Part shown: piece by piece, positions 1-64,000 of the stretch
Layout of the letters: each line of letters starts with the position of its first letter
Position numbering within the stretch: the stretch's first letter is position 1
From: a virus
Lineage: Duplodnaviria > Caudoviricetes
Length of the DNA: 64,000 bases
Virus record (IMG/VR): IMGVR_UViG_3300021255_000109
Span: 1-64,000 of that record
Reading direction: 5' to 3' (one strand)
Notes under the pieces: generated by a model
Seen by the model: only the letters and a program-made list of their open reading frames with translations
The model's database searches: none
What the model was told of the DNA's origin: nothing
Made by a program: the position numbers and the translations under genes

Positions 1-282
1 GCAACAGCGCCAGCAGGATTAACAGTAATAACAGGTAATCCTGTTCAAGGAATTGCAAAAGCGAATCAGTCAAATAGTTATATGGGCTATAGTTCTTGGT
101 GGGGTGCTCTTGGATGTTGGACACAATATACTACCGGTGGAGTAACTGGTATTCCAGGATTTGGTCCTCATGATGCCAATGGAATGTGTAAAGATTATCT
201 TACTGTATATGCGAGAATAGAAACTCCTCATGTTTTTTTTGAGAATGGAATAGAGAACGGAGGCAATATATATGAATATTAA
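1..282 (+). CDS. 3' end of a probable tail/virion protein (truncated by window start)
   Basis: Frame 1 is open from base 1 to TAA at 280-282; Gly/Thr/Trp-rich; directly upstream of the tail fibre. Confidence 0.6.
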   Translation, partial: ATAPAGLTVITGNPVQGIAKANQSNSYMGYSSWWGALGCWTQYTTGGVTGIPGFGPHDANGMCKDYLTVYARIETPHVFFENGIENGGNIYEY

Positions 283-286
283 AAAC

Positions 287-315
287 TTGCCTTCTGCGAA
301 ATTTTATGTTATAAT
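287..315 (+). promoter_or_regulatory. sigma70/sigmaA-type promoter for the tail fibre gene
   Basis: TTGCCT-17 bp-TATAAT with extended -10 TG; RBS GGAG before ATG at 352. Confidence 0.7.
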
Positions 316-351
316 ATTTGAAGGAAATAATCTAGGAAAGGAGATTAGTAT

Positions 352-3300
352 ATGGCACAATTAAAAGATCTTTTAGTCGCTGGGCCATCAAGATTTATTG
401 GAGATATGTTTGGAACTAATCTCCAAATTACTAAGATTAATGCACTTACTGCTGCGAATGGTACTACATATGGAATAGGTAGTGCAGGATAGGCTTTATG
501 CTCAAATGGAACTTTTGTATATTGGGGTTATCCAACAGCAGGAACTTATGAACATAATCATGATTCAGTATATCTTAAATTAAATGGCACTAATAATATG
601 ACAGCTGATGTGAATGTTATTTTAGGTGATACTGATAAGTTTGTAAATTTTTGGTACAATACTAATAAAACCGCAGGCGCATCTTGGCGTATTGGCGCAT
701 TAGGTTCTGGACAAAATGATGCTAATTATTTTGTTATTCAAAGCGGAACGAGTACTACTTCTTCAACTACTTGGACAAATGCAATTCGCATTGGCCAAAA
801 TACATATGATATAGCTACTAGCGGTAATATTTATCCTTTAACTACTGCGGCAAAGAATTTAGGAACTTCTTCATTACGATGGAGTAATATTTATGCAGAT
901 ATACTATTTGGTACAGCTAAGCATGCTTCATCAGCAGATTGGTCTACAACAGCTCAATCAAATAGTGGCGTATTAAAAGTAAAAATAAATAAAAAAACTA
1001 ATTGGATGCTTGCTTTTACTATAAGAGTATATCAAGGTTATTAGTATACAGATTATGCTATTAGTGGTTATAATTATGGTACAAGTCATTGGTATTCACC
1101 TGCAGCAGTTATTTTAGGAAGTACTGGTACAGATAAGAAGACAGTTACTTTTGGATATGATGATGATGCTTCTAATTCATATTGTACTTTATGGGTTTCA
1201 ATACCAAGTGGTTCTTATACTGGAGTAAGCGTTTTTAATGTAACAAATGGCTATGGTCAAATTCCAATTTATGATGCATTTGAAATTGTTAAAGAGGCTA
1301 CATCAACTGGAATAGTACAAACTACAGTTGATGCATATCGTCCTTGGTATAGAAATGAAACAGTAACTAATGCTACTAACGCTGCTAAAGCATATATTAC
1401 AGATACTACGCCTTCTAGTGCTACAAGTTATTATTTAACTTATGCTACTGGAAAAGGTGGAAACCAAGATTTAAGAGCAAATAATGGATTATATTATTAT
1501 GATACTGGAACAACAAGTTATTTAAATGTTGGTGACACGAGTAATAGTGGTGGATTAACTTTACATAATGCCAATGGTAAATATGGAGATTTAGTTACAT
1601 CTGCTTTTACAGCTAATAGAACTTTTACATTACCTGATGCTACTGGAACTATAGCTTTAACTTCAAGTAGTATAACTGGAAATGCGGCAACTGCTACCAA
1701 ATTAGCCAACGGCCGCACACTAAAAGTAAATCTTGCATCAACTTCAGCATCTACGGCTTTTGATGGTTCAGCCAATGTACATGATATTGGAGTTGATGGA
1801 GTTCTTCCTTTGGCAAATGGTGGAACCGGCAAAACTAATGCAAAAGATGCTGCTAACGTTCTTTTAAATGGATTAGAAACAGGTGCTTCTACTCCAGTAG
1901 ATGCAGATTATTATATATCTCAATATGTTGGTGGTGGTACTACTACGACAACATATCATAGACGTCCAATGTCTGCGCTTTGGGCATATATAAGTGGTAA
2001 AATAACAGCGAATAGATAGGCGAGTGGAACAGCTGGAACTTTAGCTTATTATTCTAGTGCAGATAAAATTTCTTCTCATCCAAACATTCAAACGACTGGT
2101 GGACATTTATTCCTCGCAGGTTCTAATGCTTCATCATCAACTGCAAATACAACTCAAATTGTATTTGGAACAAGTGCTTCTTAGCATGTTGCACTTTCCG
2201 CAAATACTGGTGCATTAATAATTAATCCTACTACATCTTCTACTACTGGATAGATCATATTAAGTACAAGTAGTGTTAGTACATTTAATGGCGGTGGAAT
2301 TACTGCTAATGGAGCGATTACTGCTTAGACAAATATAGCTGCAGGACCAAATAGTTAGTTATTAACATTAACAAATAATAGACCTGCCGCAAATATAGCT
2401 GTAAATCAGTGGTTTTGGGGAAGTGATTTCTTAGTACCAAATGCAGTAGATAATACTAATATGTGCCATGTATTTGGAAAAGCTAACTCTAATAAAAATA
2501 GTGGAGTTATAAATTTCCATTATGCTGGCAATGCAAGTGATAATAATTATACTGGTTTAGGTGTTTATGGTTTTGAAGATTCTTTAAAAGTATTTGCTAA
2601 TAAAGATGTTGCAATAGCAAAAGCATTAAGAATTCCAACTCAAACATCTGGTTTTATAGATGGAATTTAGTTTCTTAATGGCACAACTAAAAAAGGTAGC
2701 TTTGGTTGTGATCATAACGGAATACTTGCATTATATAGTGCTAGTAAAGTTGCTATTAGACCAGTATTAGATGCTGCTACTGATGGTGTTGAAATTATAA
2801 CAACATCCATGTATCCTACTAAAAATCAATATATGACATTAGGTACTTCTAGTTTATATTGGGATGGAGCTTATATTCAAGGTAATGGTAATATACATTG
2901 GAATAATTTGACAAAAGTTAGTGGTAAAAGTATTATTACAACAGATATTAATAGAGGACTTCCAAGAATTTTATCAAATAATGATATAAATGTCCATGGT
3001 GCTGGTAGTAAGCTTTGGGGTTTATCTCCTGCATCTATAATGGTAGAAGTAACTGATGATAATGGTGCTACTTGGACAGAGAATACTTCATTAACAGATA
3101 CTCAAAAGAGAAACTTAACAAATGGATATTTTCTTAATGGAGCAAATTGTGCGGTAGGAGGACTTGCCGCAGATGCTGGTTCTGGTAATACTTCTCCTAT
3201 GACTGTTGGTATGGGCCAAAGAATTACATTTGATTTTTAGGTTGAGCATAGATTTGGATGGATAGAATGTCTTTTAATATATTTTTATTGTAGAAGTTAG

Positions 3301-6300
3301 ACTTGTTCATATTTAATAGAAAGATGGAGTAAAAATAATAATACTTGGAAAACTGTTATTGATACAACATCAGTAACTGGTAATAATTATCGTGTTATTT
3401 ATCCAGATGTTTCATTTTATATGAACGGTAATACAAGTAGTAGTGCTTCATCTTATCCGTAGTATTGTAATAAGTTAAGAATTACTTTTATGGTAACCGC
3501 AGTAAGTTCTCAAAGATATGGTGCTCATATAGGATTTATTGCAGGTTGGGGAAGCGGAGTTGCATCACACACTAGATCTGCTACTTATCCAAGTGGAAGA
3601 CTATTCGATATAACTATGGCTTAGTATGGTTTACCAATGTATTTAGATGGTGAATCTGGTAGAGGCATAGGAAGATTGCTTATGCCATTAGAGAGACTTC
3701 ATATCTATGGTAATGGTGGATGGTATGATGCTGATGTTGCTAATTATGCAGATTTATATATTGGAAATAGCGGTAATATTACTGCTGCAGGATAGCATGC
3801 ACAAGGAAGAATATTCCTTTATTGTAAAAATACTACATATACGACAATATAGAATTCTGATACATATCCATAGCCAGCTAATAGAAATTTAATTATTGGT
3901 CCTTAGAATCTTAGCAATGCTTATATTGTTTCTTATTAGAACTCTAATGGAACAGCAGATGCTAATACATTATATGATTTAATTTTATATAGTAATACTG
4001 GTAATAAATTAGCAAATGCGCCAAAAGGTTATAAATATGGACAAATTCTTACACTTCCGTATAGAAAAGGATTTGGAAATACTATTCCTGATTATGCAGC
4101 ATAGGTTTATATACATGGTGGGTCAACCGTATCAAATTAGCTGTTTTATAGAACAAGTACTGCTAGTGCTTGGAATGACTGGCAAGAAGTTGCTCATATT
4201 ACTGCCAATGTCGCCGTCGGAAGTTCAGTTTTACCAGTATATGTTGCTGCCGATGGAACAGTTACTGCAATTACTGCTTTATCAATGCCATCTGGTCAAA
4301 GTGTTGATATAAATGGAGGAAATCTTAATTTAAAACCGCCAAGCAGCTCTTCTAATGACAGTGGAGATATTGTATGGTGGTATGGTGGCGGACAAGAACA
4401 AGCTCGTATATTGGTAGGTAGCGGTGGTGAAACAACATTTTCTCCATTATATCGTTGTTATAGTTCTGCTGGTACTCAATTAATTTCTGGAAGGCTTATT
4501 ATTGGTGCTTCTGCGGGAGTCGGCAGTACAACTTAGCCAATTTATATTGATAGTGCAGGTGAAGCAAAGTCTACTTCTTATGCTCTAAATGCAACTGTTA
4601 ATTCTAGTACAACTAATTATATGACCTATTATAGTGGGGCTAATGCTGTTTCTGGCACAGCTGCGGCTTAGATGATAGACGGATGTTTAAATCTTCATCC
4701 AACATCTGGAACATATAGAGAAGGCATTAGAATTTATCCAACTGGTAACTGGTCTACTATTGTATTATTAGGAAATGATCATAATAATGCTACTTCTGGA
4801 ACTAGTGCTAATACATGGGGTTTTTACAATAATAATGGGAAAATTTATATTTCTCGTAATGCAAGTACTAGCGGAACATATATGCTTTATCATGATGGCA
4901 CTAACTGGGGCGTTAAAGGACATTTTACTCCAAATGCTACAAACACTTATACATTAGGAACTACATCTTTAAAATGGGCAAATGTATATGCTACTACTTT
5001 TACTGGTGCTTTAAGTGGTAACGCAACTACGGCAACTACATTTCAAACTGCAAGAACTATTTGGGGTCAATCTTTTGATGGTAGTGCTAATGTTACCGGT
5101 AATATGACTGGTGTTGGTTCATCTATTAAATTAATTTCTGGATAGACAGGCTTTTAGTTTTTGACCTCTGCTGGAGGTGCGGCGACTGGTAGCTTTGGTA
5201 AATTAGGACTTAATAGTACGTATGCTAATATTGATTTTACTAATTATGTATTAGATGTAAATGGCGCAACTTATATTAGAAGTACAACTGATTCTACTTC
5301 TGCTACTACTGGAGCAATTAGAATTGATGGTGGAATAGGTGTTGCTAAAAATATCTGGAGTAATGGATTTATTAAATCTAATGGATTTACTTCTGATACT
5401 ACTGTAACAAATAATGTATTTAAGCCAGCCATTACAATATATCCAAGTAATTCTAATGAAATTAATTTTGGCGGTTATTATACTGGTAATAGAACTATTC
5501 ATTTTGGATATAGAAAAGTAAATGATCGTGAAATTCCAACTGCTTATGATTTCGGGCCATATAGTCAAGTAAGACTAGATGTTGGCGAAGTTGAAGCTGG
5601 AACTACAAAAGAAACTTATATTACTCTTGGTAATAACAAAGCTACATCAGAAGCTAATAATGGTCGTGGTAGAGTACGCATGTATGGTACTAATGCTTAT
5701 TATAGTGATATTATACCTGTTGATTAGACAGCAAATCGTGCATATTATTTAACGCAGTCTCCAGTTGCAAGTGCTTATTTATTATCTTATCATGTATCAA
5801 ATGGTGATTTAAATACTATTTATGATGCTGGAATGTTTACTGGAACAGGTAGTGCTACTAATGGCCTAAATAGTGATGGAAAATATTATTCAATATTATC
5901 AGTACCTTATAATAAAGCTGGCGGTAATACTGCTCCTAACTGGGGATGGTAGTTAGGTACTAACACTAATAATAATGACAGTCTTTATTTCCGTTTATCT
6001 AACGCAAGTGCATGGAGGGCTTGGCGACAAGTTGTTCATATTGCTAAAGATACTGGTTTAGGAAGTGGAACAAAACCAGTTTATGTCGCTAATACTGGAG
6101 CAATTACTGAATGTTCTTCATATGCGGGCGGCACTGCTGTTACGCTAAATAATGCGTCAAAGGCAGCCTCAACAGCTAGCTTTTATGCTCCAACTGCAGG
6201 AGGCGCAAATAATACTCAAGCATTAGTTGGCGCAGGAACTACAACAGCTCCTAAATGGGTAAATATTTCTCCTTCAAGCGCATGGACAGCTGGTACCACT

Positions 6301-7446
6301 GCTGGACCTTCATTAAAAGTAACTGTTTTAGGATAGACTCAAGGCACTGGAGCTGCGATACCGGCTGCTAGCGCCACAGCTAGTGGTGTTGTACTAGCAA
6401 CAACTGGAACCACAGAACAATGGTTTAAAGGTTGGAAAGGTATTTATAACGAATATGCTCTTGACCAAGGTACAACTGCCATTAATGCAAATGCTTGCGC
6501 ACGCTTCATGCTGAGATGTAAAAATACAACTACTGGTCATAATGGTGGCACTGGCGTAATTCGTTTATTTAATAATAATCAAGCAGATGATAATAATGCT
6601 ACTATGACAATAGATTGCGCAGGCGATTTATATATCGGTGGTGGCGAAGCTCCGTACAATGTCTTAGTTGCTAAAGGTATTACAAATGGTGAAAATATGT
6701 ATATAGTTACAGATGCAAATACTTTTATTGAAAGTAATGCAGGAACAGCGGCCAATAGAATTGGTATAGTAATTAATACATCTGGCCATTTATATCCACA
6801 AAAAGCCGAAACAAATAATAGCGGAGCGCAAGATCTTGGTACTGCAAATTCAAGATGGAGAGCTTTATATGTAAATACTATAGATATAAGTCAATTCCAT
6901 GCCGGCCACTATGCTGCTAATACCGCTCAATCTATTGAAGGACAATGTGGAGTATGCGGTGGCTCAGGAACATTATATCTGTATTCTCAAACTGCTGTTA
7001 ATAGTCATAGAGGATTATATGGTTGTAATTCTGCTGGAACTAACGCAGGTTATCTTACTATCAATAAAGACAATAGAATTAATGGTCTTGCACCATTTGA
7101 ATTGACAAGTAGCTCTTGGTGGGATCAAAGAACTCATGCTAGAATTAGATGTGATATGTCAACAGGTAATAATATATTATATCCACTTTGGTCTATGTTA
7201 ACCGTACATGGAAACTGGGCATTAAGTACTTATAGTGTAACTGCAGATCCGGATAGACTATTGTTTACCTATATTACAAATGACCAGTTTAATGCAGGCA
7301 CTAATCCATCATCATTTCCTTCAATTACATTTTATCCTGATGGAACAATATTTAATTCAGGATATTATCGTACTACTAAATATGGAACTAGTGCGCCAAC
7401 TGCAACAGCTCCAAATGGTAGTTTATATTTTGTGTATAAAGCATAA
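352..7446 (+). CDS. Large tail fibre / receptor-binding protein, ~2364 aa when TAG is read through
   Basis: All track fragments (598, 1810, 2461, 2809, 4285, 4672, 5161, 6508) share frame 1 and are separated only by TAG (about 26 counted), with no TAA/TGA until 7444. Fibre-type motifs GNAATATKL..R, GQSFDGSANV, LGTSSLRW and GS.T.PVYV are present. Confidence 0.9.
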
Positions 7447-7460
7447 GGAGGACAAAGTAT

Positions 7461-8216
7461 ATGGCTTTAAATTTAGATACTATAAATGTTACATCATAGA
7501 TGGCTGCTTCAACTTTTTAGATGAGAATTAGTACATCTTGTAAAACATATACTCCTTCAGGCATTATATTAAGTTCTCACACATATATTGTTATGAATAA
7601 GGTATTACCGCATACAGGGTCGGATACAAATCCGACTACTGTAGGTGGTAATACCGCAAGTGATGGTGCAATATCTGTTGCTGTTATGTATAACAGTAAT
7701 GCTTCTAATAATTCTTCTAAAAGAATGGGCACAGATTATATTAATTGGGGATTAGATAGATCAGCTAGTACTTGGGCAGCACTATATACGGCTAGTACAA
7801 CTAGTAGTAAAATCTACCAATTACAATCACATGAGATATTAAGTAGTGCAATTCCATATAATACTGAATGTTATGTAAGAGTAGCTAATGAAGACTGGAA
7901 TGGTAAAACTTTTGCGAATGCCGTTCAAGGAGATTGGATGAATTTAGTACCTACACATAAAAATGGTGTTGGCATGAACTTACCTTATAATGGGACAAAT
8001 TTTGAGTTGATACCATTTTATTTTAGAAAAAAGATGAGAGATTTAAGACAAGTTAGAATTTATCATAATGGATGGAAATATGCTACAGCGGGCATTTATA
8101 CTCCAAGTGGATGGCGAGGAGCTGAAGTTTATACTCGTACATCTGATGGATGGAAATGTTTCGAAGAAAAATATAATACTTATAATGAAAGTAGAGTAGA
8201 TTTAAGCACAAGTTGA
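7461..8216 (+). CDS. Probable virion/tail-associated protein, 251 aa (2 TAG read through)
   Basis: GGAGG RBS then ATG at 7461, in frame with the track ORF at 7521; C-terminal GWK/GWR repeats. Confidence 0.7.
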
Positions 8217-8241
8217 CAAAAATAAAGATATTTGGTATAAT
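8213..8241 (+). promoter_or_regulatory. sigma70-type promoter
   Basis: TTGACA-17-TATAAT with TG extension. Confidence 0.8.
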
Positions 8242-8259
8242 CTAAATATAGGAGGAAGT

Positions 8260-8331
8260 ATGAATATGATTGTTAATGATTTAAATGTAGCTATTAGTTT
8301 TATTATTTGCCCATTATTTTATATTGAATAA
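8260..8331 (+). CDS. 23-aa leader/small ORF (MNMIVNDLNVAISFIICPLFYIE)
   Basis: Strong GGAGG RBS just before ATG at 8260; overlaps the start of the radical SAM frame. Confidence 0.4.
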   Translation: MNMIVNDLNVAISFIICPLFYIE

Positions 8332-9538
8332 CTTTGAAAAACTTATAATTTATCTTTCTTCTTCTTGTAATTTGTAGTGTAAATATTGTCATATGCGCGA
8401 TTATAAGGGGGAGGAAATAAATTATCCTTTTAATTACAATATTTATATCAATAAATTCCTTGAATTAAATAATAATAATGCGGAAAGCTTAAAAATAATA
8501 GAATTATGGGGCGGCGAACCATTATTAGGCATTTAGGGATTTCTTGATTATTTACCTAAATTTTTGACAACATTCCCTAATTTAACAGATTTTTTTATTT
8601 CTTCAAATTTTACAGTACCAAATAGCGCAGAATCTATTATAAGAATTATGTCATTATTACATACTTATGGTAATCGTAATAAAAATTATTGTATTCATTT
8701 ATAGATTTCTATTGATGGATAGCCAGAAATTAATGATTATAATAGAGGAGAAGGCTCAACATAGAAAGTGCTTGATAATTATAATCAATTAGTTTCTTTA
8801 ATTGATAAATATACTAATATATATTCAAACGTTCATATCTCTATTAGAACGAAATCAACATTAGTGCCTGCTAATTTTGAAGATAGAGATGAAGATGAAT
8901 TATATGCTAATGTAAATTTTTTACCAGACTTGTTTACTGATTGGCTGAATTTCTTTGTTAATAATTTTTATAACCCAAATATAGATATTAAATGTAACTT
9001 ATTTTCTTGTCAAAAAAATCCTGATAATGGTGGATGGTATTATCCATATGCGCTCAATTACGCATATGCATTAGATATTGTAGACAAATGGAAAACTACA
9101 CATCCAGAATATGATTCATTTTTTATTTATACAAAATATTCTACTAAAAAAATTGAATTATGTGAAGTAGGATAGTTTAATAAAGTATTGGCGTTATTAC
9201 CATCGGGCGAGCGCACATTATGTTATCGTTCTATTGCTGATAATGTGGTATTAGATGTAAATAAAATGTCTAAAAGTATAAACTTATCGGAAGTCTATAT
9301 GATACTTATGAATAAATATTATTCTGACAAAGATATGCAAGAGTATATAAGTGAATAGGATTTTAAAAAATCAATTCCAATTTATTTAATGCGGAATTGG
9401 TGTCCTTATGAACATTATAAATCTCCATATTTATCCAATCCTTGGTTTTTTGAAGAATTAGAATTGTTATATTATGGAGCTATGAATATTTTATTGAAAT
9501 GGAGTGAAGAAGATGGATAGAATGGAATTAATAGCTAA
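8285..9538 (+). CDS. Radical SAM protein, ~417 aa (about 9 TAG read through; start could be TTG at 8324)
   Basis: CNL*CKYC (CxxxCxxC), WGGEPLL and L*ISIDG motifs lie in one frame interrupted only by TAG. Confidence 0.85.
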
Positions 9539-9944
9539 AGTCTTTGAGCTTTGTATTTTTCCACTGTTGGGCATTTTAACTGCTTATATAATTCAAGTAA
9601 TTAAAATTAAATCAACAGAGTTAGCCACAAAGACTGACAACGCGTTATTGAAGAAGTATATAGATATGCTTTCTACGACAGTTACAAATTGTGTAATTGC
9701 AACCAATTAGACATATGTAAACGCATTGAAAGATAAAGGTGAATTTGACCTAGAAGCGCAAAAGAAAGCATTTCAAATGGTATATCAACAAGTAATTAAA
9801 ACATTGTAGGGCGAAGCGTATGATTATTTAAATTCTGTTTATTCAGATTTAAATGCTTATATTAGTACAATGATTGAAGTACAAGTTAATCAATATAAAT
9901 ATACACCAATAGTTACACCATCTAAGGATGGAGTTGTATTATAA
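9513..9944 (+). CDS. Holin-like membrane protein (LL-H-like family), 143 aa (2 TAG)
   Basis: N-terminal TM segment; IATN*TYVNALKDKGEFD matches the family motif TNQTYV..LK..G.FD. Confidence 0.75.
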
Positions 9945-9957
9945 AAAATAAAAAAAA

Positions 9958-9993
9958 ATAAGGGACTGAGCTTTTTAACTCAGTCCCTTATTT
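9958..9993. terminator. Bidirectional intrinsic terminator between convergent blocks
   Basis: AAGGGACTGAG/CTCAGTCCCTT hairpin flanked by A and T runs. Confidence 0.85.
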
Positions 9994-10479
9994 TCATTTT
10001 AGTGTAGCTTCATATTTAACTTTTACTAAGCTAAATAAACTATCGCCTTCATGATTTCCATGTAAAGCATTATATGTTTCATGCTCTCTTGTAATATTCT
10101 CATATTCTTGTAAAGTAATTATATGGTCATCTTTCAATAGAGTACGGCAATCTTCTTTGAACTGTCGTCCTTGTACAGACAACATACCTTCAGTTAGTAT
10201 TTTCAGTTCATTTTGAATGGAGTTCATCTATGCCCCCATTATTTGATCTGTTCTATTGGAAGCAAGTTCTTCCTCACGAATAATTTTCATTATTTCCTTA
10301 TTATTGTCATTGATTAAATCTTTAACTTCTTGTACAAACTTTTTTTCTAAGTTAGCTTGTTTAGATGTTTTTTCTTTTTTATACAAACTATAAAAATGAG
10401 TACATAAAGCGGTTAGACCAGAAGCAATAATACCGAGAAGAAATTGCACCCAATATTTAATGATGATTTCCCAAACCAT
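9994..10479 (-). CDS. Membrane-anchored lysis-associated/holin-like protein, 161 aa (1 TAG)
   Basis: Two track ORFs abut at a single TAG (10228-10230); N-terminal TM, coiled coil, C-terminal YNALHGN motif. Confidence 0.65.
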
Positions 10480-10517
10480 AAATATTGTATGCCTCCTTTA
10501 ATTGTTTTCCTACAATA

Positions 10518-10558
10518 ATATTTAAAAATTTAGCAATATATATAAAAAGGTGTTGGCC
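10518..10558 (-). promoter_or_regulatory. Putative phage late promoter GGCCAA-N24-TTTTTAAATAT
   Basis: Same bipartite motif with an identical 24-bp spacer at 14888, 45938 and 55489. Confidence 0.6.
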
Positions 10559-11035
10559 TTAATCTCCCCAATTAAAGCCAACATCTTTATTTACATAATA
10601 AGCACCGATACAAATCGCATCTGCCTCATCTTGTGTAACTTTTTTATTATATGTCTCTTTGACATATTGCTAAGCATTTCTTTTCTATTCTGCGCGAGTT
10701 CGTCCTTTTATTCCCAAACCGGACCTCCACGTATTACAAGAAATTATCTTGTAGTTAACTCCAACTAGCTCTACTGCCAATTCTTCTAATACGCCGAGGA
10801 CTTCTCCAAGAATTTTTAGTGTTTCGGCATTATTTTGATATTGCACATTCTCTAATAGAATAGTATCAATATCATAATCCTATACCATCTACTTTACTTG
10901 TGTGCGCAAAGCATATAAACGCTAACCAAACTCATCGTCTTTAAGCGGAATCAATCCGCTTTTAATTAACTTTTTATCATCAAAAATTGAGTATCCTGAT
11001 ATGTGACTGGCTTGATCTAAGGCCAGCACTCTCAT
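10559..11035 (-). CDS. ruvC: RuvC-like Holliday junction resolvase, 158 aa (5 TAG); missing from the ORF track
   Basis: MRVLALDQASHISG..., LLENVQ and QDEADAICIG acidic RNase H-fold motifs. Confidence 0.85.
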
Positions 11036-11577
11036 GATGTAGATCCAAAGCCTCCAATGCGCTCTGCGGTCTGGTTATCATCTTCTACTGTATAATACTT
11101 ATGAATAATGCCCTGTGCGAGACAATCTCCTTTATGAATCTGAATGGGGAAATAAGATAAATTTATTAGCTGTAAAAAGATTTCTCCTTCATTAGAAGGA
11201 TTATTATAATAATCAGCATCTATAATACCTACACTATTAGCTAAAATCAGCCAGTCTTTCAGTGGTGTCGAACTGCGCACAGACAATTCCAAATATTCAT
11301 CATTAGCTAATTGTATTTTCATTCCAGTAGATACTAAAGATGGTCTCAATCCTTTCTCTTTAGTAAAGTCTGCTAATTCTTTAATAGTGGTAGGCTTTGA
11401 ATAACTAAAACCACGATCAACTAATCCAAATCTAATCTAAGTGTTTAGATCTGAATATGCAGGAATTATAAAATCCTCCGCCGCGCACAAATCATACCCA
11501 GCTGAGTGCGCCGTGGCACGTGTGGGTAATGTTAAACCAGCATCTTTAAAACGAGAAACAATTTCAAATTTTGCCAT
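11032..11577 (-). CDS. dut: Trimeric dUTPase, 181 aa (1 TAG)
   Basis: SAGYDL, RSS, GIIDADYY, AQGI and RIGGFGST motifs. Confidence 0.92.
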
Positions 11578-11591
11578 ATTTATTTTTCTCC

Positions 11592-11831
11592 TTAATCAGT
11601 ATATGTAATATAGGTATATCCTGCAGGTTCTTTTTCTTCTGAAAATGTGCGCTTTAGTGATACTCTATACCAAGAATCAACTACTTCGCCTTTTGCTTTT
11701 CTCTCGTGATATTCACAATTATATTTAGTTAAAGTGTATGCGTCTTGTTTTGCTTCTTCGATTAGCTCTTGTGCTTCACTTTCAGAATCAACTCGATAAA
11801 CTTCTTCAGTTCTCAATAGATACTTTGCCAT
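11592..11831 (-). CDS. Hypothetical protein (likely start MAKYLL)
   Basis: ORF track; RBS-like sequence upstream of MAKY. Confidence 0.65.
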   Translation of the reverse strand: MAKYLLRTEEVYRVDSESEAQELIEEAKQDAYTLTKYNCEYHERKAKGEVVDSWYRVSLKRTFSEEKEPAGYTYITYTD

Positions 11832-12108
11832 CTGCTCCGATTCCTCCTGTATATACATTTATATTCATATTATTATATCTAATTGTTGCGATATCGTTTA
11901 TATCTTTTCGTAAGCCGTCTATATAATCATCTGGTCCAACCAAAACAATATTATTACAGCTATGCTCTGCGACACAACCAACCAATAAATCAGGTAAAGC
12001 AGCTATACTTACTTGAGCTATTGGCATTACTGTATTCTCTTGATCGTTTACATAATAAATCTGCTATCTTGATGCACCAAACTAAATTTCACATAATAAA
12101 TATTTCAT
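11806..12108 (-). CDS. Hypothetical protein, 100 aa (2 TAG)
   Basis: ATG at 12108 overlaps the upstream stop and is in frame with track ORF 11806-12027 through two TAGs. Confidence 0.6.
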
Positions 12109-12611
12109 ATTTCAATTACTCCATTTGTATAATCAAAAAACAAATAACAATCAGTATTATCTTCTACATCTGTAATCCAAATCTCTACATGATCGTCATT
12201 AATTGTAATATCTTTAATTTTCCCAAGCTCATTAACAAGAGACATTAATTCTTCAATTAAGAATTCTCGCTTAGGCATTGTTAATTCAGACATGGAAAAA
12301 ATAGTAACATATCGTCTGTCTAAACACATTAAACTAAAATATTTTGCTTTATAAAAACGATCTTGATTAGTAAACTTAATTAGTTCACGTCGTTTAGCGG
12401 TTAGATCTTCTTCTGACATTGGATCTAATTGAGCAAAAATATTTTGATTAATTTCATATAATGATAATTGTAAACCATTGCCTTCAATTTTTATAGGCTT
12501 CCATCCATCATTATATTGATAAATCTTATTCTCTTCTTTTACAAGAGCAAGTTCACCCTCATTATGAATGGGAAGCTTAGTCAAAATATCATATGATGAA
12601 ACTGTTATCAT
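12105..12611 (-). CDS. Hypothetical protein
   Basis: 168-aa ORF with AAGGAG RBS and its own promoter. Confidence 0.75.
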   Translation of the reverse strand: MITVSSYDILTKLPIHNEGELALVKEENKIYQYNDGWKPIKIEGNGLQLSLYEINQNIFAQLDPMSEEDLTAKRRELIKFTNQDRFYKAKYFSLMCLDRRYVTIFSMSELTMPKREFLIEELMSLVNELGKIKDITINDDHVEIWITDVEDNTDCYLFFDYTNGVIEI

Positions 12612-12640
12612 GAAAAACTCCTTTATTATTTTATAAGAAT

Positions 12641-12669
12641 ATTATAACATTTTTTTCTTAACTTGTCAA
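12641..12669 (-). promoter_or_regulatory. sigma70-type promoter
   Basis: TTGACA-17-TATAAT. Confidence 0.8.
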
Positions 12670-13143
12670 ATCTATAACCTCTTGATTAGAACTCCCTCGC
12701 ATTGGTAAAGTTATATCTCGTAGGCTGTCTATATAGGGACCAGTAACTAAACCATTAATCTCATTAATGATGAATTTCATTTTTGCATCATTTGTATTAA
12801 AAATGGTTTCTGAGTCATATCCTGTCCATACCCATATCTTTACCCAAGGACATCTTTTCTTTATTTCTCTAATCACTAATTGCGTTAAGAATAAGTTATC
12901 ATCGCATAAGGGCTCACCGCCCATGATACATAATGTACGATGTATTCCATTGGCGGTTAACCCTTCTTCTATTTCATCTAAAACTTCTGGAGTAAATTCT
13001 TTCCCTCCATCGAAATTCCACGTATCTGGATTCTGGCATTTATAACAATGTAATGGACAACCTTGAACAAAAAAACTTAAACATACTCCAGGAGCAGCGG
13101 CAAAATCATTTTTTACAATTCCTGCGTAGCGCATTAGCTGCAC
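12658..13143 (-). CDS. nrdG: Anaerobic ribonucleotide reductase activase
   Basis: FVQGCPLHCYKCQNPDTW, GGEP and RGSSNQ motifs; adjacent to nrdD. Confidence 0.95.
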   Translation of the reverse strand: MQLMRYAGIVKNDFAAAPGVCLSFFVQGCPLHCYKCQNPDTWNFDGGKEFTPEVLDEIEEGLTANGIHRTLCIMGGEPLCDDNLFLTQLVIREIKKRCPWVKIWVWTGYDSETIFNTNDAKMKFIINEINGLVTGPYIDSLRDITLPMRGSSNQEVIDLTS

Positions 13144-13147
13144 CTCC

Positions 13148-16100
13148 TTACTCCATATATCCAGTGTGTTTTACTCTATGATGTACTTCATCTTGTTTTC
13201 CAAGGTTGAAAGCTGTTGAATAATTACCTGTTAAATAACCTGTAACTCTTCTTAACTGTTGGATTTTTGCGCTTCCGCACATAGGGCATACGTTATTAAA
13301 TTCTCCAGTGTAACCGCACTCTAAGCAAGTGTCATTTGGAACATTTACCGCGAAATACGGTATATTATGATCCATTGCATAAATAACAACTTCTTCTAAA
13401 GCATCTATATTCTTAATAACAGAAGATTCTAATTCTACATAAGTAATACATCCAGCAGAAGAATAACCAGTTAATTGTGACTCAATATCAATTTTATCAA
13501 ATGGACTGATTTGCTTCCACACTGGTACGTGTATAGAATTAGTAAAGAATTCTTTATCAGAAACATTAGGAATAACTCCATATTTATCTCTAAATTTCTT
13601 TAATGCGGTATAGCATAAATTCTCGGCAGGAGTATAATAAACACCAAAATTTAATCTATATTCTTTTTTAAAAGCGGCGCACTTATTTCTAAACATCTCC
13701 TCGATATGCTTTGCTAGATCCATGCCTTCTGTTGTGGTATGATCTTTACCAATTAATATTTGTAGTGCTTCAGCAAGGCCTAATTGACCCAGTGCAAGCG
13801 TTCCATGCTTCAGCGCACTTTCAATACCTTCTTGAGGATGATAGCCAGCCATTGTATTATTTTCATACATGAAACGTGCGCTACTCATTGGTTGGCTGCA
13901 AATCCAGCGGTATCTTTCAATGAGCATGTCTTTTGCATCGTAAATATATTTTTCCAATAGATTCATGAAGGCATCAATTAAATCTTCTCCAGTCTCTTCA
14001 GCAATTCCTTTTGCTTGCATGGCTACAGTTGGAAGGATAATGGTGACAGGGCATATATTACCGCGTCCGTCCTTGCGCTGTCCATTAACTCCTTTTTCAT
14101 GGTTAATATCAAATCCGTTAGCTGTTCTACACATATAAATCTTATATTACTATAAGTACTGACTATATCTTCTATTATAATAAATATTATAATAGTCTCG
14201 CGCTTGGAACTGGTGCTTATCTCCAGTCCTACTCGGCTACATTCATCACCGATAGTCGATACACATTTATTTGGACTTTTTAATTGTATAATCTTTAATA
14301 TATTCATCTTGTTCATAAGCGATTAACCAAGTATTTTTGTATAAACATTTTACTTGTTTTAAGCATCTTCTTGAAATAAATTGATGATTTGTTTCATTAA
14401 AAAATGCTTGCATTTCTGATTGACTATCAAAATGATATTCTTCATTTGTGTAAATGTTTTTACATTTTACTCCTGTTGCTCTTGGATTTTTTCCGCCTAA
14501 TTTTGATTGACGAATTTTATTTCCAATTTGTTTTATTTCTTCAGGAGTTTTGCTTTTATAAGTATTACCGCCACATTTTGATATTGCATCAGTTTCATTA
14601 TAACCAGTATTAACACTATCATAATATTGAATCCAATATTGTTCTTTTTGTGTTAATTCTTCTTGAGTTGTTGCTGTATCAATAACTTCTGCTTTAAAAT
14701 TATCTATACCATAATATCTTATTGCTCTTGCAAAATGAGTATCTAATATATTATTTAAAGCATCATTTTTATGACGGTTAAATCGCTAAGATAAAGAATT
14801 TATTGTTTGACCAATATAAACTTTATTATTGATTAAATTAGTAATTTTATATATTATCATTATAACGCCTCCAAAACTGTTCTACATATATTTAAAAATT
14901 GTGCGGCACAGTTTTGGATGTTTTGTCCAAAATTTAGCACGGATCTCGCCCTAATAACACAGCTATAATATATTAGGGTCTAACCGTTAGCACGCCATTA
15001 AGCGCACACCCTTTAAGCAAGGTTCACGAGATTTTAAATGGAGCGTTTTACACTTCCCATTGTGCTGAAATATGTTGTGGGATCATTTTTGTCATACCCA
15101 GCGTTTCCTGACCAGTCTACATTCGCATAGTTAGGATATAATCGTTTGGCTGTAGAGACGAGAGCTAATCTAAATAAATCGTAATTTGGGTCGCCATATC
15201 TTTTATTTACTCCTTCCATTACTTGGAAAATACCACAAGGGAAAATACTTGTTTTATGAAGTGCGCCAACACCTTCAATAGAAACATCTAATAGGGCTTT
15301 AATAATCATTCTTCCCTCTGGCAAAGTACAAGTGCCATAGTTAATAGAAGTAAATGGAAGTTGATTACCGCTTCTTGACTGTAAAGTATTTAAATTATGA
15401 TATAATCCTTCAACAGCTTGATGCACTTCTCTTTGTGTCATATCTAAAGCATATTGATAAGCCTTTTTAAATAGCATATATTCTGGCGCATCAATACTCA
15501 TTTCTTCACAAGGACTCCATGTATCAATAACGGCATCTCCTGTATCTTTTTCATATGACAGCTGTTCAATATAATGCATCCCATCTTTAAAATGCTTACG
15601 GAAGCTTTTTCTTACATATGGCACCATAGTCCAATCCAAGTGAGTCGCAGAAACGCCACCAAACTGTTGCAAACTTTGAAGTTGGAAAATTACAGCAACT
15701 AATTGAAAAGCTGTACCAACAGAATTGGCCGGGCGCACATCGGTTTGTCTGGTATTGAACCCTTTTGCTAATAATGAATCAAAAGGTATAGATAAACAGT
15801 TGTGCATACCTACTGCATATGCATCTAAATCATGAATATAAATTTCATTGTTTAAATGATGCTGTTTTGCCATAGGAGAAATTAAGTTTTCAAGCGCATA
15901 TGCTCTTGTCATTACTCCTGTTGCTTCGCCCATGCGCCCGCCAAAAGAATGTTCATCTACATTAGCATTTTGATTTTGGACATTACGTGCTTCCAATTTA
16001 TCTTTAATGGCATCAAAGAAATCAGTTTTAATTCCTCTTGCGACTTCTTTCTTGTATCTATAACGAATATAAGCTCTCGCTACGTCTTTGCGCTCAGAAC

Positions 16101-16314
16101 GCATTAAATAGTCTTCAACCATATCTTGTATTTCTTCTACTGTAAATGGTCGATTTAATTTATCAGCTTTTTGTCCAATCTCAAGAGCAATATCTGTAGC
16201 TGTATCTGTCTCATATAGCTATCCGTCAACTTCACAGAAAGCACGATTAATTGCATTAACGATACGTTCACCATCAAATGGCACTAATTCACCATTACGT
16301 TTTAATACATGCAT
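13148..16314 (-). CDS. nrdD: Anaerobic (class III) ribonucleotide reductase; exons 16314-15055 and 14131-13148, ~747 aa spliced (1 TAG in the ATP cone)
   Basis: ATP cone MHVLKRNG; IYIHDLD; TMG|CRT split by the intron; RRVTGYL glycyl-radical motif; Zn ribbon. Confidence 0.93.
14267..14860 (-). CDS. Intron-encoded GIY-YIG homing endonuclease, 197 aa (1 TAG)
   Basis: MIIYKITNLINNKVYIGQT..SLS*RFNRH, E..WI and GYN motifs; GGAGG RBS. Confidence 0.88.
14888..14928 (-). promoter_or_regulatory. Putative late promoter GGACAA-N24-TTTTTAAATAT inside the intron
   Basis: Motif match directly upstream of the endonuclease RBS. Confidence 0.6.
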
Positions 16315-16912
16315 GTTTAATATCCTCCTTATCAATAACTAACCAGTTAATTAATCCTCTGACTACTATATCAGCCTCTTGTTCTACTGTATTTCCTTCA
16401 GTATCTATTATTAAAATATCTGGACGATCATGCGCTACAAATTCTTTAAAAGCTTTAAAATCTTTTGCATCAGCTGTAAAACGTCTAATAATTTCATTAA
16501 TATCAGGGTTAATTTCTCTATTTAGTTGTCTTAATAGTCTGGTTTTGGAACTACACAGGCAATGCACAATAAGAACATCTACATTAGAATTTTCACATAA
16601 ATATTCTACTCCCTCTGGATTAAATACTCCAATATTTATTTTATTTGGTTTTAAAGAATCCATTGCAGTACCATAAGCCCAACCATTAAATACTGTAGCT
16701 TCTAACATTTTATCTTTGCTAATTAAATTTGCAAATTCATCAGCAGTAACAAAATGATAATTAATTCCATCTGTCTCATAATCTCTTTTTGGTCTTGTCG
16801 TATAACTTATTATTTCATTACTATCTATTTTCTTATATAAACGCTGAAGAAGAGAGTCTTTTCCAGACCCTGCTTCTCCAACGATAGCTATTACTTTATA
16901 CCTATGACTCAT
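16295..16912 (-). CDS. gmk: Guanylate kinase-like protein
   Basis: GEAGSGKD P-loop, SYTTRPKR, GINYHFV and YGT motifs. Confidence 0.9.
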   Translation of the reverse strand: MSHRYKVIAIVGEAGSGKDSLLQRLYKKIDSNEIISYTTRPKRDYETDGINYHFVTADEFANLISKDKMLEATVFNGWAYGTAMDSLKPNKINIGVFNPEGVEYLCENSNVDVLIVHCLCSSKTRLLRQLNREINPDINEIIRRFTADAKDFKAFKEFVAHDRPDILIIDTEGNTVEQEADIVVRGLINWLVIDKEDIKHACIKT

Positions 16913-19900
16913 CTTCTTCTTCAATGCCTCCTTGATATCGTGCATCTTGTAACGTAACATTACCATCTTTATCAATTGACGTAATTTTATATAATTGATG
17001 TCCTGCGGTACTTGCGTATTTCTTACAAATGAAATTATCCCCTGAGCGCATACCGTTTACAATAATCATGTTTCCTCTATTAAACCAAGACTTTTCAATT
17101 ATATGTTTTTTGCCATCATCTCCACGTTCAGAAATCTGCTTATCAAATAATGCGAAATATTCTTTTCTAAACTTAACTTCAACTACTCCTGAAGTCGTTA
17201 ATAATGTTACTGTGCTCTTATTTTTATTCTTACTAATACAAGTCCCAGCAATCTTTGTAAGTTCAAATAATGGAATTTCTTTTCCACCTCTCTTCCAATA
17301 TTTACTTACTACTGGATCTTCTGGTAATGAATAAAAATCACTTACGCCATATAAAAATGTATTAAAGTTAGTTAATTCATGTTCATGATAATAGAAACAA
17401 GCGACTTCCATTTCCCAAGATGAATAATTGCCTTTTGCATCATCATCCCAATCTTGTTTAAAGATAATAGAGTTTAATTTTTTTAAGATACCTTCTCTAT
17501 CTGATGCTATCCAATTTCTAAATATATCCATTTCTTTCTGATAGATTTTATCCCAAGCATTCATATTAAGTAAAAATCCGCCATCTACGTCTATGAAATT
17601 ATCTCTATCAATTTCTGTCATGAAGTTGATTGCTCTTTCATCAAGATGATAATTAATCGAATCACCGGTAACTTTACAACAAGCTTTTAAATATCTATTA
17701 AATTCATATATTCTTTTTCCTAATTTCATATTATCACTATCGAGTGGAACAAGATTATATTTAAATAGACTTGGCATATTCTGTAAAGTTAATCTACTTT
17801 TTTTATCACAAGTTTCCCATAAAAACCATGCCATTACAAACTTGCGTTCTTCCATCATGTCAAACGCGCCAGCCTTAATTAAAGATAACATAGCTTTACG
17901 CCCTGGATTAACTTTATAATAAAAATCTTTTGGTGATTTATATGGACGTTTTTCTATTATATTTGCAATTACATCATCACCAACATTTAACAAATTCTTT
18001 AAACCTAAAAGGATTCTATTATTTTTTACATCTGGTCTAAAACCAAAGTCAGATTGATTAATATCTACTAAACTGACATTAATACCAGCTTGTTTAATAT
18101 CTCCAATCGCTTTTGCAATTTTCCCATAATCAGTTTGACCACCGGCATCTGGGTCCATTGCTCCGCTATTTACTATCAAACAACTTGTATTCCAATAGAT
18201 TGGATTGAAATGAGTTGCAAGATAACACATTTGAATACCAACAAATGAATATGGTAAACTATGATTTTTACTAAATGCGTATCCTAATGAAGGAGCTACC
18301 GCAATTTCCCAAATATAATCAGCATATATATTATTATTTACGTGTTCATATAACTGCTTTCTTAATTCAGGAATTTTTTTCATTTGCTTCTTTGCAACTA
18401 CCTTACGTGCGGCATTTGCTTCTGCCAATGTAAAATTTGCGATATTTTCATCCATTAAGATTTCCATCATTTGCTCCTGTAACGGAACTGTTCCATAATA
18501 ATCATCACAATACTTATGAAACGCTGCTCGTTGCTCTGTTGTTAAATCATGTTTTAACATTTCCATTTCAAATGCTGACGGATTATTTTTAATTCTTACA
18601 TATCTATCCTGCGGTGATTCCTTACCTTTCTCTGCCATCAAGCGCATCAATGCGGACGCCGCAGTCATCTCCAACATATTCTGTGGTTTTAATTTCTTTG
18701 CTATCATTAAACCGACTCCGGTTGCAAATTGGAATATATCCAAAATATCGCCTGCGGCTAAATGATCCCACAATTGCTGCTCTGTCACATCTATTACTTC
18801 TGGATGCAACCATTTATCATAAAATGTTCTTAAATCTACATTTGGAATTTCTGCTTCTTCTTTTAAGATTTCATAACACTTAATAATCTTATCAGATGCT
18901 TCAGTTACAAGAAAATCATATTTTGTATCTCCTGCGGCTTCTGCTTCATGTAAATCCCAACAAGTAATCATATCTCCACCTGGAGTCTGCATAAATGATG
19001 CTGTATCAAATGGATCATTTCCATATAAAATAACACCACTTGCATGACTACTTCTTTTATTCACCAATCCACAAATGTAAATAATAATATCTAATAGACC
19101 AGGATATTTATTTACTTCATCAAGAAATGCTTTTACTGGCTTTCTATCTCTCTCTTCATTACCGTAGATAACATCATTAATCTCCCATAAAAATCCACGT
19201 TCTTGTGGGATCAATGAAGACATATATAAGGCAATATCAGAATCAATACCATCGGGAAACTCTTCACTTCTATAACCACGGCACGCAGTTTGAATTGCTG
19301 ATTTCGTACCCTCAGTTCCAAAAGTTGCAACCTGAGATAATCCAAACTTACCACGTTCTTCTCTAATCTTCTGGAAAATTAAAGGGCGTTTACTTGGAGC
19401 AAGGTCAATATCAATATCAGGTAACTCCGCTCTCTCTTTATTAAGGAATCGCCAATATGGAAGATTCCATCTAATCGGATCAAGCTGAGTAATTCCTAAT
19501 AAGTAGTTGCTAAGGAATCCAGTTGATGAACCACGCCCTGGACCAACGATACTCCCGCACTCCCAGAATAAGTCAATATAATGTTTAAATGTATTGAAAT
19601 ATGCGAAAAGACAATCATCTAATTTTTCTCCAATACATTTAATAACATCAGCTTCAGTTTCCAATCTTTGCCAATATTCTTCTTTATCTGTAAATCCTTT
19701 AACTTTCATTGCTGCACAACACTCAGATAACCAATATCTTTCTTGTAATTCATTACTATTTGCCAATGATTTTAATATTGGATACTTATCTGTAAAATCA
19801 AACTTTTCTATATACGGCAAATCAACTTTAGGAATAATTTGTTTTCTTTCAAGACTAAACCAATTTATTTTCTTTTGTAAATCTAAACTATTTGCAAATA

Positions 19901-20756
19901 ACCAATCAACAACATCTTCAGGAAAACTTTCCATTAATAATGTCTTAGCTTCATCTGGAGACATAACATATGTATACGCATAAAACTTATCAGTTTCTCT
20001 TTCTCCTTCTTTTGAAGTAAGATAAGCTTTATGAATCATTCTATCTTCTGGTCTTAAATAATGGGCATCAGTTCCCACAACCATCGGAATGTTATATGCT
20101 TGAGATATTTTATATAATTTTTGATTTACAATAATCTGGTCATTATCTGTACTCGGAGCGCACTCTATGTAAAAATCTTCACCAAATAAATCTAAACAAT
20201 ATTTGAGAAAACTTTTAATATTTTGATAATAAATCTCTGCATTACTTATATCATTTACCTTTTCATATAATGACATTTGTAATGCATTAGATGATAATTC
20301 TCCACCAATACAAGCACTTGTTGCAATTATATGGCCAGGATTTTTAGAAATAATTTCTTGAACCTCAGATTTCAAGATTGGTACTCTTTCCATCTTACCT
20401 GTCTTATATAAATTATCCCACGCAATTGTACTTAACTCTTTCAATTGCTTATATCCTATTTCATCTTTTGCAATAAAAATAAAGTGATAATACTTCTGTT
20501 TAGGCTCTCTTGTATCAGTTAAATAAACTTCATTACCTAATGCAATCGTAAAGTCTGGATCAGTTTCACGTATTACTTTAGCTATTTTATTTACTGTCAT
20601 ATGCGAACTAAGAGTCTCATGGTCTGTAATTGCAAGACCGCTGAGACCCAAATCTTTACTTGTCTTTATTAAAGCTTCTGGCCGATTGATGCAATCAAGT
20701 AAACGGAGATTTGAATACATAGTATGAGCATGACAATTAAAATAAGTCATTGGCAT
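16896..20756 (-). CDS. dnaE: DNA polymerase III alpha subunit (C-family); TAG at 16902 read through to TAA at 16896
   Basis: PHP domain (HAHTMYS, ITDH), GPGRGS, RFLN.ER, PDIDID, HASG and KYDFL motifs; OB fold. Confidence 0.95.
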
Positions 20757-20786
20757 TTACCTCATTCATATTTTCTCTATATATGT

Positions 20787-20815
20787 ATTATACCATATTT
20801 TTTACTTTATGTCAA
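20787..20815 (-). promoter_or_regulatory. sigma70-type promoter
   Basis: TTGACA-17-TATAAT. Confidence 0.8.
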
Positions 20816-20836
20816 GTAAACCTGGACAATAGTCCA

Positions 20837-21994
20837 TTATCTATAATTCCTAACTATCACCAATTTTTGAACTGCACGAGTACATGCAGTATATAACCAA
20901 CGCTTATGATCTCCGCCCTTAAGATATTCTTCAAGAACTAAGACCTTATTATATTCGCTACCTTGAGATTTGTGAACTGTAATACAATAAGCATATTCAA
21001 ATGGTTTAATGCATAAGTTTTTTAAAAATCTGAAATTTTCTTTAGTAACAACTGGTGTATGCTCTAAAAATAATTTTGCATCCATAAACATTGGATTAAA
21101 AGTATCTTCAGTATCATTAATATCTAATCCACATGAGAAAATGTGTACATTACCAACCCTTGGAACTGATAAAGATAAATCTCTAATACTATTGATATTA
21201 CCTATTAAACCGTTAACTAAAGGTTGAAATTCACCAGTAGAAAAAGTATTCCAGTCATTATGACCACACACTACTTTATCATTAATAATAGGAGTAGGAT
21301 CTTCTACATTCCACAAGGCTTTACGAACGTAATCATTTACATTATATCTTGTTTCATTCTTGCCGCATAATACTTGATCAGCCCAAGTATACATACCTGT
21401 TACTAAATCAGATTTATCAATGATAATTACTTCTTTACCGCGCATTAATGGTAATGGTTTACCTTCACGGATATCCATACTAAGACGAATAATTTCAGAC
21501 TCTTGTGCTTGGCGCACAATCTCATCCAAAAAGATATGAGGATGCTCCAAAATACCATTATCTTCTCCTATTGGCGGGAGCTGACCTGGGTCACCAAGAG
21601 CAATTACATGAACATAATGAGATAATAAAAGCTCCCACATTTCTTTTGGAAGCATAGATACTTCATCAACAACAATTAATTTATATGGCTATTCTAATGG
21701 TCTACGGGGTACAAATGCAAAAGTACCATCATTCTTAGGCCAACAGCGATATAATAACTTGTGCGCAGTCATAGCGTTCGGGCATCCTTTTGATTTTAAT
21801 ACTAAAGATGCTTTACCCGTATAAGCAACATATGCGACATCTTGTCTATCTATATTTAATGCATCAATAATAAAAGAAACCAACGTTGATTTTCCGCTTC
21901 CAGCGTACCCGGAAATAACTGTATATGGTTCATGATTATTATATCTTTGCAAAGCAATATTTAATCCTTCGGCTTGCTTTCTTGTTAATTCCAT
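20837..21994 (-). CDS. RecD/Dda-like SF1B helicase, 385 aa (1 TAG at 21689)
   Basis: GYAGSGKS, VVDEVSM (just after the TAG), GDPGQLPP, TVHKSQGSE and YTACTRA motifs. Confidence 0.9.
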
Positions 21995-22025
21995 ACTTTC
22001 TCCTTTTACTATGTTTTCTAATTAT

Positions 22026-22054
22026 ATTATACCATTTTTTATAAAAATTGTCAA
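22026..22054 (-). promoter_or_regulatory. sigma70-type promoter
   Basis: TTGACA-17-TATAAT. Confidence 0.8.
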
Positions 22055-22207
22055 CTCATAATTTTCTGGAAAAAATACCCAGGGCTTTTTTAAATCTGAT
22101 TTTTCGGGTCTTTCAGCTGTGGCCGGCCGGATGTTTAGAACGGAAAAATGGGGGATAGTTTTATTATATAACTACCCCCCTTAATTATATAGTTGCATTT
22201 AGAAACG

Positions 22208-22424
22208 TCAGAATGCAGAAGCAATAGCATCTGCAACTTTAGTCTTGAAAGAAGCAAGGTCTGCATCTACAACGGCAGAATTTAGATTAGCTTCATCATG
22301 ATAAGTGATGTTTAAATAATAATTATCATAATTATCAGCATTAAAACTAAATGTAGCAAGTACCACATCATTTTCTACACTTGCTGCGCTACAATTATAT
22401 CCTGCATTGTCAATTCTTAACATA
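22208..22424 (-). CDS. Small hypothetical protein (likely start MLRID)
   Basis: AAGGAGG RBS; followed by a hairpin terminator at ~22150-22180. Confidence 0.65.
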
Positions 22425-22512
22425 TCGTTATCCTCCTTAAAAATAAATACGAGATGAGTTTTTCTCAATCTTTATAACTTTTCTATGAACAGTTTTAATG
22501 TATTTTGTCCAA

Positions 22513-24255
22513 TTAGAAATCGAAGGCCATAGAGCGTGTGATCTCATAATCTTCGATTAAAACCTATGGATTTTCATATCCATTCCATTTATTTATTGCA
22601 CAAGTGCCAATAACACTTAATTCTTTCCATCCAGTATCAGAATACAATGCGTTAAATTCGTCTTCATTAGTATTAAACTTAATAAAGCTCAATTGACCGC
22701 ACGTAATTTTAATAGTTGTGCCTTTCATAATTTGGATATTATCTTTATTAATTCTTACTTTTGTAAATAACACATACGGTTTTTCTAATCCTTGTCCCCA
22801 GTAATCATTCATCTTACCTAAATCATATACCCATTCTTCTATATGATCTATTGGATATGTCATAGGAATTTTTAAATCAATAAACCACATTGGGGAGAAA
22901 TCAATATCTGGATATTTCTCATTTAAAGATTTTATCAATAGAGGAAAAGCTGAATCTTTTATACCAACTCCTCCTGCATTTGAATGGCCTTCGCAATATT
23001 CAACTAAACCAGTGTCCAAGAACATTTGTCGAGTATCTGTAATAGGTATGTGCGGGGCGCCTCTCATTGATCCTTCCCACCAGATTTCTCCATCATGTTC
23101 TGTCTGATTAAGAATTGCGGTCGGGTGTCTATATTTATTTGCAATCTATGTAGCAATTAAACCAGTTACATTACGGTCAGCAGCCATTTCCTTTGGAAGC
23201 TTAACCGCAATTAAAACATTATCGAGTAAATGCTTCTATTGAATAATTTGCTCAATGATTTCTGTCTGGGCCGTAATGATCTTACTTTGTCTATTTTTAA
23301 CATTAGTGCAGGTACGTACAGCTTGCTCTACTCTAGTTTCTGTTAATCCCTTACAGCCTCTTTTTGTGGAAGGGATCTATTCATATGCTAAATATTCCAG
23401 CATAGATTCAAACAGAATTGTACGTTCTTCTAATGTACCAGAACGTGTCATCGCGTTAACGAATGGTGCAATATAAAATGATATATTAAATGGCGTAAGA
23501 TGATTTTGTATCTTAAACTCTTGACGTTTCATCATCTCTTTGATGAATGGATTATTTGGATTAGCCATGCCTTGCTCTATGATATAACGAGTTTCAAATT
23601 CGCGCAAATCCATAATATCAGCAATAATACCAAGAGCAGCCAAATCTAAAAAATATATAGAGTTATCTATATTTAATAATTCATCAATATAAGAACAAAA
23701 CTTATAAACCATACCTGCGCCAGATAGTGTTTTATTTGGATAATCACTAATTTGATTATTAATTATACAAGCATAGTCTGATTCATGGTCTGCAATATGA
23801 TGATCAATTACTAATACATCACATCCTCTTTCAGCAAGAGCTTTATGTATCTCGTAATCATTGCTACTTGCATCTGGCGCGATTACCATTTTTATATCTT
23901 CTGGAATGGTTTCTAATTTTAAACCATGACTTTTATCAGGGTGTAATCTATAAGTAATATAATTTTGTACATATGCGGGGAATAAAGAATTTAAATAATT
24001 AATTAAAAGTGCTGCAGAAGTATAACCATCACAATCACTATCTACTTGAATAAATATTTTATCTTTAGCCTAAATATGTTTAATTAATAAAGTTACGCCC
24101 CTTTTAATATTTTGTATTATCTCAGGATCAATTAAATCCTATTCTGTTGTTGTTTTATAATGATATAAATCTTCAGGCTAAAGTCCTCGATTTATAAATA
24201 CCTATTCAACTGGTGGTACTTTTGGTACTTCTGGGCCAATTAATTGATAATTCAT
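22513..24255 (-). CDS. recJ: RecJ-like DHH-family ssDNA exonuclease, 580 aa (8 TAG)
   Basis: VDSDCDGYTSAA, K.HG, VIDHH, LSGAG, IAP.VNA, GHSNAGG and ENP*VLIEDY in one frame. Confidence 0.9.
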
Positions 24256-24267
24256 ATTATTCTCCTT

Positions 24268-24465
24268 TTAACGAACTTTGTAATAACGACATACTATTGC
24301 TTTTTTTAAAAATTTAATAATCTTGTCGCTACATCTACATTCCCACCAATCATAGCCGCCAGGGATGCCAAGTGCAGATAGAGAGGTAAATTTTGCATGA
24401 GCACAATATTTACAATTAGGATGTGATTTTCTATATTCTTTAACATCTTGCTCTAATGTTTGCAT
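24268..24465 (-). CDS. Small Cys-rich protein
   Basis: CKYC...C.C...C; fits the operon spacing. Confidence 0.65.
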   Translation of the reverse strand: MQTLEQDVKEYRKSHPNCKYCAHAKFTSLSALGIPGGYDWWECRCSDKIIKFLKKAIVCRYYKVR

Positions 24466-24466
24466 T

Positions 24467-25570
24467 TTACAAAATTATCCTTTCTTTAAACAGCTTTAAA
24501 AATTTTTCTTTACCTTCATCTATTGGGCTTGCTTTATAAGATGTAATCATATTTTTATCAAAAATAAATGACATTAAAACTAAACTCTTATATTTTTCAT
24601 TGAAATTAGTTAATTTCTTTGTATATCGTTTGAATTCTGGATCTCCAATTGCCTGAAACTGACGATCAAATGCAACAATGATTTCTTTTGCACCAGCCTC
24701 TAATAAAAGTTGCACATGATAAGAAGATAATGTACTACCACAACAAGCAACTGAAATATCATTTTCTATTCCAAAATATGTTTGATATAAAAGACATGAT
24801 TTCTCAGCTTCAAATACAATAGCTTTACCAATCGTTTTAATATTCTCTTTTGAATTATTAAAATTATATAAATTATAACCAAGAGGATGATTAAACATTA
24901 TTCCATTGATTTTGATTGGTCTATATTTACCAAATTGTTCAGCTTCTTCTTTACACATTGTGCGGCCGCGCAGACCAATTAATTCACCTTCACTATTATA
25001 GTGTGGGATGGTTATTTGATCTGTCGCATAACAATATCCTATCTTAGCATGATCTAATACCTCTTGTGAAATATGTTCATCAAGCCACGGTTGCAAACGA
25101 CATTTGTACTTATAAAAGTTATTAGCAATAGTATTATCATAGATTTTTAAATCAGGATGAATATCTTCTGGTGTTTCAATTTCATTTATTTTTTCATAAT
25201 CGTTTAAATAATGCCAGTCCTCTAAACCAATATCATCATCTAAAACTGTACCATCTATATTAAATTTATAAGCAATATATCTAACAGCATCTATTAAACC
25301 CATTTGTCTATTTGATTGTATTAACGCTACTTTTGCGGTTAAATCAAATATATCAAATGCGCAATCGCAATCAGTATAACACTTAAATAATTTAGTGTTT
25401 TCATAATAGTATAACTTACGACTTCCAACTCCTGGAGGATTATGACAGATTGTGGAGCAGACAATCCCAGTATTATTATATTCTGGTTCTCCGCCCCACT
25501 CTTGTAACAAATCAAAAATATTATCAAGTGTTAAACTTTCTCTTATTTCTGTTTTGTTATATTCTGTCAT
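24467..25570 (-). CDS. dnaG: DNA primase
   Basis: N-terminal Zn-binding region (CH...C..C); TOPRIM FEAEKS and AFDRQ motifs. Confidence 0.85.
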   Translation of the reverse strand: MTEYNKTEIRESLTLDNIFDLLQEWGGEPEYNNTGIVCSTICHNPPGVGSRKLYYYENTKLFKCYTDCDCAFDIFDLTAKVALIQSNRQMGLIDAVRYIAYKFNIDGTVLDDDIGLEDWHYLNDYEKINEIETPEDIHPDLKIYDNTIANNFYKYKCRLQPWLDEHISQEVLDHAKIGYCYATDQITIPHYNSEGELIGLRGRTMCKEEAEQFGKYRPIKINGIMFNHPLGYNLYNFNNSKENIKTIGKAIVFEAEKSCLLYQTYFGIENDISVACCGSTLSSYHVQLLLEAGAKEIIVAFDRQFQAIGDPEFKRYTKKLTNFNEKYKSLVLMSFIFDKNMITSYKASPIDEGKEKFLKLFKERIIL

Positions 25571-25571
25571 T

Positions 25572-25868
25572 TTAATCTCCTATAATCACACTTTGACAAT
25601 ATCCACGTAAACCATATTGTTCAGTTATATATTGACATAAATAAGCCTGTGGATGTACTTTCTTTGGGGCATCACGTAAAATATCTTTCGCGCACTCAGC
25701 ACTCATTTTATATTCATAAGGATCTCCAGATACGCCTTCCGGCCTATCAGCAATATACTTCTTTGCCTTTTTGGAAACAGACATAGGCGCAGTATAATTG
25801 CGCTTATTCTTCTTCTTACCAGTATTTTCAAATCCTTTATTAGTCTTTACTGCATTATTTTTAGCCAT
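25572..25868 (-). CDS. Basic hypothetical protein
   Basis: ORF with AGGAGG RBS. Confidence 0.65.
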   Translation of the reverse strand: MAKNNAVKTNKGFENTGKKKNKRNYTAPMSVSKKAKKYIADRPEGVSGDPYEYKMSAECAKDILRDAPKKVHPQAYLCQYITEQYGLRGYCQSVIIGD

Positions 25869-25877
25869 ATTTCCTCC

Positions 25878-27410
25878 TTAAAAAGCACTTTGCTCTTCTG
25901 TTATAATTTTTAAATCTTCAATAGATTGAATCTCATAGTCATATGATGTACAAAACATCGGTTTTATTCTACAACATCCCAAATCAGCTTTACACCATAA
26001 AATTACACCTTTCCATCTTCCTCGTCTATTCTTATAAATAGATAATTTCAAATTAGGCTTATCAAAAGTATTGTTTGATAAGATAGGCTGTAAAGCTTCG
26101 ATATCTTCAGTTTTAACTCCCAACAAAATAGAACCAAAGTCTATCTTATCCGCAATAGACTTAGCTCCTCTTAATAAATTTTGATCAGGAGTAGTAGACA
26201 TCTGATAATCACTATTCAGCTGAGTCGCAGACATAATAAAAATGCCATATTTATTACACAAATCTTTAAGACGAATAGAAAGCATAAATAAGATATTATC
26301 TTCTCTTAATTTAATGCCTCCACTTCTACGAGTAATCTCTTCCAAGATCCTCAGGCTGGTGTGAATATAATCATGAAATACATATTTTATATCATGGTCA
26401 CGAATATTTTTCTTTATCTTATCTTCAATATCTTGTAAAGAAAAATCAGGCAATTCTTCAATATATAAAGGAGCGTCAGATAAAATTTGTGCGGCTTCGC
26501 GCACTCTATCTTCTTCATCACCTTCATATTTACCATTAATAATGTGTTCCTCATTGACATTAGAAAGAAAAGCTAACATCATTGTCTGGATCTCTTCTTT
26601 CTCTTGCTCTGTTGTAATATATAATGTTGGTTCACAAGTACCATTCTTTATCCATCCAAATACTTCATCATATATCTTATTACAAGCTATATAACAAGCA
26701 TCAGCAATCATGGATCTAGATTTACCAATACCAGTGGGGGCTGAACGCAAATAAAACTTCTTTAGTCTTGCTCCTCTTGTTACAGTATTAATTAATGGAC
26801 CATATAATGGTACACCAACTTCTGGGTATGCTTTTAATCTATCAATTAAATCAAAGATGCCTTCTCCAGCTTGTGCGGCTTCGCCAAATTCATCATCAAC
26901 AAATTGCATACGAATTGTATCAATCTTTGCGTCAACTTTATTAGCTATATCTTCAAGAGATGCATTATCAAGCCATTCTTCTTGCTGTTGTTTCTTTTTA
27001 GCATCTAAGATATTATCAGGGTCATATATATCTGTAACATTTATTCCATAATTATCATACGCACGTAAAAGTGACATTTTCTTTAACCGAGCATAATAAT
27101 AGTCAAATGCCGCGGGGATAGCCGCCTCAGATACTTTTAATAACCATTCATTACCTTTATAATTTTTAAATACTGCTTCTGCTTTTGGACGCGCAGATAA
27201 AAAGTCAGCAATATTCTCTAACGTTATCTTTTGTGCGCCAAGCTCATATACTTTATATATAGCTCCAAAAGCAATACGATGAAATTCATCGGGGAAATCA
27301 TCATCTGTGATAGAATACTTATCAGTATAATCTAACAAGTGCGGCGTATTATAAATACATCCAATAACTTGCATTATACTTGTTATATCGACATATTTAC
27401 TACTTGCCAT
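25878..27410 (-). CDS. dnaB: Replicative DnaB-like helicase
   Basis: SAPTGIGKS, ITTEQ, FHDYIH, ATQLN and KNRRG motifs. Confidence 0.9.
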   Translation of the reverse strand: MASSKYVDITSIMQVIGCIYNTPHLLDYTDKYSITDDDFPDEFHRIAFGAIYKVYELGAQKITLENIADFLSARPKAEAVFKNYKGNEWLLKVSEAAIPAAFDYYYARLKKMSLLRAYDNYGINVTDIYDPDNILDAKKKQQQEEWLDNASLEDIANKVDAKIDTIRMQFVDDEFGEAAQAGEGIFDLIDRLKAYPEVGVPLYGPLINTVTRGARLKKFYLRSAPTGIGKSRSMIADACYIACNKIYDEVFGWIKNGTCEPTLYITTEQEKEEIQTMMLAFLSNVNEEHIINGKYEGDEEDRVREAAQILSDAPLYIEELPDFSLQDIEDKIKKNIRDHDIKYVFHDYIHTSLRILEEITRRSGGIKLREDNILFMLSIRLKDLCNKYGIFIMSATQLNSDYQMSTTPDQNLLRGAKSIADKIDFGSILLGVKTEDIEALQPILSNNTFDKPNLKLSIYKNRRGRWKGVILWCKADLGCCRIKPMFCTSYDYEIQSIEDLKIITEEQSAF

Positions 27411-27623
27411 TTAATCTACCTCTATATTATAATGTTTATTTATAAGATTTACTATCTCAGCATATTCTTGCGGTATTTCTGTTTTCATTTTCTTGCGTCG
27501 TTTCCAAAAAGATAATTGATATACTTTATTTGCTTCACCGCAACAGACTAAAGCAATTGATAAAGGCCAACGTCCATCCATGGCTCTATCATGACACCAA
27601 TTTACATATTCTTTATACGTCAT
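27411..27623 (-). CDS. Hypothetical protein
   Basis: ORF coupled to its neighbours. Confidence 0.65.
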   Translation of the reverse strand: MTYKEYVNWCHDRAMDGRWPLSIALVCCGEANKVYQLSFWKRRKKMKTEIPQEYAEIVNLINKHYNIEVD

Positions 27624-28140
27624 CTTCTACCTCTTCATCTAAAAATGTAAATAATTTTCTTTTCTTCATGGGATTTTTTTGCGGTGATTTAATTGTTACT
27701 GTATATTGTTGTGGAATATATTTATTAATTTCCTTATTTTTATTTACTGTAACTGCTTGTGATATACGTTTAAAATATTCACTTGCTTCTTTATAGTAAT
27801 AAGGCACAAGAGCTATTGTAGGATTAATCAAATCTGGTTTTAATGAATGTTTTATATCAAAACAATAAAATAATGTCATATGAATACCATGAAATGACAT
27901 TTGCATTTGTTCATTATATTCCTTAATTTGCATTACTACTCTTGGTGGAACAAAATCCATTTTAAATAATTGCTTAACATAATTATCTAAGAGAATTTTG
28001 TCTTTATCTTTTGTTTCAATAGTATTTAAAGTACAATTTTTATGGGCGTATCTACGAGTTCCTTCTATTTTTACACAGGGGACTATATCTCGATCAAATG
28101 TACGCCCGCAATAATAACATTTTACATTATGAGCCATCAT
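27613..28140 (-). CDS. Hypothetical Zn-finger protein upstream of the helicase (possible loader)
   Basis: CYYC...H..C; first gene after a promoter. Confidence 0.65.
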   Translation of the reverse strand: MMAHNVKCYYCGRTFDRDIVPCVKIEGTRRYAHKNCTLNTIETKDKDKILLDNYVKQLFKMDFVPPRVVMQIKEYNEQMQMSFHGIHMTLFYCFDIKHSLKPDLINPTIALVPYYYKEASEYFKRISQAVTVNKNKEINKYIPQQYTVTIKSPQKNPMKKRKLFTFLDEEVEDDV

Positions 28141-28157
28141 AATCTCCTTATATATAC

Positions 28158-28186
28158 ATTATATCATAATTTTATAAAAAAAGCAA
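28158..28186 (-). promoter_or_regulatory. sigma70-type promoter, overlapping a terminator hairpin at ~28186-28208
   Basis: TTGCTT-17-TATAAT. Confidence 0.65.
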
Positions 28187-28225
28187 CCCCAAGAACTTTT
28201 CTTGGGGCGCTTATATTTATGTTAA

Positions 28226-29218
28226 TTACAGTTGTTTCAAATCGTAAATAATTAAATCCATTTCCTCAGCCTGTTCCGGGGTGCAATCTCCAACTTTCTT
28301 GCCCTTACCGAGATGAGATTCAACTATTTTAGTAATCTTTGCTGCCATTGTCGGGCTATTTGTTTGCATTAAATTACCAACAATTTCCTGGAACTCTGTC
28401 ATCAACTTATCAAAATCATATTTTGGTGCCATAGTTTCAAGATTTACAGCTTCCTGAGTCACGAACATATTATTAGTCTCAGCCGCTTCCTTATCAATAG
28501 CCTCTTGAATAGCGTCTACAAGAGCATTATAAGTGAATGGAATTGAATCAGGAATATACTTAAAACGAGAACCAGCTACAAATCTGCTTGTCTAACGTAA
28601 GAATAAGCGAGTTTCCTTAGATCCATCTTCTTTTTCGATAGAGCGCGCATAACCAATAATGTCACAAGCTCTTTCGCATACTTTACGTCCACGAGAATCA
28701 AGAGTAGGAACGATCTAGTTAAATTCACGTCCTTGTTCATCTTTAAATGTCTTATCAATTGAATGGCTAATAATTACAAGACCATAATCAAGCTAAATGA
28801 TTGCGCGCAGACATTCATCGAATTCTTTTTCAACCAACTTATAGCCTTTTCCAAACGGAAAATCGCTAATTTCGTTATACTCTTCTTTTTCATTTGTGTG
28901 TTGCTGACAAATATACTTTTCACAAAGCGTATAAGCAATATCTGCAGTATCAATGACAATGGTTTGAAATCTTTCCTTTACAGCTTCATCTTTTAATTCT
29001 CTCAGAGTTTTTTTAAATTCAGTCCAAGTATTAATTGGCTTAGCCATAATACCGGGAATTGTACTATAACCCTTTTCAAAAGCGAGGATCAAAGAACCCG
29101 GAAATTTAGAAGCAATAGTTGTTTTGCCTGACTTTGGTTCTCCATAGAAAAATACAGAATATCCTCTTAAATCTCTACTAACTTTATGTGGCTAAATATC
29201 TAATAGTGAATTTCCCAT
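28226..29218 (-). CDS. AAA-family NTPase, Sak4-like ssDNA annealing protein, 330 aa (about 4 TAG)
   Basis: YGEPKSGKTT, IVIDTAD, ISH and AGSRFK motifs joined through TAGs; next to an SSB-like gene. Confidence 0.8.
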
Positions 29219-29260
29219 AAATTATCTCCTTCTATTGCTTTTTTTATTGAGAGGGGTGGA

Positions 29261-30193
29261 TTAAAAATCAAATCCACCGCTCTTTGCCGCTACCTTAGGA
29301 GCAGCCTGTGCTGCTTTGTAATCGTCCTGGTTCTTTTTCAAAGTTGCAAGATAAGTCTGACGCTCGGCCATCATTTCTTTCAACTCAGCCGCAGTCAATG
29401 TAGATTCATCATCCCACTCATATGGCTCAGTGCTTGCTCCTGTGATTACAAAATCTCTACGACTTGAACTAATCTCACGTACGGAAGGTTCACCAAATGC
29501 AGACTCTTCAACAATCTTACGAACAATTGTTGTAGAAATTTCTTTTCCCCATACCTTTGTAAAAATCGGATTCTTATTTGAAGCATCTAAATCCTCAAAA
29601 TATGCAATTGCCGCAGGATTTACCGCAATAAATTCAATAGGCAACATAGCTTTTCTAAAATTGAAAATACAACCTTTTACAATGGCTCTTTCAGCAAGAT
29701 TCTTTTCATCATCAGCTTCAAGATGAGTTACTCCAGTAATAACCATATCAGTTGTAAACTTATTACGAACAGTTTCATCATCATTGATAGAAGTTACGAT
29801 ATGAATAAAACCGCCTTCATTTCTCTTTGTACTAACTAGAGCCTCTTCTCCATTTCTATCACTGTAAAATTCATTCAAATCTACAGCAGAATCAACTCTA
29901 AGTAAAGCAGCCTGCTTTACATCAGTATCTGTGACTGTCTTAATCTTACCGCTGATAATATCTTTCAGAATCGGATAATTACCATTTGGCTTACCAGAAG
30001 GATACATAGGAGCAACATATGTATAATGAACTGCAATAACATTTGTCATTTCATTATCTGTTGCAATATTAATTGTTCCGCTAATGTAGGGCGTGCCAGG
30101 ATTCTTAGATGTGTCCCCTGTTACTTTCTCAGTTAAATCATGTGAATATAAACGTCCTTCAAGATGTACGGTATTAATAAAAGATTTCTTCAT
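29261..30193 (-). CDS. Putative single-stranded DNA-binding protein
   Basis: OB-like beta pattern; flexible tail ending GGFDF; position in the replication module. Confidence 0.55.
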   Translation of the reverse strand: MKKSFINTVHLEGRLYSHDLTEKVTGDTSKNPGTPYISGTINIATDNEMTNVIAVHYTYVAPMYPSGKPNGNYPILKDIISGKIKTVTDTDVKQAALLRVDSAVDLNEFYSDRNGEEALVSTKRNEGGFIHIVTSINDDETVRNKFTTDMVITGVTHLEADDEKNLAERAIVKGCIFNFRKAMLPIEFIAVNPAAIAYFEDLDASNKNPIFTKVWGKEISTTIVRKIVEESAFGEPSVREISSSRRDFVITGASTEPYEWDDESTLTAAELKEMMAERQTYLATLKKNQDDYKAAQAAPKVAAKSGGFDF

Positions 30194-30195
30194 AA

Positions 30196-30555
30196 TTATT
30201 CATTCTCCTCTTCAATTATAAAATTGTGACCTTTTTCTGTTAATGTGTAAATAACGGGGTCTTGGCTTACTTTCTCTACAAAACCATCAGTTACTAACTT
30301 CCTTAAAGCTCCTGATACCTGACGAGATGAAATACCTAATCCATCTGCAATATCCTTTGCTTTTAACATTAGCATATCCGTTTTCTTCATATAATCAAGA
30401 ATAATTTTGCCGTTATCTGTCAAAATAACCTTATTCTCAACTGTACCAGACAAGGTTTCAATATAATTCTTAATATTCTCTGTCATTTTTGCTTCAACCA
30501 CTTCCGGAGCCGCTTTCATCAATTCATGTAAAAAATCTAAAAACTCTTGTTTCAT
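30196..30555 (-). CDS. Winged-helix DNA-binding protein
   Basis: AKDIADGLGISSRQVSGALRKLVTDGFVEK...YTLT. Confidence 0.8.
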   Translation of the reverse strand: MKQEFLDFLHELMKAAPEVVEAKMTENIKNYIETLSGTVENKVILTDNGKIILDYMKKTDMLMLKAKDIADGLGISSRQVSGALRKLVTDGFVEKVSQDPVIYTLTEKGHNFIIEEENE

Positions 30556-30590
30556 TTTTTTGAAACCCTTTCTTTTATTTTCATATAAAT

Positions 30591-30619
30591 ATTATACCAA
30601 AATTTTATGTAAAAAACAA
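30591..30619 (-). promoter_or_regulatory. sigma70-type promoter
   Basis: TTGTTT-17-TATAAT. Confidence 0.65.
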
Positions 30620-30631
30620 CTCAAAGATTCT

Positions 30632-31459
30632 TTAATTGATAATAAAATCTTCTGCATAAGGTAGAGTCTTTACAAAATCACAAAATTGATGCCATTCTGT
30701 TAATTTATGGTCTTTACGCCATTTATAAATCCCTCTTAAAGTGGCATAATTAGCAGTCCATGTGCGTGTTTGTAGCCAACCCTCAGGCAACCAGCGCACT
30801 AATTCTTTCCAATACTTCTTTGCTTCTTCTGGGTTGTATACTGATAAAGTAATATATTTTTGTCTTAAATATTCCAAATATGGAATTAGACACATTTGTA
30901 CAAAATCTTCATCAATATAACTTTTAAGTTCGGGTCTTTGAGCATCTTTTGGATAACCTAAATTGATGAAATCATCTGTTTCAAAACAATCTAAAGTAAT
31001 AGGTTTAGATGTTAATTTGTGCATTGTGCTCGTACTATTAGCAACCGTAGCCACTTTGTATGTGTCCATCTCTTTCCACCAATACAGTGGAGCGGTAATA
31101 TCTACTGAAATAAAAATCTGTCTTAAAAATTTGTCATGCGGAGTACCGGCATTAACAAGCTGTTTAGCTAATGCCATATCGTTTGGTCCAATAAAAGCGA
31201 CTTCAAAAATATCTCCTTCAGAAGCCTGTCTTATTGTACCATTTTTAATTAAATAATGTAGATATGGGCTAGCTGCTGCCTCATCATCAATAGAATTCGG
31301 AGCCATCCATTTTGCAGCTACTCTATATAATTCTTTATTTATAGTATCTGTATCGCCAATTCCGAAATAACTATCTGATCTGTTCCAACTATTTTTAGGA
31401 TTTCTCATTCCTCTTAAAGCATTTTCAAAATTACTTACTGTATAATTAGTGAATTCCAT
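30632..31459 (-). CDS. ThyX-like (flavin-dependent thymidylate synthase fold) protein
   Basis: GMRNP, HDKFLRQI, APLYWWKE.DTY, STSTMH, RWLP, HKL.EW. Confidence 0.7.
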   Translation of the reverse strand: MEFTNYTVSNFENALRGMRNPKNSWNRSDSYFGIGDTDTINKELYRVAAKWMAPNSIDDEAAASPYLHYLIKNGTIRQASEGDIFEVAFIGPNDMALAKQLVNAGTPHDKFLRQIFISVDITAPLYWWKEMDTYKVATVANSTSTMHKLTSKPITLDCFETDDFINLGYPKDAQRPELKSYIDEDFVQMCLIPYLEYLRQKYITLSVYNPEEAKKYWKELVRWLPEGWLQTRTWTANYATLRGIYKWRKDHKLTEWHQFCDFVKTLPYAEDFIIN

Positions 31460-31484
31460 TATCTTTATAGCCCTTTCTAATTAT

Positions 31485-31757
31485 TTATTCGTTAATTTTA
31501 ATTGAATTGGGTGTTACTTTAATAGCATTATCAACAGTAGTATTACTTACGGTAATATTATCTGATGTAGCATTTCTTAAAGTGATTTTATCTGATGTTG
31601 TTGAACTATACCAATATGGGGAACTTGGTGTTGTATAAATATATGATGAGGTATTAGCTCTATATCCTTCCCAATAGGCTTCATCTAATAACTATTTTAA
31701 CTCATCTTTTGTAAATTCAATTTTACCATCTTTATTGGTTGTAAAAATTTTAATCAT
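31485..31757 (-). CDS. Hypothetical protein, 90 aa (1 TAG); missing from the track
   Basis: GAGG RBS; open frame apart from one TAG. Confidence 0.6.
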
Positions 31758-31769
31758 TATAGTACCTCG

Positions 31770-32741
31770 TTATCTAATGCTATATCCATACTCTTTTGCA
31801 CCAAAATAATCCTACCAATAACTTTCTCTTTCATTTAATTTATTAGGAGGACATTCTTCTATAATTTCAAATGTAAAATTTTCTACACCTATTTGCATCA
31901 TAGCTGGATATAGTTTATTATGAGTAATTGGGTCTGCGCCAACTCCTCGTTTAATATGTTGCTTCCATCTGTTGGCAAAATTTACAGCTTGACCAACATA
32001 ACACATACCGTTTTGTATATTAGTAATCTTGTAAATACCACCTTGTTTTTTACCAACAACACGACCAATTAAATCATTTACAGGGTTCTCATAATAAATC
32101 TTATATATGACTTTATTTAATGTATCTTTATCCCTTAAATAAGGTATAATTTCTTTTAATTTTGCGATTTCTTTTAAATCAGAATCTGAGATCTATATAC
32201 GATAGAAATCTATCTTATCAGCTTCTTCAGCAGCACGTTTATTGGCTTCAATTGCCGCACGTTGTTTACTTTTTAAATCATCAATAGAATCAAGTAAAGA
32301 TTGTGCGGTTGCCCCATATTTTTGGGCTTCACTAACCATATCAGCCATTACTTGCTTATAATTTTCTGCATATTCCTCTTGCGCTATGCGATATTTCTCT
32401 GCTTCTTTTTCTAAGGCAGTTTCTAATGAAGCAGTTGTCGCTGCCATTGTTTTATCAAAATAGTCTTTTGAATAAGATTCAGCATACTCTTGCATATTGC
32501 GATTATATTTTTCAAGCGCATCAGCTTCACTTTGTGCTTTTATTTTTCGATCTAGCTCAATCTGACAAGATTTTTCATATTCACTATACTATTTACGAAT
32601 TTTATTTAATTTCTATTCTTCTTCTGTAATTAGAATTTGTAATGTTTCAGATTGCGTTTTAAAACCTTTGGCTTTATAACCAAAATAAATAGCAAAACAA
32701 ATAACTATAATGATAAAAACTGTTAAAATAAACGGACTCAT
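31770..32741 (-). CDS. TM + coiled-coil + GIY-YIG nuclease protein, 323 aa (4 TAG)
   Basis: Hydrophobic N-terminus, long helical region, GIYKITNIQNGMCYVGQA..RW..H and E.YW motifs. Confidence 0.8.
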
Positions 32742-32751
32742 ATTTAAGAAT

Positions 32752-32777
32752 AGGGGTAATCATATCATGATTACCCC
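32752..32777 (-). terminator. Intrinsic terminator
   Basis: GGGGTAATCAT/ATGATTACCCC hairpin. Confidence 0.7.
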
Positions 32778-32813
32778 ATCTCCATTAGTTTTATATCAAC
32801 TTATCGGCTTTAA

Positions 32814-33083
32814 TTAAGCCTCTTCCTCAGCATCTGGGTCATAAGCCATTCCAGCTGGAGTCAGAGAAAGGAACTTAACTGCCTTATGTGTTCCATCTTC
32901 AAGCTCGATCTCTGCAGGTGTACGTACGCCAAGACTCTTGCGTTGAATAGCGGATGTAAAGATACCATCAACCTGTCTCTTCTCAAGGCCAAGTGCCTCT
33001 GCAACGTCAGCAGCAGTAACCTGCTCACCGTTAATACCCTTTAAATAATTAAGAACCTTCTTAGAATTTTCCTTCATAGCCAT
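32814..33083 (-). CDS. Small HTH DNA-binding protein
   Basis: VLNYLK...TAADVAEALGL; own promoter (33135-33163) and terminator. Confidence 0.75.
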   Translation of the reverse strand: MAMKENSKKVLNYLKGINGEQVTAADVAEALGLEKRQVDGIFTSAIQRKSLGVRTPAEIELEDGTHKAVKFLSLTPAGMAYDPDAEEEA

Positions 33084-33159
33084 AACTATAAATCTCCTTT
33101 AATAAAAATATTTTTGTTTTTCTTTTGTATAAGTATTATATCAAAATTTTTTGAAAAAA

Positions 33160-33351
33160 TCAAGAGCTTTGTAAAATTTTTTGCACCTCTTCATCTATAA
33201 ACATCATTTCATACATATTGGTGCATAGCTCGCAGAGTTCATTAATCTTACCTTGAGCTTTATATTTTTCATCTTTATCATCTGAATTTTGTAAAATCAA
33301 TTCATATTGTGCTATTTTTTTAGCAACTTTCCTACACTCTCGTTTTGTCAT
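33160..33351 (-). CDS. Hypothetical protein
   Basis: ORF after the TTGACA-17-TATAAT promoter at 33382-33410. Confidence 0.65.
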   Translation of the reverse strand: MTKRECRKVAKKIAQYELILQNSDDKDEKYKAQGKINELCELCTNMYEMMFIDEEVQKILQSS

Positions 33352-33396
33352 AAATTTTTGTTCCTTATATTTTACATATATATTATATAAAATTTT

Positions 33397-35424
33397 TTAA
33401 AGTTTGTCAACACATAGTTGCTCAAAGTCATCTTCACTGATTATCACAACACCAAGCTTTTTGGCTGACACACACTTTGAAGATGTTGAATTTGAATCAT
33501 TACAAATTAAATAATTAGTGTTCTTAGACACAGCTGATGTTACTTTACCACCTAATGATTCAATACGTGCTTGCAAAGCCGCACGATTTTTAAAATGATT
33601 AACAGTACCAGTGATTACAAAAGTTAAATTCTGTAATGGGTTTGTAGTTTCTTCTTGTGCGGTTTTCTCAATAATATGAAGGTATTTTGTAGCTAAAATG
33701 TCAGCTTCTGTATAATCAAATCTTAAAATTGCTGCTCTTTTTTCTATACCAAAATCTGGTAATTTAGAAAAATCAAATTTATTATTTACAGCATCTCTAA
33801 ACTCTTGATAAGATTTAAACTGCTTTACTAAATTTTTAGAAACTGTTTTTCCAATTAAAGGAATCCCAAGAGCGCATATAAAATTCTCTAAAGTAACATT
33901 TTTGCTTGTTTCTATTGCGCTTAGTATTTTTTCTACAGACTTATCACCAAAACCATCTTTTTTCTTCCATTCTGTAGCGAAATCTTTTAAATTATAAACA
34001 TCTTCAATATTATTTATCCAGCCCCATTCAATTAATTTTTCAAATGTGGCCTTTGAAACACCTTTAGCATTTAAGCCTTTAATCCCAAAGAAATGGTCCA
34101 ATCTATTAATAAGTTTCCCTTCACAAGCAGGATTTTCGCATATACAAATTTTAACTCCATCATTTTCTTTAATAGAAATGTCCCCACCGCACACTGGACA
34201 CCGCTCAATAACATCATTGGCAGATACTCCGCCATTAGCAATTACATATCCATAGTCGTAATGCGGTCCAGCTTCCGCAATTTGCGGAATAATTTGATTT
34301 GCTTTGTAAACTTTCAAAGGTTCTCCAACATATGCGCAATCACCTAAAAGCTCTCTCATAACACTTACATTATGTAAAGATGCTCGTTCAATTGTGGAAC
34401 CATCTACGTCTATTGGATCAAATACTGCCACAGGAGTTAAAACTCCAGTTCTTCCCATAGTCCACGTGATATATCTCAATCTCGTATCATACAGTTCATC
34501 AAAGAACTTAAATGCAATAGCATTATTAAAATGATGTGCAGTATAACCAAGAGATTCGCGCAAATCAAGATCATTAAACTTAAATACTACTCCATCTATT
34601 GGATAACCAAGTTCTTTAGAATCATTTTTTATATGCTCAATAGCATCTTCAATAGAGACAGGTGATTTGGGATAACTCCAAATCATTGCAGGAGTATTAA
34701 ATCCCCAGTCTTCTACTTTCCCCAATTGACGCATTAAAGTATGAGGATGTTCAATGAAATGCGGCAATTCAATAAATTCTATAACATCCCATGCTACAAA
34801 AGTTAAAAATCTATTGCGGCTTTCATATGAATCAAGAAGCCTAATACTACCTGCGGCAAAATTACGAGGATTTTTAAATTCATCTTTCCAATGTTCAAAC
34901 TCATCATAAGTGCAGATAATTTCTCCATCAATTACAACTCGTTTATCATAAGGAATATGATTTGGTATGGTAATATTAGCTAGTGCATTATGAAGTATAT
35001 CTTCTCCTTCTTCGCCATTACCTCTGGTTTCCGCACGAACTAACTCGCCATTTTCATAAGTAAGAGAGCAAGTTAAACCGTCCATTTTGCCCATTGCTAC
35101 CCACTCTTGATCGCCAAGAAAAGATTTAACGACTTCTATATCTTTAGTTTTATCCAAAGATAGCATAAGATGCTCATGCTTAATTTTATCAAGTTTATCT
35201 TTAACTTCAAATTGTATAGATTGAGTGGGAGAATTAGGAAGAATAGTTCCAGTTTCTCTTTCTAACTGTAAAAGTCGATAATATTTACTATCCCATTTAC
35301 GATCAGAAATTACTGGTTTACCTAAATCATACCAATAGGTAGCTTCATTTAAATAAAGAATGAGATCTTTCATTTCTTCTATTGGATCTAAATATCCTTC
35401 TTTTATAATATTATCAATGTGCAT
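33397..35424 (-). CDS. ligA: NAD-dependent DNA ligase
   Basis: MLSLDK, KMDG, TRGNG, NPRN, DGVVFK, GRTG motifs; Zn finger; BRCT domain. Confidence 0.96.
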   Translation of the reverse strand: MHIDNIIKEGYLDPIEEMKDLILYLNEATYWYDLGKPVISDRKWDSKYYRLLQLERETGTILPNSPTQSIQFEVKDKLDKIKHEHLMLSLDKTKDIEVVKSFLGDQEWVAMGKMDGLTCSLTYENGELVRAETRGNGEEGEDILHNALANITIPNHIPYDKRVVIDGEIICTYDEFEHWKDEFKNPRNFAAGSIRLLDSYESRNRFLTFVAWDVIEFIELPHFIEHPHTLMRQLGKVEDWGFNTPAMIWSYPKSPVSIEDAIEHIKNDSKELGYPIDGVVFKFNDLDLRESLGYTAHHFNNAIAFKFFDELYDTRLRYITWTMGRTGVLTPVAVFDPIDVDGSTIERASLHNVSVMRELLGDCAYVGEPLKVYKANQIIPQIAEAGPHYDYGYVIANGGVSANDVIERCPVCGGDISIKENDGVKICICENPACEGKLINRLDHFFGIKGLNAKGVSKATFEKLIEWGWINNIEDVYNLKDFATEWKKKDGFGDKSVEKILSAIETSKNVTLENFICALGIPLIGKTVSKNLVKQFKSYQEFRDAVNNKFDFSKLPDFGIEKRAAILRFDYTEADILATKYLHIIEKTAQEETTNPLQNLTFVITGTVNHFKNRAALQARIESLGGKVTSAVSKNTNYLICNDSNSTSSKCVSAKKLGVVIISEDDFEQLCVDKL

Positions 35425-35495
35425 TTTTTCACTCCTTTATCTCTTACCTATAATTATTATAACATAATTTTTATATAAAATAAAGTAAGAGAGCT

Positions 35496-35711
35496 TTAAA
35501 GCTCTCTTCCAATATTATGTAACTCAATATATTTATTTATTAACAACTATAATGTAAATCCATTATAATTCTCCGCATCTAATATCGCAGCCATACGAAC
35601 AATTTTCCATGCACTAGTTGGGTTAAAATTAGGTACATATGCATCAAGGATTTTTATAATTTCATTCAAACTATTACAATATGCAATAGGTACTGTTAAT
35701 TCTGTATTCAT
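35496..35711 (-). CDS. Hypothetical protein, 71 aa (1 TAG)
   Basis: ATG overlaps the gyrA stop; ends in the terminator hairpin at 35487-35508. Confidence 0.55.
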
Positions 35712-38080
35712 GCCTTTGTTGCAGAAATAATTCTGTTTCCTTTCATCATTATATTACCTTGAGTTGCCCTTCCTAAAAGAGGAATGTCAGCAGCAGAAAT
35801 ACAAATTGAATTTGTATCACCGCAAAGTAAAACTGAATCAGTATCTTCTACCATTATTGCACAAGTTATATAACTACTTCCTTTATAACATTGTACACCG
35901 CGTCCGCCTCTGCCTTGTACAATTGTGTCTTTTGGACCTATTTTCTTACCATATCCATCAGCAGTAAACAATGCTAAAGAATCATTCATCTCTCTGATTG
36001 GTAATGCTGCCACAACATAATCGCCTTCTGTAAGATTAATACCTTTTACTCCAATAGTCATACGAGAAGAAGCAGAAATATCAGATGATTTAATTCGTAA
36101 TACATAACCTTTATGTGTTACAATCATAAGTTGTGCATCTGCATCAATCAACGTTACTGCGGCCAATGAATCACCTTCGCGCAAACTAATTGCGCCAATA
36201 CCAGTTTTCTTTTTTGTATTAATATATTCATTAAGATTTGTTTTCTTAACTATACCATTTTTAGTTACAAATAATACAAAATTGTCAGCTGTATCTCTGT
36301 ATATAGAATAAATAATTGCAGGCTCTTCACCAATTTCCATAGCTATTAAAGCCCTAATAGAGGTTCCTTTTCCGGCATTAGTGCTTTCAGGAATATCATT
36401 TACCAAGAGTCTATACATACGGCCTTGATTAGTAAATACCATTAATTGATCTATTGTATTTGTTCTAATTACCGCAGAAGTAATATCCTCTTGAGATTTG
36501 ATACCTTTTCCATTTCTCTTCTGCGTGCGGAAAGAGGTTGTTGGAATTCTCTTGATAGTACCTCCTTCTGTCATTACAACTACACACTTCTCAGGCTCGA
36601 CAAATTCAATTTCTTTTTCTTCTTTTGTAATTGCAACTTGAGTAATTTTTGTGCGACGTTCATCACCATATTTATTTTTTAATTCATTAAATAAACGAAT
36701 CATCTCAGGGTCAGGATTCGCAATAATTGATTTTAAATGCTCAGATTCTTTAATTTTGTCAGCTTGTTCATTTTCGATTTCAACTCTTTCAAGGTTAGCT
36801 AATTTACTTAACTTCATATCAAGAATTGCTTTTGCCTGGACTTCTGCAAAATTATATTTTTGCATTAATGCAATTTTTGCGCTTGCTGCACTATCTGAAG
36901 ACTTAATTAATTTAATAATGTTGTCAATATTTTCTAATGCTTTTAAAAGCCCATCAAGAATAAATATTCTTGCTTCAACCTTTTTTAAATCATATTCAGT
37001 GCCACGAATTAATACATCTCTTTGATGTGCAAGATATATATCAATTAACTGCTTTAAATTTAATAATTTTGGAGTTTTCCCATGCAATGCAACTTGATTA
37101 AAACTATAAGTCGTTTCAAGAGATGTTAATTTAAACAGTTTCGCAATAATTGGCTCAACTGCAACGCCTCTTTCAAGCTCGATGACAAATCTAACCCCCA
37201 ATGAATTGGATTCGTCCCTAATAGCTGAGATGCCGCTGAGTTCGCCACTTTCACACTTCTGGTCAATATCAACGATAAGATTTTCTTTTGATACCTTGTA
37301 TGGAATTGATGTAAATACAATCGAATCTCTACCAGCTTTAGTTTCAATTTCATATTCTCCTCTAATTCGTGCGCGACCCTTACCCGTGAGATACGCAGTC
37401 GCTAATTCATCTTTATTAATTACTAATCCGCCCGTCGGAAAATCTGGGCCTTTTACAAACTGTAATAATTCTTTACATTCACATTTTGGATTCTGTACTG
37501 TATAAATAATTGCATCCATCATTTCATTTAAATTATGAGGTGCAAAACTACATGCCATTGCTACTGCAATTCCAGAAGTGCCATTAATCAACAAATTAGG
37601 AACAAGGCCAGGAAGATATACTGGCTCTTGCTCTTCATCTGTGTAAGCATTTATCCAATCAACTGTATCTTTTTTAATGTTTGCAAGAGTTTCCTCTGCT
37701 AATTTTGATAATTTACATTCACTATAACGATAAGCGGCAGGTTCATCACCATCGCGGCTACCATTATTTCCATGAAAATCTATCAATGGATATCTCATAT
37801 TCCAAGGTTGAGATAACCACACTAAAGCGCCATAGATTGAGCTATCACCGTGCGGATGGAATCTACCCATTGTATCTCCCACTGGCTGCGCGCACTTAAC
37901 AAACTTCTTATTATTGAAGTAACCTTTATCATACATATCGTATAATATTCTTCGTGCTACCGGCTTTAATCCGTCTTCTGCGCTTGGAATTGCTCTATCT
38001 GTAATTACGCTAACGCTATAATCAAGAAAACTCTGTTCAACTTCATTTACTATTGGTGTTAATATAATATTTTCACTCAT
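35708..38080 (-). CDS. gyrA: DNA gyrase/topoisomerase II subunit A
   Basis: DGLKPV.RR, HPHGD and AAYRY motifs; C-terminal beta-pinwheel repeats with a QKRNGKG box. Confidence 0.95.
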   Translation of the reverse strand: MSENIILTPIVNEVEQSFLDYSVSVITDRAIPSAEDGLKPVARRILYDMYDKGYFNNKKFVKCAQPVGDTMGRFHPHGDSSIYGALVWLSQPWNMRYPLIDFHGNNGSRDGDEPAAYRYSECKLSKLAEETLANIKKDTVDWINAYTDEEQEPVYLPGLVPNLLINGTSGIAVAMACSFAPHNLNEMMDAIIYTVQNPKCECKELLQFVKGPDFPTGGLVINKDELATAYLTGKGRARIRGEYEIETKAGRDSIVFTSIPYKVSKENLIVDIDQKCESGELSGISAIRDESNSLGVRFVIELERGVAVEPIIAKLFKLTSLETTYSFNQVALHGKTPKLLNLKQLIDIYLAHQRDVLIRGTEYDLKKVEARIFILDGLLKALENIDNIIKLIKSSDSAASAKIALMQKYNFAEVQAKAILDMKLSKLANLERVEIENEQADKIKESEHLKSIIANPDPEMIRLFNELKNKYGDERRTKITQVAITKEEKEIEFVEPEKCVVVMTEGGTIKRIPTTSFRTQKRNGKGIKSQEDITSAVIRTNTIDQLMVFTNQGRMYRLLVNDIPESTNAGKGTSIRALIAMEIGEEPAIIYSIYRDTADNFVLFVTKNGIVKKTNLNEYINTKKKTGIGAISLREGDSLAAVTLIDADAQLMIVTHKGYVLRIKSSDISASSRMTIGVKGINLTEGDYVVAALPIREMNDSLALFTADGYGKKIGPKDTIVQGRGGRGVQCYKGSSYITCAIMVEDTDSVLLCGDTNSICISAADIPLLGRATQGNIMMKGNRIISATKA

Positions 38081-38531
38081 AAATTCTCCAAAAAGGTATT
38101 TTATTTCCTGCTAATTTGTCTGCTAAAATATTACCTATATTGTCACTATGCCCTGTAACTTTTCTTAATTCAATACGATGACCTTGATTCCATAAATCAT
38201 AATATTCTTTGATAATATCAAGGTTTTCGGCCTTAGCTCCATTAGATTTAATCCAATCGTTTTCTGCCCATCTCCACATCCAATCCCTATAGGTATTAAT
38301 AGCATAAGCGCTATCACTATATACTATTGGAACTCCTTCTTCTGCTGATGGTATTCCATACTTTTTTAATGTATATAGGATAGCTTTTAATTCTTCGCGA
38401 TTGTTTGTTGTATTTTCACTTGACTCTCTATATAAATTATATACAAAATTTTCACTATTGTCAAGTACAACCACCCCAAAGCCTCCAGGACCGGGATTGG
38501 GGCTAGAGCTACCATCACAATAAATTTTCAT
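38073..38531 (-). CDS. rnhA: Ribonuclease HI
   Basis: YCDGS, TNNREE, SDSAY, KVTGH and N..ADKLA motifs. Confidence 0.92.
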   Translation of the reverse strand: MKIYCDGSSSPNPGPGGFGVVVLDNSENFVYNLYRESSENTTNNREELKAILYTLKKYGIPSAEEGVPIVYSDSAYAINTYRDWMWRWAENDWIKSNGAKAENLDIIKEYYDLWNQGHRIELRKVTGHSDNIGNILADKLAGNKIPFWRIYE

Positions 38532-38902
38532 TTTAAATCGTCTCCATCAATACGATCTAATTCATTTTTAAGAACTTTAATATACTCTTCTCTGCCGATA
38601 CATCGTTCTATAGCATTAAACATTTCTGTCGTAAATTGTTTAGAATTATAAGCAATTAAAGACGCAGCGTCCGGAACAGTTACCACACTTACTTCATCTG
38701 GCATTACTTCAGTTAAACATCTATGCATGTCTGCGGCTTGCTCAATATTAATTTCGTTAAAATTAAGATAAGCTACTACAATATCTCCAGGCTGTGGATG
38801 GAGAATACTTATATTTGAGTAATCTTCTTTTATTTTTGTAGCTTCTATATTTTTAGTTCTCTCAAAAGCCTCTTTTAATTCATTATAACTAAGATTAGAC
38901 AT
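38528..38902 (-). CDS. Hypothetical protein
   Basis: ORF overlapping its neighbours. Confidence 0.65.
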   Translation of the reverse strand: MSNLSYNELKEAFERTKNIEATKIKEDYSNISILHPQPGDIVVAYLNFNEINIEQAADMHRCLTEVMPDEVSVVTVPDAASLIAYNSKQFTTEMFNAIERCIGREEYIKVLKNELDRIDGDDLK

Positions 38903-40826
38903 CTATATTGGCCCTCCAAGCATTTTCTTCAATAAACTTCTTACGTGGAGTTACACTTTCTCCCATAAGTTCAGTAAAAATTCGTGCCACGTCTGCAACA
39001 TCATCCATAGTAATACGCTTTAAAATTCTAGTTCCTGGGTTCATTACGGTTTCAGCCATTTCATCAGGATCCATTTCGCCTAATCCTTTCATTCGTCCTA
39101 ATTCGAAACTTCTTGACATAGTTTTTCGAAAAGCGGCTAATTCAGCGTCGTCTTTGAGATACTTAAATTTAGTTCCATAGGTTGCTTTATAAAGCGGCGG
39201 TACTGCTGCATAGATGTATCCTTTTTCAATAAGTTCTGGAGCGAATCTCCAAATGAATGTAAGGAAGAGGATACGGATGTGACTTCCATCGACGTCTGCA
39301 TCAGCTGTAATAATAATTTTTCCATAGCGCAATTTGCTTTCATCCACGATGATCTTTCCATCTTTAACCTCCAAACCAAAAGCATCAATCATTGCACTGA
39401 TTTCTGCATTTTGCATTGCTTTATGTAAATCTGTTTTTAATACGTTAAGAATTTTTCCTCTAACTGGCAAGACCGCTTGAGTGCCACGATCGCGAGCTTC
39501 TTTAGTTGAGCCTGCAGCAGATTTACCCTCAACAATAAATACTTCACATTTACTACGGTCTTTTGAACTAGCATCAGCGAGCGTACCAGGTAAAACCGCA
39601 CGTTTCTTAGTATCCTGTTTGCGAACTGTCTCCTTAGCTTTTTTCGCTTTTTCTCTTGCCGCACGCGCTAATAGGGCCTTATCAATGATTGTTTTCGCAT
39701 CCTTAGGATGAGTATCAAACCATTCTTTTAATGAATTAGAAGTTAATCGTTGAACCGCTGTTCTCGCTTCACTACTGGAAAGTATATCTTTAGTTTGTCC
39801 AGAAAATACAGGATCTGGCATAATAAAACTTAAAACTAAAGTTAATCCTTCTTTCAATTCATCACCAGTGATATTCGCATCTTTTTCTTTTAAAAGTTTA
39901 TTTTCACGAGCATATGCATTAATCTGTTGAGTTAATGCTGTTCTAAAACCAGTTAAATGTGTACCACTAGAATTAGGAATAGAATTAGTATATAACTTAT
40001 AAGTATCTGTATAAGAATCATTATAAGTCATAGCTAATTTAACACCAATTTTATTTTCAAGATTCTCAGCATAAAATACAGAAGTTAAAACATTCTTATT
40101 CTTATTTAAATCTTCGATATAATCAAGAATACCATTCTGAGAAGCGATATCTTCAGATGGTTTATCTTTATATTTTAAATGAAAAACTAAACCAGGAGAT
40201 AAATAAGCTAGTTCCTGCAAAATTTTCTTTAAACTAGCATAATCAACTTCAATACCCTCTTTGAAAATCTCTTCGTCAGGCATAAATTGAATCCTTGTTC
40301 CATGTTGATAATCATTTGTTGCTGGCCAGTCTCTAGTAATAACTTCACCAGAAAGCTGACCTTTTTGAAAACAAGCGATACAATTTTTACCATTTCTTAC
40401 AGAAGAAACATTAAAATAATATGAAAGAGCATTAGTAGCTTTTGCGCCAACGCCATTCATACCACCTGAAGTATTATATCCAGTTTTTCCATCGCTATCA
40501 AATTTTGCACCAGTATGTAATTTAGTAAAAATATTAACTAAAGTCTCACTTCCATCTTCTGCTGGTCCAAATGGAATTCCACGACCATTATCAATAATGT
40601 CGAAATCATTATCTTCACCAACAATAATTGAACAACTTGTGCAATAACCATTTAAATATTCATCAACAGCGTTAGAGATAATCTCTAAAACAATTTGTCG
40701 AACACCTTCTGGTCCAGTTGATCCGATGTACATACCTGGGCGCAATCTAATAGCTTCAATACCTTCAAGAGTCTTAATGTCTTTTACGCCATAATTCTCT
40801 ATAATCTCATTTATTTTTGTTGCCAT
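38895..40826 (-). CDS. gyrB: DNA gyrase/topoisomerase II subunit B
   Basis: RPGMYIG, EIISNAVDE, DNGRGIP, VEGKSA, RGKILN, DADVDG and KGLGEM motifs. Confidence 0.95.
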   Translation of the reverse strand: MATKINEIIENYGVKDIKTLEGIEAIRLRPGMYIGSTGPEGVRQIVLEIISNAVDEYLNGYCTSCSIIVGEDNDFDIIDNGRGIPFGPAEDGSETLVNIFTKLHTGAKFDSDGKTGYNTSGGMNGVGAKATNALSYYFNVSSVRNGKNCIACFQKGQLSGEVITRDWPATNDYQHGTRIQFMPDEEIFKEGIEVDYASLKKILQELAYLSPGLVFHLKYKDKPSEDIASQNGILDYIEDLNKNKNVLTSVFYAENLENKIGVKLAMTYNDSYTDTYKLYTNSIPNSSGTHLTGFRTALTQQINAYARENKLLKEKDANITGDELKEGLTLVLSFIMPDPVFSGQTKDILSSSEARTAVQRLTSNSLKEWFDTHPKDAKTIIDKALLARAAREKAKKAKETVRKQDTKKRAVLPGTLADASSKDRSKCEVFIVEGKSAAGSTKEARDRGTQAVLPVRGKILNVLKTDLHKAMQNAEISAMIDAFGLEVKDGKIIVDESKLRYGKIIITADADVDGSHIRILFLTFIWRFAPELIEKGYIYAAVPPLYKATYGTKFKYLKDDAELAAFRKTMSRSFELGRMKGLGEMDPDEMAETVMNPGTRILKRITMDDVADVARIFTELMGESVTPRKKFIEENAWRANIDV

Positions 40827-40993
40827 TCAATATACCCCATCTTTTTTAAAATTTTACACACTATTTCAAATTCAATTTGATCTTGGCGTGTTTTATAATA
40901 AATCCAACCATCTTCTGTGCCTATATGCCAATAACATAACCAATATAAAAGATGATTTTCGTTTGAAGGAGGTTTCTTTTTCCAAATCCACAT
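40811..40993 (-). CDS. Small hypothetical protein
   Basis: First ORF after the TTGACA-17-TACAAT promoter at 41031-41059. Confidence 0.55.
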   Translation of the reverse strand: MWIWKKKPPSNENHLLYWLCYWHIGTEDGWIYYKTRQDQIEFEIVCKILKKMGYIEWQQK

Positions 40994-41078
40994 TCTTTGT
41001 TTTTACCTCAAATTTTTTTCTTACATGTATATTGTAACATATTTTTTTATTTTTGTCAACTTTCTAGCTAACAAGAAA

Positions 41079-41108
41079 AAGCCCAGAGATTAAAAATCTC
41101 TGGGCTTA
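41079..41108 (-). terminator. Intrinsic terminator of the lysis block
   Basis: AAGCCCAGAGAT/ATCTCTGGGCTT hairpin plus U run. Confidence 0.8.
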
Positions 41109-41111
41109 TTA

Positions 41112-41492
41112 TTAACCGCTAGGTTGTTGTTCGTCGCAAGTAGTATTATTTAGCTATTGTTCTTTCATTTTTAAAGCTAAATCAAATTTCTGCTGTTCTT
41201 GGTTTAGCGTTTGTTCAAGCTCTGTTATCACAGATTCATATTTGATACCATCTTTAGTATTCTCTTTCATTGCTTTTCTATAATAAAAAGCTTGACTGAC
41301 TGCATACGCAGTCCAAGGCAAGCCTACCATAGCTGTAAGCCATGGTAATTCACCAATATAAGAATTTTTAACGCATATAAAAGCTAATACAATAAATGAA
41401 ATAGTAATAATCCATATTAATGCTGACTCTTGACGTAATAAAGCTTTAGAAAATTCTTGTTTATTAGTTTTTGAAGAGTTTTCTTTCTTCAT
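41112..41492 (-). CDS. Two-TM holin-like protein, 126 aa (1 TAG)
   Basis: EFSK start, two hydrophobic helices, FYY.KA.KEN; directly downstream of the endolysin. Confidence 0.65.
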
Positions 41493-41495
41493 GAA

Positions 41496-42587
41496 TTACA
41501 CCTTCTTTACATATTTTAATGAGATATAACCAATACCAGATTTTAATTCGCCCCAATTATTATTCTTTTCGCCAATAATTGTATACTGTTCACCTTTATG
41601 AATAATTGCAACAACAGGGCTATTAGTCGTTGGCTCTTTTCTTACATTAAGCGCATATGCGGTAACTTCAACTGCATATGGGAATTTATTTTGAGGTTGA
41701 GTGCCTTCTTTTGCAATTCGTCCTTCTTTTTTACCATAAACAACCCAATGTTGTAAAAGCGCCATAACATTATCTCCAAAAGCAGCTTTTAAATCAGCAT
41801 ACTTATTTGCATAAAAGACTGGATCAAATTCATTTGTATAATCTTTGCCGCCATAAATATATGAAGGCGCTTTAGCTGTACGTTTTTCGTTTTTACCATA
41901 TTTTACCCAATGATATAATAGCATTGCAGCATCATTACCAAAAGCAGCTTTTAAATCCGGATATTTATTAGCATAATACTCTGGATCAAATTCATCATCA
42001 TATGGTACGCCTTCAAATACATATCTATAATTGTTTAAATTACTTGCCTCTGGGCCGTCATCTAAAACTACAACTGTATGACCAGAAGAACGAGTAACTA
42101 AAATATCACCTTTCAGCACTTTATTAGGGCTATCAGTCATATCATGCTTTGCAATCAATTCAAATTTACCACTTGCAGGTAAAATTACTGGCATATTAGA
42201 AGTATAAAAATCTCCAAGCATAATACCTGCATATGCGCAGCATAGTCTTACAAGAGCAGAACAATCTACATTTACATCTGCTGTAATAGTAGCTGGATCG
42301 TAATTTTCATTATTGTGCCATTTACACCAATCTTGTGCGGTCCAGCGATTGCTCTAACTATATCCAATATGCTTATTATTACATGCAGCCTCCATTGCAT
42401 ATGCAATTTTTTGGCGTGCTTTAGGGTCTTTAGCACGTAAAATATACCATCCTTTTGGATGCATATACCAAGGCTCCATAGATACTTCACCGCTCATATC
42501 AGGAACTGAAGTTTGTCTTTGATCGCCCTCTAATCCATTTACAAGTTTTCTATTTTCATCACTTCTTGCAGAACCGACTCTTACCAT
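41496..42587 (-). CDS. Endolysin: NlpC/P60-like Cys peptidase, two cell-wall-binding repeats and SH3b, 363 aa (1 TAG)
   Basis: IGYS*SNR, DCSALV and GDILV...GHT motifs; FDP.YYANKY.DLKAAFG twice; LNVR...WGELKSG.GYISL. Confidence 0.85.
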
Positions 42588-42588
42588 A

Positions 42589-44337
42589 TCATTCCTCCTC
42601 CTTTATTTTTTGTGTCCATTTTAATAAAATCCATCCTTCGCCGCCGCTTAATTTACCCCATCCATTTTGTTCATCAACAATAGTATAAACATCATCCTAA
42701 GCAACTACCATTGTTATTGTAGATTCAAGATTAGGCTATTCGCGCACATTAAGTAAAGATGTATTAATACGAACTTTATAATTAATTACTTCAGCTATTG
42801 GTAGAATAAACTCTTTCGCAACTTCACCAATAATGTCTCCATTGCGTGTAGTTGAAAATACAATAGTCTTTTCTTTAATATCACGTACATATAGAGTAGA
42901 TTTAAAGATCCAACCTGGAATTATTCTATCATCTGTATATTTAGCTCCATTAATAAGTTTAAATGTATCACCAATTTTCATATTATCATATATAGAAACA
43001 GTTCTCTGAGATACTGTTGCAATATATTGATCTGTTGGTTTTAATACTAATAATAATTTTTCGGTAGCTTCTCTTATATCATTCATATTCGTATCATGTT
43101 TATTAAACCAATGATAAACATCTGCGCAATTAGAAGCCAATCCATATTTATAAGCATCTTGATGACATAAAATAGTTGGTACGACATACTTATCATAATT
43201 AGTCATATTAATAGGGTTAAAATGGAATTTAGCGCATAAATATGCTAAAACATGAATAAGTTCCTAATAAATCATAGTGAAATACATTTTATTATTTAAT
43301 AGACCTTCACAAATTTGTATTTGTATATAACGATCATTTGCTGTACCATGTGAGCCAGCGCCACACTCAATACCCTAAATATCCCAAGGTAATGTTTGAA
43401 TTGCTTCAATTTTATCATTTGCAACTTTACCAATCCAAATATGCGCTCCGCCCATAACTTCGCTGTGATTCCAGTCATTACCATAGCTATTGTACCCTAA
43501 TAAAGAAATTAATTCTTCATAGTTTTCATCATTAGCACTTGGCTATACAAAGCGTTTTAAATATGGGCTATTAATACCAGTGCTATGAATTATTATACCT
43601 ATTGGATTATTTAATGGTTTATTCATCTTATAGCATGTGCTATTAGTCATAATACATTGAGTTGGACCATTATCTAATGTATATTTAGGTTCTTCATATA
43701 CATCCATAAGCGTTTTAGGATTAACTTGATGTAATGTAGAGCTAAAAGTAGTTGGTTCTATGATTGTAATATTAGAAATCTATTCTAATCCTAAATCTTG
43801 GATAGGATCTATTTCTAACTCATCCGTGATTTGTTCTTCAAAGAGTTCATAATATTGTGCGCACATAAATGCACGTATTTCAAGAGTATCTTCTGATTCT
43901 TCGGTTAGATTCTTATAATTTTCTACTATTGCATCAGAAGCCTCACGTATATTATCAGTATGTTTAAGCACGCGCCATACTCCGGCATAATATTCTCTTT
44001 GTAATTGTCTACAAAGAAATTCTAATTGTGTTTCAAAATCTCCAATAGATTGACCTTTATTATGCGCATATGCTAATAATTTTTCTTTATCTTCTGGTTT
44101 TTGCCATTGCATTAATCCAAAAGCTACGTTATCATTAACAAAGTCTGTATATGTTCCATCGTCAATGGCTTGTATATATTCTTCTTCTGATAAAGTTGGA
44201 TGTTGTGACGTAGTGGGAATTAAATCACTATCTATGAATATGTTGCCCACGAGTCCAGCAGTACCATAAGAATTTTTAGTTTTTCTTATGATAAAATTCC
44301 AAGCTTTTTCAGCATTTGTCTTTCCTACTAAACTCAA
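42589..44337 (-). CDS. Phage-tail-lysozyme-like + amidase_2-like + SH3b protein, 582 aa (6 TAG)
   Basis: AGLVGN, FGLMQW, QLEFL; IIIHSTG, LKRFV*P, QTLPW, ILCH; LNVRE...WGKL..GW. Confidence 0.82.
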
Positions 44338-44390
44338 TTTTTTTCTCCTTTATAAAAAAAAGAGACTTGCGCGAAGTCCCTTTTAGTTAA

Positions 44391-45647
44391 TTATCTTTTT
44401 AATAATCGTGCTAAATCAGCAATCTTACTACGATGCACATAACATAATTCAACTTCACCGTACAAATCGCAGCCACGGTACACTTTAGACACTCTTTTTA
44501 TTCCATTATAATCACCTGCGTATGCAGATAAATCAACTTGTGTTTTATCATCGCCATCTATAATGCAAATAGATTTTTCTCCAATTCTACTTAAAGCCAA
44601 TTGCATTAAATCTATATCAAGATTCTGTGCCTCAGAGATATATACACCGCAGTTATCAGGAGTTTCATAACCACGAATATCTGATAAAGGCAATAGTACA
44701 AGTACATCGTCATCAATTAGACGTTCAACTTCTATACGACTACCTATTTTACTAATTAATAGGTTACCGATTTGTGAGTCTAATAGCTTTTCATCTCTTG
44801 ATCCAGGATAGTAGCCTAGCTTTGCAGAATTACGAGTAGCTACTGGATTACAGAAAATTACAATTTTATTGATTAGACCTTTATCTAGTTTATGAAATAA
44901 ATACCCAAGGGATAAATAAGTTTTTCCTGAACCGGCAGGTCCTTTTAATAAGGTTAATTGGTTATTAATAAGCGAGTCTGCCGCAAATGCTTGATAAGGA
45001 TCATTCTTTACTGGTTTAACATCACCGAACCATTTAGATTGAAAAGTAGAGTATTGTAATCGTCTGTACCCTTCTCCTGTCCAGCACAATTTATCTATAA
45101 TTTCATTATTATCATTGCGAATAAGAATATATTCATTAGTTTGTAAATTATATATATTCTTGTCATATTGTGAATAAAATTCACTCATTTCTTCATCTGT
45201 TAAACTTACATCACAATAGCCTTTATATTTGTCTGTTGGTTCATAACCAACCATTTCAATACTGTCACTACCAAAAAATAAATTAGCCATACGTTCTAAG
45301 CTAATATCATTTGTAACAAATACAGTTTCATCAGGATGAACATCTGTGTCATATGCAATAGCACAAGCTAAAATTTTCATATCATTAGAGATACTTAAAT
45401 TCTTTTTTGTGATTGGTTCTAGCATATCATTTTTAAAAATTACAACATCATAGTTATCCTTAAATTCATGAAGTAGATTTAATAGATGACGAGCGGCATA
45501 TTTAATTTCAGAATCTTTATTATCAGAAGTTTTTATATTTTCAAGTTCTTGTAATGTAACTGATGAAATAGCAAATTTATTAGCTTCTTCAAATAACCCA
45601 TCCCTTAGTATTAACATACTACTGGTATCATAAAATTTATATGTCAT
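44391..45647 (-). CDS. phoH: PIN + PhoH-family ATPase
   Basis: FYDTS, NDMKIL, VTND; GPAGSGKT, IRG, EAQN, SRIG, GD..QVD. Confidence 0.9.
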   Translation of the reverse strand: MTYKFYDTSSMLILRDGLFEEANKFAISSVTLQELENIKTSDNKDSEIKYAARHLLNLLHEFKDNYDVVIFKNDMLEPITKKNLSISNDMKILACAIAYDTDVHPDETVFVTNDISLERMANLFFGSDSIEMVGYEPTDKYKGYCDVSLTDEEMSEFYSQYDKNIYNLQTNEYILIRNDNNEIIDKLCWTGEGYRRLQYSTFQSKWFGDVKPVKNDPYQAFAADSLINNQLTLLKGPAGSGKTYLSLGYLFHKLDKGLINKIVIFCNPVATRNSAKLGYYPGSRDEKLLDSQIGNLLISKIGSRIEVERLIDDDVLVLLPLSDIRGYETPDNCGVYISEAQNLDIDLMQLALSRIGEKSICIIDGDDKTQVDLSAYAGDYNGIKRVSKVYRGCDLYGEVELCYVHRSKIADLARLLKR

Positions 45648-45913
45648 TCTTCATACTCCTCTTCATCTTCTTCTGCATCTGAAAGGTCAGGAGCCTGGAA
45701 TCCAATTACATTAGTTTCTTCATATGGTTTTTCTGACTCTTCAGAAAGTTTTTGTACTTCTTGGTTATGTTTTGCTACTTCTACTGCCATTTTCCCCTTG
45801 CGTTTTTCTAAAGCTAATTGTATACACTCTGTGCAGCTAACAATTAATGGCATTAAAGCATCTTCAAAAATTATACCAAAAATAAAATAAAATAATTTCA
45901 AGAAAGCTACCAT
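45644..45913 (-). CDS. Small membrane-associated hypothetical protein
   Basis: Hydrophobic N-terminus, IGF motif, acidic tail. Confidence 0.65.
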   Translation of the reverse strand: MVAFLKLFYFIFGIIFEDALMPLIVSCTECIQLALEKRKGKMAVEVAKHNQEVQKLSEESEKPYEETNVIGFQAPDLSDAEEDEEEYEE

Positions 45914-45937
45914 CCTTTCTTATAATCTTTTTCATAT

Positions 45938-45978
45938 GAATATAAAAAGCGTGTAAGATATTTTATTGATTTTTGGCC
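45938..45978 (-). promoter_or_regulatory. Putative late promoter GGCCAA-N24-TTTTTATATTC heading the PhoH-lysis block
   Basis: Motif match with the 24-bp spacer. Confidence 0.6.
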
Positions 45979-46403
45979 TTTCTATAACTTATCACATGTT
46001 TGTGAAACTCTTCTTTATCGCTAATATAAGTTTTGAGATCATCTTTAAGCGAATGAATTTCATCTTGAATTTCATGTAACAATTTTTGATTACGCTCAAT
46101 AGTACGAATAAGCATTTGATTACTATAATCTTGCGGATTATAATACTTTTTACTTTGATCAATTACATGCAAAAACTTAGTTAGTGCATTTAACTCAGGC
46201 TTAATCACATGGTCACGCATATAAATAAGGTAACTAATTGTTGCTCGACGTTCTGCAATTTCCATACCTATCTTTTCACTTTTAAATGACATATCATCAG
46301 GGCTGCATTGAGCTGTTCCAATATGTTGACTACCATCTGATGCTGTGATTATAAAAGTCGCTAATCCTGTTAATTCGTCCCATGTCATTATAGGCTTTTT
46401 CAT
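45963..46403 (-). CDS. Hypothetical protein (G.A.C.PDD...G.EIA..R motif)
   Basis: ORF after the promoter at 46437-46465. Confidence 0.7.
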   Translation of the reverse strand: MKKPIMTWDELTGLATFIITASDGSQHIGTAQCSPDDMSFKSEKIGMEIAERRATISYLIYMRDHVIKPELNALTKFLHVIDQSKKYYNPQDYSNQMLIRTIERNQKLLHEIQDEIHSLKDDLKTYISDKEEFHKHVISYRKAKNQ

Positions 46404-46567
46404 AAAAGTAAACTCCTTTAATTTAATCTTTCTTATATTATACTAAAAAAAACGAAAAAAATCAATTTGTGCCATTTTCCCAAAAAATTACCATAGGCGA
46501 TCTCAAGGGCTGCAACGGCCGCTAACGCTGGTCATGGTAAAGAAAAAATCTCAGCTTGCGCTGAGAT

Positions 46568-47119
46568 TTAAACCTGAAATCGTGGGTGTGTTTTGATATC
46601 ATTCAAAATAGTATCAAGACTAACAGGTGTATTATTATGTGCATCAAGTTCTGCATGATAAACAATGCCCAGGTCAATATCTTTCCATTTGTCAGTAGTA
46701 TGAGAATGACCGCACACATTGATAATTCTGGCTTTAAGCGGCTTATCAACGTCATAATTAGAACACAGTGTAGGAAAATGAGAAAAATAAAAATGATAAC
46801 CTTTATATTTTAATCTATAAGCCAGCTCGACAGAATCAACATTCCATGATGACAAATATAAGATTTTTCTTGCCTCAGAATCATGATTACCAAGAACGAT
46901 ATGGATTTTTCCTTTAAGCTGATGCAAACACTTCATACCCTCTACATTATCATTTAGCATAACATCGCCAAGAAGATATACTTCATCATCTGGTTGAACA
47001 ACACTATTCCAATTTTTGATAATAGCTTTATTCATATCCTGTACAGTCTCGAACCCGCGCGGTTTATATAGAAATTCTTGCGTATGACAAAAATGCGTAT
47101 CAGACGTTACATAAATCAC
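46568..47119 (-). CDS. Calcineurin-like metallophosphoesterase
   Basis: SDTHF, LGD, GNHD and GHSH motifs. Confidence 0.9.
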   Translation of the reverse strand: MIYVTSDTHFCHTQEFLYKPRGFETVQDMNKAIIKNWNSVVQPDDEVYLLGDVMLNDNVEGMKCLHQLKGKIHIVLGNHDSEARKILYLSSWNVDSVELAYRLKYKGYHFYFSHFPTLCSNYDVDKPLKARIINVCGHSHTTDKWKDIDLGIVYHAELDAHNNTPVSLDTILNDIKTHPRFQV

Positions 47120-47592
47120 TCAGGCACCTCCACATATTTTACATCAAAGATTTTGTTTTCATCTTCCTCAGGACGCTCAAACTGAAACCACATACGACGT
47201 ATAGCTGATGCAGGAACTCTAGCAAGTCCCGAACGCTTGTTATTACGTCTTAAGGTCTCAGCCAATGACGGCCGCACAACAACCACAGTAATATTGTCAA
47301 CATTAGACAAATCTAATGCATTTAATACCTTATCACGAGAAGCTTTGGTGATATGAGTCGCATCTGCATAGATGTCAATCGGGGTTTCATCGCTATCAAT
47401 GGACTCCTGGATGTAACGTATAAAAGTCTTAAAGACTTCTTTCTCTTTTCCGAAATAGTCATCTTCATCTGTAATCATACTAAAACGAATTGCATCACGA
47501 GAAATAACATACGGTTCTTTTACATGCTTGCGAATCCACGTACTTTTGCCCGATCCGGGTGCTCCACACATAATATATAAATTATGCTTCAT
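47116..47592 (-). CDS. P-loop polynucleotide-kinase-like protein
   Basis: GAPGSGKST, ISRD.IR, DAT, R...R...VP motifs. Confidence 0.85.
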   Translation of the reverse strand: MKHNLYIMCGAPGSGKSTWIRKHVKEPYVISRDAIRFSMITDEDDYFGKEKEVFKTFIRYIQESIDSDETPIDIYADATHITKASRDKVLNALDLSNVDNITVVVVRPSLAETLRRNNKRSGLARVPASAIRRMWFQFERPEEDENKIFDVKYVEVPE

Positions 47593-48308
47593 TACTCTAC
47601 CTCCTGTGAGTTGCTGAATAGGTTAATTACTTCTAATGTATCCAGATTCAATAATACAGTGCAATTCGTATAAAAAACACCATTATCAATATTGATTTTA
47701 TGCCCATTACAATATGAAAAAGCCATAGGTAATGTTACTTCAATATCTTGCTTTTTCGCATATAAAGTATCTAAAAGATATTCCATTGGAGTATGTCCAT
47801 GAACACAGATATCTTTAGGGTATGTATCCTCGTCCCATTTATCAAAAAAATGTGAACGATTCCAAAGCAATTTATCACTCTGTATCTCATCTTTGCGACC
47901 GCACGTAAATCCTGCATGAGACAAGTGAAATGTAGTGCCTTGACTATTAGTATATTGAGCGGTTAATGGAAGAGTATTTATACGAGATATCCAAATCGGG
48001 TCTGCGCCATCTTGTTTCCAGCTTCGATATGTTTCAAATCCACCATTATACATCCATAGTTCAAAACAATCTTGCAACTTTCTCTTCGCTACCTTCTGGC
48101 TTAAACCCCATACCATCAAATCTTCATGATTGCCCTTTAAATAAATCCATTGGGGATTCTCATATATAGCCTTAATAGTACGCCAACCATGCGGGCCTCT
48201 ATCACCGGCATCGCCCAGAAAATATACTTTATCTTCTGGCTTTAATATTTTGCATACCTGTTCATATATATCATACATGCCGTGAATATCGGCTATCGCG
48301 TAGTTCAT
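47592..48308 (-). CDS. Metallophosphoesterase (Ser/Thr phosphatase/ApaH-like)
   Basis: ADIHG, GD..DRG, GNHE, HAG and HGHTP motifs. Confidence 0.9.
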   Translation of the reverse strand: MNYAIADIHGMYDIYEQVCKILKPEDKVYFLGDAGDRGPHGWRTIKAIYENPQWIYLKGNHEDLMVWGLSQKVAKRKLQDCFELWMYNGGFETYRSWKQDGADPIWISRINTLPLTAQYTNSQGTTFHLSHAGFTCGRKDEIQSDKLLWNRSHFFDKWDEDTYPKDICVHGHTPMEYLLDTLYAKKQDIEVTLPMAFSYCNGHKINIDNGVFYTNCTVLLNLDTLEVINLFSNSQEVE

Positions 48309-48319
48309 TTTAGTCCTCC

Positions 48320-48694
48320 TTAAAATACAATCACTCGTGATGTTGGCTTCCATGCCATATGTATATAATCAGTTTTATCCTGTTTAACTGCATCAATATC
48401 ATCCCAGACATGGCTATCATAAATAATAAAATCATTTACGTATTCCCACAATTTATATCTGATTTCATAATTATCAGTATAAAATCTACTATACTGGCCA
48501 GTTTTCTTATCTCTGATATCAAGCATCATTTTTAAATAACCACCAGAATTATCGTCAAATCGTTCGAACTCAGCAGCCCACTGATGCACATAAAAGCGAC
48601 CTTTCCAAAGCTCATCCTGGGCCAAATTACGATTTAAGGCATGAATAATTTTACTGCATTTCTTTTGCATACGTTTACGCAGTTTATCTCTCAT
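48320..48694 (-). CDS. Hypothetical protein (start MRDKL)
   Basis: First ORF after the promoter at 48726-48754. Confidence 0.7.
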   Translation of the reverse strand: MRDKLRKRMQKKCSKIIHALNRNLAQDELWKGRFYVHQWAAEFERFDDNSGGYLKMMLDIRDKKTGQYSRFYTDNYEIRYKLWEYVNDFIIYDSHVWDDIDAVKQDKTDYIHMAWKPTSRVIVF

Positions 48695-48725
48695 ATATTT
48701 TTCCTCTTTTCTATTTTCTATAAAT

Positions 48726-48754
48726 ATTATACCAAAAATTTTACAAAAAATCAA
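48726..48754 (-). promoter_or_regulatory. sigma70-type promoter module, nearly identical to 53262-53290
   Basis: TTGATT-17-TATAAT. Confidence 0.75.
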
Positions 48755-48780
48755 AGGCGGTCTTTACACCGCCTTTACTT

Positions 48781-49317
48781 TTACAAAGATTGAAATTCAA
48801 ACTCTGCGTCATATTCATTAATCCATTTTTGTAATTTTTCAGTAAATCTGGAATTACTTTCTGACTTATATATTTCTTTATAAGCTGCTTCTCTGGCCTT
48901 ACTCATGCAAGCCCCGCAATAAACAGAGCCAGCCACACCAATAGAAGTTGGTACAAAATCATAATGAAATGCGCCTCCAATAGCGCCCGTTTTGAGTAAT
49001 CTCTGTTCTGCAGTTGTTGCATTATGTTGTTTCGCCAAATGCTGCTCTTCCCAATCTGCTATTGCTTTTGCTTCTGAAGCGCTAATTGGGAAACCCCTAT
49101 ATGCATCTTCACGAACTGCTTTTAATTCAGCTTTTATCTTTTGTAATGTTTCGTCTTTCCACTTTTCAGCATTAAGTTTTTCCATTTCTGCCCGAGCAAA
49201 TTCTGCTTGGCGCTCAGCCGATTCAATACGCTCACGAATACTATCACAGATTTCATCAACAGTGGCTATATCCATAAACTTACCATTTACATAAGTAGAA
49301 TATCTCCCTTTAGACAC
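48781..49317 (-). CDS. Hypothetical protein
   Basis: Coiled coil followed by GAIGG..Y.F.PTSIG...C. Confidence 0.7.
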   Translation of the reverse strand: MSKGRYSTYVNGKFMDIATVDEICDSIRERIESAERQAEFARAEMEKLNAEKWKDETLQKIKAELKAVREDAYRGFPISASEAKAIADWEEQHLAKQHNATTAEQRLLKTGAIGGAFHYDFVPTSIGVAGSVYCGACMSKAREAAYKEIYKSESNSRFTEKLQKWINEYDAEFEFQSL

Positions 49318-49504
49318 TTTTTAGCACCTCCATAATAGCGCATGTATGTTTATCTTCATCCCAAATCATACATTCGGTTTCAATGCAGGGTAAAAAATCC
49401 TCTTTATATTTTGTGTCTACTACTGCTCCATTTCCCGCAAAATGATAATTAACCATTTCAGTGCTTTTGCGCAAAGGACACAATTTATCAATTGTAGCTA
49501 TCAT
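49310..49504 (-). CDS. Small Cys-rich protein
   Basis: CP...C....C..W......C. Confidence 0.6.
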   Translation of the reverse strand: MIATIDKLCPLRKSTEMVNYHFAGNGAVVDTKYKEDFLPCIETECMIWDEDKHTCAIMEVLKSV

Positions 49505-49517
49505 TTTATTCGCCTCC

Positions 49518-49991
49518 TCAGTTTAGAACTTCTTTTTGCTGGAGTCTACCTCGCTCAACAAATAGATTCATAAATGAGTGATATCCAACATTAAGAAAAT
49601 CTTTTCTGCTGATATAATTAGCGCAGCATCCTCGCATCATAACGCTATAATCTGTATCGCTTTCTTCCATTTCAATGATAAGAACTTTTTTGCCTTTTCC
49701 AAAAGCATAGCCGCACTCCCATGCGGTGCCAGCTGTGCCATTACGACCATAATCGCATACCACAATCCAATCAGAATTGTCAATAGCAACCACATCAAGA
49801 GCAAAAATGCAACGCGCCCATTCCTGAATCGACATTCCCCATGCATTAGGTACTCCATGTGATTTAGGGTCATAGAATGATAATGTATCATGGCTTTCAA
49901 GACATTTAAAAATATTTCTAATTTCATCAACTTCTTTTTCGACTTTCTCAGAGATTCCTACAATGGGGGCTGCAAAATAAATTTTTATCAT
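49518..49991 (-). CDS. Nucleoside 2-deoxyribosyltransferase-like protein
   Basis: IYFAAP, D...ID.SD and GTAWECGYA..KGK motifs. Confidence 0.85.
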   Translation of the reverse strand: MIKIYFAAPIVGISEKVEKEVDEIRNIFKCLESHDTLSFYDPKSHGVPNAWGMSIQEWARCIFALDVVAIDNSDWIVVCDYGRNGTAGTAWECGYAFGKGKKVLIIEMEESDTDYSVMMRGCCANYISRKDFLNVGYHSFMNLFVERGRLQQKEVLN

Positions 49992-50167
49992 TTATATTTA
50001 TTTAACTCCTTGTTGATATATTTCAACATATTCAATATATAATCATATGCGGCAAGTATGTCCTCAGTTTCCATTACCAAGTTACACTTGCCGCAATCTC
50101 TGTCGCAATCTCGACTGACGCACTTGCGTTCAATCGAGAGAATATCAATTGCTTTCGGTAGTGTCAT
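49988..50167 (-). CDS. Small Cys-rich protein, 59 aa (below the track cutoff)
   Basis: MTLPKAIDILSIERKCVSRDCDRDCGKCNL...; stop overlaps the next start. Confidence 0.55.
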   Translation of the reverse strand: MTLPKAIDILSIERKCVSRDCDRDCGKCNLVMETEDILAAYDYILNMLKYINKELNKYK

Positions 50168-51518
50168 TGTTTACCTCTTCTGCTTCTTCGATATCAGGAG
50201 CTTCAGCGTCAGCCTTAGCGATACCTTCAAGGCATTTAAAACTAAAGTTCTTATGCTTGTAAGCAGTAAACTTTGGTTTATTTACGATACGAATGACTAC
50301 GCCTTCGCGCACATGACTTAATCCGATAGGGTCGGGCCCATCATAATAGCGCTCAGCAATCATACGAACATATTCTCCATAAGACATATCTGTGGTTTCG
50401 CCGGTTTCAAGGTTAATACTTACGGGTTTATTCTTTTCAGTGATATAACCCTGCCAGAAAACTGGTACATACTGACATCCAATCTGCTCGCAACGATAGC
50501 GCATATAATCAGGAGTATATTCTACGATATCTCCATCTTCATTAGTCATAGTCATACGGTAAACATAAAACTTAGACTGGCCAGGCTCGCACCCATAAGA
50601 GAAAGTTGTAGTTTTGCCATATTTCTTTATAAACTCTTTATCTTTTGTCTTTGAGTTATCTACAGACCCCATAATTGGAGTACCAGTATCGGTAAATCCA
50701 ACTACTTCATAGTAAACCTCTTCACCTTTATGAAGCTTTCCTTTGAAGAAGTCTGCGTGCGGCTGGCGGAAATGATTAGACCCATAGAAACCAGATTTGA
50801 AGTCGTTCAGTACAGTTCTACGAGTACCAGTCACATAGCCCCAATCATAGATAGGAGTTCCTTCTTTTCTGGTAATTCTATCCCAAAGAGTTCTTTTATA
50901 TCCCTGGAATACTGGCAGGTATCCAGTACGCTGAGAAGTTCCGTGCATTTTCAAAGTGATTTCAATTAAATCACCCGCTTTGAAAGCATCCAGATTGTAA
51001 GCAAGCTGCTCAGTATCAGCGTGCTCAACAAACAGAGGCGCCAGTGGCACCTTGCGCTTTCTTACGCGATTTCCCTCTTTACTATTGCCAGCAACTTTAA
51101 CTGGTTTCATTGGAATGTACTTACGACAAATTTCGTGGCCATTGATAACAGTAATAGCTTCACCCGGAGTAAAAGACCCAGCACTATCTCCAAGGTAGTT
51201 AAAGCAAGAGATAGGAAGATATAATCCATCAGATTTCTCGCCACGGAGTTTAATTGTAGTTACATTTCTCTTATCAGGGTCCATATAACCACCAATATTA
51301 GCGCCATTCTCATCTTTCTTTCTTACCAGATTATTAGCCTCACAGAATTCTGTAGAAAGCTGCAGGTCAGTTGGAAAATAGATACCGATGTCTCCTACCG
51401 CAACATCCAAAGAAACACAAGTATCATTACCAAAAAAAGTAGCAATCTGAAGCTTATCTGCATTAGAATGCGGGCGAAGATGTTCAACTTTTACAATATA
51501 TCCACAATGCTCACTCAT
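50145..51518 (-). CDS. ATP-dependent RNA ligase (Rnl2/DRB0094-like) with an N-terminal OB domain
   Basis: HSNADKL, LRGEKS.G, TLKMHGTS (motif I), YYE, EGVVIR and KHK motifs. Confidence 0.85.
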   Translation of the reverse strand: MSEHCGYIVKVEHLRPHSNADKLQIATFFGNDTCVSLDVAVGDIGIYFPTDLQLSTEFCEANNLVRKKDENGANIGGYMDPDKRNVTTIKLRGEKSDGLYLPISCFNYLGDSAGSFTPGEAITVINGHEICRKYIPMKPVKVAGNSKEGNRVRKRKVPLAPLFVEHADTEQLAYNLDAFKAGDLIEITLKMHGTSQRTGYLPVFQGYKRTLWDRITRKEGTPIYDWGYVTGTRRTVLNDFKSGFYGSNHFRQPHADFFKGKLHKGEEVYYEVVGFTDTGTPIMGSVDNSKTKDKEFIKKYGKTTTFSYGCEPGQSKFYVYRMTMTNEDGDIVEYTPDYMRYRCEQIGCQYVPVFWQGYITEKNKPVSINLETGETTDMSYGEYVRMIAERYYDGPDPIGLSHVREGVVIRIVNKPKFTAYKHKNFSFKCLEGIAKADAEAPDIEEAEEVNNDTTESN

Positions 51519-52344
51519 TCTTATCCTCCTTCGGCATAATTATTTTCCATGTTTTATCCATATACAAGGTATTTCCGTTGATAGCTTTTAAAATTCTATT
51601 TTTGATTTTAGTTTTATCAGCTCGCTCTCTATCTGCAACATTTATATGATTGACCGCATATGAAACAGCTTTATGCAATCCCTGAAAACTCTTAATAAGA
51701 GTTGTACCAGATTTGTTATACATTTCAACAACGCACTCTGACCAGTCTGGTTTATCAGTTTGAGTGGTTATTGTTGGCTGAGCAGAAGCGACTGTTTCAT
51801 ATTCTGGGAAAGGGTGTCCTGTTACAATCTCTTCATTTGATACATGCTCAAAAACTTCTTTTAAAAAACGTGCATCTTCAAGAGCATCATGAGTCTGTAT
51901 TACAGACTCTTCATTTCTATAATAAGCAACAAGCTTAATTAAAGAAATATGTTTAGCCAAGCCAAAATGAGCTTTTACAATATTGCTATAATCATACAGA
52001 TTCATAGCAATTAGTGATAAAGCGGCCTGAGCAGCAAAAGAATTTGTTTTAGATAAATTCTTTCTAATAAATTTACTATCAGATGTGCCATAACAATAAA
52101 ATGTTACAATGTCATCTTCTGTATGTGCACATAACCACTGAAAAAATTTACTAAACACCTCATCTGAGGTTGGTGCGGTCTGACGCACCTCATCTGTAAT
52201 ACCTGTTAAAGAAGTGATAAAGCTGGTGATTTTCTTCTCAGACCGCACATAACTATGGAACTCATCACCCTTTTCGCTTATACATCCAATAGAAATAATC
52301 TCATTGGAAAATTGCGTTGCTTCGAAGTCAATAAAAAAATTCAT
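51511..52344 (-). CDS. DEDDh 3'-5' exonuclease with a C-terminal extension
   Basis: IDFEAT, LTGI and HDALEDA motifs. Confidence 0.85.
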   Translation of the reverse strand: MNFFIDFEATQFSNEIISIGCISEKGDEFHSYVRSEKKITSFITSLTGITDEVRQTAPTSDEVFSKFFQWLCAHTEDDIVTFYCYGTSDSKFIRKNLSKTNSFAAQAALSLIAMNLYDYSNIVKAHFGLAKHISLIKLVAYYRNEESVIQTHDALEDARFLKEVFEHVSNEEIVTGHPFPEYETVASAQPTITTQTDKPDWSECVVEMYNKSGTTLIKSFQGLHKAVSYAVNHINVADRERADKTKIKNRILKAINGNTLYMDKTWKIIMPKEDKNE

Positions 52345-52357
52345 AATTTTCTCCTTT

Positions 52358-53218
52358 TTAGTCAAGATACTCAGCCAGTTTCTTACTGCGGATAGGACTT
52401 CTCAGCTTACGCATTGCCTTCTCTTCTATCTGTCTAATACGCTCACGAGTCACATTGTATACCTTACCAATTTCCTCAAGGGTCATCGGTCTTACGGCAT
52501 CAATGCCAAAGCGCATTTTGATAACTTCAGCTTCACGCGGCTCAAGTGTCGCCAGAGCGGCCATAATCTGATTATGACGCTCTTCCTTGACAATGTTATT
52601 GTAAGGAGATTCAAACTTATCGTCAGCTACAAGGTCTCCCATTGTAGCATCTTCATCATCGCCCACCGGAACATCAAGGGACAGAGTCTCACGAGAAAAA
52701 TCCCAGATTTCATATACCTTGGATGCGTCAATTTTCATAAACTTTGCAATCTGCTCGGCAGTAGGAGCCTGCCCCAGCTTCTGCGTCAGTTCAGAAGTTG
52801 CCTTCTTAACTTTACTCGCGAGGTCAATCATATGTACTGGAATACGGATTGCTTTATTCTGTTCAGCTAGTGCACGACCGATTGCCTGACGAATCCAATA
52901 AGTTGCGTATGTTGAAAATCTAAAGCCTCTGGAGGGGTCAAACTTCTCTACTGCTTTCATCAGCCCAATAGAGCCTTCCTGCACAAGGTCAGCAAAACTC
53001 AAAGACGTACCATTGTACTTTCTGGCGATAGAAAGCACCAAACGCAAATTGCGAGTAATTAATTCTTCACGAGCGGTATTATCTCCATGCTGGACTCTTG
53101 CAACAAGAGCCTTTTCCTCTTCCTCAGAAAGAAGTTCATAATCTCCAAACTGACGAACCATTAATTTAACAGAATCAATGCTTACATACTTATCTTCGTT
53201 AATCACAACTTCTTTCAT
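52358..53218 (-). CDS. RpoD/SigA-like sigma-70 factor (regions 1.2-4)
   Basis: NLRLV.SIA.KY, DLVQEG.IGL.KAVEKFD, FSTYATYWIRQAI, IRIPVHM and TRERIRQIE motifs. Confidence 0.93.
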   Translation of the reverse strand: MKEVVINEDKYVSIDSVKLMVRQFGDYELLSEEEEKALVARVQHGDNTAREELITRNLRLVLSIARKYNGTSLSFADLVQEGSIGLMKAVEKFDPSRGFRFSTYATYWIRQAIGRALAEQNKAIRIPVHMIDLASKVKKATSELTQKLGQAPTAEQIAKFMKIDASKVYEIWDFSRETLSLDVPVGDDEDATMGDLVADDKFESPYNNIVKEERHNQIMAALATLEPREAEVIKMRFGIDAVRPMTLEEIGKVYNVTRERIRQIEEKAMRKLRSPIRSKKLAEYLD

Positions 53219-53276
53219 AAGAACCCCCTCTTAAAATTCTTTTCTCAACTTTTCTATAAATATTATACCAAAAATT

Positions 53277-54164
53277 TTACAAAAAATCAAAAGCGGACTC
53301 TATAGTGCGCTTTGCGTTCTCTTCATTCCAATCAGGATAAGTAGTAAAATTTAGTTTTAATCCAAAAGGTAATCTAATACCATTATCCCACTTCTCCCAA
53401 CGGTCAGCTATCTCATCTAATGTAGCAAAGTTATTCATAAACATCTCTACATGTGGACGGATAACATTATCTTCATGGAAATGTCCGAATAACCACGCAT
53501 ATTTCCAGTTAATTTCATTTTTTAAATTGTCCAACCATTTTTCCATAGTGTTATCTACGGTATGCTGGTCAACATTTGTTAAAAATAAATTAAAAGGTTG
53601 CCAGGTATATGGGCAAGTATGAGACAGTACAAAATCAAAAGACATATTTTGTACATTAGCTTCAATGTTAAACATCTCCTGTGGTGTTAATTGCTCATCT
53701 TTAAACCATCCAGTCCACTGTGTTTCAGGGCCAATACCTCGTGCAGCTGCTATGGCTAATCTATAATTTTTATCCACAGAATATGCACCACCAATTACAA
53801 GTGTAGAATATCCATTGAAATTATAGATGCCGCCATCTTTTAAATAACGGATATTTGGATACTCTTTTTCATACATTACATATCCGTTAATAAGCTCATC
53901 ATAATCTTCTAAGATAGAAGGCAGGTTTTCCGGACGCTCTTCATGGTTCCCGCGCACACAATAAACCAGGCAATTTAGACTTTGCACATATTCTTTATTT
54001 TTTCTATCAGTTTTATTGAGATAGAAATTAAAGCCAACATCGCCAAGGATAATCAATGCATGAGAAGTAATGTCATATAGTTCGCAAAAACGCTAAATAT
54101 CTTCTGTATGACCGTGAATATCGCCGGTTATAACAAAATGTTTAATTTTTCCATTCCATTTCAT
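53277..54164 (-). CDS. Metallophosphoesterase, 295 aa (1 TAG)
   Basis: ITGDIHG lies upstream of the TAG; LGD, GNHE, GGAYS.DK, SHT.P and GHFH motifs. Confidence 0.88.
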
Positions 54165-54166
54165 AT

Positions 54167-54388
54167 TTATTCTCCAAATGTAAGTTTAACTTGTTCTCCA
54201 TTATATTCAAAACGTTTTGGGTCAATATATTCTATACTAAATAATTTATACTATCCCGGACGAAAAGTAATTTTATTAGTAGTTTTATCTCTCGGTATTT
54301 CTAAAGTAATTTTTACCCATAAAAAAGTATTGGCTAATGGAGATACAAAAGTATAATCATCTAACCAATATCCTATCCATTCTAACAT
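54167..54388 (-). CDS. Hypothetical protein, 73 aa (1 TAG)
   Basis: Fills the gap between its neighbours when TAG is read through. Confidence 0.55.
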
Positions 54389-54389
54389 G

Positions 54390-54764
54390 TTAACAATCTA
54401 CTCCATTTCTACGGAGAACTGCAAGCGTATTTTGGATTCCTACTGGATTCATACTAATTAGATACCATCTTAATTTTGTAAAATCTTGAGGGTAATGCAC
54501 TTCCATCCAATCAAGAAATTTAATAAAATCTCCTCCATCTTTTACGTAATCTCCAGCATCATGGTCGATATATATATCTACCAATCTAACATCTTTATCA
54601 TTTAAATCATTGCCCCAAAGAGTATATGCTTTAATAGCTTCATGTACACTCTTGCACCAAATAACACGTTCATTAGCATAATGATTTGGAAGATTTTCTG
54701 CAGGGTCTCTTACATCATCTATCCAAAGCACTATATGTAAAAAGTCATCACGATTCATTTTCAT
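54390..54764 (-). CDS. Cyclic-phosphate-processing receiver-like domain protein
   Basis: LWIDDVR.P, IDHD.G, G......W and SMNPVG pattern. Confidence 0.75.
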   Translation of the reverse strand: MKMNRDDFLHIVLWIDDVRDPAENLPNHYANERVIWCKSVHEAIKAYTLWGNDLNDKDVRLVDIYIDHDAGDYVKDGGDFIKFLDWMEVHYPQDFTKLRWYLISMNPVGIQNTLAVLRRNGVDC

Positions 54765-55132
54765 AATTCTATTCCTCCGCCATTTACTAATTGAAGTTCT
54801 GGTTTTTCATCTTGTGGAGTAGCATCAAGCTTTAATTGTGATGGCAATGGTACTTTATAAGTAACACTTGCCATATGTCGATTTAAAATTTCTGAGATTT
54901 TTTTTCTTGCTGTTGCATCAATATTATATCCATGAATATTATAGGTGTAACGTGTAATCATATTCTCTGATTCTAACCATTCAAATAGTTTCACTACTTG
55001 AATATCATCATCAGTATCAATACGATCAATAGGCCACCCTGCAACAATGGCAGTAATGGCATCTATTGCATTATTTGCCCATATAAAATCATGAGATATA
55101 GGCTCAAATTTATTGTCTATCCAAAGTGTCAT
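54761..55132 (-). CDS. Degenerate paralog of the receiver-like protein
   Basis: MTLWIDN..P....W......AI ... WLE ... IH pattern. Confidence 0.5.
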   Translation of the reverse strand: MTLWIDNKFEPISHDFIWANNAIDAITAIVAGWPIDRIDTDDDIQVVKLFEWLESENMITRYTYNIHGYNIDATARKKISEILNRHMASVTYKVPLPSQLKLDATPQDEKPELQLVNGGGIEL

Positions 55133-55404
55133 ATATAAATTTTAAATGTTATTATCTCGTCATTTCTATACTCATCAGATACATATAGAACGTGTTTGTC
55201 CCATACTTTATGCGCGTTTCCCATCCAATAGACAGGATCAGAACCTGTGAACATAGCCGCCGCGACGATATTGTTTTGATTTTTAATAATTACTATGCTT
55301 TTGATTTTACAATGCTTATAAGTATTTTTCTTAATATCGTATATAACACTACCAACTAATGGAGAATTTGCTTTTACTCCCTTTTTTCCGCGAACAAAAA
55401 ACAA
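55129..55404 (-). CDS. Hypothetical protein (likely TTG start at 55404)
   Basis: AAGGAG RBS downstream of the promoter at 55436-55464. Confidence 0.6.
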   Translation of the reverse strand: MFFVRGKKGVKANSPLVGSVIYDIKKNTYKHCKIKSIVIIKNQNNIVAAAMFTGSDPVYWMGNAHKVWDKHVLYVSDEYRNDEIITFKIYI

Positions 55405-55488
55405 GATAATATCTCCTTTCTTATTTTCTAAAATAATTATAACAAATTTTTTCCAAAAAATCAATTTAGAGGATTTGAGTGCGGCAAA

Positions 55489-55529
55489 GGTCAAATTAGT
55501 TTAGATTATTTTATATATTTTTTAAAAAT
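55489..55529 (+). promoter_or_regulatory. Putative late promoter GGTCAA-N24-TTTTTAAAAAT
   Basis: Motif match heading the + strand structural cassette. Confidence 0.55.
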
Positions 55530-55563
55530 AGATAGACGAAGTTATTAGAAAGGATGGATTATT

Positions 55564-55830
55564 ATGTCGCGAGCGATAGAAAATTATATTTGTGCGAGCG
55601 AAGATCGCCCGCATTATAATAATGAAACTTGGGGGCTATATGGTTTTTATTATCCTATGCGTTCTCCGCAAGTTACTATAATTCAGAATTTATATACAAA
55701 TGGTATTACTGAAGAAAAAGTTAATGAATTAATTGATGCCCGTGTTTCTGATATATCAGATGCAATAGAGTTTTATCCAATCCCAGATGAAACAGTAGAA
55801 GATATTATTGAGAAGGAGGGACAAGATTAA
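55564..55830 (+). CDS. Small acidic probable virion protein
   Basis: ORF with RBS; C-terminal PIPDETVEDII motif shared with its neighbours. Confidence 0.65.
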   Translation: MSRAIENYICASEDRPHYNNETWGLYGFYYPMRSPQVTIIQNLYTNGITEEKVNELIDARVSDISDAIEFYPIPDETVEDIIEKEGQD

Positions 55831-56093
55831 TGGCAAAATATTATTTGGATTCTCAAGGCGTAAAAATTATAGTTAAAGCCTTTACAGATGGATTGGCTAC
55901 AAAAGCTGATAAAACTGAATTAGCAGATTATGCTACTAAGACTTATGTAACCGAAGCAATTGAAGATGTATCACCGCAAGATTTAAGTGGTTATTTGAAA
56001 GCGGAAGATGTTCAAAGTATTACAGAAGCAGAACTTAATGAAATTTTGCATAGCGATAACTCACAAAATAATAATGATAACAGTGGTACATGA
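55830..56093 (+). CDS. Small probable head-fibre/decoration protein
   Basis: KYYLD..G, KADK...YATK.YV, SITEAELNEI. Confidence 0.65.
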   Translation: MAKYYLDSQGVKIIVKAFTDGLATKADKTELADYATKTYVTEAIEDVSPQDLSGYLKAEDVQSITEAELNEILHSDNSQNNNDNSGT

Positions 56094-56133
56094 TTTAACC
56101 GCTTAAAAATACTAACAAAGGAGAGATACAATT

Positions 56134-56970
56134 ATGGCTGATACAAAAAAGTTTTTAGACCAATCTGGTACCACTTATTTGTGGCAAAAAATTAAATAGC
56201 AATTAGATACTAAAGCAGATGCTTCACGTGTTTCAACTCTTGAAACAAGAGTTGCATCATTGGAATCTGGTACATATGATGATACCGCAATTCGTGGGTT
56301 AATTACAACTAATGCAAATGATATCGCAGGACTAGATACTCGTTTAGATACGGCAGAAACAGATATTGATACTGTTGAAGGAAAAGTAGCTACTTTAGTT
56401 GGTAGTGATGATAACAAGAGTGTAAGAACAATCGCTAATGAAGAATTAGCTGCATAGTTAATTCCTCAAAATGCTGATGAGGCTCTTGATACTTTACAAG
56501 AGATTGCAGCTTGGATCCAAGAGCATCCAGGTGATGCTGCAACAATGAACGCAGCTATTACTGCATTACAGAATAAGTTAACTCTTGGATTAGATTCTAA
56601 TAGTCAACAATATGCAACAGTAAAAGCGTATGTAGAAGCATACGTTGCTGCTGCTATTTCTGGAGCAGATTTAAGTCAATATGCTTTAGCTTCTGATTTA
56701 GATGCTTTAGAAACCCTTGTAGGTACTACTGCTGTAAGCACTCAAATTTCAAATGCAATTACTACATTAGATTTAGCTAATACATATGATGCTAAGGGTG
56801 CGGCAGCCGCAGCTCAAACGGCCGCAGAGACCTACGCCGCAGGATTGGCATCAAATTATGCTACTGCTGCTCAAGGTACTAAAGCTGATACAGCTCTGCA
56901 ACCTGCAGACGTCGTTGCATTAACAAATGCTGAAATTGATACTGCTATTGCAAATGCATCTAATACTTAA
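56134..56970 (+). CDS. Coiled-coil probable head-fibre protein, 278 aa (2 TAG)
   Basis: KKFLD..G..YLW.KIK*, YDDT, DTLQEIAAWI, YDAKGAA, QGTKADTALQ, LTNAEID. Confidence 0.75.
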
Positions 56971-56979
56971 TAAAAAAAT

Positions 56980-57016
56980 AAGGGGTAAGTGATTTCTCAC
57001 TTACCCCGTTTTTTTA
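56980..57016. terminator. Bidirectional terminator
   Basis: GGGGTAAGTGA/TCACTTACCCC hairpin with A and T tails. Confidence 0.85.
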
Positions 57017-57020
57017 TTTA

Positions 57021-58577
57021 TCACTTAATGCAAGCGTAACGCTCAGTATTAAGCTTATCCATCATGAGTTCATATCCGGTCTTACCAGACATGATGGTCT
57101 CAAAGATAGAAGGAGAGAAGCCAGATACGAAGCTTACACGGCCCTGTCCGAGCATCGGAATGTTATTCTGGCGAGCATCAACATTCCAGAAAATCAGATG
57201 AGGCAGTTCAAGTCCGTAACGTGCCCACTTCTTAGCGATACCCTCCATCACAGTCTCGCAGTTGCGAGAATTGATGCTAGAAGTATAACGCCAACCAGAA
57301 GTTGCAGAGTCGAACTCCATATCAGAGATGATAAGGACATTCTTCGGGATATCTTCCTTCTTTACACCAGGACGAGTTGCAGTATCAAGTAGAAGGTCGA
57401 AGGTTGCTTCGATATTAGTGTTCTCACACAGATTAGTGCGATAAATTCTTTCGACCTTATCACAGAAATCTACTCCCTCAGTACGGATGAGCTGAGGACG
57501 AGAAGAGAAACTAATATAGTTATTGGCGAACGGGCCATTGTTATGCTCTGCGCAATACAGACCCAGAGAAATTGCTACGTTGATAGGAGCAGAAGCGCTA
57601 TCACCAGTCATAGAACCAGAGGTATCTACAACAGCAATACCATTGAAAGTTGCATTATTGAAATAATCGGTCAGATTATCCCAATACTTGTTAACCATCA
57701 GACGATTGGTATCGTACAGGTCAACATTGCTCTTATTATAATCATTAAAGCTATACCAACTTCTGTACTGCGGTTTCATGACCTTTACAGCCTCAGCTAC
57801 GCACTCATAAGGATACAGCGCCTTAGCGTTTACCTTAGTAGTGGCGTCCTGTGCGAACTCAGCGTAAGTCTTTACATTTTCGTTCTTCTGGCGCTCAATG
57901 TCATGACGAGCAAAAGCGTTCTTGTAAATCATTCCAGCACGAGAAGGAATCTTATCGAACTCAATCTCGTCCCAGCGATTCTCAGACATTAGTCTCTCCA
58001 GAACGTTGATGCGGGCGCGCAGATTAGAAAGAATCTTTCTATACTGGCGAGAAGTCATGCCCATATGCTGGCGAGTCAGTGCTCCCAGTCTGCGGCTTTC
58101 AGCACTTGAAGTGTTCTCGGACTTCAACCACTTAGCAAGTAAAGACGGAGTCTTGCAGCTGACATCAAGTGCAAGCTGATGAGTCATCAGCGCGAATGCG
58201 TCACCTTCCAGCGGAGTCCCTACGAACTCATACAAGTCATCCCAACGACCAAACTCAGGTACATGGATGAGATTGCGCTTTGCAGCATCTGCGTCCGCAT
58301 TAGCAAGCCAATGCATACACACACGGAAGAATCTACGCTCTCCCTGGCCTCCACGCACATCACGGATATAGAACAGGCACTTTAGTGCATACTCCGGGTT
58401 TTCCGCATATGCGTTCTTAAAGAGGTTAATTACATCTGCGTCACTGCGATTACGATAAGCTGCGCCCATCGCAAACATATCCAGTAAATCAGAACGAGTA
58501 GTCTTATGGGTCACACCACCATTCTCAGTGAGAGTGAAGTTAGTAGCATCATTCAGACCGGACATAAAAGTATTCAT
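57021..58577 (-). CDS. DUF2828-type TROVE/Ro-like helical protein with a C-terminal vWA domain
   Basis: TENG, RDVRGGQGERR, GRWDD, AKW; MIDAS motif DTSGSM, T, SDMEFD; FWNV; SGFSP. Confidence 0.85.
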   Translation of the reverse strand: MNTFMSGLNDATNFTLTENGGVTHKTTRSDLLDMFAMGAAYRNRSDADVINLFKNAYAENPEYALKCLFYIRDVRGGQGERRFFRVCMHWLANADADAAKRNLIHVPEFGRWDDLYEFVGTPLEGDAFALMTHQLALDVSCKTPSLLAKWLKSENTSSAESRRLGALTRQHMGMTSRQYRKILSNLRARINVLERLMSENRWDEIEFDKIPSRAGMIYKNAFARHDIERQKNENVKTYAEFAQDATTKVNAKALYPYECVAEAVKVMKPQYRSWYSFNDYNKSNVDLYDTNRLMVNKYWDNLTDYFNNATFNGIAVVDTSGSMTGDSASAPINVAISLGLYCAEHNNGPFANNYISFSSRPQLIRTEGVDFCDKVERIYRTNLCENTNIEATFDLLLDTATRPGVKKEDIPKNVLIISDMEFDSATSGWRYTSSINSRNCETVMEGIAKKWARYGLELPHLIFWNVDARQNNIPMLGQGRVSFVSGFSPSIFETIMSGKTGYELMMDKLNTERYACIK

Positions 58578-58626
58578 ATTTTTTTCTCCTTTTTCTCATT
58601 GGTTCCTCTTGGACAAGAGGAAATTA

Positions 58627-58863
58627 TTAAAATCTTAATTCAATGTTACCAAATGAATCAATACGTACTCCTTGAACATTTAATTTACCAGAAGTTCTAT
58701 AACCAGTTTTAACACTACTTGGATAAATATCTCCTCCAAGTGCTTGCAGGTCTTCAGTAAATTGATTCCAAAGATTTTTTATTGCTTTAATTTTTGCTTC
58801 TTGTTTTCTTTTTTTTAAAATTGAATTTAATTCATCATCAGTTACTTCAATTGTAAATTCCAT
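58627..58863 (-). CDS. Hypothetical protein
   Basis: First ORF after the promoter at 58896-58924. Confidence 0.6.
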   Translation of the reverse strand: MEFTIEVTDDELNSILKKRKQEAKIKAIKNLWNQFTEDLQALGGDIYPSSVKTGYRTSGKLNVQGVRIDSFGNIELRF

Positions 58864-58970
58864 TGATTTTTTCCTTTCTTTCATTTTCTATAAATATTAT
58901 ATCAAATTTTTTAGGAAAAATCAATTTGTTATATTTTTATCTGGTATATACTCTTTTATAAAATTAATAG

Positions 58971-59053
58971 AGGCGCAGGTCAGATTCGAACTGACGATAA
59001 CTTACGTAATTGGTTTTGCAGACCAACGTCTTTAACCACTCGACCACTGCGCC
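58971..59053 (-). tRNA. tRNA-Cys(GCA) with an atypical 14-nt variable region
   Basis: Cloverleaf GGCGCAG/CTGCGCC; anticodon loop CTGCAAA; T loop TTCGAAT; U73. Confidence 0.85.
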
Positions 59054-59062
59054 TATAATAAG

Positions 59063-59533
59063 TTACCCTTTTTTAAATTCTTGCAAAGGGTAACCGTGGT
59101 CTTTAAACCACTCTTGAATTACTCTTCGTTCTGAGCAGGGATTATTAGTTGCTTCATGGACAATAAATACAATAATAGGATCTTCAGTAAAACCTTCTTT
59201 TTCTTGAACAGCTTTCCCAAGAGAATAGATACGTTTAATAATATCTTGGAAATCTAATTGGTCAAGTTGTGCACGGTAAGCACGCAAAAATGCGCACATA
59301 TGAGGATCGCCATCATTACAATATTCAGGACCTCTGCACAAATGTTCACAAGTTGAACCTGGTACAAATGGTTCTGCACGTAATCCGTTCCAAACACCAT
59401 TTTTATCTTTCCATTGATAGCCTTGATACCTATTATTAAAAAACCATCGAGGATCAAACTGCGCTGTACTTAATGGTATATAATTTGGTTTCATAAATCG
59501 AATTTGATAAAAATAAGAAGTCATTATATACAT
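59063..59533 (-). CDS. Hypothetical protein (DUF488-like)
   Basis: TSYF, P.WF, Y..QL..LD and E....CSER..I..W pattern. Confidence 0.65.
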   Translation of the reverse strand: MYIMTSYFYQIRFMKPNYIPLSTAQFDPRWFFNNRYQGYQWKDKNGVWNGLRAEPFVPGSTCEHLCRGPEYCNDGDPHMCAFLRAYRAQLDQLDFQDIIKRIYSLGKAVQEKEGFTEDPIIVFIVHEATNNPCSERRVIQEWFKDHGYPLQEFKKG

Positions 59534-59535
59534 AA

Positions 59536-59751
59536 TTATGAATCTTTTGCTGACTTAAAAAGACCTCTGATTACCATATAAACAATAGTAAAAATAACTA
59601 CTAATGGCCAACTAAAAGCGACTTCCCAACCAAAAATTACAGTAATTCCAATCGCTTTTAATCCCCAGCAAATTACCCATACAACACCTGCATTTATTAA
59701 AAATCCAAATGCGAATCCTAAAAGTATTGTTAAAATTATTTGTGCAAGCAT
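59536..59751 (-). CDS. Small two-TM membrane protein
   Basis: Two long hydrophobic segments. Confidence 0.7.
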   Translation of the reverse strand: MLAQIILTILLGFAFGFLINAGVVWVICWGLKAIGITVIFGWEVAFSWPLVVIFTIVYMVIRGLFKSAKDS

Positions 59752-59821
59752 TTCTGCTAAACCTCCCGTAAAAAATGTATAAATAAAAATAAAGGAGCCA
59801 TTTCTGGCTCCTTATTTTAAG

Positions 59822-60160
59822 TTAAAGCCAGAAATTTAACAAGTGTTGGAAACCATCAAAAGGATTTAAGTCTCCGGTTTTCAAGGTCATATGAAAACTA
59901 CCATAATCTTGTATAAATCGATCAAGTAATTCTCGATATTTCTGATTTGCATCACAAAGTGCCTTATAGGCATCTTCCACCTGAGCCGCACGAGCTTTAC
60001 GTTCTTCATTAAGTTTTGCAACTCTCGCTTTTTCATTGGCAATAGCTAATTCTTTTGCTGCTTTTTCTTTTGCGATCGCTTCATCAAATTCTTTTTCAGC
60101 AGCTACACATTCCTCTACGGATGTGTATTCTTTTCCAGTTTTTTCACTTATAATACGCAT
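59822..60160 (-). CDS. Coiled-coil hypothetical protein (start MRIIS)
   Basis: GGGAGG RBS; terminator at 59792-59813. Confidence 0.7.
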   Translation of the reverse strand: MRIISEKTGKEYTSVEECVAAEKEFDEAIAKEKAAKELAIANEKARVAKLNEERKARAAQVEDAYKALCDANQKYRELLDRFIQDYGSFHMTLKTGDLNPFDGFQHLLNFWL

Positions 60161-60422
60161 TGTAAAATTCCTCCCTTTTACAAACATATAAAAATTTTAT
60201 GGCACCTTTACTTATGCCATAAATGGCTTTATCAGCTTGATCTGTATAATCGCTAAACGACATAAAGCCAAAATATTAAGGCAAAACAATAGTAAGAAAG
60301 AGAGGGATAAAATAAACTACTATTTTGCCTTAATATATAAAAACCACAGAAAGGAACAACTTCTCAAGGCTCGTCACGTAACCCAACAAATACACAGAAG
60401 GAGAAAAAATGTTTCATATTAT

Positions 60423-60461
60423 AGACCTATTGAATATCTTTTACATCTGCTGTATGAGCCT
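60423..60461 (-). ncRNA. Small stem carrying an AUACAGCA motif
   Basis: AGGCUCAU/AUAGGUCU stem; same motif as 60856-60961; just downstream of tRNA-Gly. Confidence 0.4.
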
Positions 60462-60470
60462 TTCAAAGAG

Positions 60471-60543
60471 AGCGTCTGACGAGAATCGAACTCGCATCTA
60501 ATGCTTGGAAGGCACTTGTGTTAATCCATTACACCACAAACGC
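60471..60543 (-). tRNA. tRNA-Gly(TCC)
   Basis: Cloverleaf; anticodon loop CTTCCAA. Confidence 0.9.
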
Positions 60544-60631
60544 AAATCCGAATTTCTTTTTAATGTTAAAATTCGGAAACAATCATAGGGGGTTATTTTA
60601 GGGGAAAACAGATAAAGGAAATAAGTTATCG

Positions 60632-60714
60632 TGCGGGTAGAGGGACTTGAACCCTCACGGGTCGAACCCTCGGGATTTTAAGTCCCGTGCGTCTGCCGAT
60701 TCCGCCACACCCGC
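60632..60714 (-). tRNA. tRNA-Leu(TAA)
   Basis: Class II cloverleaf; anticodon loop CTTAAAA; A73. Confidence 0.93.
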
Positions 60715-60855
60715 ATGTTTTGAAACAATGTTCTGAACAAGCTCGTCTACAGTCTTACCGAAAATAGCTTTACAACAAACATCAACTAATGAATTTTTTA
60801 TTCTATTTACTTTTCTTTAAATAAATACCCATTCATTTCCATTATTTTTCTCCTC

Positions 60856-60961
60856 AAGACGGCTTTTTAGTGCTGGAATCGAACCAGCTTAGATTGTTTT
60901 ACAGACAATGTGCGAACCATACGCTTAATATTCTAAAAAGAATGATTGCTGTATCCGCCTT
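60856..60961 (-). ncRNA. tRNA-mimic (Y-RNA-like) ncRNA
   Basis: D-, anticodon(GUA)- and T-like arms closed by CUUUUUAG/CUAAAAAG, then a 14-nt bulge and an AAGGCGG/CCGUCUU outer stem; promoter at 60980-61008. Confidence 0.7.
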
Positions 60962-61008
60962 TCTTTATCTTACATATATATTATATCAAAATTTTTATAA
61001 AAAATCAA

Positions 61009-61206
61009 TTAAAAATCGTCATAATTACTATTTTGTAACTTTTGTTTTTCTTTACGCTTTTGTCTATCTTTCTGTTCAATATTAGATTCTTTGCATAAAT
61101 GGCAATTGCCGCAATTTCTTCTATTATGACAAAACCAACAATAATCATTATCCCAAAAGAACCATTTGGGAGGACTAGGCAATGGTTTTCTTTCACTTTT
61201 ACCCAT
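61009..61206 (-). CDS. Small basic Cys-rich protein
   Basis: P.PPKWF...CWFC....C..C..C; AAGGAG RBS. Confidence 0.6.
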   Translation of the reverse strand: MGKSERKPLPSPPKWFFWDNDYCWFCHNRRNCGNCHLCKESNIEQKDRQKRKEKQKLQNSNYDDF

Positions 61207-61228
61207 CTTCAAAGCTCCTTTTATACAG

Positions 61229-61316
61229 CGGGGGTATTGGGATTCGAACCCAAACCGAGGCCCTCAGAAGGCTGGAGTTTTAGAGACTCCTGTGCTGACC
61301 GTTACACTATACCCCT
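61229..61316 (-). tRNA. Amber suppressor tRNA, anticodon CUA (probably Gln)
   Basis: Anticodon stem GGAGT/ACTCC with loop CT-CTA-AA; T arm TTGGG-TTCGAAT-CCCAA; A1/C72 mismatch, G2-C71, G3-C70, G73; 20-nt variable region. Confidence 0.92.
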
Positions 61317-61322
61317 ATAAAA

Positions 61323-61412
61323 CGGGGCACCTGGGACTCGAACCCAGACGCCGCTCACACGGTTACTAGCGATTTTCAGGACCGCTGTCTTACCAGTTAG
61401 ACTTAATGCCCC
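61323..61412 (-). tRNA. tRNA-Ser(TGA) with C33
   Basis: Class II cloverleaf; anticodon loop CC-TGA-AA; G73. Confidence 0.8.
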
Positions 61413-61427
61413 AAAAAGGGACTGCTG

Positions 61428-61760
61428 TTACACAGTCGCAGACATTGACTCAAGGTTACGCTTAGCTTCGGTTACTTCCGAACGTGCGTCATTCACATAA
61501 TTTTCCATTTTGTTCAGACGCACAAGAGCCTTAGCAACTTCCTGTTCAGCTTTCTCAAACTCACGCTGGGCACGAGCATATCTCTTATTAGCAATCTTCA
61601 TAGCACAACGTGCGATTGCTAGATTCTGTCCGACTTCTACATCAAACGTATCTCTTGGGTCACACTTGGCCACACCGCGCACAGTCTTTCCAGCATAGGT
61701 AGAAACGGCAACCATCTTGTTCGAACCATCAGTGTAAAACTTGTACTTCTCTTTTAACAT
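61428..61760 (-). CDS. Hypothetical protein (G.AKC.P.D.F....G..LA.AR plus coiled coil)
   Basis: ORF with AAGGAG RBS. Confidence 0.75.
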   Translation of the reverse strand: MLKEKYKFYTDGSNKMVAVSTYAGKTVRGVAKCDPRDTFDVEVGQNLAIARCAMKIANKRYARAQREFEKAEQEVAKALVRLNKMENYVNDARSEVTEAKRNLESMSATV

Positions 61761-61908
61761 TTTTTCTTTCTCCTTTAATTCTTTATATAGTGTGCATCCT
61801 TCTAATCAAAAAGGATCATAAGGATTACATCTTTGTGAGCCACATAATTTGCAATTTTCTGCTACAAACTTTTCAAAATCCATTAGTTTCATTATTTCTA
61901 CCTTTCAG

Positions 61909-61982
61909 AGGGGCAAACGGGGCTCGAACCCGCAATCCCTACCTTGGCAAGGTAGTGCGTTAGCCAATTACGCTATTGCCCC
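61909..61982 (-). tRNA. tRNA-Gly(GCC)
   Basis: Cloverleaf; anticodon loop TTGCCAA. Confidence 0.92.
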
Positions 61983-61988
61983 AAAATA

Positions 61989-62312
61989 TTAAACGCGACG
62001 ATTCCATTTTATTATAGCTTCTACTCTTTCATCACATTCAGCCGACATAGCATCACATTCAGTACATTCAATTGCGTAGCTTAAGGTGCCATCATTATAT
62101 TGAAACTCTTCAATTTGCGCTTTTGCTCCACAAAAAGGACAAGACTTTAAATAAGTGTTAATTTTCTTGTCATCCCAGACCAACTGATGATGCCAATTTT
62201 CTGATTCAGATAAAAATTGCTTTACATCTATATTGTACTTCTGTGATAAGTGCTCAATCTTTTGTTCGCTTTCTTTACGCATTTCTTCTATTAAACGGTC
62301 AATATCTATCAT
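61989..62312 (-). CDS. Lar-like restriction-alleviation Zn-finger protein
   Basis: LKSCPFCG...C..C...EAI.KWNRR; the track start extends into tRNA-Thr. Confidence 0.75.
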   Translation of the reverse strand: MIDIDRLIEEMRKESEQKIEHLSQKYNIDVKQFLSESENWHHQLVWDDKKINTYLKSCPFCGAKAQIEEFQYNDGTLSYAIECTECDAMSAECDERVEAIIKWNRRV

Positions 62313-62344
62313 TATTTTATTCCTCCTTTCTATCTGAAAGAGAG

Positions 62345-62417
62345 AGCCGCCAGAGGGACTTGAACCCCCAACCCAGTGCTTACAAGGCACTTGCGCTAGC
62401 CATTACGCCATGGCGGC
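62345..62417 (-). tRNA. tRNA-Thr(TGT)
   Basis: Cloverleaf; anticodon loop CTTGTAA. Confidence 0.92.
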
Positions 62418-62424
62418 ATAATAG

Positions 62425-62497
62425 TGATCCATCGGGGGCTTGAACCCCGAACCCCAAGATTAAGAATCATGTGCTCTACCAATTGAGCTAATGGATC
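62425..62497 (-). tRNA. tRNA-Lys(CTT)
   Basis: Cloverleaf; anticodon loop TTCTTAA; one U-U mismatch in the anticodon stem. Confidence 0.87.
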
Positions 62498-62506
62498 ATA
62501 GACATT

Positions 62507-62695
62507 TTAATTATAACATTCTTTTGTGAAAAAACAATACATAACGTCTACATTATATTTATTTTTTGCTAAAATTGCATTAACTAATTTATATCCTTGC
62601 TCACCCATTTGAGTTAAAGTATTAGGTAAAACATCTGTTGCATAGTTACTGATTACTACAACTGTATTATCATATATTACTTCTTTTTTATTCAT
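62507..62695 (-). CDS. Small hypothetical protein
   Basis: L..MG.QGY.LV pattern; GAGG RBS. Confidence 0.6.
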   Translation of the reverse strand: MNKKEVIYDNTVVVISNYATDVLPNTLTQMGEQGYKLVNAILAKNKYNVDVMYCFFTKECYN

Positions 62696-62709
62696 GAATT
62701 TCCTCATAG

Positions 62710-63008
62710 TGGACCTGAGGGGAGTCGAACCCCTGTCCGAAATTTATACTTACTATAATTGTTTACGCTGTTTTTTTAAATTTGCTCCACCATCTTATTT
62801 TTAGTGCTAAGAATAAGAAAACTTAAAGTGACAGTTGTTTTCGATCCTCAACAGTTACTACTGACATCTTACTGTGTTTTGGAGGCTGAGCCAAATCAGG
62901 CTGCCATTTGATATTGATATCTTGCGTTTATATTTAGATTTTAGTGATTACGTCACTACACGAGCGCAATTATAATTTTCTAAACCCCGTCGAAACCATT
63001 ACAAGCCC
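62710..63008 (-). ncRNA. ssrA: tmRNA with tag peptide (A)ARYQYQMAA
   Basis: 5' GGGCUUGUAAUGGUUUCGAC; 3' GGGGUUCGACUCCCCUCAGGUCCA with G3-U70; AUAAAC-GCA resume context; tag ends AA-UGA. Confidence 0.92.
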
Positions 63009-63126
63009 GAATATACGAGGTGATCACCTGGCCGCAATTCCTCAGGAGGACTCAATTTATATACCGACTACGCGTAGTAAGGTAACGCCAGCGCCCTTCG
63101 TCGGTTTCTCTTTACCTTACATATAT

Positions 63127-63155
63127 ATTATACTAAATTTTTTAGTAAAAATCAA
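63127..63155 (-). promoter_or_regulatory. sigma70-type promoter for the tmRNA/tRNA transcript
   Basis: TTGATT-17-TATAAT. Confidence 0.75.
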
Positions 63156-63261
63156 TTTTAACATTTTTTGGTTGTAAAAATTCGTGATGGATTTTCTAAT
63201 TCATCTTGGCGATCTTGACATGCGTTGGCGGCCGGAGCCACCGTTCGGTTTTCAAAAAAAC

Positions 63262-63402
63262 CTTGATATAATTAATCAACTTGCTTACTCCATGCACGCT
63301 GAACACTTTTTGCTCGCTACATGCTACCCTAAGAACTTCCTCTTCAGCGATCTTGTTGACGCTGACCGCTTGCCATCAGCTCGTCTTTTTAATTATATCA
63401 AG
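63262..63402 (-). ncRNA. Unidentified multi-stem structured RNA
   Basis: Perfect 14-bp closing stem CTTGATATAATTAA/TTAATTATATCAAG; inner GCUGA/UCAGC and CGCUGAA/UUCAGCG stems; no credible ORF. Confidence 0.5.
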
Positions 63403-63591
63403 ATTTCTCCATCGTAAAACACAGATAAAGTAAAAGGATAGAACTACGGTTGTAAAGAGCCAACCTCTTTATCCACATTTCCGATTAACACAGTAATTTC
63501 TATCAGCATATTAATATTAGTAAATTCCGCTCTTTCGGTCTAAGTTTTCTCTAAAGTGTATATCGTTTCAACTTTAAATACTTACTTAAAG

Positions 63592-63674
63592 TGGGCCGCG
63601 CTGGAGTCGAACCAGCTGAGTCTCTGACACCTGATTTACAGTCAGGCCTGCTTCCACATACAGTATACCGACCC
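63592..63674 (-). tRNA. tRNA-Tyr(GTA)
   Basis: Class II cloverleaf; anticodon loop CTGTAAA; A73. Confidence 0.88.
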
Positions 63675-63705
63675 ATGTAACATAAAAAAATGAATTTGAA
63701 AAAAT

Positions 63706-64000
63706 GTGTGAACCTTCGCTCTACATCCTATATTTCTCGTTTATTAGACTACTGAGGAGATAAGTCTGAGCCTAAGACCCGTCGGTCTTAAACTTCTTAC
63801 CCCACCCGTTTTCCACGGGCACAGGTTCTGCACCTTTAATCTCAGAAGGGATTGCTTACCCTCAACTTTCACCCACCATTCAGATATTTTTATAATAATG
63901 ACCTCAACATTATTCATTCATTATAAATAGAAATTAAAAAGTCTTTGCCTTGGGCTACTTGTGCGTTGACCTTGTCTTATAGTCTTATTACTAAGACATC
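63706..64000 (-). ncRNA. 3' part of a large ornate ncRNA (ROOL/GOLLD-like), truncated by window end
   Basis: No ORF; many short stems (GAGGG..CCCUU, CCCGU/ACGGG, UAAGACC/GGUCUUA); AGUAGCCCAA and UGGGUGAAAG segments resemble my recollection of this class; located in a tRNA cluster. Confidence 0.55.

Follow-up and report, generated by a model that had tools for sequence, protein, structure and literature searches.

Recoding of TAG as glutamine is already known in phages. Code-15 phages equipped with suppressor tRNAs were reportedly described by Ivanova and colleagues in 2014 and by Borges and colleagues in 2022. For crAss-like phages, Peters and colleagues present code 15 as proven by proteomics (PMC9523058, Peters 2022). 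The crAss-like, Lak, Jade, Sapphire, and Agate clades share several features with the phage analyzed here: TAG codons at glutamine positions, stops limited to TAA and TGA, a phage-encoded tRNA(CUA), a bias of TAG toward genes for structure and lysis, and early genes that are readable under the standard code. Human gut phages of the phAss-1/“Phassvirus” type also place TAG in genes for the virion, lysis, and certain DNA enzymes, with dUTPase and holin as named examples, and they carry tRNA-Sup-CTA genes but no synthetase; their suspected hosts are Clostridia (PMC10607447). How anticodon-reading enzymes efficiently charge CUA tRNAs with glutamine is a question common to all code-15 phages, and it is sharpest where hosts may lack GlnRS. 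Phage tRNAs(CUA) are substrates of the Escherichia coli GlnRS (PMC12636597).

We analyzed the first 64 kb (the window) of a complete 180.8-kb phage genome, for which CheckV gives 100% completeness and terminal repeats are present. This large gut phage belongs to the PolIII alpha-encoding group that takes in SPbeta, EF1, and phAss-1, and its host is probably among the Firmicutes. Neither the ELLD lysin nor GyrA gave a host match when scanned against genome contigs. We are confident that this complete 181-kb phage of the PolIII alpha group reads TAG as glutamine (genetic code 15) and that its use of TAG is biased by gene class. With phAss-1, a member of the same broad group at 38% amino acid identity, it shares TAG in dUTPase, holin, and virion and lysis genes, a suppressor tRNA, and the absence of a synthetase. 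Yet phAss-1 has a 136-kb genome with three Sup tRNAs, whereas this phage has 181 kb and one, and the description in the phAss-1 paper mentions no long variable arm (PMC10607447). Compared with the crAss-like, Lak, Jade, Sapphire, and Agate phages, it represents another lineage, lacks RF2 and synthetase genes, and has a single, oddly shaped suppressor tRNA. A search of the complete genome found a single CUA tRNA and neither a release factor nor a Glu- or Gln-tRNA synthetase (GluRS/GlnRS) or PylS, in agreement with the proposal of the initial annotation that the phage brings its own decoder.

This tRNA occupies 88 nt at 61229 to 61316 on the minus strand, where it had been annotated, and is recovered by both ARAGORN and the Rfam tRNA model (55.2 bits). 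Rfam alignment and a hairpin scan delimit its anticodon arm (GGAGU/CU-CUA-AA/ACUCC; 61274 to 61290, minus strand), with the anticodon at 61281 to 61283. The D arm is of type I, with the canonical GG (G18G19), and is accompanied by a TTCGAAT loop and a 21-nt variable region. No theta or HDV-like ribozyme was matched beside the gene by Rfam at E values up to 1. While its role as a CUA decoder stands, it is not an ordinary suppressor: its long variable arm copies a glutamine anticodon loop. This hairpin (GCC/UU-CUG-AG/GGC; 13 nt at 61260 to 61272, minus strand) resembles the anticodon loop of tRNA-Gln, with CUG at 61265 to 61267, and consists of a stem of only 3 bp and a 7-nt loop, UUCUGAG.

The identity set of the E. 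coli GlnRS comprises U35, G36, A37, G73, a weak 1-72 pair, G2-C71, G3-C70, and G10. The acceptor and core elements of this set are all present in the phage tRNA(CUA), namely, G73, an openable 1-72 pair (an A1.C72 mismatch), G2-C71, G3-C70, and G10. Its anticodon has U35 but A36, and U-G in the right loop register occurs only in the variable-arm hairpin. Two amber suppressors of E. coli have comparable traits: supE, a tRNA-Gln with a CUA anticodon, and su+7, a tRNA-Trp with a CUA anticodon that is charged with glutamine. Both are like the phage tRNA in the CUA anticodon, G73, the weak 1-72 pair, G2-C71, G3-C70, and glutamine insertion, which we infer for the phage molecule. As in su+7, the body of the phage tRNA is also similar to tRNA-Trp; the 5' half shares 82% identity with the tRNA-Trp that the phage itself encodes and also matches a Bacillus phage tRNA-Trp. 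However, supE and su+7 are single-base mutants of cellular tRNAs and poor GlnRS substrates, whereas the phage tRNA is a dedicated gene with an added glutamine-type loop.

The tRNA belongs to a phage family of glutamine suppressors that includes the “tRNA-Gln” of crAss-like phages, but the hairpin sets it apart from typical members. That of the crAss-like phage cr7_1 (CUA, 72 nt; NC_055895.1, 9123 to 9194) has the same anticodon arm, with 94.6% identity over positions 6 to 42, but it is without the variable-arm hairpin. Apart from the hairpin, the cr7_1 tRNA is nearly identical to a long tRNA from another locus, L012.

Two scenarios may explain the hairpin. First, it could be a working pseudo-anticodon by which a UAG-reading tRNA becomes acceptable to the glutamine-charging machinery of the host, a reading that we advance tentatively. 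Codon reading and identity would then reside on separate arms, with a parallel in Trp/UGA suppressors, and this single tRNA could suffice for all 414 TAG codons of the genome. The hairpin would provide the G36-type anticodon signal that is absent from CUA, so that the glutamine-charging enzyme accepts the tRNA. Alternatively, it may well have no part in identity, which we regard as a serious possibility. It could then be an insertion that is simply tolerated, an arm that stabilizes the molecule, a decoy that diverts anticodon nucleases or modification enzymes, or a site by which a phage protein takes hold. Many code-15 suppressors function without the hairpin, the cr7_1 tRNA-Gln among them, and in several phages type I CUA tRNAs adjoin long ones. 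In addition, the variable arm of an L-shaped tRNA points away from the anticodon-binding site of GlnRS, a geometry that makes it unlikely for a class I synthetase to use the arm directly. Unexplained long arms also occur on two further tRNAs of the phage, Cys(GCA) at 58970 to 59053 and Ile(UAU) at 80321 to 80413 of the genome; we considered mimicry for these arms and rejected it, given that neither shows its own anticodon.

The distribution and variation of the hairpin argue against a role unrelated to identity. We defined the design as a CUA anticodon combined with a 7-nt variable-arm loop NU-YUG-AN, a covarying stem, a weak 1-72 pair, and G73; in this phage the loop is UUCUGAG, closed by GCC/GGC. 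The hairpin is common to 20 of 31 long phage CUA tRNAs. Its loop is constant at NU-YUG-AN while the closing pair covaries (CG, GC, AU, and UA), and the sole change at mimic position 34, C to U, leaves a glutamine anticodon in both versions. Long UCA suppressors, which are independent, have a CCA (Trp) loop at the corresponding place. There are no cross cases of CUG-type and CCA-type loops among CUA and UCA suppressors, and the background frequency of either loop is 1 in 144 other long tRNAs.

In the published literature we found no natural pseudo-anticodon or two-anticodon tRNA, only an engineered case. In that HisRS system, as in the phage tRNA, the variable arm of the amber suppressor carries a copy of the cognate anticodon arm, which was meant to recruit the anticodon-binding domain of the synthetase. 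Yet the engineered system is synthetic and required the enzyme to be fused to an additional anticodon-binding domain, whereas the phage design is natural and would rely on machinery provided by the host. If the pseudo-anticodon reading is right, a natural side-arm anticodon would add a new type of identity element and could offer a design principle for genetic-code expansion. Since its genome is complete, has a single tRNA of this kind, and encodes no synthetase, the phage is a clean test case.

The assignment of TAG to glutamine draws on conserved columns in protein alignments. In the RecJ-like exonuclease (22513 to 24255, minus strand; Pfam; eight TAGs), the TAG columns 18 and 564 hold Q in 116/116 and 118/118 homologues. 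The TAG column of the ELLD + SH3 endolysin (41496 to 42587, minus strand; Pfam; one TAG, codon 78, GYS*S, where the asterisk is TAG) holds Q in 108/113 homologues, and codon 265 (KRFV*P) of the lysozyme + amidase + SH3 endolysin (42589 to 44337, minus strand; Pfam; six TAGs) corresponds to Q in 96% of 139 cluster representatives. No PDB relatives were retrieved at an E value of 1e-5 that would anchor the amidase column experimentally. For the radical SAM gene (8285 to 9538, plus strand; Pfam; nine TAGs, of which that at codon 2 may precede the true start), the column of codon 140 holds Q in 15/20 homologues. A RecJ homologue, P0002 (93% identity, Q at 7/8 TAG positions), was dropped as independent proof because its own gene translates only with TAG read as Q. 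We used instead a codon-level comparison with a relative at 89% nucleotide identity, which retains four of the eight RecJ TAGs and has CAA in place of three and AAA in place of one.

It is very unlikely that TAG encodes another amino acid, such as Glu, Lys, Ser, Leu, Trp, Tyr, or pyrrolysine. At certain TAG columns K, E, or S predominates, and the tRNA offers hints of its own: its resemblance to tRNA-Trp, the long variable arm typical of Ser, Leu, and Tyr tRNAs, and the label “Pyl” given by ARAGORN. However, a self-calibrated likelihood over 20 TAG columns ranks Q first (-48.7), 7.7 nats above E (-56.4) and ahead of K (-58.1) and S (-63.8). Four columns are 96 to 100% Q, and TAG exchanges with CAA in the close relative, so that glutamine, as initially annotated, rather than any other residue, comes out as the overall best assignment. 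Among type II tRNAs, Ser is marked by G73 with G1-C72, and Leu and Tyr are marked by A73. A suppressor of this type, suggested by the long arm and an adjacent tRNA-Ser, was rejected: G73 excludes Leu and Tyr, the A1.C72 mismatch excludes Ser, and the TAG columns do not read as S, L, or Y. tRNA-Pyl is recognized by a 3-nt variable loop, a short D loop that lacks G18G19, the lack of TPsiC, and an accompanying pylS; the G18G19, TPsiC loop, and 21-nt variable region of the phage tRNA, together with the absence of PylS, rule it out.

The use of TAG as glutamine is uneven. The TAG share differs between genes (chi-square, 263.6; df, 78; p, 5e-22), amounting to 27 to 37% of Gln-type codons at 0 to 10 kb and 120 to 160 kb (the tail-fiber and structural blocks), 22% at 110 to 120 kb, and 5 to 14% in the replication block at 10 to 60 kb. 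TAG is concentrated in the tail-fiber gene, in the structural block, in the genes for the holin and endolysins, and in part of the DNA-processing genes. Roughly half of all ORFs have none, including all core replication genes; PolIII alpha, DnaB, gyrase, ligases, NrdD, the sigma factor, and small ORFs within the tRNA cluster are TAG free. The same is true of a block at 44391 to 53218 (minus strand) encoding PhoH/PIN, a phosphatase, an RNA ligase, an RNase H-like exonuclease, and a sigma-70-type factor. No group I intron was matched by Rfam in the nrdD gap at E values up to 1. The initial description of the recoding as genome-wide is an overstatement: the late genes are TAG rich, but the core of the replication machinery and the sigma factor are encoded without TAG.

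This pattern makes it highly improbable that the host itself reads TAG as sense, with the phage following its host and the tRNA being accessory. The coexistence of ORFs that avoid TAG wholly with others in which it reaches 37% of Gln-type codons is to be expected only where TAG carries a risk at some point of the infection. Moreover, studied hosts of code-15 phages use the standard code (PMC10607447). The replisome core, NrdD, ligases, and sigma factor, being TAG free, can be translated by the standard code of the host. With TAG as a phage-decoded glutamine codon, early genes would be translated by the standard code; expression of the tRNA cluster would then allow host enzymes to charge the suppressor with glutamine, and the charged suppressor might compete with RF1 at UAG, unlocking the late genes. 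A TAG pattern rich in late genes and absent from the core fits the published model of code-15 phages, and the recoding is therefore of a kind already known from phages. A simple division into early and late genes fits imperfectly, since the TAG-bearing RecJ, RuvC, AAA_24, and helicase genes are interleaved among TAG-free replication genes.

Coding density, calculated as a greedy cover of ORFs of at least 80 aa, bears out the recoding as initially annotated. In the window it rises from 72.3% under table 11 to 87.7% with TAG as sense, while the control with TGA as sense shows no gain (72.0%); genome-wide, the values are 62.0%, 86.0%, and 65.8%, respectively. Neither of the two refuting outcomes named initially, a lack of gain in coding density or TAG columns other than Gln, was thus observed. 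When table 11 is applied, over a third of the genome seems noncoding or fragmented, and the tail fiber, lysins, and many enzymes are missed; the importance of the recoding itself lies chiefly in annotation. There are 414 in-frame TAGs genome-wide, or 21% of Gln-type codons. That they mark pseudogenes or assembly or sequencing errors, for which nothing speaks besides the raw interruptions, can be dismissed, as all 414 are TAG and none is TAA or TGA, they lie within conserved domains, and four of the eight in RecJ are common to the relative, which comes from another sample.

Ten Pfam-supported genes are uninterrupted only if TAG is sense, with no TAA or TGA inside. Besides the radical SAM, RecJ, and two endolysin genes, these encode a RuvC-like resolvase (10559 to 11035; five TAGs), dUTPase (11032 to 11577; one TAG), an SF1 (RecD/Pif1-like) helicase (20837 to 21994; one TAG, codon 102), an AAA_24 ATPase (28226 to 29218; four TAGs), and two GIY-YIG proteins (one an endonuclease at 31770 to 32741 with four TAGs), all those with coordinates here being on the minus strand. 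On the plus strand, the holin (9504 to 9944; phrog_13712, E value of 3e-28; two TAGs, TN*TYV and TL*GEA) and a tail-fiber-like ORF of 2364 aa (352 to 7446; weak PHROG tail-fiber match; 26 in-frame TAGs, with neither TAA nor TGA) are likewise continuous via TAG only. The count of at least 20 interrupted genes given initially is reached only if ORFs with TAGs only in a doubtful N-terminal extension are included; the solid genes number about 14. The five TAG contexts quoted there were all located, at 9702 (+), 43557 (-), 42365 (-), 22572 (-), and 8699 (+).

With TAG as sense, all ORFs of the window stop at TAA (n = 55) or TGA (n = 22). The earlier claim that no gene needs TAG as its stop agrees with these counts but is less secure for PolIII alpha (16896 to 20756, minus strand; 1284 aa), which has no internal TAG and ends in TAG-GTA-TAA, so that in this gene TAG may still serve as a terminator. 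This terminal TAG is not conserved in relatives, which stop at TAA or TGA; the two closest stop within a few residues of it. A TAG-NNN-TAA/TGA ending is found in PolIII alpha and five other genes. The base 3' of sense TAG follows the same pattern as that after CAG.

The record that opens with this window is a single contig of 180,778 bp (34% GC), classed by IMG/VR as having direct terminal repeats (107 bp) and estimated by CheckV as 100% complete. The PolIII alpha it encodes shares 38-39% identity with that of Enterococcus phages VRE9 and EF1, of SPbeta-like phages of Bacillus, and of phAss-1, a human-gut phage that serves as the type of a TAG-recoded group described earlier (PMC10607447). The initial annotation had proposed genome-wide reassignment of TAG and named a gain in coding density as its test. 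Measured as greedy cover by ORFs of at least 80 aa, this gain was found: reading TAG as sense raised density from 72.3% under table 11 to 87.7% in the window and from 62.0 to 86.0% genome-wide, while the TGA-sense control gave 72.0% (no gain) and 65.8%, respectively. Treating TAA as sense also raised density, to 82% in the window and 78% genome-wide, because TAA is the most frequent stop in this AT-rich genome; mean ORF length across the genome increased solely under TAG sense (324 versus 191-198 aa). Pfam domains run uninterrupted through TAG in 10 genes (radical SAM, RuvC, dUTPase, SF1 helicase, RecJ, AAA_24, two GIY-YIG, and two endolysin genes), as does a PHROG holin, and a tail-fibre-like ORF of 2364 aa holds 26 TAGs and no other stop. 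All five peptide contexts cited earlier around TAG are present in the sequence. Under the TAG-sense code, spurious antisense ORFs, one of them 331 aa long with 9 TAGs, also open over the tRNA cluster at 61166-62161 (+) and 60870-61298 (+), and code-15 gene callers could list them as genes.

To identify the amino acid, TAG was rendered as X in translations, homologues were gathered, and the TAG columns were scored. In RecJ (22513..24255, -), Q occupies codon 18 in 116/116 homologues and codon 564 in 118/118, with lower shares at codons 293 (75%) and 370 (55%). Q is likewise found at codon 265 of the amidase endolysin (42589..44337, -) in 96% of 139 cluster representatives, at codon 78 of the ELLD endolysin (41496..42587, -) in 108 of 113 homologues, and at codon 140 of the radical SAM gene (8285..9538, +) in 15 of 20; for the 9 TAG positions of the latter, standard-code-called fragments of close relatives carry Q at 5 or 6. 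A self-calibrated test, in which the homologue profiles of 20 TAG columns were compared with columns holding each of the 20 amino acids in the same phage, ranked Q first (-48.7), ahead of E (-56.4), K (-58.1), and S (-63.8). At the codon level, the nearest RecJ relative (89% nucleotide identity) keeps 4 of the TAGs and has CAA at 3 and AAA at 1, and the base 3' of sense TAG follows the same pattern as the base 3' of CAG. Given these homologue columns, likelihoods, codon swaps, and following bases, the proposed reading of TAG as Gln can be taken as settled as far as sequence analysis reaches. The nearest RecJ homologue was dropped as independent proof, its own gene being translatable only with TAG as Q.

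TAG serves as a Gln codon in about half of the genes, and its use is markedly uneven. The genome contains 414 in-frame TAGs against 1579 CAA and CAG codons, that is, 21% of Gln-type codons, with strong heterogeneity among genes (chi-square 263.6, df 78, p 5e-22). The TAG share is 27-37% at 0-10 kb and 120-160 kb and 22% at 110-120 kb, regions that correspond to plus-strand tail-fibre and structural blocks, and only 5-14% at 10-60 kb. Within the window, TAG is absent from PolIII alpha (1284 aa), DnaB, GyrA, GyrB, the NAD-dependent DNA ligase, both NrdD halves, PhoH/PIN, RNA ligase, an RNase H-like exonuclease, a phosphatase, a sigma-70-type factor, and all small ORFs between tRNA genes; it is present in the tail fibre, radical SAM, holin, and both endolysin genes, as well as in RecJ, RuvC, AAA_24, SF1 helicase, dUTPase, and homing endonuclease genes. 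Genome-wide is thus too strong a word for the reassignment, which is biased by gene class. The distribution fits, imperfectly, a published model in which early genes are host-readable and late genes suppressor-locked, with timing presumed: the TAG-free replication genes are interspersed with some DNA-processing genes that carry TAG. The same gene classes are recoded in the phAss-1 group (PMC10607447).

Two features of the TAG-poor region deserve mention. The sigma-70-type factor (52358-53218, -; regions 2, 3, and 4) lies inside a TAG-free block and could drive the TAG-rich late genes, which would place late control at both transcription and translation. The nrdD locus (13148-16335, -) is divided between 15034-16335 (Pfam NRDD positions 2-263) and 13148-14134 (positions 264-562), with a GIY-YIG endonuclease gene containing 2 TAGs at 14267-14887. 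No group I intron model matched the gap at E values up to 1, so nrdD may be a split gene rather than an intron-interrupted one.

The initial annotation also held that the phage supplies its own decoder through a CUA suppressor tRNA at 61229-61316 (-). Both ARAGORN and the Rfam tRNA model identify this gene, and an intron-permitting tRNA search plus a direct hairpin scan left it as the sole CUA tRNA among the 33 tRNAs and one tmRNA of the complete genome. The phage thus encodes one tRNA able to read TAG, presumably charged by host enzymes; no release-factor domain, Glu/Gln-tRNA synthetase catalytic domain, or PylS was found in its genome. Position and anticodon stand as annotated, but the tRNA is not an ordinary suppressor. 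Its acceptor and T stems follow the canonical 7/5 layout, its D arm is of type I, and its anticodon arm (GGAGU/CU-CUA-AA/ACUCC) is perfect; unusually, its variable region spans 21 nt and contains the hairpin GCC/UUCUGAG/GGC at 61260-61272 (-). The loop reads as a U33-like U, CUG, and a purine, and so looks like the anticodon loop of tRNA-Gln. In E. coli, tRNA-Gln identity depends, in acceptor and core, on G73, a weak 1-72 pair, G2-C71, G3-C70, and G10, a set partly common to tRNA-Trp; the phage tRNA has an A1.C72 mismatch, G73, G2-C71, G3-C70, and G10. Its 5' half is 82% like the same phage's tRNA-Trp, and positions 6-42 match a Bacillus phage tRNA-Trp and the CUA "tRNA-Gln" of crAss-like cr7_1 and cr124_1 at 94-95%. 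GenBank phage records cover at most 47% of the tRNA.

The genome encodes other unusual RNAs as well. tRNA-Cys(GCA) (58970-59053, -; 84 nt) combines U73 with a variable region that is unexpectedly long, and tRNA-Ile(UAU) (genome 80321-80413; 93 nt) has a long arm with the loop CUAGCAA. The anticodon of the tRNA itself is displayed in neither case. Bacterial tRNA-Leu always has a long arm, yet three "tRNA-Leu" of 75-77 nt outside the window (genome 70522-70597, 71885-71959, and 74711-74787) lack one. A partial sub-threshold tRNA match (60872-60925, -; 24 bits, model positions 9-63) lies between tRNA genes, and a ROOL RNA truncated by the window end (63690-64000, -; RF03087, 165 bits, model positions 303-574) lies at the edge of the cluster.

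We then scanned IMG/VR for long CUA tRNAs with a pattern that required a CUA anticodon loop, a long gap, and a T loop of common form but set no condition on the variable arm. The 50 loci recovered comprise 31 distinct tRNAs, of which 21 carry a 7-nt loop CUCUGAA, UUCUGAG, CUUUGAA, CUCUGAC, or UUCUGCA (20 under a stricter 3-bp closure test). Position 34 of the mimic is exclusively C or U; CUG and UUG both serve as anticodons for Gln. Pairing holds at the three closing positions in 21/21, 21/21, and 20/21 cases, and the stem covaries, its first pair being CG, GC, AU, or UA. Every mimic-loop tRNA has a weak or mismatched 1-72 pair, and all have G73 except that of locus L012 (A73); the other long CUA tRNAs lack the loop and are Tyr/Leu/Ser-like (G1-C72, A73, or other arms). 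Except for the hairpin, the crAss cr7_1 tRNA-Gln is nearly identical to the L012 tRNA; the long form therefore amounts to the usual Gln suppressor of phages plus an inserted segment. An opal-suppressor (UCA) scan of the same type gave 17 distinct long tRNAs, all with U-CCA-A, which is the anticodon loop of tRNA-Trp; the stem that bears it is ~5 bp and covaries. No CUA tRNA in these scans has a CCA loop and no UCA tRNA a YUG loop, and among 144 other long tRNAs at the same loci each loop occurs once. Five other complete phage genomes with such a "two-headed" CUA tRNA have PolIII alpha 34-68% identical to that of this phage (5/5), and no GluRS/GlnRS domain was found in them. Some phages keep both CUA forms: a type-I CUA tRNA of 75-78 nt adjoins the two-headed one at loci L010, L017, L027, L032, L033, L039, L048, L050, L051, and L054.

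These patterns suggest a scheme in which the tRNA cluster, its own ORFs TAG-free, would be expressed while the standard code is in force; charged with glutamine by host enzymes, the suppressor would then compete with RF1 and open the late genes to translation. The loop on the side arm would provide the anticodon signal missing from CUA, which has A36 in place of G36. The hairpin might thus be an identity element for glutamine charging, a reading we hold at slightly less than an even chance, since the variable arm is directed away from the tRNA face used by a class I synthetase and the stem is only 3 bp. Alternatively, the hairpin may act as a decoy, stabilise the tRNA, or offer a handle to some other factor. 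That TAG is recoded to Gln in phages with suppressor tRNAs of their own was already established (PMC10607447; PMC9523058, with proteomic proof for crAss-like phages), and phage tRNAs(CUA) are reported substrates of E. coli GlnRS (PMC12636597). Variable arms are not mentioned in the publications on phage suppressor tRNAs consulted here (PMC10607447 and PMC12636597 among them). The recoding itself is ordinary for code-15 phages, and the tRNA is the part meriting experiment; this complete genome contributes a case in which a two-headed tRNA is the sole decoder of 414 TAG codons.

Finally, TAG-sense ORFs in the window stop at TAA (55) or TGA (22) without exception. No gene needs a TAG stop, as first proposed, but PolIII alpha ends TAG-GTA-TAA (16896-16904, -), where TAG may still act as a stop. 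Its terminal TAG is not conserved: PolIII genes of relatives end in TAA or TGA, the two closest stopping within a few residues of this position. Five more TAG-NNN-TAA/TGA ends occur on the plus strand (genome 94022-94030, 116056-116064, 123323-123331, 127069-127077, and 171002-171010). Such ends may be tandem stops, effective whether TAG is read as sense or as a stop; TAGs within 2 codons of a stop number 6, against 2.1 expected from CAA/CAG positions (p 0.02). The window also encodes a tmRNA (62707-63008, -; RF00023, 93 bits) whose tag peptide, ARYQYQMAA, is followed by TGA (ARAGORN), a ribosome-rescue RNA whose presence is noteworthy given that the phage itself interferes with termination.

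Follow-up and report, generated by a model that had tools for sequence, protein, structure and literature searches.

Recoded phages are common in gut microbiomes. Phages in which TAG stands for glutamine ('code 15'; Borges et al., 10.1101/2021.08.26.457843; Peters et al., PMC9523058) encode a CUA tRNA, carry in-frame TAG in late genes where it is read as glutamine, and encode no synthetase; the charging of phage suppressors was left as an open question by Borges et al. (10.1101/2021.08.26.457843). In Escherichia coli, amber suppressors charged by GlnRS include supE (tRNA-Gln with anticodon CUA) and su+7 (tRNA-Trp with anticodon CUA), and an amber tRNA-Ser was made Gln-accepting by changes at 1-72 and 3-70 (PMC9976931, section 17). 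The phage described here likewise has a CUA tRNA, late in-frame TAG and no synthetase of its own, but its CUA tRNA bears a second arm with a conserved copy of the tRNA-Gln anticodon loop, a feature unmentioned in the published code 15 accounts as searched; the term 'variable arm' occurs 0 times in the text of Borges et al. (10.1101/2021.08.26.457843).

The stretch of DNA analysed (hereinafter designated the window) makes up the opening 64 kb of a contig of 180,778 bp whose ends overlap by 108 bp, and the contig is therefore taken as a complete circular assembly (180.8 kb). The genome carries 33 tRNAs, in a cluster spanning 58970-80413, and one tmRNA, and just one of the 33 tRNAs, that with anticodon CUA, reads a stop codon. 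Reading through TAG lifts stop-to-stop coverage from 0.35-0.67 to 0.99 over 120-160 kb, and the 418 in-frame TAGs of the genome are concentrated in large late/structural genes. TAG is thus read as sense in this phage genome. The tmRNA (RF00023, 93 bits) lies at 62707-63008 (-) and specifies the tag peptide ARYQYQMAA, other tags being found in the tmRNAs of sister phages. A ROOL RNA (RF03087, 165 bits, a match to the 3' part of the model) occupies 63690-64000 (-), cut at the window end, just upstream of the tRNA cluster.

Domain searches of the whole phage genome with positive controls returned no PF00749, PF00587 or PF00472 domain, and thus no GluRS/GlnRS catalytic core, no tRNA-synt_2b core (SerRS family) and no release factor. 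Charging of the CUA tRNA must therefore fall to host enzymes. An earlier sequence-only reading of the window had allowed for either a host charging enzyme or a phage synthetase encoded outside the window; the genome-wide search excludes the latter and leaves the former as a necessity, and the synthetase, release factor and second CUA tRNA that the same reading had proposed to look for in the rest of the genome are all absent from it. The same kind of controlled search found no CCA-adding enzyme domain in the phage genome, and CCA is unencoded in 33/33 phage tRNA genes, the CUA tRNA included, so that all 33 tRNAs depend on the host enzyme and the missing CCA of the CUA tRNA is nothing special.

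The CUA tRNA is encoded by an 88-nt gene at 61229-61316 (-), which ARAGORN calls at 61228-61316 (-) and cmscan matches over 61229-61316 (-) to the Rfam tRNA model RF00005 at 55.2 bits (E 3.4e-10), with pair 1:72 flagged as non-canonical. The minimum-free-energy (MFE) fold is a cloverleaf that includes a GCCUU/AGGGC stem, and the fold z-score is only -1.35, by itself uninformative; we judge the tRNA real because of its tRNA model score and its conservation in relatives, not because of fold energy. The tRNA at 61229-61316 is a predicted TAG-to-Gln suppressor of known kind. The tRNA-Pyl label given by ARAGORN was rejected, as it follows the anticodon only and K stands at 7/78 TAG sites compared with Q at 37.

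The acceptor pairs are A1·C72, G2-C71, G3-C70, G4-C69, G5-C68, U6-A67 and A7-U66, and the 20-nt variable region reads A-GCC-UUCUGAG-GGC-CUCGGU, forming a second arm whose stem can be lengthened by U·G and U-A to the 5-bp GCCUU/AGGGC form (Table 1). Sequence, cmscan and the MFE fold all confirm what the sequence-only reading had described, namely the A1/C72 mismatch, G2-C71, G3-C70, G73 and a 20-nt variable region with a GCCUU/AGGGC stem, and its summary of the gene as a suppressor tRNA with a Gln-type acceptor end plus a long variable region was right. Pairing of the arm loop with the D loop was considered and rejected: the D loop contains UCAG here, but this is not conserved in relatives.

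Table 1. Parts of the CUA tRNA, its neighbour, and long-arm UCA suppressors of related contigs. Positions are those of the window unless preceded by a locus name.
Feature	Position	Strand	Basis
Acceptor stem, 5' strand AGGGGUA; A1 faces C72, mismatch	61310..61316	-	sequence, cmscan
Acceptor stem, 3' strand UACCCCC (61230-61236), and discriminator G73 (61229); no CCA encoded	61229..61236	-	sequence
D arm: stem GUGU/GCAC (G10-C25, U11-A24, G12-C23, U13·G22), loop AACGGUCA with G18 G19	61292..61307	-	sequence, cmscan alignment
Decoding anticodon arm: 5-bp stem GGAGU/ACUCC, loop CUCUAAA; CUA at 61281-61283	61274..61290	-	ARAGORN, fold, cmscan
Second arm: 3-bp stem GCC/GGC, 7-nt loop UUCUGAG at 61263-61269; CUG at 61265-61267	61260..61272	-	sequence, fold
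Unpaired 3' linker CUCGGU between second arm and T stem; last U can pair 15:48 with A15	61254..61259	-	sequence
T arm: stem UUGGG/CCCAA, loop UUCGAAU	61237..61253	-	sequence, cmscan
Adjoining ordinary tRNA-Ser(UGA), 5 nt upstream of the CUA tRNA; variable arm with 4-nt loop, different kind	61322..61413	-	ARAGORN, sequence, Rfam
Long-arm UCA suppressors, e.g. GCGGG[CUCCAAA]CCCGC	L421:7260-7354, L429:5406-5500, L382:2275-2371, L449:2555-2651, L478:413-512		ARAGORN label SeC

For comparison with relatives, the Ro60-like gene at 57021-58577 was used as an anchor, yielding 80 related loci, and four whole sister genomes were compared, with the phage studied here designated G000. Other routes gave little: a RecJ-based locus search returned one locus, blastn of the tRNA region against GenBank phages and a search of viral contigs for an exact 21-mer of the CUA tRNA gave no match, and the TAG-rich late protein at L004:5291-6517 had no match in five relatives. 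The sister phage G005 (the record of L008), whose Ro60-like protein is 76% identical, keeps to the standard code: it has two tRNA-Gln genes but lacks a suppressor, so that recoding is patchy within the phage family.

The sense codons of G005 aligned to the TAG sites of the phage (n=78) encode Q at 37 sites, E at 10, K at 7, S at 3 and W at 0. The log-likelihood of this profile under the substitution profile of each residue is -159 for Q, -251 for E (the next best) and -296 for S, so that Q fits best, with a lead of more than 90 log-likelihood units. In the pooled data of three long-arm phages, TAG is aligned to Q in 48% of cases compared with 53% for real Gln codons (p=0.13), and to S in 4.0% compared with 3.6% for Gln codons (p=0.72), whereas Ser codons are aligned to S in 56% (p=4e-66 versus TAG sites). 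TAG is found at conserved Gln positions about as frequently as CAA/CAG, and in the sister phage G004 it is aligned to Q in 58%. These alignments indicate that TAG is an ordinary glutamine codon, conserved sites included, and that the predicted suppressor is the tRNA that would insert glutamine at UAG. The assignment of TAG to Gln in the sequence-only reading is thereby borne out (37/78 Q against G005 and 48% versus 53% in the pooled set), while its suggestion of mixed Gln/Ser decoding finds no counterpart in the frequency of S at TAG sites. G004 itself has a third kind of CUA tRNA (of the type at L012:7200-7270, also seen in L040, L062, L082 and L085), with loop CUCUAAC, C1-G72 and discriminator U, A or C, identity marks unlike those of the long-arm and short CUA kinds.

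The bacterial Gln identity set comprises U35, G36, A37, G73, a weak 1-72 pair, G2-C71, G3-C70 and G10 (PMC9976931, Table 1), among which G36 contributes to GlnRS binding and recognition (PMC9976931). At the acceptor end the CUA tRNA has the whole of this set, with G73, a weak 1:72 position (an outright A·C mismatch), G2-C71, G3-C70 and G10. The anticodon part of the set, Y34-U35-G36-A37 (U38), is incomplete in the decoding loop, which reads C34-U35-A36-A37-A38 and has lost G36; the full U33-C-U-G-A37 string is present solely in the second arm. The body also departs from class I, having a 20-nt variable region in place of a 4-5-nt variable loop. The E. coli Ser identity set includes G1-C72 and C11-G24. 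The CUA tRNA has A1·C72 and U11-A24 at these positions, and the long arm and G73 of the tRNA-Ser/SerRS set are present in form only. The sequence-only reading, which had taken the long arm plus G73 as SerRS determinants, was thus correct about their presence but not about a serine-like arm, since the loop is conserved and anticodon-like and the Ser marks are missing. Whole-body similarity was tried as a guide to ancestry from tRNA-Gln or tRNA-Trp and gave no call, all isotypes scoring 0.70-0.84.

The loop UUCUGAG of the second arm matches U33-CUG-A37 of the tRNA-Gln anticodon loop. The CUA tRNAs of relatives are of two kinds, short class I and long-arm, and the phage has a long-arm CUA tRNA only and no short one; both kinds lie side by side at L168:3019-3112 / 3541-3613, L176:1226-1316 / 1320-1394 and L313:387-475 / 481-553. 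We took a census of viral contigs with a pattern limited to three elements (CUA loop, long spacer, T loop) that left the arm sequence unspecified, pooled its matches with the related loci, and later added contigs from bacterial MAG bins. In the pooled viral set, long-arm CUA tRNAs whose 1:72 pair is weak numbered at least 28 distinct sequences, and the mimic loop is present in 28/28 listed. Numbering this loop as an anticodon loop, the 28 listed have C or U at 32', U at 33' in 23/28, C (25) or U (3) at 34', and invariant U35', G36' and A37', on arm stems of 2-5 bp; the 3' linker is 5-7 nt long in 26/28 and the 5' linker is mostly 1 nt. With the MAG-bin contigs included, a Y-U-(C/U)-U-G-A-R loop occurs in 35/35 listed distinct Gln-type long-arm CUA tRNAs on 16 different stems. 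One variant, in L190, has the arm loop GUCUGCU on a 6-bp stem.

Shuffled arms give such a loop in 1.5% of cases, and among other long tRNAs of the same loci a 7-nt loop with YUGA occurs in 4/170 (p=2e-35 versus the long-arm CUA tRNAs). In a MAFFT alignment of 36 long-arm sequences, three rows of which are off by one column, 3/3 pairs of the arm stem have changed on both sides and 90% of cells are paired, covariation is present in all helices of the design, and the decoding loop CUCUAAA is invariant. Eight other class II CUA tRNAs among the matches listed have no mimic loop; their bodies are Leu-, Tyr- or Ser-like, with G1-C72 in seven and A1-U72 in one, and A73 in seven and G73 in one (L129). 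The anticodon loop of 48 ordinary phage tRNA-Gln genes reads C/U-U-U/C-U-G-A-C, to which the mimic loop corresponds exactly at 32-37 and from which it differs at 38, where the mimic has A or G and the real phage tRNA-Gln mostly C. By this correspondence the second arm of the CUA tRNA is a putative copy of the tRNA-Gln anticodon loop and a strongly conserved module. Conservation of the loop copy in dozens of phage CUA tRNAs makes the arm probably part of the answer to how the tRNA is charged, not a conflicting serine signal. A full-text search, with most subscription journals outside its reach, found no published description of a two-armed suppressor design, and the module is apparently undescribed.

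The state of the 1:72 pair differs between the CUA kinds. Among the matches listed, a mismatch occurs in 17/17 short CUA suppressors, in 15/36 long-arm ones and in 4/47 ordinary phage tRNA-Gln, the last of which have a weak Watson-Crick 1:72 pair in 42/47. The mismatch is thus obligatory without the arm and optional with it, suggesting that both features serve the same end, and this pattern fits the view that mismatch and arm may be two partly interchangeable ways of compensating.

Applied with a UCA loop, the same pattern recovered at least six long-arm tRNAs, one of which is an E. coli-type tRNA-Sec. The extra arm contains U-CCA-A, the Trp loop, in 5/5 of the non-Sec long-arm UCA tRNAs listed; in three or four of these five a stem of 5-7 bp carries a clean 7-nt loop, N-U-CCA-A-A, and three of the five have the Trp-type acceptor A1-U72/G73. 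With CUG/UUG on CUA suppressors and CCA on UCA suppressors, the spare triplet therefore follows the amino acid usually assigned to the stop codon (Gln for TAG, Trp for TGA), and in the phage studied here the putative mimic triplet CUG is the one matching the Gln assignment of TAG.

Extra arms are also found on sense-codon tRNAs of these loci. Those with anticodon UAU (AUA readers) at L019:206-299, L186:6110-6201, L187:1804-1892 and L205:11410-11497 have covarying arm stems (GCAC/GUGC, GCGC/GCGC, CAC/GUG and CCGC/GCGG) and an invariant loop CAGAUUA that contains GAU, the major Ile anticodon. This arm may be a third case of identity mimicry, though it has A at 33' and U at 37'. The phage's own tRNA(UAU) carries a different insert. 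In its tRNA-Cys(GCA) at 58970-59053 (-), the 13-nt variable region includes an extra arm, AC[GUAA]GU; the idea that this arm mimics Tyr (GUA) was rejected, as its loop is a GNRA tetraloop, replaced in relatives by GAAA, AAAA or UUAU. Class II-like tetraloop arms are present on tRNA-Cys of L011, L058-L060, L067, L068 and L084, tRNA-Thr of L040, L079 and L186, and tRNA-His of L087, and the extra arms on the family's tRNA-Cys, -Thr and -His thus end in tetraloops and are not anticodon mimics. Whether phages generally separate decoding from charging in this manner, with a spare hairpin that would present host synthetases with the anticodon loop of Gln in the case of CUA readers, of Trp in that of UCA readers and perhaps of Ile (GAU) in that of UAU readers, leaving the decoding arm at liberty to read a reassigned or unusual codon, seems to us evenly balanced.

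Outside the window, at 91855-98868 and 108484-108557, the phage genome contains six exact LexA boxes of the Firmicutes type, where 0.03 would be expected, together with two Rex boxes of the clostridial type, and these make a Bacillota host the probable one. Contigs with long-arm CUA tRNAs fall in eight MAG bins, of which five are Bacillota (L342, L344 and L349 lie outside that count). Four of the eight putative-host bins have a GlnRS-specific domain without GatB and four have GatB without a GlnRS domain, the host assignment being by metagenomic binning and hence weak. This 4:4 split implies that the design is not tied to one route, so that no single charging enzyme can be named; the sequence-only reading was right to single out charging as the question. 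At the RNA level, a 785-nt contig of a metatranscriptome run, which belongs to another study than the probable source sample, covers 61218-62002 without change or gap, with the arm intact, and spans both the CUA tRNA and tRNA-Ser(UGA). No arm-removing joint was found in four RNA runs, as represented by assembled contigs in which mature ends, CCA addition, strand and level are not visible. The segment 60918-61213 has no contig cover in the four runs, which proves nothing.

From the conserved loop and the marks around it, aminoacylation identity emerges as the most likely role of the putative two-armed module, and we consider it rather probable that the arm acts as a cis identity mimic that would help host Gln-charging enzymes to accept the CUA tRNA, binding of the arm by a synthetase being inferred. 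The CUA decoding arm would read UAG on the ribosome, and in doing so keeps U35 and drops the G36 that Gln-charging enzymes read. One compensation for this loss would be the Gln-tuned acceptor end, with its open A1·C72, G73, G2-C71, G3-C70 and G10; the other would be the loop UUCUGAG of the extra hairpin, restating U33, C34-U35-G36 and A37 of tRNA-Gln. The host enzyme that would then read the spare loop as a Gln anticodon differs with the host: GlnRS, or non-discriminating GluRS with GatCAB acting after it. This reading would raise Gln charging and bias the tRNA away from Trp or Ser.

Two geometries can be envisaged for the mimic. The arm may swing beside the anticodon stem, with the loop reaching the anticodon-binding domain by way of the flexible 6-nt linker, or the junction may restack, such that the spare arm takes the place of the anticodon arm and the linker acts as a class I variable loop. 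When tRNA is bound to GlnRS, its anticodon stem is lengthened by non-Watson-Crick 32·38 and 33·37 pairs, which splay bases 34-36. The GCCUU-CUG-AGGGC fold predicted for the second arm resembles this GlnRS-bound state of the anticodon loop. Geometry is the weak point of the mimic model: class I synthetases (GlnRS, GluRS) approach the tRNA with the variable region facing solvent, and the arm stem (2-5 bp) is shorter than the anticodon stem. Position 38' also argues against the mimic, being A or G where the E. coli identity set has U38 and most phage tRNA-Gln have C. Sister phages read TAG as Gln by means of short class I CUA tRNAs without the arm (G004), and since these suffice, the arm is not indispensable.

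The tetraloop arms on tRNA-Cys, -Thr and -His count against the mimic as well, in that extra arms can have other uses, and together with the ability of short CUA tRNAs to work armless they speak for an arm unrelated to aminoacylation, serving as a handle or shield for a tRNA-handling protein (a modification enzyme, a nuclease decoy or the Ro60-like system) or as a stabilising module. We regard such a role as unlikely, because the other arms are tetraloops and not anticodon-like 7-nt loops, the second arm lacks the CAGCAA handle motif seen in Ro60-linked RNAs, and the choice of triplet goes with the amino acid, being CUG/UUG on CUA and CCA on UCA suppressors. To our knowledge, amino-acid-specific anticodon readers are the only ones among known protein classes that would tie the triplet to the amino acid. 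Quite improbable, in our estimate, is an arm that is mainly a fidelity device, in which the Gln loop, or simply the size of the arm, would shut out TrpRS and others. In its favour, an A1/G2-G5/A9/G73 body carrying a CUA anticodon does not by itself discriminate between GlnRS and TrpRS, E. coli su+7 being an example, and the D arm and anticodon arm resemble those of the phage's own tRNA-Trp; most of the bacterial Trp set (A1, G2-C71 to G5-C68, A9, G73) is present at the acceptor end alongside the Gln set (PMC9976931, Table 1). Against it, W stands at 0/78 TAG sites of the phage, although this is an outcome that does not separate TrpRS blocking from GlnRS help, and whole-body similarity settles neither a Trp nor a Gln origin.

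That a serine-type class II arm with G73 makes the tRNA a SerRS substrate, giving Ser, or a mixture of Gln and Ser, at TAG, we consider highly improbable despite the 20-nt variable region, G73, G2-C71, the position of the gene 5 nt from tRNA-Ser(UGA) and the fact that SerRS does not read the anticodon. S is hardly more frequent at TAG sites than at Gln codons (4.0% versus 3.6%, and 56% at Ser codons), and A1·C72 and U11-A24 stand in place of the Ser marks. SerRS reads the shape of the arm, not its sequence, and a shape-only determinant would not need the conserved loop. Least credible of all is a non-functional relic with TAG decoded otherwise, for which only the 1:72 mismatch and the missing CCA can be cited. 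CCA is missing from all phage tRNAs, the gene has a full tRNA score and a conserved design with covariation in all helices, and no other CUA tRNA exists in this complete genome, whose in-frame TAGs number about 420.

If the identity-mimic reading is true, the second arm would represent a novel type of tRNA identity element and would explain how recoded phages use the synthetases of standard-code hosts. The occurrence of a putative Gln copy in amber suppressors and Trp copies in opal suppressors makes the charging question experimentally simple. Were synthetases to read the arm, it would constitute a natural uncoupling of identity from decoding, relevant to genetic-code expansion and to suppressor tRNA design. 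For annotation, tRNA finders label such genes Pyl, SeC or undetermined, and the long arm can wrongly suggest serine.

The E. coli amber suppressors are alike in having CUA (U35 kept, G36 lost), a weak or open 1:72 position, G73 and G2-C71/G3-C70, a combination that leads to Gln acceptance, and the amber tRNA-Ser case indicates that GlnRS can accept a tRNA with a long-armed body. Those suppressors are laboratory or point-mutant tRNAs with no extra loop, whereas here a 1:72 mismatch and a putative mimic arm appear to have been fixed by natural selection. Class II tRNAs (Ser, Leu, bacterial Tyr and Sec) and allo-tRNAs (PMC5389517) likewise have an extra stem-loop between the anticodon and T arms, but class II arms have 3-5-nt loops of no fixed sequence, in contrast to the short stem, anticodon-like 7-nt loop and 5-7-nt 3' linker seen here. 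The closest parallel to the proposed mechanism comes from mRNAs. The E. coli thrS operator contains an anticodon-arm mimic that is bound by its synthetase. The mRNAs of yeast AspRS and other aminoacyl-tRNA synthetases also bear anticodon-arm mimics bound by their synthetases (PMC9976931, section 45). In both settings the cognate synthetase recognises, or in the case of the phage tRNA would recognise, an anticodon-loop hairpin through its anticodon-binding part; the mRNA mimics regulate translation, whereas the putative mimic described here is built into a functional tRNA, with aminoacylation identity as its proposed role.
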